NCBI RefSeq assembly: GCF_030684315.1 | Contig: NC_081388.1 | Location: forward strand, 16,600,093-16,664,092 | Direction: 5' to 3' | DNA: 64,000 nt | From: Stegostoma tigrinum | Lineage: Eukaryota | Program-made: the position numbers and the translations under genes | In this document: in pieces, positions 1 to 64,000 of the stretch | Layout of the letters: each line of letters starts with the position of its first letter | Numbering within the stretch: the first letter of the stretch is position 1 | Notes under the pieces: model-generated | The model's database searches: none | Seen by the model: only the letters and a program-made list of their open reading frames with translations | What the model was told of the DNA's origin: nothing

Positions 1-141
1 ATAAAACACAAATTAAGTCACAATTTGCCCCTAATTAGGTTAACCCTGCTTAGCGGATCAGCTGTCTTTTTTTTGGTGTTACTTTTGCTGAAGGCAGCAC
101 TGTGGTCTCTAAAATGTGCCCCTGTGAAATTTTGTTGACAG

Positions 142-270
142 TGGATCTTGGAAAGAGAAGAAGTTCAAGCCGTACAACTTTGATGCTATGGGTATCGTTC
201 CAGAATGTGGCCACCTGCACCCCTTGATGAAAGTCCGAACTCAATTCCGACAAATATTTCTGGAGATGGG
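142..270 (+). CDS. FARSA: Phenylalanyl-tRNA synthetase alpha subunit (cytoplasmic), internal exon (about human exon 6); gene start lies upstream of the window
   Basis: cag|T GGA TCT TGG...ATG GG|gtaagt; translates [43 protein letters not shown], matching FARSA motif 1 region (GHLHPL). Confidence 0.97.
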
Positions 271-816
271 GTAAGTGAGGTTTATTTCCTTAACATCTGA
301 AATGATCCATGATTAGTTATCTTAGCTGCTAGTACTGCCAATGTTGTTTGTTACAAGAGCACTGCCTATTCAGTTGTAATTAAGGAATGAAATATGAAGG
401 ATATTTGTCATAGACCATTTTATAGTGAGTATAGAATGATACAGCACCGAAAGAGACCATTTGTTCCTCCTTTATATAGTGGTGACTCTCTAAAATTGGC
501 TCAGCTCTTTGTATAATTTTATTAGACTTTCTCTTGACAGTGTGTAAGAATGAGGGGGAAAAATGTTAATGATCATTTAGTTGGTATCTCTGCATTTGGG
601 AAACTGAGGTCTGGTTGACAAAAGGAAAGGAGTAAATTTGGAATGGAGTTCAAAAGGGAAAGAATTTTCAGAAATGATGGTTATCCAGTATTGCCTTTAT
701 CTTTTACTGTATTTTTACTTCACTTCTCTCTTTGGTTGTACCTCCCTGCCACCTGCCTTCCCTAGTATTGAACTAGCTGGAGCACCTGCTGTCATACCAT
801 AAAGGATGTTTATTAA

Positions 817-978
<162 letters not shown>

Positions 979-1935
979 TGATTTGGATGTGGGACAGTGG
1001 TTGAGTGAATTAAAACACTGCCTTTATAAAGCTACTGGCCTGACCCAGTACTGAGTCAAAGAGAAACAAAAACCAAAAATACTGGAAATACTCAGCAGGC
1101 CCAGCCACGTAAGTTGGGAGAGAGGCAGTGTTAATGTGTCAGCTCAGCATTTCTCCTCTTCAGAACTGAGATGGAGAAGAACAGATTGAACTGATCAGGA
1201 AGGAACCATTGGCTTCTGCAGGAGATGACTGATAGGTCTCAGAATAGCAAGGAAGAGAAGAGTTTCTCTATCTGGTTCACATCATTCCATGGGAGTGGAG
1301 TGAGGACGAGTCTGGGCTCAGCCAAAATATTCAGTATTGGAGGGTGTTGTTTGTTAACGATCATTGACTCTGTCTATCTATTAGTAACGATCATTTGGTT
1401 GACCGTTCTGCATTTGTGAAACCATGGGTTCAGACAGGAGGAGAATAGGAACAAAATTGGAATGTGGTTCAGGATGGAGGGGGCAGTTATAGTATTTTTC
1501 AATAGATATGGTTACTCAGTATTGCCTTGATCAATCCACCTATTTTCATTTTTCTTCATCTCACAATTTGCTATCTGTGTTCACCCCACTAAGGGCTGCA
1601 TCGAGCTACTGCCCCAAACCTTGTTTCTCTAGCCCAGAACCACAAGACACCAGAGAGTTGCTTAACTTTTTACTGTTTTAATAAAAACTGATTGCTTACC
1701 GCACCTCTTTGCTTTGCGTAGGTGCACACCTCCCTCCTGCCCACACGTCTGTCTCAATGTTCCTCCAAGAAGAGATTTTCTACTTATTCACTTTGTTGTG
1801 CTTCTGTTTCCTTCTGGAACAGCAATTGCACTTTAAAAGTAATTGCAATCTAATTATTAAGACATGCACAATGTTGTGTCAAATAAATGCCAACCTCCTT
1901 TTTAATTGTTTATTCCAACATCAGTATATTTTGCA

Positions 1936-2141
1936 GTGATAATGGGAACTGCAGATGCTGGAGAATCCAAGGTAGTAAAATGTGAGGCTGGATGACCACA
2001 GCAGGCCAAGCAGCATCTCAGGAGCACAAAATCTGACGTTTCGGGCTGACGTTTCATCTGATGAAGGGTCTAGGCCCGAAACGTCAGCTTTTGTGCTCCT
2101 GAGATGCTGCTGGGCCTGCTGTGTTCATCCAGCCTCACATT
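1936..2141. mobile_element. Palindromic non-autonomous Penelope-derived mini-element with hammerhead core
   Basis: 69-bp inverted arms (1978-2046 / 2074-2142, 3 mismatches); 15-bp TSD TCAGTATATTTTGCA at 1921-1935 and 2142-2156. Confidence 0.85.
2057..2086 (+). ncRNA. Minimal type I hammerhead ribozyme motif (Penelope type)
   Basis: CTGATGA-A-GGGT(CTAG)GCCC-GAAA-CGTC; core intact, stem I weak. Confidence 0.6.
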
Positions 2142-2288
2142 TCAGTATATTTTGCACTCCTGTATGCAGTGGTATAAGGGAGGGAGTGATGTGAGCTACA
2201 TCCGTAGGTTGTGCTGCACTGCAAAATAATAACTTTTATTTTTGGAATTCAAGTATCCCTGCTTTTTCCCCTTTTTAACCACACCCAG

Positions 2289-2373
2289 AGCCAGCCACTG
2301 CAACAAAATTTCCAATGGATTACCTTGAAAGAGTGAAGAAAGTTCATTCAGAGGGCGGATATGGATCCCTGGG
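2289..2373 (+). CDS. FARSA: FARSA internal exon
   Basis: cccag|...|gtaagt; [29 protein letters not shown]. Confidence 0.95.
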
Positions 2374-3769
2374 GTAAGTCTGCACTAATCACTTCAGCTA
2401 ATTTGGCAAATGCAAGTTCTCTGTTTGTCTTTGTGCAGTGTTGTTCAGGAATAATGTACAGTAAAGAGCTTTTTATATTTGGATTTGTTCATATTTTGAC
2501 CAGTACCACTGAAAATAAACTGTACCTTCCATCCCTTTGCCTTTTGTGTAAGTTTGTGCTAAGCAGATTGGCTCCCATGTTTCCCATTTGACAGTGAACA
2601 AGTTTTTGAAGAAGCTTGTCTGTCTTGCAGCTTGTGATGGTCTGATAAAGGCACAGTCATTTGGCATCTTGTGGAGAGGATGTTTAAATTTCAGGAACTG
2701 CCTGATGACAGACTGTAATATTAATTTGTCTGTTCTCCCCTCAGCTGCAGACTGACCTATGTGTTTGGAGTGTGTTATGTTTATGTAGATGATGTGGTTG
2801 GCTGCGTTGGGATAGAGGCAGGATTGGGAGCAGAGGTGAGGAGAAAGTGCCCTGGAGAGGGGACGTATAGGAGTGGGAGAATAATTAAATGCAGGATGGA
2901 GGAGGGAAGTGGGCAAATTTGATCGGGGAGGAGAAAATTCGGTGTGATGGCTTTGGTGGGGGAATTGGCTGTGCTGCTGTGGGGAAAGGTGAGGTTGATA
3001 GGGTGCACAAGGGCATGGGTTGGTATTTGCATGTCATGGTGATTTGAGGTTGGTGCACTGGCAAGTGGGAGGCGTAGCTGAGCAGGATGGGGAGAACTCT
3101 GGGCTGGATTAGGTTGTGCAGAGCCTTTGGTTTTCTGTGCTGGGCACAGGATTGGCCTTGTGTGTACTGGCATGGATGAGGGAGTTGGGAGCACTAGCAT
3201 TTGTAGAAAGGGCATTATGCATTCACGGCTTCTCTCGGGTGGTGCGCAGAGTGGAGACATTTTTGTGTATATACGATGGGCATTTGACTTTTCAGATGCA
3301 GAGATGGGTTTGTGCCTCACAGCGTGGGTTTAGTCCCTGTCCGTGATCAAACCTCACAGTCTGTACTTGAGTTGGCCTTTTTTTTCAACCAAGTAAATCA
3401 TCAGAATTGTCCAATGGTCCACCTGCGCTCACTGCAGTTTAAAGAATTCCTTTGTAATCTCTTGGGTGAAAGTCCAGGAGGAGTGATTTAGTTCCAATTC
3501 AGGATGATCTGTAACGTGAATTTGTAGGTAGTGGTGTTCCTGCTCAGTTTGTCTGACCTTGGTTTAGAAAGTGCTGTCAAAGGAACCTTGTCGTAGAGTG
3601 TCACATCAATGCTTCACACTGCTGCTGCCATGCTCCAGTAGTGGTGGGAAAGAGAATGATTGAATCATTTTTGAAACTATTTCTAAAACAAGTGTGCTGC
3701 ATTTAAAGCCATGCAAATGTTGGAGTCTTTAGTTCTTTGTTTTCAGCAACTATTTGTGTACATATCCAG

Positions 3770-3869
3770 ATACAAATATGACTGGAAGATTGAGGAAGCA
3801 CAGAAGAATCTCTTGCGAACGCACACAACAGCAGTCAGTGCACGAATGCTGTACAAACTTGCCCAAAAG
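3770..3869 (+). CDS. FARSA: FARSA internal exon
   Basis: tccag|...|gtgagg; [33 protein letters not shown] (LLRTHTT motif). Confidence 0.97.
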
Positions 3870-6062
3870 GTGAGGTTGACTATTTTCTTCCTCCTATCCC
3901 CTTTTGAGGAAGTACCTGCTCAGGTGTTGATTGTTTCCAGTGCTTCACCATGATGGCTACTTTTTCCATGTGTGTCCTCTCCTGAGCCCTCTGTGTTTGC
4001 AATTTACAATAGTGATTGGATGGAGAATCCAAGATCCCATTTGATTTCTGTCCTGCCAGTTTCTTGAGCGCTAAAGTGAGTGTGCCTCATGACAAATGTA
4101 CCAAGGCCAGGGGTCACAGGTCACATCCATAGTTCGGCTATTTTTTTAACCCAAGTAAATAATCAGACAGAACCTCCAAACCTTTAATTTGTCAGTATCT
4201 TTATTAGAGCTGCCAACGATCAGCACAGATTTGTCTGATCTTAGTACTGCTCATACTCATTCATTCTTCTATGACATGTAAAATTGTTTTAAAGTTCATC
4301 AATGGGGATGAAAAGGGAACAGCATATATGCAAAGTGAGATTAGTGGTTGAGTGCCACTTTTAAAAAATGCTACTTTAACATCAGTATATTAAAATGGAG
4401 ATCATTTTCTAACCCCAAGTGTCTGAATGGTGTTGCCATTTCCTGACATGCTTCATAGGTGTTGACAGTCTTTTCATTATTGTCCTGTAGCTGAGGATGT
4501 AAAAAGGTAATGGTTCCATCAGTAAAGTGGTCAGATGGAAGTACCTGCATAACCTTATGAAGATAGTTAATGCAAAATATGCAAGAGGGTGATTTGATGG
4601 AGCATGTTGTCATTATGTAGCCGTTTTTTTTGGCTTATGTCCTGTGCTATAAAATTTGATGCAGGAATTCCCAGCTCTGCAAGCTCCAGTAGTGCTCCCC
4701 CTGCCTAAGGCAGCATGTCCTACCCACAGGGCTGCTTAATGCGTGGTAGAGCTCCTCTCACTACCTCCCTAAACTGTTTTGAGATATTTGTCAGAATGAC
4801 AGTGGGGTACTGTTTAATTCCATCCCTAGCCAGCTGGTGAAATACAAAACTAGATGCTATGATGGCATCCTGCTGTTCCCAGAGAACTTGACAATCTGTG
4901 ATTTTTGTTTTCCACAATTTGGCAGACTGCACATGTGCAGTGCACACCTTTGCTCCAAGAAGTAAGTTATGTTTTATTCTTATCCTTATTTCTTTAAAAC
5001 CACAGATACCCAATCATTAGTTTTTCAGATGACAAGGAGTAACGTTATACAGTAAGCTTTGCAATACGCCCTCCTAACTATTGCCTGGTATCCCAACAAT
5101 GTCCTATTATACTGTTTTTATTGGCATCTTTGTTATTTTGGATGAGACCAATTAACCCACATTAAAGGAGTGCTTTCTGATTAGTTTAATGGGACACTGT
5201 ATCAAGGAAAGTCCAGAGGAGGCCTATTAAGTTTTAAAATAAAACTTTTGGTTTTGATACACTGTAGTCTCAGAAGGTCCACAGAGTACCACTGAACACC
5301 ACGTGCTCCCTCTCCACAGACATGCACACGCAACCACAGGAGAAGGCAGGCAGTCCGGTATTGCCACCCATTCTAGGACCCAATTGCTGATCCTGTCAGG
5401 CCCAGGACCATCATCTGTTACTATTTTTAAATACGAATTTTAAACCTTTTAAAGAGGCTTGGTGACAAAGGTCAAATCACTAGTGAAAGTTGCAAAATTA
5501 AAATTGAAGCTTGGTTGTGGAATATTTTAAATAGTCAGTTAATTAGCAATGAAACCAATTTAAGCCAAATCAGGAGTATATCCATGTTTCAAATACTTAA
5601 CGGAATCATACCTTTGCTTGTCAATTACATTGTCAAGATAAGTAACCAATTAACAGGCATTTGAGAGTATAGGGATTCTTTCACATGGGATGTCGTGGAA
5701 CACTGAAGTCAGTGGTCCCTGGTATGGACTGTTGCCATTCCCAGGTCCTGACATGTGGTTCTGTTTTTCATGTGCTGGGTTAGCAGGGTGTTGTGAATTA
5801 ACTGTATGGAACTCTCATGTTAATTTGTTCATGCATTTGGGAGACCTATGCGAAGGTGGTATTAAATAGATCTTTTTGGAGATCAGTCATTTATTTTTAA
5901 CATAGTGGTCGAAGGAATGATGTGGAGCACAAAAGAAAATGATGCTGTGCGGCCTTTATGCTTTGCACAGCATGATGTCCAAAGCTGCTCTCTCTCTTTC
6001 CTGTCCTGCTCCTTTCCAATGTGATCACGTTTTCTGTAACTGTTTTCATTCTAACTGTGCAG

Positions 6063-6231
6063 GAAGAGTTTACACCCGTGAAGTATTTCTCTATTGACCG
6101 AGTCTTCCGTAATGAAACACTGGATGCTACTCACTTGGCAGAGTTTCACCAAATTGAGGGGGTGGTAGCAGATTATGATCTGACCCTGGGCGATCTGATG
6201 GGAGTTCTCCAACAGTTCTTCAGTAAACTTG
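6063..6231 (+). CDS. FARSA: FARSA internal exon (class II motif 2)
   Basis: tgcag|...|gtgaga; [56 protein letters not shown]. Confidence 0.98.
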
Positions 6232-7173
6232 GTGAGACCTTATCTCCATGTGGTTCTTCTCTGTTCCTTCCTGTAACTGACTTTAATCCAGAAAATAATT
6301 GCGCCTGCTGATACATTTTGAAGTGTGTGTCTTTATAAACTTTGAAGGAATTATGTGTCACAAGCCATTTTAAAAACTTTTTTGCAAGGTTAGGAATCTA
6401 TTTAATGAAAATGTGTATATTTTAATTCATTTCTTGTTTCTACATTGCTGTTCCAAAGCTAAAGACCTTGATTGAAAGGAAGCTGGGGTGTGCAGCTGCA
6501 TAGGTCAAAGTGAGGAAGTTGAATTTTAGTAATTGAAGGGATTGCTAGATGCTACAACTGACTAATTTAACACTCAAGCCATACAATTCAGTGTCAACAT
6601 TAAGTAACTCCTCTTCATCACTCCTTTTAATCTACACGTCTAACACCCAAGTGAAGTGTCAGCATTGATACTTTTTGAAAGTATTAACTCTCTGGAGGTT
6701 TGAATATATAAGGAGGTTGATGATGGTGGGAGCTGACAGTAGCTTGAAGGCGAGTGCTTTGCTGAAACACTTCAGAAGGCACTTTAGTTGATCATATTTC
6801 ATGTGCAACTGAAGTCAAGTATATTGAGGAACTCATCATGTTTTCTTCTTCAAAGCACATCAGTGATGCAACATGGAAAATGGCCACCTTTTCTAAAAGC
6901 TTTTAGTTACAATTTAATTTTTAAAACTGATTTTTGGTACGCAAAATGCAGATGCGGGATTTGAACTCTTTGTTCTTTGGACCAATGACCCTAGCCTTTG
7001 AAATGTTTGTCCAGTACCCAAACCACATTATAATGAGATCCTACTTTCTGTTTCTCATCTTGCTTTTGAAAATTCATGTTTAAGCATTAAAAAGTATATG
7101 TTATGTTTTGTTCAAAATGTTTTTATTTTAAAAAGTTGAGTTTTTTTCTTTGTGGTCTTTCTGTTGTTGACAG

Positions 7174-7251
7174 GTATAACCAAACTGCGTTATAAGCCAG
7201 CCTTCAACCCCTACACAGAACCTAGTATGGAGATCTTCAGCTATCATGAAG
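7174..7251 (+). CDS. FARSA: FARSA internal exon
   Basis: gacag|...|gtaagt; [26 protein letters not shown]. Confidence 0.97.
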
Positions 7252-8349
7252 GTAAGTGTGAAGATCTGATTTAGATCTTCAGCAGTTCAAGGTTCCTACT
7301 CTTTATTCACCTTCAATGGCAGTGTTGCCTTTGTTACAGCCATTTTGTACATACGGGAATATGAATTAGAAGCAGGAATTAACCCTTTTCACCTGCTCTA
7401 TTACACTGATTGTGGCCTGAACTTCATTTCCCCAATTGGCCTTAATTCCCTAATCTACCTATACTTCTGTATTTAAAAGTGTTCAATGACCTTGCCACCT
7501 CTATTCTGGCGAAGAGAATTCCACATTACTGTGACTCAGAAAGAAAAATAGTCCTCTTCATCTGTCTTAAATGGGAGACTCTTTATTTTTAAACTGTCTC
7601 CTTTTGCTGTAGCCTGCCCAACAAGGGGAAGCAGCCACCCTGTCAAAGTCTTCCAGATTATTCTTCAATTAAATTACTTCAAAATGCAAATTTGTAAAAG
7701 CCTGAACTGTCCAGCCTTTCCTCATAAGATACTACACATCAGCTCAATCCCAGGTAGGAGTCAAGTGAATACTCTCTGAGCTGCTTCTAATACATTTTCA
7801 TCCTTCCATAAATAAGGAGATCAACACCATACACAACACTTGAGGTATAGTTTCAAATGCTGTGGAACTGTAATGAAACATCCCCACTCGTGTTTTATAT
7901 TCCCTTTTTGTAATTGTGCACAACAAAGTTCATGAATAGTGAATGAATTCACAACACTTAACCAGTTCTTGATCAATGGACAAATAGGCAGTGGATACTA
8001 GGAGCTTTGCCCACTTGGGGAACACTTGTCTATGGACACATGCATTTGGCTCAGCGGGCAGGCAGTTGTAGCCTAGGTTTAACATTTCAACTTCAGCACT
8101 TCCACAATTGCAGCACTCCCTCACTACTACCCTAATGTGGTAGATTACATGCCCAAATCTGTAGTGTCACTTGAACTTGCAGCCTTCTGACTCAAGAAAT
8201 GACTGCATCACTGGCAACAACCTAATGCTTAGAAGGACTATTGAACTGGAAGGTTAATGATTTCATTCAGTTTTGAATATTGTTGTCAGCTTTTTTAGTC
8301 CATAATTGCATGACCTGTTTGTTTAATCAGAAGTTCATGTATATAATTA

Positions 8350-8700
8350 CAACAAAATACTGCAGATGCTGCTGATCAGAAAGATAAACAAATTCCTAGA
8401 GAAAATCAACAGATCTGACACCATCTAAAGCATGAAAAACAGTTAATGCTTCAAGTCCCGTATCATTGGACTCAATGTTAACTCCTCCCCCTTTCCATCT
8501 TCACTCCCTCCCTCTTCCCTTCCCACGCTCCTCCCTTCCTCCCTCACATCCACTTTCATCCCTGTCTCCCTCGCATCCACTTTCCTCCTTCCTACCGTCT
8601 GTCCCCCCCCCCCCCCACCCCTCACCTCCTTCCCTCCCTCCCTCCACAAGTGCTACCAGGCTTGAGTTTCTCAAGCAGCTTGTTTCAATTTGGCTCCACT
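8350..8700. mobile_element. Decayed palindromic Penelope-derived mini-element with an internal polypyrimidine expansion (8484-8645)
   Basis: aacaaaatactgcagatgct...gttaatgcttcaagtc left arm; gactcaatgttaactc...gagtttctc right arm. Confidence 0.55.
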
Positions 8701-9216
8701 TGCTGACATACAGGAGCATGAACATGTACATTAGCAGCAATATGTCTCATTAAATATATTTAAGCAAAGAATGGTGTGTACCTAACAAAAAGAAATGTTG
8801 GCATATATTGGGTAAGAAAGTGTTACAGCAGAATTTTTATTTTAATTTTTAAAAATATGCCTGGTATGCTCATGTGCAGTCACAATTCAGCAGTGAACAT
8901 GCTGAGTCTGCACGTCATATCGTTGCTGTCAGCAAACTTACTGTTTTTGTTTTTAACCCTTGCATTCACTCCTTCAAGTTGCCTTTGCCAATCCCATGCT
9001 CTGAACAGATTTTGTAGCTTTCTTTTTGATACTGCAATACTTGCAAAAACATTCCAAACCACATTCCAAATCCTCTAGCTAATGAACAGGCTGGCTTAGG
9101 TGGCACCCCTTCTTCTAATTTGTCCTTAATGAATTCTTCTCAACTTCGAGTACTCATTGTTCACTTGCAGGGGTCACAGGGTCTCATGCTGATTTAAAGA
9201 AATGTTCTTTCTCCAG

Positions 9217-9331
9217 GATTGAAGAAGTGGGTGGAAGTCGGAAATTCTGGGGTTTTCCGTCCTGAGATGCTGCTCCCAATGGGTCTGCCAGAAAATGTGA
9301 CAGTAATTGCCTGGGGCCTGTCACTCGAACG
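9217..9331 (+). CDS. FARSA: FARSA internal exon (motif 3)
   Basis: tccag|...|gtaggt; [39 protein letters not shown]. Confidence 0.98.
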
Positions 9332-9794
9332 GTAGGTAATAACCTGGCCTGGCATAATTGGAAGAAGGTTGAAGACAGTTATGAGAATGTGTTTATGGCC
9401 TTCCTCCCATCTCCCCCAACCCATAAACTGTCTCCACAAATTCAGCCAGATTGGAGGGGTGGTGTGGATTGCAGAATTTGCATTTCTGAAGTACCTGTTC
9501 TGAACCACTCTATAGCCAGCAAAGCGATTTTGACTTGTTGTCCATGTTGAAATGTAGGAATTAGAGGTAATGAGAAACTGGGACTGGGGCGTTGGTGAAA
9601 CAGCTTTCGACAACTGATGGGATTTAGCAGTTTTATTTTAGTACTGAACAAGACTGACTCAAATTAACACTTGTAATAAAGCTGTTGAAGTCAAACAAAT
9701 TATTCTTTCTCATGCACTTTCATACCTGTGAGTGCTATTAGCTGCAACACTCTCCTGATGGTCCAGATGTTTAAAGCAGTAACTTAACTGGATT

Positions 9795-10310
9795 AGAGTC
9801 AAAAAGTCATACAGCACAGAAAGAAACCCTTCAGTCCAACTCATCTGTGCCAACCAGATATCCCAATCTGACTTAGTCCCATTTGCCAACATTTGGCACA
9901 TATCCCTCTAAACCCTTCCAATTCGTGTACCCATCCAGATGCTTTTTAAATATTGTTATTGTACCTGCCTCCACCACTTCCTCTGGCAGCTCGTTCCATA
10001 CATGTGCCACCCGCTGTGTGGAAAAAGTTACCCCTCGGATCCTTTTTAAGTCTTTCCCCTCTCACCTTAAACCTTTGCCCTTTAATTTTGGATGCAACTG
10101 CCTTAAGAAAAAGTTCTTGTTTATTCGCCCTATCTGTACCCCTCATAGAGTCATATAGCACAGAAACAGACTGTTCGGTCCAACCAATCCCAGCCGACCA
10201 TAATTCCAATCTAAACTATTTCCACCTGCCTGTGCCTGAACCATATCCCTCCAAACACTGCTTATTTATGTACTTATTCAAATGTCTTTTAAATGCTGTA
10301 ACCTTATCCC
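9795..10310 (-). mobile_element. Two head-to-tail CR1-type LINE 3' fragments
   Basis: Both start tagagtca...agcacagaaa (tail repeat); antisense encodes ...KVRGERLKKDPRGNFF, typical of the ORF2 C-terminus. Confidence 0.8.
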
Positions 10311-10554
10311 ACAGGCAATTTCTGTTCCTAGTTTATGGTGTACACCTGGAGGTGTACAGTTTGTCTCTGTGCACCCTGGCAAAGAGAGTAGAAATTCAGA
10401 GGCACCAGATGATCATTGTGACACACGTACATACAAGTTCCGGCTTTCATTCCCCAAACATGCCCCTGTTTGTGTCCAAGTGTAGCAAGATTTGGATAAT
10501 ATCCAGGATTGGCATGACAAGAAGCAAGTAACATTTTTGCCGTGGGTGCCAGAA

Positions 10555-11430
10555 AATGACCGTCCTCAAGAAAAATGAAACCATCACGCTTTGATAGTTA
10601 ATGACATTGCCATCACAGAATAACCCACATCAACACTGTGGGAGTTACCCCATCGACTAAGCAGAACTGGACTATCCATATAATTACTGTGGCTCCAAGA
10701 GCAGATCAGAGGCTAGGAATCCTGTAACGAGTGTGTCCCATCCTGACTCCCAAATACCTGTCCCCCATCTATAAGGCACAAGTCTGAAATGTAAAAGATT
10801 ACCTCCATTTGCCTCGATGAGTGCAGGTCCAATAGCATTCAAGATGCTTGACACTATCCGGGACAAAGCAGCCTGCATGATTGGCACTAAGTACGCAAAC
10901 ATCAGTTGAATCTACCACCACACAGTAGCCTTGTGTCTCATCTACAAGTCATAGAATCCCTACTGTGTGAAAGCAGACCATTTGGCCCATCAAGTCCACA
11001 CCGACTTCCCAACTCTATCCTTGTAACCCTGCATTTCCAACGGCCATTCCTCTTAGCCTGCACATCCCTAAACACTACAAGACAGCTTAGAAAGGCCAAT
11101 CCACCTAACCTGCATACAATGTGCACTGCAACAACTCACCAAAGCATATTAGAAGTTTTCAAACCTGTGACCACCAACATCAGAAAGGAAAAGGGTAGCA
11201 GATGTGCTGAAGTACTGCTATCTAGAATTTTCCCTGTAAACCACTCGCCATCCTGACTTGGAAATATATTATTGTTCCTTCAGTGTCACATCCAGGAAGT
11301 TGCTTCCTGGTAGCACTGTGGATGCAGCTACAAATGGACTGCAGCAGTTCAAGAATGCAGGTCATTAATCACCTTCTGAGGGCAATGCCGGCCTAGTCTG
11401 CATTGTCCACATGTCATGAATAAGTCTTTA
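10555..11430 (+). mobile_element. Old CR1/L2-group LINE 3' fragment interrupted by an antisense V-SINE (HE1-like) piece at ~10948-11116
   Basis: Collinear with 25968-26570; the insert contains ggccaatccacctaacctgca (V-SINE body, antisense). Confidence 0.65.
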
Positions 11431-12389
11431 TTAAAAAAAACACTGAACGCATTCTGCTTAATGCTCACGCTGGACACCTGAAATGGAGAAATGTTCCATT
11501 CCCATCATTGGCCTCTCGCCCCAGGTTAATATCCAAATTGCCGTATGCAAATAAATATGGTTCTCTTCCTGAATCAACAGCAAATTGTTAGGAGATTTTC
11601 AAATCTTATTGACCTAACACTTTCCACGAGATGTGAGCAGATTTCATTTGCAGTCCTTGGTCAGTTAGTCTCTCATTTCCAGTTTTAAACTTGGTTATTT
11701 GTTTGGTCTTAGCCTTGAGAATATCACCTATTAACAGAACAGTGATTCATCCATCCACCAGAAACAGTGATTGTGGTTTTCAGCAACTAATCATGCACAT
11801 TGTCTGTACTGTAAATCTTCAGTACATCACTAATCCTCTTTGAGTTGCCCTTTGAATTCTACTGTACAACAGGGATTAAAAGCTATTTATCATCTAGCTC
11901 CCAGCGATTCACTGCAGCTTTTGGAGCGCAAAGCAGTAAATTAAGAATCCATCCCTACACGTCATTTTTTTTGCAATTTCACTTACGCCAAACTTTCAGG
12001 TCACAACCACACTCAACTCTTTCAGATTTCTTGTTAAGGTGCATTAAATTCCATTGTTAGGTAATTGATACCCAGGCATGTTCTAAACACTAATTTCACC
12101 TGTACTGTGAAAAATTGCATTTCTCATACTTTAAATATTTTGTTAGAGAATAGATCTTTCACTAAAACACAGCTCTGTGGGAATGGACGTGGAGTCATCT
12201 AGTGGCAGATCTGTCCCTTTGCAAAAATCTGCACTAAGACGGTGTCTTTCATTATCGTTAGTCTAAAGTGGTGAAGTATAACTGAAGTCTCTTGGTAACA
12301 CAGAATTTCTCTCCTCAGCAGGTAGTCATATTGTTGCAGCGTTTCATCTTGCATTCATCAGAATAGTTGCAAAATACCAATATTCAAGC

Positions 12390-12900
12390 TGTTAGAGACG
12401 ATTTTAAACAGGCGTCTGAATCCTGTGTTTGGTGGTACAAATCAATCTTTATTCAGAGCTCCTTACAAATCCAGCTTGGAGAGGTCTCTAGGACACTACC
12501 TTTCCCAATAAAATACAGGATATTTATACATTCCACGTTATGATAATTACAATACAGCATTGACATCTGAGCTTGCCACCTCTCCTCTGGCAGTTATGCC
12601 GCTCCCCAGACATTTGCCAGTTGTATCGTACTGAGTAGATGCTGTTTCTTACCTGTCATGATTTGCTTCCCCGAGGTCATAATAACTAAGTAAAATTTTG
12701 CAAGTGCCCCCTTAAAGCGCTGGTTGTTTCCAGTGTTCTTTCACAAGGTTAACTGTTTACACCCTTCGTCAAAAGGTCGTTGGTATTTACACATTCGTTC
12801 CTCAATTCCACACGCCCCTGGCCCACCGGTGACGGATGGGATCTTCTCTCTACTGTCTGTAGCCATTTATTCTAAATGAATTCAGTTAAATTCCATAACA
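12390..12900 (-). mobile_element. Probable solo LTR
   Basis: TGTTA...TAACA termini; on - strand TATAAATA (~12528) precedes AATAAA (~12453) near the 3' end; no clear TSD. Confidence 0.45.
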
Positions 12901-13344
12901 TTAACTTGTTAGTTGCACATATAATTTCAGTATACCTACATATATGTAATAGAAATTACTTATAAAGCCTTTGATTGTGGTGGGATCCGACTTTCCATTC
13001 TACACTTTACTAAGTAACAAGTTTTCTCTTTCGCTAAGATTTCTTTGAGACACTTCATTATCTTATTTGGCAGCCATGATTCTGATTGTGAAAACTGCTC
13101 TCAATTAACAATGCTCTTCAGCCATGGGCAACTCCAACACAAGCCATCGCAACAGTTTATGACAGAATAAAAGGGTGTTGATTCGTTTGTAGGTAGACAG
13201 TGGACATGATGTTGCCATGGAGGTAGTGATGGAAACTTCTCTCCTGTTGTATAAATTCTTGTGATAGTTTGAGATTTGGCATTCTCGCATTAGTCCGAAT
13301 GTGTCAAACACAAGAAGCATCAGCAATGCATCTCTTTTCAGTGG

Positions 13345-13590
13345 TACCTTTTGTTAGCAATTTTGTGCTGTAGGAAGCCCAGCAACCAATTTGTACACAG
13401 CAAGCCCCCACTGACAGCAATATGACAAGAAGCACATAATCTGTTTAGTGGTGTTAGTTGAGGGCTTAATATTTGCCAGGCCACAAGGCAGATATCCCTA
13501 TTTTGAGTAGCACCCTTTGTGCATCCACCCGAAAGGATAGACTGCCGGATTGACTGTTTGACAGGCAGCAGCACCAACATTCCTACATTG
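13345..13590 (-). mobile_element. Deu-domain SINE (SacSINE1/AmnSINE-like); related copies at ~19400-19680, 32190-32530, 44085-44290, 53035-53210, 56020-56235
   Basis: Antisense of cctggccaatatttatccctcaaccaacatcac...gcttgctgtgcacaaattggctg. Confidence 0.65.
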
Positions 13591-15394
13591 AAAGAGTCCA
13601 TATAAAGTAGTAATAAGAAGCTGTCAAGTGCCCTTATATCAGTCGGGGAAACTTAATGGATAGGAAGTCTGCCTGTGCCCCTGAACCTGTTTCTGCATCA
13701 CCTTGGCTTTGTTAATAAGTTAGCTGCTTGGTGGTGTATTGTGTACTAAAGACTTCAGTTGGGAGATTTTTTGCTCCAGAAACAGAGGTGACTACAGGCA
13801 AAAGCAAATAAATCTTGACAATGGTTCCACAACAGTTGAAACTTGATGCTGTAGCATAACCCTGTTTTAGGGCAAAATGTTTCCTATTGGGGCAATGACT
13901 TCCAGTTAAGGACCAAGGCAAAGCATCTTAAGTAACAGTCCTGGGACCTTTATTTAGTGGGTCCCTTGCATCCCTGCCATTCCCTTTCTTCAGTAAGTTG
14001 CATTTAATGTACCAGCTCCTGTATTAAGCTGGTGCCAAGGGTATGAACGTTAGAAACTGACTAAGGGTTAGAAGGAGCTTGGGGATTACTTGCATTAACT
14101 TTTAGCGGTCACTGAGCATACAGCCTAAATCTAAAGAACGTCCTTTACTCAACTTCGTACGCATTATATCAGATCGTCTTCTGTTCTGTTTATAAATAGC
14201 GCCAGCACATTCACCTGATAGTGTTTTCTACAGGGCAAGAAACCGCAGTTTTGTCCTGTAACTTTATAGGTGCTGACTTCTTCAGATATGGGCCACAATC
14301 AATTATTGCTGTTCAGGAGGATTTATTGGACAGTGAATTTAAAGCATTTTGTCCTTAATTCGTTTTTATAGTTGCCAGCATGGTCTGAACTTTCTTCCTT
14401 TTTCCACTGGAGACAAAATATGCAAAGTTATAAGCAAAGTATTCTAATATAAAATTCTGTTTTGTGTATTGTGTTTCATCTTATCTCTTCTGTTTTTGTT
14501 CCTCATGCTATCCCCTGGCTGGTTAGGAAGGTTCACGACATTTTCTCAGAGCCCAATCCATTATATCACTTGGAATGTTTCTATTTTTGATTCTTCCCAA
14601 TTTCATGGCACTGCATGTTTAGCCCAAATACATATGACCGACTAATACATTGATGGATCTGGTCAGCTGTTGAGCTCCATCCCTGGTCTGAGTTAAATTA
14701 ATTTCCACACCTGTAGAGGTAATTGGCAAAAGAGTCAAAGGGAAGATGTAAATATATTTGTTGTTTAGTGCACAACGTTGTTTTGTTTTGAATGAATAGG
14801 TGATTGAAGCAGTAACCTTTCTAAAGGTCATTGGATATTATGCGTACTTTTGGTAGTGAAAACAATTGGAGTGGCAATTCAAAGAGCTGATGCATAGGCG
14901 ATGGGCTGAAAGGCCTCCGAAGTAGACAGAGCAGGTTAAGACTGTACTGGTGCTTGCTATACCCTTTCATAATGATCGTTGCTAACCTCCTTTATTTCCC
15001 CTTTCTACCTACATCCTTTGATTCTCTGAGAGACTAAAAATGCATTTGTCCCAGCCTTATCTATACTTAACGTAGAGCATCCACAACCCTCTAGGATAGA
15101 AAATTCCAAAGATTCAGCTTTCCTGAGTGTAGAAATGTTTCCATGTTTACTGCACTCTAAGATTCTATCTGTATCTAGAGACCTTCGCGCGTAGTGCAAC
15201 ACTTGCACAAAAATGTTCAATGGCAATAAACCAATACAAATTTTCTTTATCAACGCCATGCTTCCTATCCCAGAACATAGTTTTCATAAACATGACGAGT
15301 TTGTTTTTTTGTTTGATAGCTTCTAATGCAAGCATGCTGTTTGTTAAATGTCCATTGATCCATAGTTGACATCCAGGCAGTCAAGGTATTTGGT

Positions 15395-15526
15395 TCAGAG
15401 ATAGTAGGAACTGCCAATGCTGGAGAATCTGAGATAACACGGTGTGAAGCTGGATGAACACAGCAGGCCAAGCAGCATCAGAGGAGCAGGAAAGTTTGAC
15501 GTTTCGGGTCAAGACCCTTCTTCAGA
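15395..15526 (-). mobile_element. Penelope-derived mini-element with hammerhead core
   Basis: 12-bp TSD AAGGTATTTGGT (15383-15394, 15527-15538); - strand TTT-CTGAAGA-A-GGGT(CTTG)ACCC-GAAA-CGTC-AAA. Confidence 0.85.
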
Positions 15527-16055
15527 AAGGTATTTGGTACACTTGCTTTTATTGGTCAGTAGGAGTTAGGATGCACAGGATGTTGTTTCGGCCGCTACTG
15601 GAATACTGCATTCAATTCTCGACTCCCTGCTGTAGGAAAGATATTGTTAAACTTGAAACAGTGCAGAAGAGATTTACAAGGATGTAGCTGGGGTTAGAAG
15701 GTTTGAGCTTATAGGAAAAGGCTGAACAGGCTGGGGCTATTTTCCCTGGAACATCAGAGGTTGAGGGGTGACCTTATAGAGGTTTATAAAATTATGAGGG
15801 GCATGGATAGGGTGAATAGCCAAGGTCTTTTCCCCAGCGTAGGGGTGTCCAAAACTAGAGGGCTTAGGTTTAAGGTGAGAGGGGGAAAAAATTAAAAGGG
15901 ATCTGAAGGGCAACTTTTTCACACAGGATAGTGCGCAAGTGGAATGAGCTGCCAGAGGAACTGGTGGAGACTGGTACAATTACAACATTTATAAGACAAA
16001 TGGATGGATATATGAATAGGAAGGGTTTAGCAGGATATGGGGCAAATGCTGGCAA

Positions 16056-16259
16056 ATTTTCAGTGAAAATTCAGTCTTTATGTTGAGTGATTGGAATATG
16101 TCCAGATTGGTTGACTCTTGGCTGTTAGTCACTTGAGAGATTGTAACAGATTATCACTGATATTCCAGGCTTATCAATAGGAAAATTCCAGCTGGGATAA
16201 GAGGGTATTATTGGAAGACGTAGCATTGCAATCAGAATAACATTGAAACCAAAGACTAA
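16056..16259 (+). repeat. 204-bp direct duplicate of 17427-17630
   Basis: Hand alignment: 6 substitutions, no indels, offset 1371. Confidence 0.95.
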
Positions 16260-16433
16260 ATATGGGACTAGATTAATTTGATGTCTGGTTGTCATGGACA
16301 AGTCGGACCAAAGGGTAAGTTTCCATGCTGTACAGCTCTATGACTCTATCTTGGGTTGTGCTTTATAAAATTTCCAGTGTGTTATCTTCCCAATGACTTT
16401 TGCCTTCATCTCGATCTCAATCAACACAAAAAG

Positions 16434-16530
16434 TGAAGGGTCTAGGCCCGAAATGTCAGCTTTCCTGCTCCTCTGGTGCTGCTTGGCCTGCTGTGTTCAT
16501 CCAGCTGTGCACCTTCTTATCATAGAATAT
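16434..16530 (+). mobile_element. Truncated Penelope-derived mini-element
   Basis: tgaagggtctaggcccgaaatgtcagctttcctgctcc...gtgttcatccagc. Confidence 0.75.
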
Positions 16531-16580
16531 CCGAGATCTGAGTTTAAATTTTGCAGTTTTTTTTTATTATTGCTTTCCAG

Positions 16581-16686
16581 GCCAACCATGATCAAGTATG
16601 GCATCAACAACATCCGTGAGCTGGTGGGACATAAGGTGAACCTGCAGATGGTGTACGATAGCCCAGTATGCCGCCTGGATCCCTAG
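16581..16686 (+). CDS. FARSA: FARSA terminal coding exon
   Basis: ttccag|G CCA ACC ATG...CCC TAG; [34 protein letters not shown]. Confidence 0.97.
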
Positions 16687-17738
16687 CGTTCAGCACAAAC
16701 TGACTCTTTCTGAAGTGTGTGCTCTACACATCTTTAGCCTGAGAAAAGTTTTCACTATATTTATGTTTGGGAGATTAGGGGAGAGGCAGAGTAAAATTTT
16801 GGGCTTTCTAGCCCTGGGAAATGGCTTACTATCACTTGGCCTTACTATTTCACTGCCTCAGCTAAAATCACAGTGTTCATGTTCCAGTTATTTTTAAGTT
16901 GGTCCTTTAAAACATCGCATGGAGTTGACACATGAACTTTGGTTATTGTGGAAACATGAGAGACATCAAATTGAAATAGCAGTGGAAGCTGGAATTGAAC
17001 TGCAAGTCAGTTGAAGTAAAAAGTTTAATTTTTTAATGTTTGGACTGTTACCCAAATTGTTCTTATTGGCTAGGTACACTGGAACCTTATCTAATTAGCA
17101 CTATACAGAGCATAGTATGACATCATGAACTAGCTCAAAGGAAGCAGTGTTTTTAGTCATTGTGCAATCCTTTTTTTATAATTAGTTCTGGTCATGGCCC
17201 CTTTCCTTTCTTTGTTTTATACAGTGAGGCCTTCTGAAAGGCTGTCACTGTGGCATATACCTCATTAACAATGTCTTGATTCCCGGGCAGTATGTTTATA
17301 ACAGCCATCTTGTATCAGAAATTTAAATGGGAACTGTAATCCAAAGCAATAAATGGAGCAAAACTAAAGTATATTCTATGGTGTTTCATTTCTTGGTCAA
17401 TTAACCCCAAGATCTGCCTTAGTTTTATTTTCAGTGAAAATTCAGTCTTTACGTTGAGTGATTGGAATATGTCCAGATTGGTTGACTCTTGGCTGTTAGT
17501 CACTTGAGAGATTGTAACAGATTATCACTGCTATTCTAGGTTTATCAATAGGAAAATTCCAGCTGGGATAAGATGGTATTATTGGAAGAGGTAGCATTGC
17601 AATCAGAATAACATTGAAACCAAAGACTAACAAATTTTACACCTCTGAGTAACCAGACACCCACCTAAAGTTTCTTTATAAAATATTGAATCTATTCAGA
17701 CTGACAGCCAGTGCCGGTCTTGCAGACAAAGAATGTTT

Positions 17739-17744
17739 AATAAA
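17739..17744 (+). promoter_or_regulatory. Candidate FARSA polyadenylation signal (another AATAAA at 17348-17353)
   Basis: AATAAA about 1.05 kb after the stop in repeat-poor sequence; usage not provable from DNA. Confidence 0.45.
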
Positions 17745-18928
17745 GCTTGGAATAGGAACAATTGCGCTCTGGAAGATATTGCCAGCATTTCCATAAACAA
17801 TTCTAGGGGTTGGGAAGAGCAGCACATGGTAAGAATGGATTTGTAAGAGTTATTTTAATTGGCTTGTTTGGTTATGTTGTGAAACACCTGCAGCTCAGGT
17901 AGGACTTGAATCTGGACCTTCTGGCTCAGATAGGGGATGCTGTCGCAGAGCCAGACAAGCCCAGGGTCTCATAGGATGTGGCACCATACTAAATCACTCA
18001 TTCAAGTTAACAATCGATAATTTTTCAGTGCAGTTTCACTTGACCAGCATAGGACCCTTTTGACGCTATGACATGTCATCACTTATACCTGTTCGTTGCC
18101 AAGTGCTGCCAGCATGGCCATTGGTTAAGTGCTGCTGAGATGCTGCAGTCATGTGGGTGGAAACTGCTGAAAGGAGCCCAAAGCCTAGAACATTTGCTTG
18201 AAGTAACAGAATTTCATAGGTGTGCAAGCCTTTGGGGTAGATACAACAGGAAATTATTCAAATATGAGGAGAGATGAGCTAAGAGGAAGGATTGATGCTA
18301 ATTGCAGCCAAGACAGCAAGCAAATTAAGCAAAATATATAAAACACTCTGAAGATAAATTCCAAATATTTCATTGATATAAGGAAGAATATTGGAAGAAA
18401 TGGTTTTGAGGATAAGCTAGAGAAAAATGCAGGAAAAAATGCCTTTGTACACATATCTGGAATAGCCTGATCAGGAGGGAATTGTGACCTAGCCTCTAGA
18501 GGCATTCAAAAAAAATTGGATTCTCATATAGCAGAGCTAAAATTGCAAAATGTGAGGTTTGAGGGTTAAATTCATTTGATGCTCCCTCCGATGAAGTAAC
18601 TTGGGATAGTTTGCCCTATGTTAAAAGGTGCTATATAAATGCACAGCTTTCCCTTGACAACTTGCCATTCTATTCATAAATGCAGTGGCCATGTGTTTTT
18701 GTTATATATATGTATATATTGTACAGTTAATTCTGCTACATCCGGAAATACATTAAGGTTTCAGAAAGTCACAAGTTAATTTGTCAACATTCGGCTTACA
18801 AGAAACTAACTCAGTGGTGATGGCAGCTGATGTCATTAGACTGAATTCAGTTGGTGCTCGTGATGGTATGAGGATTTTTCAGTTTGAGTCCTCTTTGGTT
18901 AATCCATCCCTCGATTCCTAGTTGGAAG

Positions 18929-19080
18929 TCATGTCTGTTGTGGTAAATGCAGTGTTTGGTTTTCTTCTGGGATTTGGATTGCCTCCTGATTCTGGAGCGG
19001 GTACAGCAGTGTTTCACGAGTGATGCACTTCAGGTCATTGCCAGTCTCTGTGTCATGCTGCCTTGGACCAAATATGCAAT
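18929..19080 (-). CDS. SMIM44: SMIM44-like protein, terminal coding exon 2
   Basis: Minus-strand acceptor ttttcacaatgtgtttcccaacag|; phase-1 join gives DCIFGPRQHDTETGNDLKCITRETLLYPLQNQEAIQIPEENQTLHLPQQT*, matching the DWAFGP continuation of SMIM44; 130 aa in total. Confidence 0.85.
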
Positions 19081-20699
19081 CTGTTGGGAAACACATTGTG
19101 AAAAGAAAACTTCAAGTGACTAATTTCTACCTAGTGCTATAGAATGATACAGCATGGAGGTCACACTACCCACTGGAGAGCCACAAGTTTGTCCTATTTC
19201 TCCTGCCCTTTCTCCACATCCCTACACTCCCCACTTCGAATATTTATTCCAATTCCATTTTACAAGTTATTTAATATGTTTCACCACTCTTAAGCTCTTA
19301 TGTTCCACATGGCCTAACATGCAAGACTGAAAATATCTCTTCTAGGGCTCATTTCCCAGCAATTTGAAAGGTTGTTCAAGAATGGAAGGTAACCTTGTAT
19401 TTCACCAGCAGCCTTAGCATTCACAAAATAACCCAAAGCACTCCACCTGATTTTACGCTAAATTGTTATGGTTAAGAAAATTAAGTAACCAATTTGCATC
19501 AAGCATAATTTATGCAAAATGCAAATGAGAAATTAGCAGATGTGGTTATGCTGGTTGACACATAAATATTGGACAAGAAACAGGATGGACCCATTGCTTA
19601 TCTTTGAGCTGTCCCACGAAGGTTGGCTTAACAACCCATCTGATTCCATACTGCATCACAGCCTTAGCCTGGATTCTATGCTGGAACAGACTTTAGCTCT
19701 ATGACCTTACAAAGCCATACCTGTAACCAACTAAGTCTGTGTAACATGGGTACTGAGCACAGAGCTGGAGAACATGAGACACAGCTGACCAGACCTATGT
19801 TTTTTTTTATTTTAGAAATTCTGAATTTATAGATCCCAAGGAGCTGTAGTGACAATGAATTGTGACTAAAGTTTGTCACTTATTACGGAGCAGGCAATTT
19901 TGTTTCAGGATTGCTAAGTGAAATAAGTTGGAAAAGGGTTCAGCAGCTAGCATGGGATGGGGAAGTTACAGTCATTATACCCTCCTTAAACTTGGTAGTC
20001 TTTGTTCTTGAGTGGGATGAGGATATCACTGCCAGACCCAGCATCTGTTGCTCATCCTTAATTGCTACATATGAGTGCCTTGCTTGGCCATTTCTGAGAG
20101 GAGTTAGGAATCAGCAATTTTGCCATGTACTTGGAGTTGCATTTAGATCAGATTGGGTAGGGACAACAGATTTCCTTCCCTAATGGATGTTTGTGAACCA
20201 GAAAGGTTTTTGCAACAATTGAGTTGTTGCTGCGGTCACCATTACTGATGTAATCAAATCTGGGCCTAGTTCTAACACCCAGACTTTTACATTGAAAGTA
20301 AAATAACTGCTTTCTGTGGTCAGGTGGATTCAGGCAAACAAAGTATTATAGAGATTTGGCTTTTAGTTGCCTGATGTTATAATTTTCTGAATCATACATA
20401 GTTTGGGATAGTGGGAGTTAATCTGGCTCCTAATGCAGCCAGATTGTTACAAAATCTCAGCCTGTCCATCAGTTCTTAAATCTGGTTTCCAATAGTCCTG
20501 AGACATTGCCCCACCCCATGTGAACATTCCCTTTCTGAAAGCTACAATTGAACCTAATTCTGCCATCTTATTTGAGCAACATATTCCTCATCATAACTTA
20601 TTTTGGAAGAAAATAACAGCTCTTCACCTTAATTTCTTTGCCAGTCATCTTAAATCTGTTTGCTGTCTTGCCACTTCCTGTCTTTTTTTAAAATCACTT

Positions 20700-21095
20700 G
20701 ACTATCATGGACTCGTAGAGGTGTACAGCACAGAAACAGATCCTTGTCCATGGCATTCAGATATTCTACATTAAACTGGTCCCATTTGCCAGCATTTGGT
20801 CCCGATCCCTCTGAACCCTCCCTATACATGTACCCATCCAGATGCCTTTTAAATGTTGTAATTGTACCAGCTTCCATCACTTCCTCTGGCAGCTCATTCC
20901 ATACACACACCACCCTCTGCATAGAAAAAGTTGCCCCTTAGGCCCCTTTTAAATCTTTCCCGTCTCAGGTTAAATCTATGCCCTTTAGTTTTGGACTCTT
21001 CTACCCTATGGAAAAGACCTTGGCTATTCACCCTATCCAAGCCCCTCATGATTGTTTTCCTCTATAAGGTCACCCTTCATCTTTCACTCCAGGAA
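20700..21095 (-). mobile_element. CR1-type LINE 3' fragment
   Basis: QRVVCVWNELPEEVMEAGTITTFKRHLDGYM. Confidence 0.85.
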
Positions 21096-21515
21096 CTGTC
21101 TCGAGAATAATCCAGTTTTTCCATTTCCTTGATACACACACATCTGATTTGAGGGGTTAGTGTTGCTGGATATTAATATTGTACAACTGTGTGCTTTGAA
21201 CCTAGATCCCCAGAAAAATACTTGGATTAACAATCTACTGATAATACCAATAAACCATTGCCTCCTGTTAACATCTTTTTAACCATTTTAGAGAATCTCT
21301 GCTAAATAATTCCAAGAGGTTCCATCAGTGCAACCAGTACAACATTTTCATCAGCAGTAACCAGTTCCCAATTTGCCGAGACCTTCAATACAGATTGCCC
21401 AGGATGAGACTGGGCATTGGATTATTACATTTCCGGTCACATTAATGACAACAAACTGCTGCTTTTCAATCCCAAAGGTTCAGTTTTATACACTATTTTA
21501 CTGTACTTTCTCCAC

Positions 21516-22371
21516 AACATAGAACATTACAGCACAGCACAGTACAGGCCCTTCGGCCCTCAATGTTGTGCCGACCTGTCATACCGATCTGAAGCCCATC
21601 TAACCTACACTATTCCATGTACGTCCATATGCTCATCCAATGATGACTTAAATGTACCTAAAGTTGGCGAATCTACTACCGTTGAAGGCAAAGCGTTCCA
21701 TTCCCTTACTACTCTCTGAGTAAGGGAACTACCTCTGACATCTGTCCTATATCTTTCACCCCTCAATTTAAAGCTATGCCCCCTCGTGCTTGCCGTCACC
21801 ATCCTAGGAAAAAGGCTCTCCCTATCCACCCTATCTAACCCACTGATTATTTTATATGTCTCAATTAAGTCACCTCTCAACCTTCTCTCTAACGAAAACA
21901 GCCTCAATTCCCTCAACCTTTCCTCGTAAGACCTTCCCTCCATACCAGGCAACATCCTAGTAAATCTCCTCTGCACCCTTTCCAAAGCGTCCACATCCTT
22001 CTTATAATGCGGTGACCAGAACTGTACGCAATACTCCAGGTGCGGCCGCACCAGAGTTTTGTACAGCTGCAGCATAACCTCTTGTTTCCGGAACTCGATC
22101 CCTCTATTAATAAAAGCTAAAACACTGTATGCCTTCTTAACAGCCCTGTCAACCTGGGTGGCAACTTTCAAGGATCTGTGTACATGGACACCGAGATCTC
22201 TCTGCTCATCTACACTACCAAGAATCTTACCATTAGCCCAGTGCTTTGCCTTCTGGTTACTCCTACCAAAGTGCATCACCTCACAGTTGTCTGCATTAAA
22301 CTCCATTTGCCACCTCTCAGCCCAGCTCTGCAGCTTATCTATGTCTCTCTGCAACCTACAGCATCCTTCGT
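21516..22371 (-). mobile_element. 5'-truncated young CR1-type LINE (post-RT ORF2 C-terminus)
   Basis: LQRDIDKLQSWAERWQMEFN...RPHLEYCVQFWSPHY...WNALP; near-identical to 36241-37105. Confidence 0.95.
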
Positions 22372-22664
22372 TAATTTGAAAACAAGATGCTGTAAAAACA
22401 CAGCAAGTTTGCAGCAAATAGTGGAGACAACAACCTAGTTCACGTTTTGGAGAAAAGCTCTATTCGACTTGAAACATTAACTCTCGTTTCTGTCTCCCCA
22501 AATGCTGCTGAATTGCTCTAGCCCTTCTGATTTATCCCCACATCCACAGCGTTTTATTTAAAGTATGAAACTGCTTTACAGCTTTGTGGCCAGTAGGACT
22601 GAGGGTTATTCTCAACAAATAATTGAGTATAGCTGATCATCGGTCGCATTGCTTGAATGTTGCA

Positions 22665-23650
22665 CTGTGCTAGAAGAACGATATCTCATTTTCCACTTGG
22701 GGGCCCTGCAGCCCTCAGGACTCAATATTCAGTTTAATGCTTTTGCAGCCTGAACATCTTGTTCTATGCCCTATATCCACTTACACGCCCAGCAATGACA
22801 TGGGCCACTTTCAGCACAGTCAGTCCAATCTCACCCACTCATGGTCCCCATTGTCAGCTTTTCTCCTTCCCTATTAACTATGCATCATCATCTTGTCCAC
22901 CTAACTCCTTCTCTCTCAAACAATAAAACAGAAGTTGTTGGAAAATCTCAGCAGATTTGGCAGCATCTGTGAAGGAAAAAGACAAGAGTTAACGTTTCGT
23001 GTTCAGTGACCCTTCCTCAGAACTGATGGTGGCTGGGAAAATGTCAGTTTATATGCAGAAAATAGGGAGGTAGGTGGGGGAGGGAGTAAACAATAGAGCC
23101 TTAAGAGAGAGGAAGACAGTTGGACAGAAAAAGGAGTTGGTAACAATCAGGCTGGGAGAGTAAATAGTTGTTAATGGGGACAATTAGTGACTTACAACAG
23201 GTATTGTCATGGCAGGCTGTGATAACAAGGTCTGGCTTTTGGTGTGGAGGGTTGGGACATTGGAGAGTTTTGGCCCTAAAATTATTGAACTTGATATCGA
23301 GTCTGGAGGGCTGCAGGGTTCCTAAGCAGAAAATGAAGTTTCAGACCTGCTGAGCTTCTGTGTTTATTTCTGATTTGCAGCATCTGCTGTTCTTTCAGTT
23401 TTTATTCTCTCACAGCCCCCAGCCCTCCACCTCTCCCACACTCTGTCGCTCTAACTCTTGGTTTCTCTTTCTTTGGGATCCATCTCTCCGTTTTCCTCTC
23501 CTCACCCCTGTCTTCAGCAGGTCCACTACCTTTTCCTACCTACTATCAGTCCTGAAGAAGGGTCACTGGCTCAACATGTTAACTCTGCTTTCCCTCCACA
23601 AATGCTGCCAGACCTGCTGAGTGTCCAGAAATTTCAGTTTTTTTGCTGCA
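22665..23650 (+). mobile_element. Penelope-like element 3' end with a second, antisense Penelope 3' end nested inside (22918-23410)
   Basis: + LEERYLIFHLGALQPSGLNIQF (22670-22735); - FIFCLGTLQPSRLDIKF (23337-23287); each is followed by a hammerhead-like terminal repeat. Confidence 0.75.
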
Positions 23651-24300
23651 ACCAGCTGGAGAGGTTGAACTGGGTGATGCACAGATGTAGTATTCTGCTG
23701 CTTATTTGAACTGTCCGCAAATTGGATTGCCTTTTTAAAGACCATAACATCGGATTGATGTGAATAGAGTCAAAATTCTTTGTTCTGAGAAATACTGAGT
23801 GACTAGCAAGATTGGGGTTTGTGGTGGAAGAGGTGTTTATACAGATGTGCAGTCACTCCACTCTCCATGGTGTAACAACAATACATTTCTCAGATCAAGC
23901 ATCATTTTTTGATCACACATGATACTGAATAAGACACCCACAAGTGAGGTGATTAAAACCATTGCTGCTATTAAACAAGACTTGCTGAGGTCTGGGAAGC
24001 TTTTAATCCAAATGCGTGTGGCTTATGTAAAGGTCAGCCACTTCAATGGTAGCATGCTGTTCAACTGTTAATTGCATTGATTTATCAGGGTGCAACTGAA
24101 TAATTCATTTCAGCAGATCACATGGTTTAAGGTATTAATCCCCTCCCAATGTATTACAAGACAGTGACTGGGAGTTATCTAAGTTTAGTTCCTAGGCAGT
24201 GTGATGTTTTGTGACTACAACTGTTGCTGAAGTCTCAAAGTATCACTCTGAGACAAGGGGTATTGTTCTTCACATGTGATCATAACATACTTAATTATAA

Positions 24301-24519
24301 CAAAAACAAATTTGCTGGAAAAGCTCAGCGGGTCTGGCAGCTTCCGTGTAGGACGAAACAGTGAATGTTTTGGGTCCGATGACCCTTTCTGAGAACCCGG
24401 ACCTGAAACATTAACACTGTTTTTTCCTTCGCAGATGCTGCCAGACCCGCTGAGCTTTTCCAGCAACTTTGTTTTTATTCCTGATTTACAGTGTCCGCAA
24501 AGTTTTTCTGGTTTATGTC
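24301..24519. mobile_element. Palindromic Penelope-derived mini-element
   Basis: Inverted arms gctggaaaagctcagcgggtctggcagc / gctgccagacccgctgagcttttccagc; 9-bp TSD TAATTATAA. Confidence 0.8.
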
Positions 24520-25967
24520 TAATTATAAGTTGGATGTTGTAGTCTTTAAGGTGACCTAACCTAACATAGTGTAGAAATGGATGTATCAGTGGCCACCCCA
24601 TGTGTTATGCCACACAAGGGTCACCTGGTTCAATATCTATTAAAATAATGGGTCATTGCCTAGGTACTGAGGTATGGTACAACTGGAAACAACCTCCTGG
24701 GGCTGAAGGATGTGGATCATCTTTGGTCAGCACAACACAGACTGGGAGTAGCATCAACTGTGATGGTTGCCTTGGTCAAGTAGTCTGCCAGTTATTCAAA
24801 GGCTGGGCATTGGCATGAGGCTAGCCCACGTACAACTATGCCTCTATGGAAGTTGTACCTTGAGGAGGGAGAGAGATCACCAGAACGAAACATTGAAGTA
24901 CTCCTGTATTGATCATGTTCCTACTGGTAAAATAGCAACTAACTAAGATATGTGCATCTTGCTTAGACAGGTATCCTTTGAGAGTGAAAGGCAAAGAAAG
25001 AAAAGTGTTACCCTGGCCTTAATTCCTTTCAAGTGCATTTTCTGATGGCCAGAGCATTTTTTCCTGTTCAGACAGCACCTCCTTCCACACTGGTGAATCT
25101 AGCCCAGTGACATTTCCTCAGCCAACCCGATTCGAGGAGTTACTGTTACTGGATCTTAATATGATGCAACTGTTAACCCAGCATCTATTGAGAGCTGCAG
25201 AGTTAAATCAGGTAACCGTAATTGACTAGTCTCATAACACTACAAAACAGATTTACATTAGAGGAACGATATCAGCATATTATGTATTGGATTGCAAGTA
25301 ATTAATAGATTTTTACAGCTCTCTGTAAAGCCAACATAATGATTTTTTTTGGAGTGTGTTAATCTTTTGCAGGCACTCAGTGTGGTGATGTTGTTCATTC
25401 TTGGGCTGTAGGGTATTGCTGGCAATGTCAGGATTTATTGCCCTTCCCCAAGTCTTGTTGAAAGATGGTGGTGAATCAGCACCTTGAACCGCTGCAGTAT
25501 GTCTATGGTGTCAGTGCACCCACAGAGCTGTCCAAGAAGGGATTTACATGGTTTGATCCAGCAATGGTGAAGAAATGGTGATTTAGTTTCCAAACAAGCT
25601 AGTGTGTACGTTAGAGGATAAACTACAAGAGCTGGTGTTCCTGTGTGGCTGTCACCCTTAGCCCAGGTAGTCATAAATATCCTGGGAGTGGAAGGTCTGC
25701 CAAAAGCATCTGCAAGCAGGTTTTAAAAAGTGACGCACTAATCTGTTTTTCTGGTGCCATAAATTGGCTATGACGGCCGGGAGACTCCTTGGTCTCACTG
25801 GTATTTTATGATCTGATTAGATAGTTGAGATTAAGTAATATCTAATCCTAGATGTAACAAAGCAGCAACCTCATAACCATATGGCAGATTGTCAACTGTG
25901 AGGAAAAGTGGTGGAAGTGTAAGCGTTACACAGACTCTGGGACTTCTATTCCCTTGTTGATTTTTAG

Positions 25968-26966
<999 letters not shown>

Positions 26967-28489
26967 TCAGGGTGAAGGGCGCCGCTGAGAACCGTCCTAC
27001 AGAGTGAAGATTGATGGTGCACCGTTGGTTTGAACCCAGTTTTGCTTCATATTTGTAAGCATGTTAAAGCTTCTGACCCCCTTCTCCCAGTCCCAAAGCC
27101 TATATTCTGCGCAGCTTTCACTGCCTGGGAACGTTCAGCTGGCTGTTAGCGGCAGCAGGCTGTGTATCGAGACTTAACTGGAGCTGTTCCCTCCAACAGA
27201 TCCTTCTCTGACACTGGTGCCAGAACAGCGCTTTGTCTACCGAGCTGCTAAAGTTCGACTGTTCATCAGCAAATCACATCAATCCTGGGCGGTCCTTAAA
27301 CCTGTCCCATTTTTGGGGAGGCAAAGACACGATAAAGTGAAATATCGAGGGGGATAAAGGGACGGAATCAGAAAACCGAAGACGCAAAAAACCTTTAAAA
27401 AAAGAGGGAAATTGTGTACTGAGCACAATGCAGGGAAAGAGACAGCCAGAAAGGGAGGACAAAGAGGTCGTCAGCTGAACGAAGCTAAATGCTGAAAAGT
27501 CTTTCTTTTTACGCAGTAACAACAGAAAGTGCTGGAGAAACTCGGCAGGTCGGGCGCAGAGAGAAAGCAGGGTTAATGTTTCGAGTCATTGCGTTGAAAT
27601 TCGTGCCTTGTATCCGGCTAACACCGTCATTTCTATGTTCCCCACGTCCGACCTCTGACTGGGGTGTGTAACCAAGATGTTTCAGCAGAGAGGAGGCAGT
27701 CCTGTGGAGTGGACTGTTATCCATTACATGCGAATCAATTCCTCATGAATTTCCAAACGCTAATCTTCCAGGTGGGTTTAGGAAGCTTGGCTGAGAGCTC
27801 CCGTCAGACTGTCCAGCGGGGGGCACTCCGGCTCATTGTTCTGTCCTTGCCTGACTCTAATGTTCGATATTATTACTCCCTGATATTTACAGCATCTCCC
27901 TTGGGACCAGGTATTCTCGCACCCTATTTTACTTTAACTGATTTTTCTTTTGTTAAATCCAATTCTTCAAAGAAGACAATTTGAGCCGGATAAAAGCAAA
28001 GTGCCGAAACTTTAAAAATAGACACAGAGAAAGCTGGAGAAACCCAGTAAATTCTGGCAGCACCTGTGGAGAGAGTGAAAAAACAGAGTTAATGGTTCGA
28101 GTCCAGTGGTTTCTTCAGAACTGTCTTGGAAATAGAATCGGGCTCACCTCCATTGTCATTCTTTAATTAACCCTTTTTGGTCACTCACTGAGTTTATTAT
28201 AACACAGCAGGAATCCCAGATCCCGAACTGGGGTTAAAATATGTTTAAAATTAGAATTAACACGGAGACATTAAACTAGATGCGAGTTTCAGTCCGACAA
28301 GGTGCTTTTCTAGAGACCCAGAGCCTCCAGTGTGGTACTGGGGAAATGCCCATAGATGTACAATCCTTTGGGTGAGATGTTAAACTGAGGCTCTGTTGAA
28401 TCCAGGTAGAGGGGACTGCCTCACTTTTAGACCCTCACTCCTGCTTCAGGTGTTAGTGAGAGAAGTAGTATCAGATACAGAATTTATAA

Positions 28490-29008
28490 GTAGAAAATCA
28501 AAGGGTCACACCACTGATGAGGATCTATTAAACAAACCTAAGATGCTGGTAAATCTTTAATCAGTTACGTTTTAATTGATTAATATGTTTATGTAAATCC
28601 CCGAATTAATTTCAAGTCACTGCCCTGAGAGAACTAAGGGTTTTATCAGTGTAAAGAGGAGGTACGTTTTAGACCAGACAACACCTGTTAGGTGTGAAGC
28701 CTTGTTTAGAATCTGTTTGTGTTTTGGTTTCAAGTCTAGACTGTTATTATTTCTGAAGTGGGAATTTATAAAATGTCACATTGACCGACTGTCTATAAAT
28801 TGTGTGTTTTTTGAACAAAACAAAATGTATCTGCAAATACAAATTCACACCATAGATTTACATTTGTGTGGTGGGGGGGTATAGAGAGTGAGTATTTGTA
28901 TATGGGGTAGGAGAGGGTGCGTGTGTGTGTGTGAGAGAGAGAGAATGTGTGTGTTTATCTGTGCGGGAGAGAGTGTGTCTGAGTGAGGGGGAGAGAGAGA
29001 GAGAGAAA

Positions 29009-29063
<55 letters not shown>

Positions 29064-30430
29064 ACATGAACCCAAGATGCCGGTCGAGGCCTTCCTCATG
29101 GATAACAAACTTGGTTATCAGCCTCTGCTTGGCAACTCTGTGTTGTTGTGCCTCCTAAAGTCCGTCTTGGTGGACATTTACCCGAAGATCCGAAGCTGAA
29201 TGTCCTTGACCACTGAAGTGATCTCCCACTGGGAGGCAACATCACTGTTGACGATTGTTACGTGGTGTCCATTCATCTGCTGACATAGTGTCTGCATTGT
29301 TTCACCCATATACCATACCTCGGGGCATCCTTGCCTGCAGCGTATGAGATAGACAACGTTGCCCGAGTCACATGAGTATAGGCTGTGCACGTCTCGGGTC
29401 ATGATCCCATATGTGATGGTAGTGTAGTGTCCATGTCGATGATCTGACATGTCTTACAGAGGTTTCCATGGCAGGGTTGTGTGGTGTTGTGATCGATGTT
29501 GTCCTGAAGGCTGTTTAAGGTTTGGTGGTTGTTTGAAGGCAAGAAGTGGAGGTGTGGGGAAGATGTTGGTGAGGTTCTCATCATCATCGACAATGTGTTG
29601 AAGGCTACAAAAAAAAGGCTTAGTTTCTCCTCTCCTGGGAAGTACTGGGTGACGAAGGGTACCTTATCGGATATATCCGTGTCTGTCTTCTGAGAGGGTC
29701 ATTACAGTTTATCGCTGTGGCACGTCGGAACTGGCGATTGATGAGTTGAGCATCGTATCCTGTTCCTATGAGGGTGTCCTTCAACACCTTCAGGTGTCTG
29801 TCACACTCCTCCTCATCTGAACAGATCTTGTGTATGCATAGGGCTAGCCTGTAGGGGCTGGCTGTTTTAATACTTTTAGGTTGGAAGCTAGAGAAGCGCA
29901 GCATCATGAGGGTAAACGTGGGCTTGCGGTAGCGTGTGGTATTGTGGTATCTGTCTCTCTCTGATGGAGATGCGTGTCCAAGAATGAGACCAATTTGAAA
30001 GAGTAATCCATGGTAAGTCTGATGGTGGGATGAAACTTGTTGATTTTGCTTTGTAGTTGTTTCAGTGATTCCTTGCCATGAGTCCAAAGGAAGAAAGTCT
30101 TGTCAATGTATCTGGTGTATAACATTGTTCAGAGATTCTGTGCAGCAAAGAAGTCTTGTTTGAACCTGTGCATGAAAATGTTGGCATATTGGGGAGCAAA
30201 TCTGGTCCCCATAGCTGTTCTGTGCATCTGGATGAAGAACTGGTTGTCGAAGGTGAAGACGTTGTGGTCGAGGATGAAGCGGATGACTTGTAGGATGCAC
30301 TTGGGAATTGGCGGTATTGAGCACTGAGGCTGTTGCGGCGATGCTGTCATTGTCATAGAGTGCCGAAATGTCCATTGTGACAAGGAATGTTCCTGGTTCG
30401 ACTGGTCCATGGGTGCTGAATTCATTGAGT
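28490..30430 (-). mobile_element. Decayed Penelope-like retroelement (RT + GIY-YIG endonuclease + 3' region)
   Basis: Frameshifted RT motifs FLVTMDISALY, TAMGTRFAPQYANIFM, RYIDK; GIY-YIG YSCDSGNVVYLIRCRQGCPEVWYMGETMQTL..MNGH. Confidence 0.92.
28915..29062. repeat. (GT)n/(GA)n compound microsatellite in the Penelope 3' region
   Basis: About 25 perfect GT units at 29010-29060 plus degenerate GT/GA runs. Confidence 0.95.
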
Positions 30431-31461
30431 TTGTGGATCTTTGCTCCATATTTCAACTGCCTGGTGGATAATAGCAGTGCCAGCTAAACATAATGTCTTG
30501 CTTATAAAACTCTTGTGAAATGTGATGAACTGTTGCATGAATGCAATGTCAAATTAAGGTGCAGGAACTTTACAATTCTGGTGCTGCTTTGTTATAAATT
30601 AGGTGAAAACCATCTGTCCAATAGCTCATTATTATTCAGCTCACTTTGTTTTGAAAACCCCATCTGTCCAGGCCATGTGTCGTCTGCAGAATATAATCCA
30701 GGTTGCCATTCTTAATGCAGCGCTGAAGGAACCTTGCACTCTCAGAGGTGCACATTTTGAGATGAGGTGATAAACAGAGATCCGAGTTGCCCTTTCAGGT
30801 GACCAAACAATCCCATGGGAGGCAGATGGTGCTGTAGTGGATGTGTCACTGGGCTGGTAATCGAGGGATTCCAGACTAAACGCTATGGGGCCATGGGTTC
30901 GAATCGCCCCCAAAGAAGATAGTGGAGTTTTAAATTCAATCAGTGCAATTTGTGGATTTTTGTTTTGCCATTGAAAGCTGTTGTTGCCAAAACTTTGAAT
31001 GTTTTCAAGAAGGAATCATAGTTCTTAGGTCTAAAGAGATCAAAGGATATAGGGAGAAAGTGGGAAGAGTACTAAGTTAGTTGATCAGCCATAATCAATA
31101 TGAATGGCAGAGCAGTGTCAAAGGGCCGAATGGCCTACTCCTGCTCCTAGTTTCTGTATTTCTAAAAGTAATTATGACCACGATACTATCATCGATTGTT
31201 GTAAAAACCAAGTGGGCCACAAATGCCCTTCAGAGAAGGACATCTGCCATCTTTATCCAGTCTGGTCTACATGTAACTCCAAACCCCAGTAATGTGGTTG
31301 ACTCTAAACTGTCCCCTGATGTGGCTGAGCAAATCATTCAGTTTAAGAGCAATTAGGGATGAGCAATAAATGTTGGCCTTGTCAGTGATACCATTATCCC
31401 AGGATTTAAGAAAAGGTATTGCAAAGAAGGGCAGGGGTGTCTCCTAGATGTCCTGTAGGTA

Positions 31462-31702
31462 GTTATTTTAACCAACTTGCTCAGATAGGTTATGACACAC
31501 CTCTGGAGCAGACTGGTCTTGAACCTGGATTGGGAGATAGGTACATTATCACTGCACCACAAGAGCCCTATTTGTGTCTGGCTAGATAGTTTTCTAATCA
31601 TCCTGTTCAGAGATGTTAGCACACACCTCTGGAGAGTTGAAACTTGAACCTGGGCCTCTTAATCCAGAGGTAGGGCACTGCCATGCTGCCACAAGAGCCC
31701 TA
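31462..31702 (-). mobile_element. Tandem dimer of a short tRNA-derived SINE; again at 49185-49415, single copies at ~17880, 33095, 56680
   Basis: - strand agggctcttgtggtgcagtg (A-box-like)...ggttcaag (B-box-like)...ccagaggtgtgt...ctgaacagg. Confidence 0.65.
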
Positions 31703-32814
31703 CTTTTGTAGCTGGCTACTTGCTGTACACTAATTGGCTGCCACATGTTCTACATCATAGTAACTACACTTCAGAACATGCTTATTGACTGTAAAGGATC
31801 TTTGACATGTTCATTGATTGTAAATGGTGCTACATAAATTCGTTGTCTTATCCGCATTCAGAATGATGACACCGAAGGCTGTGGAGGCCAGGTCATTGGG
31901 TACATTTAAGACTGAGATAGATATGTTCTTGGTTATCAAGGGGATCAAGGTTTATAGGGAGAAAGCAGGAGAATGGGGATGAGGAACTTATCAGCCATGA
32001 TTGGATGGTGGAGCAGACTCGATGGGTCGAATGGCCTAATTTCTGCTCCTATGTCTTATGGTCTTACAGCTGCTGAGAAACCTGGCCCAATGTTAGGGCA
32101 ACATGCTCTGTGTTGAGTTCAGTTTCCATTGTGTTCCGTCATTCACTTTGTCACTGGGAACTCAGCTGATTTGATCTTGAGTTCTGAAACTGAAAAAAAT
32201 GAAACATTCATTTACATAGGATGTTACATTCTCAAACCACCAAAGCCTGTTTCAAATCTCATTCTCACTGAAGTGCAGTGACTGTTACAGTGTAGCATCT
32301 AGTTTGTACGCAGCAGGGTCCCAGAGACAATGAGGTAAGTGACAAATTAACCTGTTGACAGTGGAGATCGTTAGGGAATGAAATGTTGGTCAGGATGTTA
32401 GGAGCACTCCTTGCTCTTTTTATAGGGCCATCTGACCAAACTAATAGGCTCTCAGTTTAATGTTTCACTTGCAAGGTCGTGCCTCTGACAATGCATCACT
32501 TTTCTGCTCTAAAGTATCAGCCCAGCTGGCATGTTTGAGGTTAGGTGAAGAGTGTGTGATAACCAGCTGAGGCCGTGGAAGGTGCTTTACAACTCAAGCT
32601 TGTTATCTTGGCATGGGTCCTCACTTAACCAGGTCTTCACCTTTAACGGAGATGGCAAGGTGTGGAGCTGGATGAATGCAGCAGGCCAAGCAGCATCAGA
32701 GGAGCAGGAAGGCTGATGTTTCGGGCCTAGACCATTTGGGCCAACGTATTTTCACCAGGTGAGGAAGGGAGAATGGCACATATTCTATCAGTGTGTCACA
32801 GGCATTGCCTGTTC

Positions 32815-33465
32815 TAGTCATGTCACAGAGTATTACAGCACAGAAGCGGCCCTTCAGCCCATCTGGTCTGCCTTGGCCTATCTACACATCTCACACTTTC
32901 CAGCATTTGGATCATGACCTTCAATGTTATGACATTTGAAGTGCTCATCCAAGTACTTGTTGAAAGATTTTGAGGTTTCTTGCTTCAATTGCAGCACCAG
33001 TAGATGAGAGAGGTTTTCCTCAAATCCCCTCTAAACCTTCTGCATCTCACCTTAGAATTATAACCCATTGTTTTTACTTTAACCTACATTTTCCTAATCA
33101 ACCTGTTCAGAGATATTATTACACACCTCTGGAGCAGGTGGGACTTGAATATAGGCCTCTCTGTCCAGGGGTAGGGACACTACCACTATTATTTATCCTT
33201 CAACTAAGGGGAAACAGCTGCTTCCTATCCACCATGTCTGTGCCCCTCATAATGTTATGGACCTCAGTCAGGCCCCTCCTTGGCTACCTCTGCTCTGAAG
33301 AAAATAACCTGAGCCTATCCAGCCTCTCTTCATAGCAAAACCGCTCCATCCCAGACCGACATCCTGGTGAACCTCCTCTGCACCCCCTCCAGTGCAGACA
33401 CATCCTCCCTATAGTGCAGTGACCAGAACTGCACACAGTTACTGCACTGTGGCCTAACCAAAGTG
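32815..33465 (-). mobile_element. CR1-type LINE 3' fragment with a nested tRNA-derived SINE
   Basis: Antisense of cagttctggtcactgcactatagggaggatgt...gtgcagaggaggttcaccaggatg, plus tail. Confidence 0.75.
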
Positions 33466-33504
33466 GTTACCTACTGTCTGTGAGAAACGTTGGTTGCTGG
33501 AGAG

Positions 33505-33518
33505 GTTACCATGGCAAT
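33505..33518. promoter_or_regulatory. RFX X-box-like palindrome
   Basis: GTTACCATGGCAAT, 13/14 match to GTTACCATGGCAAC. Confidence 0.4.
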
Positions 33519-35206
33519 GAGCTGGTCTGCCAGCCTTAACTTCCCACCTCTTGAAGTTGCTGTCAGTCAAGGTGCGAAGGAGTGCAGTGTGTCAGAGTGT
33601 GAAATGAAGAGGCGTGGAGAAAGTAAGCACAACTGAAACCCATGACAGATCAACCCAGAGGTAAGGAGGCTGACTTTTAACCAGTGACAGCCTGAAATGA
33701 AGAAAAAGCCTGTTTTTTCTTAACCAATCTTCATTTTCTTCCTTCCTGTCATTCCACATCAACAGTACAGAAAGTCATTCAGCCCAACAGATCCACGCTG
33801 CATAGAAGCTTTCTTTTCTCATTCATCTACCCCCAAATGCAGGATTACAGGGATAGGGTAGGCTGGTCGGTCTGGGCAGGAGGCTCTTTGGAGGGTTCGT
33901 GTGGACTTGATGGACCAAATGACCTGCTTCCATGCTGTAAGGATTCCATGATTTTATCGATATATTTTTCTATTCCTCATTCTCCCATGGGTTTATTGAA
34001 TTTCCCCTTAAATACAGCCGACTCCCAATAGTGGTAAATTTCACATTCTCACTACTGCCCGGGATTTCTCTTGAATCCCCCATTGTATTTTATTATAGCC
34101 TTGCTCTATGTACTGCCTCTAATTTTGCACACTCTCATGTCTACTCCAAATCTTCTCTGGGGTATTCCTTGCTAATTGTAAGGAGTTTTATTAGGTCACC
34201 TCCATCCAAGTTTCTTTATCAAACAGAAGAAATAATCTTTCCTGATGGCTTACTGTCACTCAGATTTGATCCCCATAATTGCTTTTGTCTTTTGTCCAGT
34301 CTCTGTGCTTCCATGCCATTTTTCTATTCCCTGGAATGAGGCACAGCACTCTGTTAGTGCATTCTGACCTTGATCCTATACAAGTTTCAGTAACAGTGCC
34401 TTGTTGGTCAAATTCTGAGATACCATGTCAGATGCTACTCTAGTGGGCTTTCTAAAGGATAGGTTTGAAGTGCATAGTTTGGGCAGGGTAGTAGGAGCTT
34501 CTGCAACTTTGCCTTACCTAACCCGAGAACTCTTGATGCTGGAACTGGACACCAAACCTGGAATCCCTCATCTTGTTGAGTACAGTGTGTGAGAGAGGCA
34601 GATAAGTCGGATAACTCAGCTTCACTATCTAGGCAGGAAAACCTTTTAATTCCTCCTGTGGATTCTGAATAAACATGGCTTCTGCTTTCAGTACCAAAAC
34701 CAGGAGCACAGTTATAGTTTGAACACATTTGGTCTGGTGTGAACAATATTGTTGTTTGTATTACATTCAGTTTGATCCCTTGCCCTATTTCTCCTGCTCC
34801 TTTGATTTACTTTGAAGTCCTACTCCAGATTTATTTCAGCCACGCCATTTTCTCCCTTGTGTACGGTTTCCACGGTTGCTTCTTTCACCCTCTGATATCC
34901 TGCCTAAACTCTGTGTCACCCGAGACGGATTTCTCTGGACTACCTTTAGGACATGATTTTGTGTCTTTATCACCAAAGGATGGCCGGGTGGAATGAAGGG
35001 ACCATTCAGACCGTCAAGCCAGTCCTACCATTCAATGAGACGATAGCTGATACTGCCTTAGTTCATCTACCTGCATTTGTCCTATTTCCCAAAATACATT
35101 GGTCAACAAAAACCTAGCAATCTCAGTTTTAAAATTAACAGCTGACCCAGGACCCAGTTACTAATACAGGAGAGAGCTCGAAGCTTACATACTTTATTTT
35201 TCAATA

Positions 35207-37105
35207 AAGAGAGAGCTCAGACCTAAAGAGAGAGCTCAGAAGAGCCAGGAGGAGACATGAGAAGTTGTTGGTGGATAGGATCAGGATAAACCCTAAGGCT
35301 TTCCATATTTATTTAAGGAATAAAAGAATGACGAAAGTAAGATTAGGGCCAATCAAGGATAGTAGTGGTAGGTTGTGTGTGGAGTCAGAGGAGATAGGGG
35401 AAGCACTAAGTGAATATTTTTCGACAGTATTCACTCTAGAAAATGACAATGTTGTCGAGGAGAATACTGAGATACAGGCTACTAGACTAGGTAGGATTGA
35501 GGTTCACAAGGAAGAGGTATTAGAAATCCTACAGAGTGTGAAGATAGATAAGTCCCTTGGGCCGGATGGGATTTATCCTAGGATCCTCTGGGAAGCCAGG
35601 GAGGGGATTGCCGAGCCTTTGGCATTGATCTTTAACTCATCATTGTCTACAGGAATAGTGCCAAATGACTGGAGGATAGCAAATGTGGTTCCCCTGTTCA
35701 AGAAGTGGAGTAGAGACAACCGTGGTAATTAGAGACCAGTGAGCCTTACCTCAGTTGTTGGTAAAGTGTTGGAAAAGGTTATAAGGGATAGGATTTGTAA
35801 TCATCTAGAAAAGAATAAATTGATTAGGGATAGTCAGCACGGTTTAGTGAAGGGTAGGTCGCGCCTCACAAACCTTATTGAGTTCTTTGAGAAGGTGACC
35901 AAACAGGTAGATGAGAATAAACCGGTTGATGTGGTGTATATGGATTTCAGCAGGGCATTCGATAAGGTTCCCCACAATAGGCTATTGTACAAAATGCGGA
36001 GGAATGGAATTGTGGGAGATATAGCAGTTTGGTTCGGAAATTGTCTTGCTGAAAGAAGACAGAGGGTGGTAGTTGATGGGAAATGTTCATCCTGGAGACC
36101 AGTTACTAGTGGTGTACTGCAAGGGTCAGTGTTGGGTCCACTGCAGTTTGTCATTTTTATAAATGACCTGGATGAGGGCGTAGAAGGATGGGTTAGTAAA
36201 TTTTCAGATGACACTATGGTTGGTGGAGTTGTGGATAGTGACGAAGGATGCTGTAGGTTGCAGAGAGACATAGATAAGCTGCAGAGCTGGACTGAGAGGT
36301 GGCAAATGGAGTTTAATGCAGACAAGTGTGAGGTGATGCACTTTGGTAGGAGTAACCAGAAGGCAAAGTACTGGGCTAATGGTAAGATTCTTGGTAGTGT
36401 AGATGAGCAGAGAGATCTCGGTGTCCATGTACACAGATCCTTGAAAGTTGCCACCCAGGTTGACAGGGCTGTTAAGAAGGCATACAGTGTTTTAGCTTTT
36501 ATTAATAGAGGGATCGAGTTCCAGAACCAAGAGGTTATGCTGCAGCTGTACAAAACTCTGGTGCGGCCGCACTTGGAGTATTGCGTACAGTTCTGGTCAC
36601 CGCATTATAAGAAGGATGTGGAAGCTTTGGAAAGGGTGCAGAGGAGATTTACTAGGATGTTGCCTGGTATGGAGGGAAGGTCTTACGAGGAAAGGCTGAG
36701 GGACTTGAGGCTGTTTTCGTTAGAGAGAAGAAGGTTGAGAGGTGACTTAATTGAGACATATAAAATAATCAGAGGGTTAGATAGGGTGGACAGGGAGAGC
36801 CTTTTTCCTAGGATGGTGATGGCGAGCACGAGGGGGCATAAGCTTTAAATTGAGGGGTGAAAGATATAGGACAGATGTCAGAGGTAGTTTCTTTACTCAG
36901 AGTAGTAAGGGAATGGAATGCTTTGCCCGCAACGGTAGTAGATTCGCCAACTTTAAGTACATTTAAGTCATCATTGGACAAGCATATGGATGTACATGGA
37001 ATAGTGTAGGTTAGATGGGCTTCAGATTGGTATGACAGGTCGGCACAACATTTGAGGGCCAAAGGGCCTGTACTGTACTGTGCTGTAATGTTCTATGTTC
37101 TACGT
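35207..37105 (+). mobile_element. 5'-truncated young CR1-type LINE (RT domain)
   Basis: [16 protein letters not shown] region, [30 protein letters not shown]; tail ttctatgttctacgttc; premature stop at 35732. Confidence 0.97.
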
Positions 37106-37431
37106 TCATTATTTCCTATTTTCATTCTTGTCTGCGGATGGATGGGATACATTATCGACCTCTTCCATTCCTCCTCCTATATTTGCCCTGCCCTAGCCAC
37201 AATAATGATTTGGAAAGTGTTCTGCTGCACTGAAGATGTGAGCAATGAATTAATCAAATCAAGTTAATAAAATCAGATGTAATTTTAAAAGGTTCTTCTC
37301 TATATACTTACACTGTACCAGTTTACCATTCTCATTTGTTATTCATCTTTCTATATCGGTTATAGCACTAAGCATCCTGGAAAGAAACACTCACGGACAA
37401 TGTTACCTCAGCTTGAGCCAATGCACTTCTT

Positions 37432-37437
37432 TTTATT
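37432..37437 (-). promoter_or_regulatory. Candidate polyA signal of the 430-aa gene
   Basis: Minus-strand AATAAA followed about 40 nt later by GTGAGTGTTTCTTT (GU-rich downstream element). Confidence 0.5.
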
Positions 37438-39050
37438 GCCAACCTAGTTTCAGACTAGCTTACGCAGCATGTTGTTGTGAATCATCGCTTCCCGTGAGGT
37501 CGGTATTGTCATCCACTAGGACTAACAGTTGCACATTTTCTGTCATATTCATGGTTCACAGTGATGGTCTTGTTCTTGTACATGATGTCTCCAAACTGTG
37601 AAACCAAGAATGGGAAGAAGTCTCATACAAGAAGGGACTTCAGAGCAGATTCTACTGATGCTGAAGTTGTTTGTGTTCTAAGAGGTGTCTCTCGTGTTAC
37701 CGCAAGGAGATATGTCCACAACTGTATCAGCCACCAAGGACAGAACAGGGTCATTGCTGCACTAAGGGCTAGTTCTTCCAAGATGAGTTTTCTTGAGGTT
37801 GAGGGCTGATTTAAGAAGTGGCTGGATGCCATGAGTGGAAGATGGTTTGGTTTATAATGCGTAAGGAGGCAATCAGATGGGTTGGGCAAGGTTCTTTGTC
37901 TTCATCCTTCATACAGCTGGTTTGTTTTCTACAGGGTGGAAGGCAGTTTTACTTTGCATCTAACTGCCCTCAATATGACCTTGACACACCTTAACGACCT
38001 CACCCTGCAGTGGCCGCTGCTGTGAGATAAAATTTAGGGGCAAGTAAAGGAGTGGCAGATAATTCGTTGGATGTTGGAATAATGGCAATTTGGCAGAAGA
38101 CGATAAGAAAGGGCATTTAAAGGCTATGAAGCTAAGATAGCTGGATGGAATTGGTATATATATTAGCCACAGTGTGGCTAGATAAATGGCTGAACCGACT
38201 TCTGACCCGTTATTGCTTTGTGTCTAAATGCTCTGTTTCTCATTACCATGAATCCTTGGTGCTATGTTTCTGACATTGCAATGGAGGGGTTTTCATAAAT
38301 CCAAATGCATGACAGATGAGAAGGGAATGCCTATGAGATACAACAGTAAATGACAAATCCTTGGGGGTTGGGGGGAATAGCTGATTATTTAACAACACAC
38401 TTGATATCTCTTTTCTTCTTCAATACCGCTTTATCTTAGAACATTGTTTTTGTGCTTTGATACTCTGGAACTGCACCCAAGTGTGGGACAGGTTAACTTT
38501 GAGGTTACGCAAATAAAAAGGGTCCTGGGTGCGTTCTTTTTGTTGCAAAGTCAGGGGTAGATTCCTGTGATCGACAAGGCGTGAGACCATGGGGGTTCAA
38601 GTCGGGAACTAGAATCTGGTATAAGGAGATATATCTAGCGGCTGAGATTGACAATTGGGCTACTGTGTTATTTGTTACCTTGTTATCTTAACAGATTCCT
38701 TTTGAAGATATTCTAACCTCCCTTGCTCTGCCATTCATCCGTGTAACATCATTGACTTTAAAAGGGAGAGTGGTGGTTGGGGGATGCAGTTCTGTAGAGA
38801 ACTTGTTTCTATTCGTCAAGGTTTTGGGAAGTAGGTCATCCTCCTGTTCTCTGCTCAAGCAAAGCCAACTTTGCACCAGTGTTACATTCTGCCACTTTTC
38901 TGTCATTGCACCAATTTGTCATCACTTAAAAGCTCATTGCTGAGTAATGCTGCCAAATTGGCTGTTACTGTCCACTTCACAGCCATTCCCTAAAAACAAG
39001 TGTTGCGCGGACTGTTCCTGAATCCATTCAATGTTGGACCTTCCTGCTGC

Positions 39051-40343
39051 CTAATGGTAAGAGTGTCCACAGGATGAAGATCTGGAGTGTTGGTTTCCAC
39101 AGCTGCAGGCTGCCGGTTGTGCTGCTGCACAGGTCATGGCTCCGGGAGCCTTCGGATTTCCACAGCTACAGAACGATTCATTAGCTTTCGAGCACTGATT
39201 GGAACTGGCTGAGCTTTCCTTCGGTTCTTTCCACTTGCAGCCTGCATCTGCCGGCTTCGAGTCTCGGCACGTACAAATCTTCTCTTCCTCTTTTGATTTC
39301 TCACAAGATTCTACTGGTTTCGCTTTCTCCTCTGGCCTTGGTTTGGTGCAAGCACTCTCTGCCGGTTTTGGCCGCTCTTCTTTAGCTTTCTCGGATTTTA
39401 GTTTCTCACATTCGGCTTTCTTCGCCTTTTCTTTCTCCTCTTGGGACTTTGGTTTCTCACATGAGTCTGCAGCTTTCTTGGCCTTTTCTTTCTCTTCCTT
39501 TTCCTTTTCCTCTTTCTCCTTCTCCTCTTGGGACTTTGGTTTTTCACAAGTTTCGTCTGCTTTTTTCTCTTCCCCAGAAGGGACTTCACAGCTCTCTCCC
39601 TCCTTCTTGGCAGCCTCGGCAGGTGCTTCTTCTTTCTTGGCTTCCTCAGGTGCTTCTTCTTTCTTGGCTTCCGCAGGTGCTTCTTCTTTCTTGGTTTCCA
39701 CAGGTGCTTCTTCTTTCTTGGCTTCCTCAGGTGCTTCTTCTTTCTTGGCTTCTGCAGGTGGTGCCTCTTCTGGGGCTGCTTCAAGTGGTGCCTCTTCTGG
39801 GGCTGCTTCAGGTGGTGCCTCTTCTGGGGCTGCTTTAGGTGGTGCCTCTTCTGGGGCTGCTTCAGGTGGTGCCTCTTCTGGGGCTGCTTCAGGTGGTGCC
39901 TCTTCTGGGGCTGCTTCAGGTGGTGCCTCTTCTGGGGCCGCTTCAGGTGGTGCTTCCCCTGGGGCCGCTTCAGGTGGTGCCTCTTCTGGGGCCGCTTCAG
40001 GTGGTGCCTCTTCTGGGGCCGCTTCAGGTGGTGCCTCTTCTGGGGCCGCTTCAGGTGGTGCCTCTTCTGGGGCTGCTTCAGGTGCCTCTTCAGGGGCTGG
40101 TTCTTCAGCTGGTGCCTCCTCCGGTGGCGCTTCAGGTGGTGCCTCTTGTGGAGCTGGTTCTTCAGGTGGTGCCTCCTCTGGTGGTGCTTCAGGTGGTGCC
40201 TCTTCTGGGGCCGGTTCTTCAGGTGGTGCCTCTTCTGGGGCTGGCTCTTCAGGTGGTGCCTCTTCTGGGGCTGGTTCTTCAGGTGGTGCCTCTTCTGGCT
40301 GCCCCTCTTCCGCAGGTGCTGCAGCTTGTTCGTCGTCTGCCAT
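39051..40343 (-). CDS. Uncharacterised intronless 430-aa protein: acidic Pro/Glu/Ala repeats, Lys/Glu repeats, Cys-rich C-terminus
   Basis: Strong Kozak GAAAATGG at 40343; ORF stays open through repetitive and non-repetitive parts; all repeat units are multiples of 3 nt; AATAAA (37437-37432) plus a GT-rich element downstream. Confidence 0.75.
   Translation of the reverse strand: MADDEQAAAPAEEGQPEEAPPEEPAPEEAPPEEPAPEEAPPEEPAPEEAPPEAPPEEAPPEEPAPQEAPPEAPPEEAPAEEPAPEEAPEAAPEEAPPEAAPEEAPPEAAPEEAPPEAAPEEAPPEAAPGEAPPEAAPEEAPPEAAPEEAPPEAAPEEAPPEAAPEEAPPKAAPEEAPPEAAPEEAPLEAAPEEAPPAEAKKEEAPEEAKKEEAPVETKKEEAPAEAKKEEAPEEAKKEEAPAEAAKKEGESCEVPSGEEKKADETCEKPKSQEEKEKEEKEKEEKEKAKKAADSCEKPKSQEEKEKAKKAECEKLKSEKAKEERPKPAESACTKPRPEEKAKPVESCEKSKEEEKICTCRDSKPADAGCKWKEPKESSASSNQCSKANESFCSCGNPKAPGAMTCAAAQPAACSCGNQHSRSSSCGHSYH
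39610..40300 (-). repeat. Coding minisatellite: 30-nt (EEPAPEEAPP), 12 x 27-nt (EAAPEEAPP) and 5 x 27-nt (xEAKKEEAP) units
   Basis: Units such as gcttcaggtggtgcctcttctggggct are directly visible. Confidence 0.95.
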
Positions 40344-41014
40344 TTTCACGAGAGTTGGTTGGCTTACAGCTGACACAGATCTTCATGCGTGAACATGGGC
40401 ACTGGCTGCTGGCAACTTGATGGACCGTTGGGGCATCACAATGAAGCTTAGCCCTTTTGTCACCTGATATACACCTTGTTCTGACTGTTGCGGGGGCTGG
40501 GGGAGGGGCTGTCCCAGTCCTGAAAGGTGGGGGAGGGGAGGAGGACAGGGAGGGGTGAAATAGATGTAACTACCTCCGTCTATTGCTGCTGAGGCCTGTT
40601 TTATTGACCCTTCCTCCCACCCCAGTTCCGAGCAGCTAAAGCACAAAGTGGGGGACTTGAAATCGGAATCTCCCTGAGCTCACTAGGTGATGCTTATTGC
40701 ACGGTGGCAGCATCATACACAACTTTGTTACTGGTTCCTTAGCAACCTTCTGTCTTGACACTCTGATTCTGAGATATACATACAGATCAATGACACTCAC
40801 TCTCATGTGACATTTTCAATTATCTTGTCTCTTGACCCCCTAGTCATCATTGGTTTCCCTTAATTATTGAAGATGGCCATTTCTTGCGTTCAAGTTGTTA
40901 TGGCTTCTAATGTGGCTGTGGAGCCAAGAATGAATTGTCTCATTACACTGCCCAGCTTTTCTATCTTGCTCGGAAAGAGGAGATTGTCATGATGTAGGGT
41001 TGACTTTCCTGCTC

Positions 41015-42925
41015 TCTTGGAAGCTTTGGAAGAATATCCGGAATGTAGAGCGAATCTGAAATGACGAATTAAGAGAGCTAAAAGGGGACATGAGATATCT
41101 TTAGCAAACTTGGTTAAGGAAAAGCCCAAAGCCTATTATTCATATATAAAGAGCAAGAGGGTAACTACAGAAAGGATTGGCCCACTTAAGGACAAAGAAG
41201 GAAAGTTATGCGCTGAGTCAGAGAAAATGCGTGGCATTCTTAACGAGTACAATGCATCGGTATTCACCAGGGAGAAGGACATGATGGATGTTGAGGTTAG
41301 GGACAGATGTTTGATTACTCAAGGTCAAATTGGTATAAAGGCATTAAGGTGGACAACTCCCCAGGTCCAGATGGGATCTATCCCAGGTTGTTGAGGAAAG
41401 TGAGAGAGGAAATAGCCGGGGCCTTAACAGATATCTTTGCCGCATCCTTAAACACAGATGAAGTCCCGGAGGACTGGAGAATTGATAATGTTGTCCCCTT
41501 GTTTAAGAAGGGCAGCAAGGATAATCCAGGTAATTATGGACCGGTGAGCCTGACATCAGTGGTAGGGAAGATGCTGGAGAAGATACTGAGGGATAGGATC
41601 TATTCCCATTTGGAAGAAAATAGGCTTATCGGTGATAGACAACATGGTTTTGTACAGGGAAGGTCATGTCTTACCAACTTAATAGAATTCTTTGAGGACG
41701 TGACAAAGTTGATTGATGAGGGAAGGGCTGTAGATGTCATATTCATGGACTTCAGTAAGGCGTTTGATAAGGTTCCCCATGGCTGGCTGATGGAGAAAGT
41801 GAAGTCACATGGGGTCCAGGGTGTGCTAGCTAGATGGATAAAAGACTGGCTAGGCAACAGGAGACAGAGAGTAGTAGTGGATGGGGGTTTCTCAAATTGG
41901 AGACCTGTGACCAGTGGTGTTCCACAGGGATCTGTGCTGGCACCCCTATTGTTTGTGATATATGTAAATGATCTGGAGGAAGGTGTAGGTGGTCTGATTA
42001 GCAAGTTTGCAGATGACACTAAGATTGGTGGAGTAGCAGATAGTGAAGGGGACTGTCAGAGATTACAGCAGAATATAGATAGAGGAGAGTTGGGCAGGTA
42101 AATGGCAGGTAGAGTTCAATCCGGACAAATGCGAGGTGATGCATTTTGGAAGATCTGATTCAAGAGCAAACTATACAGTAAATGGAAAAGTCCCAGGGTA
42201 AATTGATGAACAGAGAGATCTGGGTGTTCAGGTCCATTGTTCCCTGAAGGTGGCAATGCAGGTCAATAGAGTGATCAAGAAGGCATATGGCATGCTTTCC
42301 TTCATTGGGCGGGGTATTGAGTACAAGAGTTGGCAGGTCATGTTACAGTTGTATAAGACTTTGGTTCAGCCACGTTTGGAGTACTGTCTACAGTTCTAGT
42401 TACCACATTACCAAAAGGCTGTGGATGCTTTGAAGAGGGTGCAGAGGAGGTTCACCAGGATGTTGCCTGGAATGGACGGCGCTAGCCATGATGAAAGGTT
42501 GAGGAGATTAGGATTATTTTCATTAGGAAGACGGAGATTGAGGGGGGACCTGATTGAGGTCTACAAAATCATGAGGGGTATAGACAAGGTGGATAGCAAG
42601 AAGCTCTTTCCCAGAGTGGGGGACTCAATTACTAGGGGTCATGTGTTCAAAGTGAGAGGAGGGAAGTTTAAGGGAGATATGTGTGGAAAGTTCTTTACGC
42701 AGAGGGTGATGGGTGCCTGGAACGTGTTGCCAGCGGAGGTGGTAGACGCAGACACGATAGTGTCTTTTAAGGTGTATCTGGACAGGTACATGGATGGGCA
42801 GGGAGCAAAGGGCTACAGGCCCTTAGAAAATAGATTTAGACAGAGGATCTCAATTGATGCAGGCTTGGAGGGCCGAAGGGCCTGTTCCTGTGCTGTAACT
42901 TTCTTTGTTCTTTGGTCTTTGTTCT
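41015..42925 (+). mobile_element. 5'-truncated CR1-type LINE (RT domain), frameshifted
   Basis: [41 protein letters not shown]; tail ttctttgttctttg. Confidence 0.97.
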
Positions 42926-44356
42926 CCTCTGATGCTGCCTGACCTGCTATGTTCCTCCAGTTCCACAAAGTATTTTCTATCTTGCCCTCTATTCTTTGTA
43001 GCCTGAAGGAAACAATGCCATTACTGAAGATTGCTCGTTCTCCTGCATATCTCCATCAGGACATGATGAGAATGCCACATTTCTGGACATCTGTCTTCAA
43101 GGAGCCGTTGAATTTGAGCACATGACTACTTTAGGGTTTTCTCATTATTCATACATAACCACAAGTCCATTCAATCTGAAATGGGCTCTGATGAGTGCTT
43201 CAAGTCCAGATATTTCTTGGAAAATTTTGCAGGCCTATATGTAAAGAGCAGAAGAACAAATTGGATGATTGCTCAAGTACAATGGGCTGAATAGCCTCCT
43301 GTTCTCTATCAATTTCTGATTCAATGTCTTGCAGATATACAGGTGCACCTTAATTTTATTTATGAACATCTTGCATCACCTTCATTCACTCTGTGTTTCT
43401 GGTGTTGACAGATAAAATATGAAAACCAAGGGTTAATAAGAACCTTATGTGAAACCTCAGTAACTACATAGAGTGCTGAATTGGGTTCCATGCTGTAGGA
43501 AAATAAAGGCTTTAGAAAGGGCATAATGTAGACAAATGGGGATACTGTCTCGGAGAAGGAAAGATAACCATTAAATATGTTTTGAAAAATTGAAGCTTTT
43601 TCCTCTCGAAGAACACAAGTTGCAGAGTGGTATGTCAGAGTCATTCAATATGTAAATAGACCCTTCGTCCTGTCAGTCCATGATAAACTAAACTAGTTCC
43701 ACTTACCTTGGCCCATATCCCTCCAAACCTTTCTTATTCATATACTTATCCAAATGTCTTTTCAACGTTGTGACTGTCCTTGCATCTACTGCTTCCTCTG
43801 GAAGTTCATTCCACACACAAACCACACTCTCTGTGTAAAAAAAGTTGCCCCTATGATAGAAATGACATGATAGAAAAGATGGAACAGACTGTTTCTAGTT
43901 GTTGCAACTAGGTTGTAAAGAGAGGAAGCCATAAACATTAAATTAAGTAAATTAGATTTAAAACAGAGGGCAGGAAGAAATACTTTACATACTGAGTTGC
44001 TGGATTAATTTCCCAGTCAGCCCCAGTGGCAAATGCTAGACCTCCTTCCTGCAAAGGTCAACCCAGAGATGTGAGAAACAGAATGACTCCAGCCTAACAC
44101 TGTACTGAGAAAGCGCTATCGGAGGTGCTGCCATTCAAATTATTAAACTGAGGCTTTCCCTTCTCAAGTGGACATGCAAGATCCTGCAGGCACTCTTTCA
44201 TGAAAGAGTTACCACAGATTATCTGGCCACTATCAAATTGTTGCTTGCCGTGCCCAAATTGGCAGTCACATTTCCTACATTATGATAGTGAGTCTGAGAG
44301 TGCCACCAGATATGTTTGATTTGATTTATTATTGTCACAGTACAGTGAAAAGTTTT

Positions 44357-44534
44357 CAGAGATAATGGGAACTGCAGATGCTGGAGAAACCAAGATAAAG
44401 TGTGGGGCTGGATGAACACAGCAGGCTGAGCAGCATGTTAGGAGCACAAAAGCTGATGTTTCAGGCCTAGACCCTTCATCAGAAAACAGTTTTTCTGATG
44501 TGCCTGCTGTGTTCATCCAGCCCCACTGTTGTCT
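44357..44534. mobile_element. Partly palindromic Penelope-derived mini-element
   Basis: 16-bp TSD TACA(G/C)TGAAAAGTTTT (44341-44356, 44535-44550); same family as 1936-2141. Confidence 0.85.
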
Positions 44535-47500
44535 TACACTGAAAAGTTTTGTTTTGTGAGCAGTACAGGCAGACCATAGCAAACAAGGACATACAGATCA
44601 TCGGGTGCTGAGTCAGACTGAGGCATGCAAGGTTACAGCTGCAAAGCAAGATCAACAATATTTGAAATTATAGATACCCTGTGTGTGTGAAAGGCACTCA
44701 CATATAAATGCAGATCTTTCTGTCAAGACTTTCTTCGACACTTGAGACAGACAGTATTGTCAACATTCACTGTAATGGATAACTGGCTGAAAGCAACAGG
44801 GATAGAGAGATATGGGAAAAGGATGGGTAAATGCAATTAGACTTGCTTACTTAGAAGGAAGTTTAGGTTGTCACCCTGGTTTATCTTCTTTTTCTAGACC
44901 TGCAACCTCTTGATAATACTGCATTGTTAGAATTAACTGCACTGCCTGTGCACTTCTAACTTAATTGCTATACTGGCATACCACCAGCCATCTGGACCGA
45001 GATTTAAAATTCCTAAATCTCTCCATATCTTGGAGACCTGTCTGTCAACAGCTATTTGTATTTATTTCATGCCTTTAACAAAAAAAATGTATCCTCGGCA
45101 TAAGCATTATGAATCAAAATTGGAAACTGAGCCATGTAAAACAATATTTAGGCAGATGCCCGAAAGCTAGGTCAAAGATGTCGGCTTTAAAGAGGTGTCT
45201 TGACAAAGAAAAGAGGTAGAGAAGCAATTAAATAAATGGAAGAAATTCTAGAGTTTACTGCATAGCCAGTGACGACGTAGCTGCCAATGATGGAGCAGCT
45301 AAAATTGGAGATGCTAGAATTTGAAGAGCATGTATATCGCAGAGAGTTGTAGGTGTGGGGGAGATTACAGAGACAGGGAGATGTGGGGTCATGGAGAAGT
45401 TTGGGAAAAAGTACAGAAATTCTAAAATCAAAAGATTGCTTCAAGAGGAATGGGCACTATAGGTAAACAATCGTCCCTTTGAGATCCCACTTAAACCCAT
45501 CGACCTCCTAGTGACTTGTCCTAATACCTCCCTCGAGAGCTCAATGTCAATTTTTGTCCGAGCTACACTCCTGTGATGTGCCTCGGAATGCATTACTGTG
45601 TTGGAGGGGAAATATTGTTTTATATATATATGTCTATGGGTAACAGTCTGCTGTCACTTATTGTTGAAGTTCATTGTGAAAGATGACCCCTTGAATGAGG
45701 TGCAGCGGACAACCAATGACAGTGGAACCTATATATTTCCACTAAGTTGCTTGAAGAGAAGAAAAATAGACTTTGCACAGTAAATGTCAAATCTTATAAG
45801 TGCCACTTCTCAGTGTCTTTTCTGATCTGCTACTCTGTCACTGGCAGGTCAGTGATTTATCGAGAATAAGTTGTCAGTTCCTGTTGCAGTAGCAAAGTAA
45901 ATTATTTATAAGCCTGTTACACAATATTTTAGCTCTAGGTTAATTTCCACAGACGACTATTAGATCATGCTCTATCTAGTTCACAGTAAAGCTACTCCAT
46001 CTAAACGCTATTTTTGTTTGGAGTCCACAGGAGAGGGGCAAACAAAGGTGAAAGAGATTGTCCATCCCATGCATCTTGACAGATGTTTTAAACCTTTACA
46101 GGACCTCTCTATTCTTTTTGCCCAGTTTTCATTCCTTACCAGCTGTTCCTGGGCTATTGATGTTGGCAAACCTCATGTTACTTTGGTGCCACTGTCTGTG
46201 ACCTGTTCTTCTTTTAAACATCTTCACTCTTGGAGTTATGGGCTGCAGCAGTTCCACCACCTTCTCATGGGCAATGAGGGACAGCCAGCAGCGCCAACGT
46301 CCCACAAGTGAATAAACAAGAAAATCCTAAACAAGCTGAGCATTTACAGCCCTCCTTATTTATACTTGAAAAAATCAATGGTGACCCACTTTCTTGAAAG
46401 CCTGTGCTCCGCCTGGTGAGGATGCTCCCACAGCACTGTTCTGTGGGGATTTGATCCAGTGTCCGTAAAGGAACAGCCAAGTCAAGATAGTGAATTAGTT
46501 GGACGGAAACTTGGAGACGATCACATTCCCCATGAACCTGCTGGCATTGGCCTTTTAGATGGTGGAGATTGAGGGTTTGAACAACACTGTTGAAGAAGCC
46601 ATGGTGAATTGCTGCTGTGGATAGCACACACACTGTAGGTACATTACGCTACAACTGTGAGACCAGCAAATCACGAAACTCAATAAAGATGCAGCTTTTA
46701 TTAGAATTTTTCTTCAGGTCTTTGCTAATCTTTTTTTACTGTAGTTTACCTCATTAAGGAAATTCCAGTTAGGTGAGAACATTCCCATTTAATAATATTA
46801 CAGATAGTGGGACCAGCACTGAAATAGAAAGTGCCAGAAATCCAACTCCAATTGGTCTTATCAAAGGTACTTATATAACATACAATTCATTTTATTTTTC
46901 TTTGCAGTTCCAGGGATCTGAACAGAATGTCTTTGGGGAAGTTATGATGTTGCATGTTAAAGAATTAAAGAACCTTTCTGTATGGGAGGGACCCATTGTC
47001 CTATATCTGTACTGAGTCCCCTTTCACAACTCTTTCCACACAGCACTGAAACTTTTCAGTAATGTACGCAATTCTCTTTGTAAAAATACTTATTGAATCT
47101 GCCTCTACCAGCAAAACATACCGGATGCAAACAACTCACAACTCTAATGAATCATTTCCATGATTAATGTATCTCTGAGAACTCACAAAACGTTGTGAAA
47201 ATTGGTTTATTTGAAAGACTGCGAAGGTGTGGACATTTTTAAAAATGAGGTCACTAAGAGGGCATTTGGAACACTTTTCTTAAAAAAAGAAATCTACATG
47301 TTGTGACATGTCTCAATTAACCTGCTTGAACTTTACTGGAGATTACATGTTTGAGTTTATGGTTGTCGAGTTGTGGCAACATGATATTGTTTGGAGTTCA
47401 TTTGGTATGTGGCCTGATGAGACACATCACCTGACCCATCCTACTTTACTTTGAAAAATCTGAGAATCTAGTTTGAGAGCTGAGAGAACTCAGAAGGCAA

Positions 47501-48444
47501 ATCAGTTAATAACTCGTAGAAAACTGCAAGCGTTTCTGCTTTCTCTCACAGCAGAGTAACAATTTGCAACCTGAGCAGTTAATAATTCTAATTAGCAATA
47601 TCCTGAATATTATCAGTAGGCATTGCCCACCTCCACTTCCAAGAAGCTTCTTGAGGGTCCAATTCATTTCTTTGGTTCTTTTGCTACACCTACAGTCACT
47701 CATTACTGACTATTCTGAAAATGGAAAGAACTATTCCTCTAAAAGCCTTAATAATTTCAGACCTTTCCACTAAATCACTCTTTGGTCCAGCTGAACAAGT
47801 CCAGATTCTGCAGACCCTCCAACCTCAGGAATTCAGAAATTAAGACTATAACTGCTCAAAGATGTAATCATTAGACACTATATAAAGAGCAGCTTTTAAT
47901 TTCCTTTGTTTCACATCTACCTTTCTTGTGAACCTTGACAATATGTTTGACTTTGGACTGTTATCTCTAATTCTAGCTTCTTAATGATAAATGAGGTGGA
48001 CATTCTACTGTATTTGGGAGTTGGATTTCTGAAAAAAGGTCAAACTATTTTCTGTGGTGGTGAAAGATTTAGGATTGGAGCTCTATAGATGTGAAAATTG
48101 ATTATTTTCTGGAGTTAATCACTTGGTTTGAAAACCAGCTTCGCATCGATAGGCTGCATCTATTCATTTTCAAGGACAGGAGCCCAGACGTAACCTGATA
48201 TACACACACACTTTGCCTGCAATGAATTCTCTTTTGCCATTTCAATTTGCAAACTCCGTCTATTCTTTCATTCTCACGCTCTCAGATCTGTGAGACCAGC
48301 ACAAAAACAAGCTGTTTAAAATGAGAGAAGGCCAGTGATAGGGCAGACTATTTTCACCGGCAGATGAGTCCAGGGCAGAAGAAGTACAACTCAAAAGTTA
48401 GAGAGAGACACACAGGTGGGTGGGTGATATGTCAGGAAGTAGGA

Positions 48445-48965
48445 GCAAATTACCACAGATGTTGCAATCTGAACTGAAAACAAAAAGTGCTGGAGATCAC
48501 AGCAGGTCAGGCAGCATCCGTGGAGAGAGAGCAAGCTAACATTTCTAGTCTAGATGACTTTTCATCACAGGCAAAGTGAAGTGAGGAGGGAGTAGAATTT
48601 ATGCAATAGTTGGAGTTTTGGAGTTCTTTCCAATTTGGCAGTTGGACACACCATTGTTCTGCCACAAGTTGCAAGAACTTCAGATGCTGGAGTCAGAGAT
48701 AACAAAATGTGGAGCTGGAGGAATACAGCAGGCCAAGCAGCATCAGAGAAGCAGGGAAGTTAATGTTTCAGGTCGGGACCCTTCTTCAGAAATTTCTGCC
48801 GTTGTCCCATTCCGATCTCTTAATTTGGACTATCAACATCCCTTCTCACCCAACACTCCAAACCCCTCATTGACTATTGCATTAAATGTTGCCTCCTCCA
48901 CACTTCACATCAGCTCTGATAAAGAGTCCGAAATGTTAGTTTGCCTTCTGTCCGTGAACGCAGAA
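48445..48965. mobile_element. Older palindromic Penelope-derived element with a nested mini-element (48664-48793)
   Basis: Outer arms end in ...tcatcacag / cagctctgataaagagtccgaaatgttag; inner copy flanked by 7-bp TSD TTCTGCC. Confidence 0.7.
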
Positions 48966-51690
48966 CTGTATGACCCACTGAAGAGGATGAAGATTCAGAC
49001 AAAGGGTACTGCGGGTCTGAATCCTTCAGACTGAGAATATATATATGAAACATCGTAAATTTTACAATTAGTCTGAGACACCTTGGAATGCAACATGCTC
49101 ACTGGAAGAAACGTATATTTTATTAGCATTTTCCATAATGTCCAATTTGGAAAGTACTTTAAGACTTTTTAAAAAATTATCTGATATTTTTTCTAATCAA
49201 CCTGTTCAGAAGTAGGACTGGAGTAGGTGTGGCTTGAACCCAGGCCTCCCAGCCCAGGGATAGGGAGACTACCACTATGGCACAAGAACGCTCCATAATT
49301 TGTTTTTATTTAACGTGTTTTTCTAATTAACCTGTACAGAAGTGTTAATACACACCTCTGGAGTAGGTGTGGCTTGAACTCAGGCCTCCCGGTGCAGGCC
49401 GAGGGACTATTGTCTTTCTTTGCAAAAACAAACCTCTCCAAAAAGGTGCTGAGGCCAAAAATCAATTTCAGACTGCGATCCATCAGACCACAAGACAAAC
49501 AAGCAGAAGATGGCCATTCAGCCTATCAAAACTACGCTGCCATTCAATGCGATTTTATCTGAAAATCTCCAACTTCCTGCCTTTTCCCCATAACCCTTGA
49601 TTCCCTTATTGATTAAAAATCAATCTATTTCAGCCTTGTATATTCTTAATGAGCCAACCTCTGTAGCCTTTGTAGTAAAGAATTTCACTATCCTCTGAGC
49701 GAAAAATTTTCTCTTCATCTTCATCCTCAGTGATGATTCTGCTCTTGCTACTCACACCATCCCTGGACGCATCTGTTATTTCTTCAGTTAGTTGATTACC
49801 ACTCTCCTTTACAAACATACAAACAAGCATCCAACAGTAGGCCACTCAGACCTTCAAGCCCACTGGTCCAATCAATATGATCATGGCTAAACTGAATTTA
49901 ATCTCAACTTCTACATTCCTGTATTCCTGAAAATCTTTTGTTCCCTTGGAAATGTAGAATCTACTGACCTATACCTTAAAAATGTTTAAAGATTCTGCTT
50001 CCACTGCCTTTTGAGGAAGAGAATTCCAAACACTCACAGCACTCTGAGAGAAAAGAAATCTCTGACTTAAATGGGCATTCTCTTATTTTTAAACAATGAT
50101 CCTTAATTCTAGATTCTCCCACAAGAAGAAACATCCTTTCCACATTCACCTGGTCAAATCCACTCAGGATCTTTTATGTTTCAATCAAAGCACTTCAAAC
50201 TGTTCTGTTCTCTCCAGAGGATACAGGCTTAGCCTGTCTAGCCTTTCCTCTGAAGGCAATCCACTCATTCCGGGACACCAAAATTTCTTTTTCAGTAATT
50301 TTAATGTCTTCCTGTTTATCTTGTACCAGACTCCTTGTTCTTCCTCCCTCCCTTACTAGCTAAATAGCTGTAAGTCTCTTTTTCTGAAGCTCTTGACAAA
50401 AACATATCAGCCTCTAGCTCTTGTCCACCCTCCCAAGGTCTTTGTGTAAACTCATGTCCATTCTTGTCCATCAAGTCCAGGACTCCAGCAACATGATGCA
50501 CAGCAATAAGTGGTTTGGGATGGGATTGTTGGACAAAGAGGTTAAAGTAATATGCAGAAGTCGTAAGGGTGGAGTAAGGAGTAGCCACATAGGAGTTAGG
50601 GTCTGGAATGCACTGCCTGGATGCGTGAAGGCAGGTTCATTCAAGAGGGGCACTGGATGGTTATTTGGATAAAAATAAGGTGTGAGGCTAGGGGGCAAAA
50701 AGCAGGAGACTGGTATGAGGTAATGATGCTTATTTAATAAGGTGCAGGTGCAATGGCCAAATGGTCTCTTTCTGCACAGTAATGCTTCTGCAATGAAGCT
50801 AAGAGGCAATAACACTGACACCTTTCAGTTGGTCTTAATCCTTTGGAGAGCTCACAGACACCAACTCACAAAGAGGTTACAGGTCATAATGGGTTACTTG
50901 ATTTGCTGTGAGCATTTACACCATTTCCTGCTTTTGTTTCAGATTTCCAGCATCCACAGTGGTTCTCTGAAGGCACTGCTATTCTCTAAAGTAAATAGTC
51001 TCTCATTCATGGCTTTGTGAACAGGTTGGGGAAGATGACCAATGGTCATGTGAACCAACCATCGTTGTTAAGTCAGCACCTTTAAAGCTGGGGGCGGGGC
51101 TTGGGTGGGACAGGCAGGCAAAATAAAACTGCATTGTATGACCTGCTTATAAGCCAGTGAGTGCCACATTTAAAAAAAGGTGGAGATGTTGTTTATAAAC
51201 TGTTAAAGAACATGAAGGAGAGGAATTTCTTCTCTCTGAGGACAGTGAATCCGTGGAATTCTTTACTGCAGAGGGCTGTCGAGGCTGGGTCATTAACTCA
51301 ATTCAAGGTTGAGATAACAGATTATTTAATCAGTAAGGGAATAAAGGGTAATGAGAAAAAGGCAGGAAAGTAGAGCTGAGGATTGTCAGATCAGCCATGA
51401 TTTTATTGTTTGGTGGAGCAGACTTGATAGGCTGAATGGCCTAATTCCGCTCCTTTGATGGGTTTATATTGTGTTAATTCTCCCAGATGTTATTGCCTTG
51501 AGAGCCAGTGCACCATGTATCCTGTAACTTGATTGTGAGTTAGTGTTTGTGAACTCTGCAAACGATTAAGACAATCAGAAGGTTTCAGAGCTGTAGCTGC
51601 TCCCTAGCTCTCTGTAGTAATGTACCTTGTGTTGTTGTTCCTGAATATGATGGATCAGATTTGGTTCATATAAGAGATGCCTTTTGGTTT

Positions 51691-51913
51691 TAAAACCAAA
51701 ACAACTGCGGATGCTGTAAATCAGGAACTAAAACAAAGTTGCTGGAAAAGCTCAGCAGGTCTGGCAGCATCTGTGGAGGAGAAAACAGAGCTAACATTTT
51801 GGGTCCAGTGAGTTCTGATGAAGAGTCACTGGACCTGAAACATTAACTCTGCTTTCTCCTGCACAGATGCTGCCAGACCTGCTGAGCTTTTCCAGCAACT
51901 TTGTTTTTGTTTT
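51691..51913. mobile_element. Palindromic Penelope-derived mini-element with a decayed hammerhead
   Basis: About 82-bp inverted arms; 14-bp TSD ATGCCTTTTGGTTT; GAGTT-CTGATGA-A-GAGTC(ACTG)GACCT-GAAA-CATT-AACTC. Confidence 0.88.
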
Positions 51914-53224
51914 ATGCCTTTTGGTTTGTTTGGATAGAGTCAAACTCCAATGTTTGTATGTTTCCTTGATATGCTACTGTACAGAACTGAATTGCGTTTA
52001 TGACGGTGCATATATATATATTTTTTTATGACTAAAGTATATCTTTGAAATTAAAAAAGAAGGGGGTATGAGTTTATATACAGTCACAGGGGCAATAATT
52101 GTTGAGGGGTATGTTTGACCTTTCACTTCTTGGACTAGAGAGAGTGAATTGGCCACTATTACCGAACTCAGTGCTGGACAAGAGATGTAAATGACATGAG
52201 AAGAGGGAATTGAGGTTTGTGGTCTAACAACCAGCTGAAACCTGTATTAGGCTGCTCATAGACAGAGAATAGGTACTCTGAGACAATCATAGATGTGCGT
52301 TGTCTTGCTTTTCAGCATTCCCATCATAGTCCCATTCCACAGAATTTAGTATAAAGAAATCTGACAAGGCACCCCAGTGTAGTACTGAAAGAGTGCTACA
52401 CTGTTGGAGGTGTTGTCCTGCAAGAAACATTAAACCGTGGTCCTGCCTGTTCTTTCAGACTAAATTATTCTAGGGCACTACTTTGAAGAAATTCCCTTCC
52501 CACAACTATGAGCTAAGGCTTATTAGCTTCAACTCCTTTTAGCTGTCGAGTCTTAACCCACCTGCAGAGTTCACAAAGACTAACTCTCAGTAGCTTGATC
52601 AGTTTTCTCATCTCTCACACTGCATTCTCAGAAATGTTTCAAAACAGGTAGAAGAGGTTAGGTTGGGTGACATCTCTCAGCAGGCCACATGCTCATTGAA
52701 CTCCAAACACTAACATGTAGCTGCAACTCCAGACAGCCATAAACTTGGACAAGTGATTTCCAATAAACACCCAAAGACTCACGTCAAGTCAGGTACCTTC
52801 AAAATTTTGTACTTAATAAAAGTATCCAAAGTATCCTTTTGGTAACCTTTAAAGAACTAAAGTCCATGCCCCCTCAGTCTTCCAAATTAATTAATTTTCA
52901 CAATCTTTCAAAGTTGCATTGGTGCTTTCACAGAGATTGAACCATGGGCTGAATGGGCTTCTTCTATACTGTAAACTTCCATGAATGCTTAATGTGTAAA
53001 ATAATAACTTGCCTCAAGTCATTTTGTTCATATCCCCAGTGTCCTGGTCAAATTCTATTCCTTTCTCTAATCATTATCTGTTTGTAGGAGTTGGCTTTGC
53101 TCACATTGGTTGCTGTGATTCAAACAACGAGGACTACACTTTGAAAATGTATATTGTTGACCAGGAAATGCTCTAGAAAGTGCAAAGGATGTTAGAGATG
53201 CCATACTGCATCAAAAGGATAAGC

Positions 53225-54178
53225 ATCGAGTCATAGAGATATATGGCATGGAAACAGACCCTTTGGTCCAACTCGTCCATTCCAACCAGATATTCTAAAT
53301 AAATCTCGTCCCATTTGCCAACATTTGGCCTATATCCCTCTGAACCCTTCCTACTCATACACCCATCCAGATGCCTTTTAAATGTTGTAATTGTACCAGC
53401 CTCCACATTTCCTCTGGCAGCTCATTCCATACACTCACCACCCTCTGTGTGAAAATGTTGCTCCTTGGGTCCCTTTTAAATCTTTTCCCTCTTATCTTAA
53501 ACCTATGCCCCTCTAGTCTTGAACTCTCCTGTACTGGGGAAAATGGCCTTGACTATGTACCCTTCACACGCCTCTCATAATTTTATAAATTTCTATAAGG
53601 TCACCCCTCAGCCTCTGACACTCCAGGGAAAATAGCCCCAGTCTATTCAGTCTCTCCCTATAGCTCAAACCGTCCAACCCTGATAACATCCCTGTAAATT
53701 TTTTATGAACACTTTCAAGTTTCACAATATCCATCCTATAGCAGGGAGATCAGAGTTGAATGCAGTATTCTGTTAGAGGCCTAACCCATGTTCTGTACAG
53801 CTGCAACTTGATCTTCCAACTCCTGTACTCAATGCACTGATCAATAAAGGCAAGCATACCAAATGCATTCTTCACTGTCCTGTCTATCTGCAACTCCACT
53901 TTCAAGGAAGTATGAACCTGCACTCCAAGGTCTCTTTGTTCAGAATACTCATCAGGGCCTTACTAAGTCCTGCCCTGATTTGCCCTTCCAAAATACAGCA
54001 CCTCACATTTATCTAAACTAAACTCCATCTGCCACTGCTCTGCCCATTGGCCCATCTGATCAAGATCCCATTGCACTCTGAGGAAACCTTCTTTGTTGTC
54101 CAATACGCCTCCAATTTTGGTGTCATCTGCAAACTTACTAACCAGACCTTCTGTGTTCACGTCCAAATCATTTACAGA
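53225..54178 (-). mobile_element. 5'-truncated CR1-type LINE
   Basis: [13 protein letters not shown]...WQMEF...EAGTITTFKRHLDG. Confidence 0.92.
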
Positions 54179-55302
54179 AATGAAATGTCATAACATTCAA
54201 GACTATGGGCCCAGTGCTGGCTGCAAAGTGGGACTGGTGTAGATTTAGAGTAGTTTTTGTCAGTGTAAGCTTGATGGACCAAAGGGTCTTTTCTGTACAG
54301 TGTGATTCTATAGTAAATGCATCTATTTTTTCATTGTCTTCAAGATGGAGGGAATCAACACTTTGCATATTAAAAAGACGATATTTAACAAATTTAAATT
54401 CTATAAAGTAATGTAAGGTAGCTAAGCTGAATATATATCTCAGCTCACTGCCAATGTTGCTCACATTGTCAAATAGCCCATTCCCCCTGGTGGCTTAATG
54501 CTGCAGTTGCAGTGACTTGCAGAACCCAGCACATCCACTCAGGCAGAATTGTTCTGGAAACTTCCATCTAGCAGCGTGACACAGGATCTTCACAGACTAT
54601 TGATTGGCAGAGACGCAAAAGAAAAAGAGAATCATTCACCTTGTATTTCTGTGACACATCTTGCTGTATAAGCATGGAAAAGTGATCAGATTGTAATGAA
54701 GGGAGGGAAACTGTTACTCTGAAGTGAAGCTCAATAGTGGCTCTTTAGAATATGAAGTTTAAATACTCAAATAAAATTTAATATCTATTGACAGAGCCAC
54801 ATCTTGCCTCATGCGGATGCATTGTAGAGACAGGTCAATCATCAGTAATGCCATTTTTTCAACAGTTGAGCCTATTTCCATTAGTGTTCATTTTTGCTAC
54901 CTCAACTGTTGACATGTTTCCCAGTACAAATGGTCACGGATGGTCTTTTTGTCGAAACATAGTGCAATTTTGATTTAGTCATTCAGTCAGCGGATAAGGA
55001 TAGCATTTATTCCCCCTGAAAAGGTGGTGAGCTGCCTTTTCGAACTGTTGCTTTCCAGGTGATGGGCTAGTATTTTACATATGCTTGGCTATTTTAGAGA
55101 GTAGGCACAGGAGTAGGCAATTCAGCCCGTTGAGACTGCCCCACTATTCAATACAGTCATGGCTAATCAAACACATCTATGCCTTTTACCCACCCTATCC
55201 CTTTAACTCTCTATGCCATTTTAAGGTTTCAGCAAACCTCCATTTGTAGCTCAGGTTGTGGGTGAGGGAATCAACTTTCTCACCGTGCTGGTTTATTTTC
55301 GT

Positions 55303-55342
55303 TCAGACGTTTCGTCACCACGCTAGGTAACATCATCAGTGA
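55303..55342 (-). ncRNA. Minimal type I hammerhead ribozyme motif
   Basis: TCA-CTGATGA-T-GTTACC(TAGCGT)GGTGAC-GAAA-CGTC-TGA; stems I and II pair, GUC site. Confidence 0.72.
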
Positions 55343-55418
55343 GGCCTGTGATGAAGCGATGTTGTTCTACTCTGCTTAAAATTTATACTGACCAGTCTAT
55401 TATGCTTCATTGGAGGCC

Positions 55419-55458
55419 TCACTGATGATATTACCTACCATGGTGGTGAAACGTCTGA
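55419..55458 (+). ncRNA. Minimal type I hammerhead ribozyme motif
   Basis: TCA-CTGATGA-T-ATTACC(TACCAT)GGTGGT-GAAA-CGTC-TGA. Confidence 0.65.
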
Positions 55459-56246
55459 ACAAAAATAAGCCAGCTCGCTGAGCAAGTCAACAACCTCTTT
55501 ATGCCATTGCAAATTAGAAATCTATCAATTGCTACCTTAAGTATACATAAAGACTGAGCTTCCACAGCCCTCAGGTTTGAGAATTTGAAATGTTGTAAAT
55601 CCTCTGAAATGAAAAGAACTCCTCATCTTGGATTTAAGTTGCAATCCCTCTTATTGTTAAATTGTACCCTCTGGTTCTAGACTCTTCAGAAAGGGGAAAC
55701 CGCTTACCCTGTCTATCACTTTTAAGTGTTTCGTAAGTTTCAATGTAATCGCCTATCATTTTTCAAATCTCTAGAGAATATCAGCCCAGTGCGCCAATCT
55801 CTTTTCATAGGATAGTCCTTCCATCCTGGGAACAAGACTGGTAAACCTTCATTGCACTCTGTCTATGGCAATCATCTCTTTCCTGAGATAAAGTGACCAA
55901 AACTGCACATGTTACTCCAGGAAAGGGCTCATGTAATCGTAGTTGGATACACAGAAGAGTAATTACATTTCTTCCTGAAAGTGTAATATGAAAAATATCT
56001 ATTATTAATGTTTTTAAGATTGGTGAGTGGGATATTAAACTGAGGACCTAACTGTTGTCTCAGTACATGTAAGATTCCTGCAAAATTTAGAATAGAAGGT
56101 GAACGATTATTCTGCTCAATATTTAGCCCTCAACCAACATCACAAAAACAGCTTATCTGGTCATAATCGCATTGCCATTAAAGGCAGCTTGATCCATGCA
56201 AATTGACTACTGAATTTCCTGCATTGGGACAGTAATGAACAATGTT

Positions 56247-56388
56247 CACAGTTCTGGAGCAAGGTCACTGGACTCAATGTTAACTCTGTTCCTCTCTCCA
56301 CAGATACTGCCAGACGTGCAGAGCTTCTTTTCAATTTCTGTTTTGTTTGTTTCAGATCTCCAGCATCCACAATTTATTGTTTTGTTTA
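56247..56388 (+). mobile_element. Single-arm Penelope-derived mini-element (other decayed copies near 1062-1170, 22375-22560, 27515-27590, 27985-28125, 32655-32735, 42925-42975, 58215-58330)
   Basis: cagttctg...ggtcactggactcaatgttaactctg...ttcagatctccagcatcc. Confidence 0.7.
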
Positions 56389-56929
56389 CAATTTGTGGCG
56401 TTAGATCACAGATCTGCCATGATATCACTGGATGGCATCATTATTGTGGATTGACCAGAGTCTCTTAGTAAGACCTGCAGCAGTGAAAGTATCCAGGTGG
56501 GCAGGATTTTTTAATTGCTGCTCCAGTTACTTTGCTAGCCAGCACTCTTAACCAACAGGCTGTGCAAGCAACCAACCCACCTTCATCCTGAGGTGTTGAC
56601 ATTTCATTTACGAACAAAGTGTTATTCAGTGGCTGCTAAGCACTTTGGGAGTTCCTGTGATTTTGAAAGGGACTATGTAAAAGCACGGTTACCTCTGACC
56701 CAGGTCACTCTGGGTTCAAGTCTCACCTGTTCCAGAGGTGAATCACAACATTTCTGAACAGGCTGGTAACAAAATATCTAAAAATAATTTCATGCGTGCA
56801 AAATAATGCCGTCCATATTTTGTATATAAGGTGGATCTTGTGAAAAAGATATTGATCAGCCCTCCCTTCCTATTTCCAGTTAGATTCACAGACCACCTGG
56901 CATTGTACACACTGGGCTTGGACCACGTG

Positions 56930-57120
56930 GAGGACATCGAGAGAGCGCGGGAACAGCTCCGGTTTTATGAATGGAGCCGCGACGGCGTGGCGTGACTGAC
57001 GTCACAAAAGGGTGGGGCGAGGTGAGGTCACCCGCGGGGCGGGGCTTGTCGCCAGGTGTTTGCGGCCCTTAGGAACGGGCCTGGAAAGCCGGAGGGAGGA
57101 GGCAAGTGGCCTCCGTAAGT
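56930..57120. promoter_or_regulatory. CpG-rich, probably bidirectional promoter with a non-coding first exon on + (donor at 57115)
   Basis: Local CpG cluster in a CpG-depleted background; palindromic CRE TGACGTCA 56997-57004; GC box GGGGCGGGGC 57036-57045; CTCC|GTAAGT donor. Confidence 0.8.
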
Positions 57121-58506
57121 CCTTTCATATTTATGTGTACACACGTTACATCATTTTAAATAACAGGTAAGGCTGTGATACATATAGTTTACTATCGTGC
57201 AATGGCAATTAACAGGAGTTCAATGCATTTAACAGTAAATAATTACAATTGTGTCCAACTCTAGTTTTTCTTAAATATGAAGACACATGGTGCACAGTGG
57301 GTGAATGCAGAATTGGGGCCTGGGCCCTGCTTTGCATGGGCCCTGCATATCACTAGACTGTACCAGGCCGGAATATTTATATCCCTCACTTTGCCTCCTC
57401 TGGAGGCAGTTTCTAGGATAAACTCAGTGTCGTGTTTCAGCGTGCTTAGGTGGAAGAGTTTCCCCAGCCCATATCACGTCTACAGGCTAGGGAGCTAGCT
57501 GGCAAAGTAATCTGGAGCTGAGTAATGAGAAAATCCAGCACATTCTTGATATTCCCATCTCTGCAGGTTTCAATGTGAGAGCCAGTCTGGCTGGTCAAAC
57601 AGTACTATTCTTGAAAGTTGTGGGAACAAGGCATGGCAATGTAGCCCTTCGAGCTTTGCCATCCAGCAATAAAATGGCTGATCTGTGATACAGTTACATT
57701 TGTGGGCCGTTGCTGTCCCCTACTCCTTAACGTGTTTTGTTAAATAGGGGCTTAGCAATCTCACATCTGGTACCAACTGCTGCTTATGGAAGAGAATTTC
57801 CAGATTTCTCCTTGTGTGCAGAGGTGTTTAATTTCACACCTGACCTAGGAACGCAGTGTATTGAATTTATTGCAGCGGCAAGGCATAGTTTAGTTCAACA
57901 CTTGCACTACCGCAAAACCAAGCTACAAATCAAGCAGTTGAAAATTAACTGTTTCTTCTTCTTGTTCCGTAGAATAATATAGTACAACCAAGAGGCCATA
58001 CAACCCATTTCTGTCATGTGGCTCTTCAAAATATTCAGCCCATTCATTTATTCTATCCCATAGCTCTGATCTATGATTTTATATCCTGACATTGGTCTGG
58101 CACGCTAATTCTGATTTGAGCTGCTATAGAGTCTTAGAGTCAAACAGCATAGAAACAGACCCTCATGAATGTTTTATCTGTTGGACTTTGACTCATGGAT
58201 TTCAGCTGAGAGCAAGACAAAAGTGAAATACTGCAAATGCTGAAAAATTGCAACAGAAACAAAAAATGCCGGAAATGGTTGTTTGGGACAGAGGAATTGA
58301 GTTCGTTTCAGATGATTGACATTTTGTCATGATTGAAATTTGGGAGTAGGATTTGGGCAATGCATCACACAGTGGTTATAGACTGGCAAGGATTTGCAGC
58401 TTGGAGGAGAACAGAAAATTGGATGAAAAACATGTACAATCACTGCGGATGACAGACTTAAATATATTGCAAGCCCTTAAAACTCTGCTTGTTGTTGTAG
58501 ATCAGG

Positions 58507-58605
58507 ATGGCTGACAATCATTATGACAGCGCTGAGCAAAAGATGGGGAACGTTAATGAAAGCACACCACTAACTAGTGGCAGCAGGAGGAATCTCTACA
58601 CAGAG
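58507..58605 (+). CDS. Putative first coding exon of an unidentified gene
   Basis: Acceptor ttgttgttgtag|58501; Kozak AGGATGG; MADNHYDSAEQKMGNVNESTPLTSGSRRNLYTE; weak donor GAG|gtggat. Confidence 0.5.
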
Positions 58606-58816
58606 GTGGATTTAAGGTGATGTGTTGCTATTCTGTCTTAAATATGATAACAGAAGGAAAAGTGACCTACAGTGTTGACAAAGCCAATAGCGCTGGAATC
58701 TTTGCTTTTTTAAATCACCTGGGTGCTCTACAGGCCGCTTGGCCTATATTTTCTGCTTGAGTTACAACTAGGAGAATCTGATGGACTTTCTGCTCTTTAT
58801 ACAAAGATATTTCCAG

Positions 58817-58847
58817 GTCCCAAGAATGCACGCTGTTCAGTATAGCC
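58817..58847 (+). CDS. Putative small coding exon, same unidentified gene
   Basis: ttccag|...|gtgagt; phase 0 in, phase 1 out; VPRMHAVQYS. Confidence 0.45.
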
Positions 58848-58971
58848 GTGAGTGGGGAGCATTTTAACATTTAAATACCCACAAAGTTCAAGCAATTAAT
58901 CTGAGATTGAAAAATTACTTATTGAGTTCCAAGTTTAAAAAAATACAACTTTTAAAAAATGTATACTTTAG

Positions 58972-59001
58972 ATGACAGCACAGAGGCATTGAATTCTCAG
59001 G
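58972..59001 (+). CDS. Putative small coding exon, same unidentified gene
   Basis: ctttag|...CAGG|gtaagt; only the phase-1 frame is open (HDSTEALNSQ), matching the previous exon. Confidence 0.5.
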
Positions 59002-60969
59002 GTAAGTTATTTCTTAGTTCTGGTTTTTGTGGAGTTTTTTTAAGATTAGGAACAGGAGTTAAAGTTTAGTAAAGATTTGAAATAAAATACCCAATACTTA
59101 TCATATAGAGATATATTTTTCCTCTGATATTTTGCATAAAAACAGTTATGCATTGGTATGAAATATTAGAGGAGGAGTACTTTTAAGGGCTGACCAAGCT
59201 TTGTCAAAAGGCAGTAATGAGAAAGGCGTGTGGAAGTGATACATGTCAGACACAAGTCCTGCTGTCATATAGCACACTGGTGTTACTTCGGCAAAGTTCA
59301 GTCATTAAGTACAGCTAATGCTTTAATCTATAACCTCTAACATTTTTAAGTATGTCACACATATTCCTTATTTGGCTTCACCATTCTTTGTTGCACAAAT
59401 TTGACTGGCTTGTTATTTCTTATTTGAGCTCAGAAACAGAAAATGTTGGTAGCAGTTCTTTAGAACAGAGGAACTGAGTTAACATTTCAGCAGACTTTCC
59501 TGCCATTTCTGCAAATCTATTTACAGTCTCACAACACACTTGGTGATTTATTTTGCTTGACTTTCTTTGCACAAAGCCACAGGAGGTTCACTCATATTGA
59601 TACAAAATATCTAAACATAAGTATGATACAATGCTAAAAAGCCATGAGGTAAATAAGAATGTAGACTTAACATCTATAGCTGTTCCTCAATGTTAATTGG
59701 ACAAATTAATTATTTTTGAAATTGTACTTTTGGAGGAGAAAGTACTTATTTTTCTATTGGCTGATAACACACAATACACGGTTTTCCAGGGAGTGTTCAT
59801 TAACTGTTAGTGAATTGACTCAGAGTATGTTTTAACAGAATGCTTGTGAAATCCTTTCAAAAGTACACCTTACGATCTTGCAACTGCATAAATTCAAACT
59901 TGTCATGAGCAATTATTTTTGTTAATGAGGGAAGTCTCTTTCCTAGCAGAAGGCTGCCCTACTCGATCATAAATTTGGCTTTTTCCCACCTGTTCAACCC
60001 TTGCTCCACTCTGTCTATGTCTTCCCTCGTTCTCTGTTGAAACCCTAATCCATTTTTGTGTTGCACCTCAATAGGATTTTCTAATACTATTCAAACCACC
60101 CTCCTTGCTTCAAGCCTCCAGTTTGTTCAAAATTTCACAGTCCACCATTAAAGAGAATTAGAACTATCTAGCATGGAAGGAAGCCATTCAGCTCATCATG
60201 TCCGCAGTGGCTGACAACAAGACATCCTGATGAATGGAGGCGATAAACTTGCATTTGAGAAGAAATTAGATAAGTACATGAAGGAGAAGAGAAATAAGAA
60301 ATGCAGGTAGAAAAAAAGTTAGAACAGGCTAATATGGAGTATAAAAGCTAGTATGCACCCATTGGCTGAATGGCCTGTATGCAAATTCTATGTGAGCTAG
60401 ATTTCTACAACCCAAACCACAATTCCAGCAGGGGACATTTCTTCCTCTCCCTTCACTCTGAAAACTTAAAGCTGCTGACTTGTTGTCAGAAGTGGCTTGC
60501 GCTAAATCACATTGTAATAACCTGCAGTCTTGATGCCATGTGTGATTCAGATTTGCATTTAGTTGGGAACAATCAAATTTCAATCATCTAAGAAAGGTCC
60601 ACTTACCAGGAAACATATCCGAGCTTGGGAAACAAAGTGACTCTGAGAATCTACTTCAGATTGTTAGCAATGGTGATGTTTTGCGGTTCCACATACCAGA
60701 TTGTGCATGCAGTGTATTTGCTTGAGCTTGGCAACACAATGGTTTATGAAGCACTCTGTTTTACACTGGATTTACTAGGAGAATTGATATGAATGGAAGA
60801 TGCTCAGTAATGGAACAGTCGCATTAGGTTGAGCTCCCATAACCTTTCTCTTTATCCGTGATTCTTAGCCACTGATGTTTGGGCTCTCTAGCAGTAACAC
60901 ATTAACTGAATATTCTTGGTTACCATATCAAGACTGATAAATAGGTTGGACTTTAAGTTTTCCTAATAG

Positions 60970-63900
60970 AATCTAGTGTTCTCTAGTTTACTACCGGTGC
61001 CACAAGATAGCGAGGCGAGGAACAGGGAGCGGGCGCAGCTTAACACATGGCTGTGCAGCTGGTGTAGGGGGGAGGGCTGCAGATATGTAGACAATTGGGA
61101 TGCCTTCTGGGGAAGGTGGGACCTGTACAAGAAGGACGGGTTGCATCTGAACTGGAAGGGGACCAATGTCCTGGGTGGAAGGTTTGCTCGAGTAGTTCGA
61201 GAGGGCTTAAACTAGTATGGCAGGGGGTGGGATCCTGAGCTGTATACCGGAGGTGAGTGTTGATGCAGGTGAGGCAATAGCAAGAGGTAGACCAGCTAGT
61301 GGGAAGGATTTTCCTGGGAAGGAACCAAGGGATCAGTTAAAGTGTGTTTGTTTTAACACAAGGAGTATCAGGAATAAAAGTGATGAACTTAGAGCATGGA
61401 TCAGTACCTGGTGCTATGATGTTGTGGCCATAACAGAGACATGGGTTTCTCAGGGGCAGGAATGGTTGCTGGATGTTCCAGGGTTTAGAACATTTAAAAA
61501 GAATAGGGAGGGGGGAAAAAGAGGAGGGGGTGTAGCACTACTAATCAGAGAGGGTATCACAGCTACAGAAGCTTCCATTGTCGAGGAAGATCTGCCTCCC
61601 GAGTCAGTATGGGTGGAAATTAGGAACAGCAAGGGAGTAGTCACCTAGTTAGGGTTTACTTCAGGCCCCCCAGTAGCAGCAGGGAGATTGAAGAAAGCAT
61701 AGGTCGGCAGATTTTGGAAAAGTGCGGACGTAGTAGGGTTGTTGTAATGGGTGACTTTAACTTTCCCAATGTTGATTGGAACCTCCTTTGAGCAGAAGAT
61801 TTGAATGGAGCTGTTTTTGTAAGGTGTGTTCAGGAGGGTTTCCTAACTCAGTGCGTTGACAGGCCGACGAGGGGAGAGGCCGTTCTAGACTTGGTGCTTG
61901 CAAACGAGCTGGGGCAGGTGTCAGATCTTGTGGTGGGAGAGCATATTGGTGATAGTGACCATAACTGCCTCACATTCTACATAGCTATGGAGAAGGAGAG
62001 GATTAGGCAAAATGGGAGGATATTTAATTGGGGAAGAGGAAACTATGATGCGATTAGACATGAGTTAGGAAGCATGGACTGGGAGAAATTGTTCCATGGT
62101 AAAGGCACTATAGACATGTGGAGACTGTGTTTAAGGAACAGTTGTTGCGAGTGATGAATAAATATGTCCCTCTGAGACAGGCAAGCAGGGGTAAGATAAA
62201 GGAACCTTGGATGACGAGAGCGGTGGAGCTTCTTGTCAAAAGGAAGAAGGTAGTTTACATAAGGTGGAGGAAGCTAGGGTCAAGCTCAGCTCTAGAGGAT
62301 TACAGGCAGGCGAGGAAGGAGCTCAAAAATGGTCTGAGGAGAGCCAGGAGGGGGCACGAGAAAGGCTTGGCAGAACGGATTAGGGAGAACACAAAGGCAT
62401 TTTACACTTATGTGAGGAATAAGAGAATGGTTAAAGAAAGAGTAGGACCGATCAGGGATAGCATAGGGAAGTTGTGTGTGGAGTCTGAGGAGGTAGGGGA
62501 AGCCCTAAATGAGTTTTTTGCTTCTGTCTTTACGAAAGAAACGAACTTTGTAGTGAATGAAACCTTTGAAGAGCAGGTGTGCATGCTGGAATGGATAGAG
62601 ATAGAGGAAGCTGATGTGCTGAAAATTTTGTCAAACATTAAGATTGACCAGTTGCCAGGCCCGGACCAGATTTGTCCTCGGCTGCTTTGGGAAACGAGAA
62701 ATGCAATTGCTTCGCCACTTGCGAAGATCTTTGCATCCTCGCTCTGCACTGGAGTCGTACCTGAGGACTGGACAGAGGCAAATGTAATTCCTCTCTTCAA
62801 GAAAGGAAATAGGGAAATCCCCGGCAATTACAGACCAGTAAGTCTCACGTCTGTCGTCTGCAAGGTGTTAGAAAGGATTCTGAGGGATAGGATTTATGAC
62901 CATCTGGATGAGCATGGCTTGATTAAATGCAGTCAACATGGCTTTGTGAGGGGCAGGTCATGCCTCACAAACCTTATCGAGTTCTTTGAGGATGTGACTA
63001 GAAAAGTTGATGAGGGTCAAGCTGTGGATGTGGTACATATGGACTTCAGCAAGGCATTTGATAAGGTTCCCCATGGTAGGCTCATTCAGAAGGTCAGGAG
63101 GAATGGGATGCAGGGGAACTTAGCTGCTTGGATACAGAATTGGCTGGCCAACAGAAGGCAGCGAGTGGTAGTAGAAGGAAAATATTCTGCCTGGAAGTCA
63201 GTGGTGAGTGGTGTTCCACAGGGCTCTGTCCTTGGGCCTCGACTGTTTGTAATTTTTATTAATGACTTGGATGAGGGGATTGAAGGATGGGTCAGCAAGT
63301 TTGCAGATGACACGAAGGTTGGAGGTATTGTTGACGGTATAGAGGGCTGTTGTAGGCTGCAGCGGGACATTGACAGGATGCAGAGATGGGCTGAGAGGTG
63401 GCAGATGGAGTTCAACCTGGATAAATGCGAGGTGATGCATTTTGGAAGGTCGAATTTGAAAGCTGAGTACAGGATTAAGGATAGGATTCTTGGCAGTGTG
63501 GAGGAACAGAGGGATCTTGGTGTGCAGATACACAGATCCCTTAAAATGGCCACCCAAGTGGACAGGGTTGTTAAGAAAGCATATGGTGTTTTGGCTTTCA
63601 TTAACAGGGGGATTGAGTTTAAGAGTCGTGAGATCTTGTTGCAGCTCTATAAAACTTTGGTTAGACCGCACTTGGAATACTTGGATGCTTTGGAGAGGGT
63701 TCAGAGGAGGTTTACCAGGATGCTGCCTGGACTGGAGGGCTTATCTTATGAAGAGAGGTTGACTGAGCTCGGACTTTTTTCATTGGAGAAAAGGAGGAGG
63801 AGAGGGGATCTAATTGAGGTATACAAGATAATGAGAGGCATAGATAGAGTTGATAGCCAGAGACTATTTCCCAGGGCAGAAAAGGCTAACACGAGGGGCC

Positions 63901-64000
63901 ATAGTTTTAAGCTGGTTGGAGGAAAGTATAGGGGGGATGTCAGAGGCGGGTTCTTTACACAGAGAGTTGTGAGAGCATGGAATGCATTGCCAGCAGCAGT
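60970..64000 (+). mobile_element. Long CR1-type LINE: ORF1 esterase (SGNH) C-terminus plus ORF2 APE endonuclease and RT, disrupted; runs off the window
   Basis: ORF1 YKKDGLHLN...EGLN* (61215); APE FNTRSIRNK, VVAITETW, GDFN, SDHN; [30 protein letters not shown]; stops, frameshifts and a small deletion near 63680. Confidence 0.97.

Follow-up and report, generated by a model that had tools for sequence, protein, structure and literature searches.

Short, duplication-flanked and often palindromic repeats carrying a hammerhead-like motif are scattered over a 64,000-base stretch of the Stegostoma tigrinum genome (the window), and the question they raise is whether they are non-autonomous families mobilised in trans, as proposed in an earlier note on this DNA, or products of a larger Penelope-like element (PLE). 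The repeats are genuine Penelope-type stubs whose self-cutting RNA motifs are mostly decayed, and the insertion type is already known.

Penelope-type insertions in the window

The set comprises about 20 loci, making the previous density estimate of one per 4 kb fair or slightly low, and the arms of families A, B, and C occupy together ~3,500 of the 64,000 bases. A and B are homologous, with cross matches down to E 2e-16 in a profile search; no similarity of C to either was found by blastn, and C is a single copy. Of the three families first distinguished, two are thus related and the third, though separate by blastn, consists of just one copy.

Family A includes a palindromic insertion with both arms at 1936..2141 (15-bp duplication, 1921-1935 / 2142-2156), in which the minus-strand long arm (1936-2046) bears a 43-nt tail and lacks the first core box, and the plus-strand short arm (2057-2141) holds an intact core at 2058-2085. 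A single minus-strand arm at 15395..15526 has an intact core (15525-15498), a long 3' end, and a 12-bp duplication, and the insertion at 44357..44534 combines a minus-strand long arm (44357-44486) of CpG-decayed core with an inverted, short, internally deleted second arm, within a 16-bp duplication with one mismatch. The head-to-head junction at 44486-44494 is short and symmetric. Another single minus-strand arm, at 48664..48793, with a decayed core and a 7-bp duplication, is nested in a larger B inverted insertion. The remaining members are a plus-strand arm at 16432..16530 whose start falls within the core and for which no duplication was found, a minus-strand arm at 32645..32740 starting in stem II (no convincing duplication), and a plus-strand fragment at 42915..42985 without the core. 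A longer form of family A, C-rich upstream, occurs in genome-wide contigs.

Two palindromic insertions of family B lie at 24301..24519 (short arm minus, long arm plus, 42-nt tail, 9-bp duplication, decayed cores) and at 51691..51913, where a minus-strand long arm with a 33-nt tail faces a plus-strand short arm beginning 4 nt before its core (51815), within a 14-bp duplication. Two long copies are nested. Copy Y (22919..23404; 10-bp duplication with one mismatch) joins a minus-strand arm (23340-22919) to an inverted, tailed arm (~23336-23404) and is inserted in copy X; along its minus-strand arm follow an ORF end (~23340-23270), a pyrimidine-rich UTR, TATAAA at 23053, an initiator-like TCAGTT, the hammerhead (23020-22991), and a short 3' end. 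Copy X (22452..23650, plus strand) contains a decayed arm (22452-22560), an ORF end (22673-22750), a UTR interrupted by Y, and a hammerhead at 23552, with no TATA box and no duplication found. A B subfamily at 48445..48980 has two inverted arms with cores at 48568 (minus) and 48916 (plus), both reaching ~55 nt upstream, beyond a TATA-like CATAAA at -35. Older material comprises a copy at 8349..8715 (minus-strand arm 8349-8467, decayed plus-strand arm to ~8700), a minus-strand arm at 1058..1170 that is also spanned by the orthologous contig of a relative (X12), decayed arms at 27510..27590 (minus, starting in stem II), 28000..28123 (minus, beginning 5 nt ahead of the core) and 56249..56385 (plus, likewise beginning 5 nt ahead, with a long 3' end), and a coreless plus-strand 3' fragment retaining its tail at 50895..50970.

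The single copy of family C, a palindromic insertion with both arms at 55221..55494 (46-nt tail, 14-bp duplication with one mismatch), has a minus-strand long arm with its core at 55339-55306 and TATAAA at 55387, ending 113 nt past the ATG formed by A9-U-G10.1, and a plus-strand short arm (55422-55455) starting 18 nt before the core; its centre of 46 nt is unpaired, and no ORF was seen in this copy. The window also harbours a decayed, ORF-bearing PLE on the minus strand at 28420..30460, with reverse transcriptase and GIY-YIG pieces (30460-29060) followed by a microsatellite and by an end with TATAAA at 28488, an initiator-like TCACT, and, at 28449, what looks like the remnant of a hammerhead. 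It is of another lineage, was rejected as the parent of A, B, or C, and serves as a comparison case.

All seven target duplications originally reported, and the coordinates of the elements they flank, were borne out, with lengths of 15, 12, 9, 16 (one mismatch), 7, 14, and 14 (one mismatch) bp in order of position; among 400 random spans, exact repeats of at least 7 bp flanked nine, of at least 9 bp two, and of at least 11 bp none. The insertion at 1936..2141 is missing from the orthologous contig of the relative (X12, record 11), as judged by length, with 27 letters there against 232 in the window. An inverted second arm accompanies five of the seven duplication-flanked copies; over all 20 loci five are clear, one is weak and was upheld by a further check, and two more come from profile matches, one of them circular as a member of the training set. 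The statement that most copies possess such an arm therefore applies to the seven and not to the whole set (at most 8 of ~20). In five of six aligned pairs one arm carries a tail, of 43, 42, 33, 46, or 36 nt; the tail of Y yielded no length. The palindrome centres vary from copy to copy and across the genome, which indicates that the palindromes are made anew at each insertion.

This layout of a terminal repeat, a head-to-head inverted arm, a 33-46 nt tail, and a 7-16 bp duplication is the published PLE pattern. Upstream, copies X and Y run on into the end of an ORF whose C-terminus looks GIY-YIG-like by motif, so that B is probably the terminal repeat of a PLE and not a family of its own. Both are co-linear in the order ORF end, UTR, and hammerhead, and their ORF-end peptides, 61% identical, are similar to the E..LI..L.T..P.GLN terminus that GIY-YIG domains show in supplement passages of PMC8557442; a motif of this type occurs once in the window, a count reached in 5 of 60 shuffles. 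Database searches with the X/Y peptide yielded no relative, a profile of the other PLE lineage gave no match to it, and neither A, B, nor C could be traced to an intact autonomous parent. With the core, tail, inverted arm, and duplication all fitting published PLEs, and two B copies reaching an ORF end, the Penelope origin of the A, B, and C repeats, which the earlier note had claimed together with a minimal hammerhead, is taken alone very probable.

The hammerhead core and its decay

The consensus of families A, B, and C is a minimal type I hammerhead, with the core boxes CUGANGA and GAAA and U16.1-H17 recognisable in the A/B majority sequence and in C. The extra nucleotide after A9, the G10.1-C11.1 pair, and a helix II of at least 4 bp are also present; in the C arm at 55422 the closing pair is A-U. 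The extra nucleotide is A in families A and B, leaving no ATG there. The palindromic 15.1-16.1 (ACGU) replacing helix III survives in five exact copies, and for stem I the copies of A offer 1-3 bp, that of C 3 bp, and the best of B 4-5 bp.

The hammerhead pattern had been attributed to at least 15 repeats, a count that is too high: the exact pattern CTGANGA...GAAAC[GA]TH occurs at only eight places in the window (with CGT in five), and both core boxes with the first three stem II pairs are intact in 4 of 14 arms inspected. A hammerhead descriptor, a check suggested at the outset, gave in its strict form three matches against none in each of 20 shuffles and in a looser form eight against a shuffle mean of 2.1 and maximum of 6, and an Rfam search of the window returned no hammerhead match. 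Among 13 arms caught by the second-box pattern, the CpG C11.1-G12 is lost in six and C15.2-G16.2 in ten. Helix II cells are 86.8% paired, and stem pairing over 11 arms is 82.5%, against 15-50% for slid partners; stem covariation, also proposed as a check, shows no excess, the observed pairing being reached by 49 and the observed double-change value by 169 of 500 shuffles of these 11 arms. In all four arms computed, the hammerhead fold lies 4-10 kcal/mol above the monomer minimum, and palindromic copies, with computed energies of -118 to -150 kcal/mol, would fold as long hairpins rather than hammerheads. The majority of the copies probably do not function as ribozymes.

A shared 5' end and the proposed origin of the short copies

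Ten of 14 core-reaching arms stop at -1 to -6 relative to the core, a pile-up with P between 8e-7 and 4e-11 under constant truncation, the boundaries being called by hand, the 6-nt window picked after inspection, two of the arms sharing one insertion, and that at 1163 being doubtful. Ordinary truncation also occurs, since in a set of 25 arms 11 begin downstream of C3 (eight of the 25 at +4 to +17, inside the hammerhead) and four reach far upstream. TATAAA, with a background of 547 in 127,920 positions, precedes the short-copy start or initiator-like A by 29 nt in Y, 30 nt in C, and 31 nt in the other-lineage PLE, promoter-region evidence thus covering B, C, and that element but not family A; X is without a TATA box and the 48445 copy has just CATAAA. 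The TATA box that lies upstream in the longer copies is missing from the short units, and neither Pol III A nor B boxes were found in any of six arms at one mismatch; hence the short units appear to be products and not masters.

Among the 15 joints listed from genome-wide contigs, beyond which lie 483 more and in which contig counts favour copies with unique flanks, 11 rejoin at 2057 from varied positions, 2057 being at the same time the homology limit of the reference used. Five of these 11 contain 1-5 extra letters, the intervening letters being unknown in the other six, and one of the listed joints (2028 to 2086, three contigs) rejoins at the predicted cleavage site. Contig set X1 shows 1,400 loose ends at 2057, in poor agreement (0.37).

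On balance, we lean towards the stubs being promoterless run-off copies of the 5' end of a PLE mRNA, primed at two internal sites, the inserted unit being the hammerhead-bearing pLTR with ~70-130 nt behind it from an endonuclease-bearing PLE. The TATA/initiator promoter of the pLTR would start the RNA a few nt (A, B) or ~18 nt (C) before the core, as read from the DNA, which would place the hammerhead at the very start of the mRNA. The GIY-YIG endonuclease, an enzyme known from the literature, would make the staggered cut behind the 7-16 bp duplications observed, and reverse transcription would begin within the RNA at either of two sites 33-46 nt apart, in keeping with the two observed classes of ends. 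Internal priming has been demonstrated for an anole PLE (PMC11167929). On an RNA beginning in the same pLTR, the enzyme may run off the 5' end after ~130 nt, a step to which we would give slight preference as the cause of the observed pile-up and which would yield a unit-length, SINE-sized copy without a TATA box. Both cut strands could prime, one per site, joining two opposed cDNAs head to head into the observed palindrome, which is tailed on one arm and centred afresh at every insertion. The template would be uncleaved RNA, because the copies keep the core, and either an ORF-coding mRNA in cis or an ORF-less, promoter-bearing pLTR in trans; inserted copies then decay neutrally, CpGs first.

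Mobilisation in trans from ORF-less, promoter-bearing terminal repeats is thus possible, and fully independent non-autonomous families, in which ~130-nt ORF-less masters or solo pLTRs with promoters are copied in trans and the fixed 5' end is the master's own start, are an unlikely yet substantial alternative. They would account for the very high abundance at fixed length (103,795 contig pieces in X1 against 10,114 in X12, the enrichment in X1 being much stronger for the tail region; these are not copy numbers), an excess that, from sequence counts, suggests a lineage-specific burst. Rotifer pLTRs suffice for trans mobilisation, putative non-autonomous PLEs exist in Chlamys, and the second core box of Y, counted by hand from the initiator-like A, occupies +27 to +34, a possible internal promoter site; the Penelope of D. 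virilis has an internal, TATA-less promoter. The proposal of the earlier note is nevertheless disfavoured by the short copies having neither the TATA box of the long ones nor Pol III boxes, by the attachment of two B copies to an ORF end, and by the varying centres, from which the palindromes at least are not master-derived. It is improbable that the stubs are ordinary 5'-truncated insertions, formed by abortive copying of a long tandem RNA with pausing or microhomology joining at the hammerhead; PLE insertions are, in the textbook case, 5'-truncated and accompanied by an inverted copy, arms do begin within the hammerhead, and long-upstream contigs occur (X17 record 18, 254 nt ahead of the match), but the stop is sharp, falls just past the structure, and in each of two unrelated families agrees with TATA + 29-30 nt.

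Self-priming on an antisense template, as hypothesised and argued for in PMC3846280, or fold-back of a single cDNA would explain palindromes with short symmetric junctions such as that at 44486-44494; this is very doubtful given that each arm has a fixed end site of its own, 33-46 nt from that of the other, fitting two priming events, that the anole element PAc, working from a sense template, cuts both strands and extends both (PMC11167929), and that the centre of the C copy is unpaired. The reading as MITEs of a DNA transposon or as tRNA-type SINEs with an incidental hammerhead likeness (the repeats being short, abundant, palindromic, duplication-flanked, blank in Rfam, without significant covariation) is largely refuted: the duplications are not of fixed length, the arms are unequal by a fixed tail, most loci are single-armed, Pol III boxes are lacking, the same core recurs in the unrelated family C, and the ORF-end link stands.

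Related systems and implications

The metazoan minimal hammerheads of Cervera and De la Pena (2014; PMC4209133), which occur mainly singly in truncated PLEs and in some cases as opposite-strand pairs 100-700 bp apart, share with these copies the type I core, the extra nucleotide after A9, G10.1-C11.1, the palindromic 15.2-16.2, the absence of helix III, and a short helix I, which is 4-5 bp there and 1-3 bp in family A. The density here exceeds that of the 4,000-9,000 motifs per genome of coelacanth and frog, and sharks are not mentioned in the accessible text of that paper. Endonuclease-bearing PLEs described by Arkhipova et al. (2013; PMC3846280) and Craig et al. (2021; PMC8557442) have in common with the present copies the head-to-head terminal repeats, a tail on one arm (30-40 bp there), a putative pLTR TATA box and initiator, and insertion into other PLE copies; their duplications are 8-10 bp against 7-16 bp here, where the insertions lack the ORF, and usually the promoter too, and span 130-270 bp in all. 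Neither source, in its available parts, describes a 5' end fixed at the initiator. In PAc, a Poseidon element of Anolis carolinensis, Frangieh et al. (2024; PMC11167929) reported a hammerhead at the ORF start, an uncleaved RNA template, two internal priming sites defining the tail, and cutting and extension of both strands. Its extra nucleotide is U, in contrast to the A of families A and B; family C has its ATG where PAc has one, and ends at +113, compared with priming at +111 to +118 in PAc. Neither a start-site map nor short run-off copies are discussed in the sections of that paper at hand. Non-LTR retrozymes (PMC7229834; bioRxiv 10.64898/2026.07.22.740005), which according to the excerpts available are also non-coding and pLTR-related with a type I hammerhead and are reported in one chondrichthyan, were compared in layout and set aside: they form head-to-tail tandem units with a complete hammerhead each, whereas the copies here, most of them decayed, lie scattered, singly or head-to-head, between target duplications.

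With the kind of element already known, the mechanistic point is the useful part. We propose, tentatively and with somewhat less conviction than the run-off origin itself, that a strong-stop-like promoterless stub could be the commonest Penelope transposition product in sharks, deposited at very high density. Priming would occur ~70-130 nt into an mRNA that begins just ahead of the hammerhead, the enzyme would run off the capped end, and the hammerhead, as the first 35-50 nt of the message, would be positioned to take off the cap. Should the shared 5' end mark the start of transcription, short PLE stubs would be a by-product of internal priming and not SINE-like families. The annotation of a large share of shark repeats would then change, and a testable handle on the role of the PLE hammerhead would be gained, while raw genomic hammerhead counts from such repeats would mostly tally dead motifs. 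Should the strong-stop-like reading be true, the genome would preserve, in fossil form, a map of where transcription starts and of the two priming sites for each PLE subfamily.

Repeats, target duplications and an empty site

Searches with blastn and with profiles built from window copies recovered a repeat set of about 20 loci, the short hammerhead-bearing repeats of families A, B, and C covering some 3,500 window bases. The separation into three families put forward in the earlier note holds for C, a single unrelated copy, and fails for A and B, which are homologous to each other. All seven elements that it had located were borne out at their positions, and direct repeats of 7-16 bp flank 7/7, as it had claimed. 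In a control of 400 spans, an exact repeat of at least 7 bp occurred 9 times and one of at least 11 bp 0 times. Eight of 11 other loci checked had no duplication above this control; the 10-bp duplication at a long family B copy (copy Y, 22919-23404) is the only credible one among the 11, and those at 42917 and 48456, the boundaries of both being uncertain, are borderline. At the second long family B copy (copy X, 22452-23650, plus strand), a target duplication was looked for and none was found.

Contigs of four public sequencing runs (X1, X12, X17, and X20) were aligned to window positions 1000-2700 at 82% likeness. A contig of X12, from a relative (organism B), aligns to 1742-1935 and 2168-2700, with 27 letters between the two blocks versus 232 in the window. 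The 206-bp element at 1936 is missing in organism B, and its site is empty there; the absence could also stem from a deletion in that organism. An old family B copy (1058-1170) is also spanned in this run. For X1 (organism A), 103,795 pieces were aligned, with nearly all depth on the element, a figure which is not a copy number. Contigs of X17 and X20 fit the host exon at 2288-2373 exactly to its edges, like spliced RNA; these runs also hold many family A contigs, which have no bearing on strand, start, level, or independent transcription. Ahead of the long 3' end at 1934, loose flanks rich in A terminate in ATTGT(A/T)T in each of the four runs (agreement 0.39-0.48), possibly reflecting a target preference or continued template.

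The window is of vertebrate origin, and the exon belongs to a phenylalanyl-tRNA synthetase alpha-type gene (PF01409), exons of which lie at 2288-2373 and approximately 6050-6240 on the plus strand; the 1936 element precedes the first of them by about 150 bp. Also present are LINE reverse transcriptase fragments (21605-22459, 35208-36848, 41301-42942, and 62300-64000), which we take to be CR1-like and two pieces of which, 21882-22371 and 36241-36730, match each other at 98% in inverse orientation; a 443-codon open frame built of 27-nt tandem repeats (39051-40382, minus), whose protein is first E/A/P-rich, then E/K-rich, and ends in a Cys tail; and an open frame (26430-26966, minus), probably an exon of another gene, in which a hydrophobic stretch resembles a membrane span. 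A further dispersed family, D12, of repeats about 63 nt long (17849, 31462, 31588, 33088, and 49317), is unrelated to A, B, and C, and a 97% identical 204-nt direct repeat (16056-16259 and 17427-17630, 1,371 nt apart) brackets the 16432 copy.

Hammerhead core and the two classes of 3' end

A strict hammerhead pattern gave three matches in the window versus none in 20 shuffles, and a loose one eight versus a shuffle mean of 2.1; the pattern exceeds chance in the window and is intact in few copies. The core pattern said to be shared by the repeats was matched exactly eight times, its CGT being found in only five of these. Both core boxes and the stem II base are kept in 4/14 arms (single repeat units), and the two core CpGs are lost in 6/13 and 10/13 arms, respectively, so that decay of the copies is evident. 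The stems of 11 A/B arms are 82.5% paired versus 15-50% for slid partners. Stem covariation, the check proposed earlier, did not rise above shuffles in 11 A/B arms, the values being reached by 49/500 and 169/500 shuffles. No hammerhead family was returned by an Rfam search of the window at E up to 5. In computed folds, palindromic copies (two head-to-head arms) form long hairpins of -118 to -150 kcal/mol; of four arms tested, none has the hammerhead as its minimum fold. The core features seen in the repeats are among those by which PMC4209133, in its accessible text, defines the minimal hammerhead; its activity is described there as low and confined to multimers, and motifs paired on opposite strands, as well as lone ones left in truncated Penelope-like elements (PLEs), are noted. 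Scanning for the repeat pattern gave 0 matches in viral contigs and 0 in metagenome contigs; 19 prokaryote loci in genome contigs were set aside as chance, only the 21-nt pattern being matched with little beyond (best 19 bits).

Read in the hammerhead sense, the core lies at the 5' end of the arms, and the 3' ends group into two classes, lying either +119 to +131 or +73 to +102 from core position C3. The inverted second arm, ascribed by the earlier note to most copies, is clear in 5/20 loci and likely in three more. Palindromes hold one arm of each 3' class, the difference being 43, 42, 33, 46, and 36 nt in five of six pairs, and their centres vary between copies. This 33-46 nt difference is the PLE tail: in the available portions of the sources, 5' truncation, an inverted copy, and a 30-40 bp tail are called characteristic of PLEs (PMC8557442), and an inverted terminal repeat (pLTR) is described of which one arm bears a 31-bp tail, together with duplications of 8-10 bp and TATA and initiator motifs regarded as putative (PMC3846280). 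For the anole element PAc, PMC11167929 reports, in the part accessible, that reverse transcription begins at two internal sites, which define the tail, one of them lying 111-118 nt inside the ORF; that cutting and extension take place on both strands; that uncleaved RNA serves as substrate; and that the ORF starts at stem II. In family C, A9, the additional U, and G10.1 make up an ATG, from which it is 113 nt to the end of the long arm.

Fixed 5' end and putative promoter signals

Among 25 A/B arms, 11 begin downstream of C3, four extend at least 55 nt upstream, and the ends of the other 10 lie between -1 and -6 (upstream of C3); no arm stops between -6 and 55 nt upstream. The P value of this pile-up is 8e-7 to 4e-11, with boundaries called by hand and the -1 to -6 range picked after looking. 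Short B arms have their last 3-5 upstream letters in common with copy Y and nothing further (identity 0.1-0.3). Copy Y carries TATAAA 29 nt ahead of the A of TCAGTT at -4; family C has TATAAA in its long arm, 30 nt ahead of the short-arm start point; and in a decayed, ORF-bearing PLE of another lineage (28420-30460, minus), TATAAA is 31 nt ahead of the A of TCACT, itself 8 nt before a hammerhead remnant. The background for such a TATA box is 0.43% of positions; TATA is missing from copy X, and the copy at 48445 carries CATAAA only. TATA-directed starts follow a spacing rule, and initiators a consensus. A TATA-type reading differs from the D. virilis Penelope promoter, TATA-less and internal in the accessible text of PMC2377424; promoter and start site typically lie within the pLTR (PMC6765202, in part). 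A splice-acceptor role for the CAG before the B core, as in D. virilis, was dropped because short copies keep CAG despite unrelated upstream sequence, and is also disfavoured by the TATA box 29 nt away.

Genome-wide, contigs gave 483 joints beyond the 15 listed; of these 15, in coordinates of the 1936-2141 element, 11 rejoin at 2057, from varied positions, five of the 11 with 1-5 known extra letters, and 2057 is also the limit of reference homology. A single listed joint, leading from 2028 to the predicted cleavage site at 2086 in three X1 contigs, could represent rare copies of cleaved RNA, or chance. That copies begin at the cleavage site was rejected, there being no loose-end cluster at 2086 and 1/15 joints there among those listed.

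Putative ORF link and proposed mechanism

Copy Y (23340-22919, minus) comprises the hammerhead, about 250 nt of pyrimidine-rich sequence upstream, and then a frame ending FIFCLGTLQPSRLDIKFNNF. Copy X carries EERYLIFHLGALQPSGLNIQFN at 22673; the two are co-linear, Y being inserted in the UTR of X with its 10-bp duplication. Their peptides resemble GIY-YIG C-termini in the portion of the PMC8557442 supplement available; the end motif alone is weak, with one window match and occurrence in 5/60 shuffles. Protein database searches gave no relative of the X/Y peptide, nor did a profile of the other-lineage PLE match it, blanks that are weak for so short a query. For family A, a C-rich upstream form was seen in loose ends of three runs (agreement 0.41-0.69), and one contig has 254 nt ahead of the match. 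Nesting was observed twice, Y in X (22452-23650) and the 48664 copy flanked by the two arms of a B insertion (48445-48980), in agreement with reported insertion into existing PLE copies.

At 29060-30460, the other-lineage PLE contains decayed RT and GIY-YIG pieces (tblastn E 3e-67 and 9e-71), 50-68% identical to shark-type proteins and given no name by Pfam. Named relatives of a window retroelement protein come from Chiloscyllium punctatum and Heptranchias perlo, which makes a shark the likely source of the window. This PLE was rejected as parent of the short repeats on account of its different end. Its ORF is followed by a CA/CT microsatellite, then by TATAAA, an initiator-like sequence, and, at 28449, a broken motif resembling a hammerhead; this end is single-copy in the window.

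The short copies work like, and on the tested features belong to, EN+ PLE insertions with minimal hammerheads, the ORF link being by motif only. We lean, by a small margin over doubt, towards a mechanism combining run-off with double priming by a presumed PLE enzyme. A pLTR promoter would initiate transcription immediately upstream of the hammerhead; from priming sites 70-130 nt further down, the enzyme would run off the RNA 5' end and leave unit-length promoterless stubs; and priming from both cut strands would yield tailed palindromes with a new centre each time. Run-off as the origin of the short copies is held more tentatively, at a little under even.

Independent non-autonomous master copies are an unlikely source, and this reading and run-off are not exclusive: an ORF-less pLTR with a promoter could serve as an RNA source in trans. 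Plain truncation of PLE copies is improbable, and self-priming highly so. An identity as MITEs or SINEs is barely credible, tests for either class having come out negative for these copies, which also lack the tandem arrangement that marks non-LTR retrozymes in the accessible text of bioRxiv 10.64898/2026.07.22.740005.

In family B, the 5' strand of stem I coincides exactly with the 4 nt that separate the putative start from C3, so that cleavage would, speculatively, remove the cap. No description of these shark families or of run-off PLE copies was found in the literature searched, subscription papers, Dfam, and Repbase lying outside it. The copies are new members of an already known kind of element.
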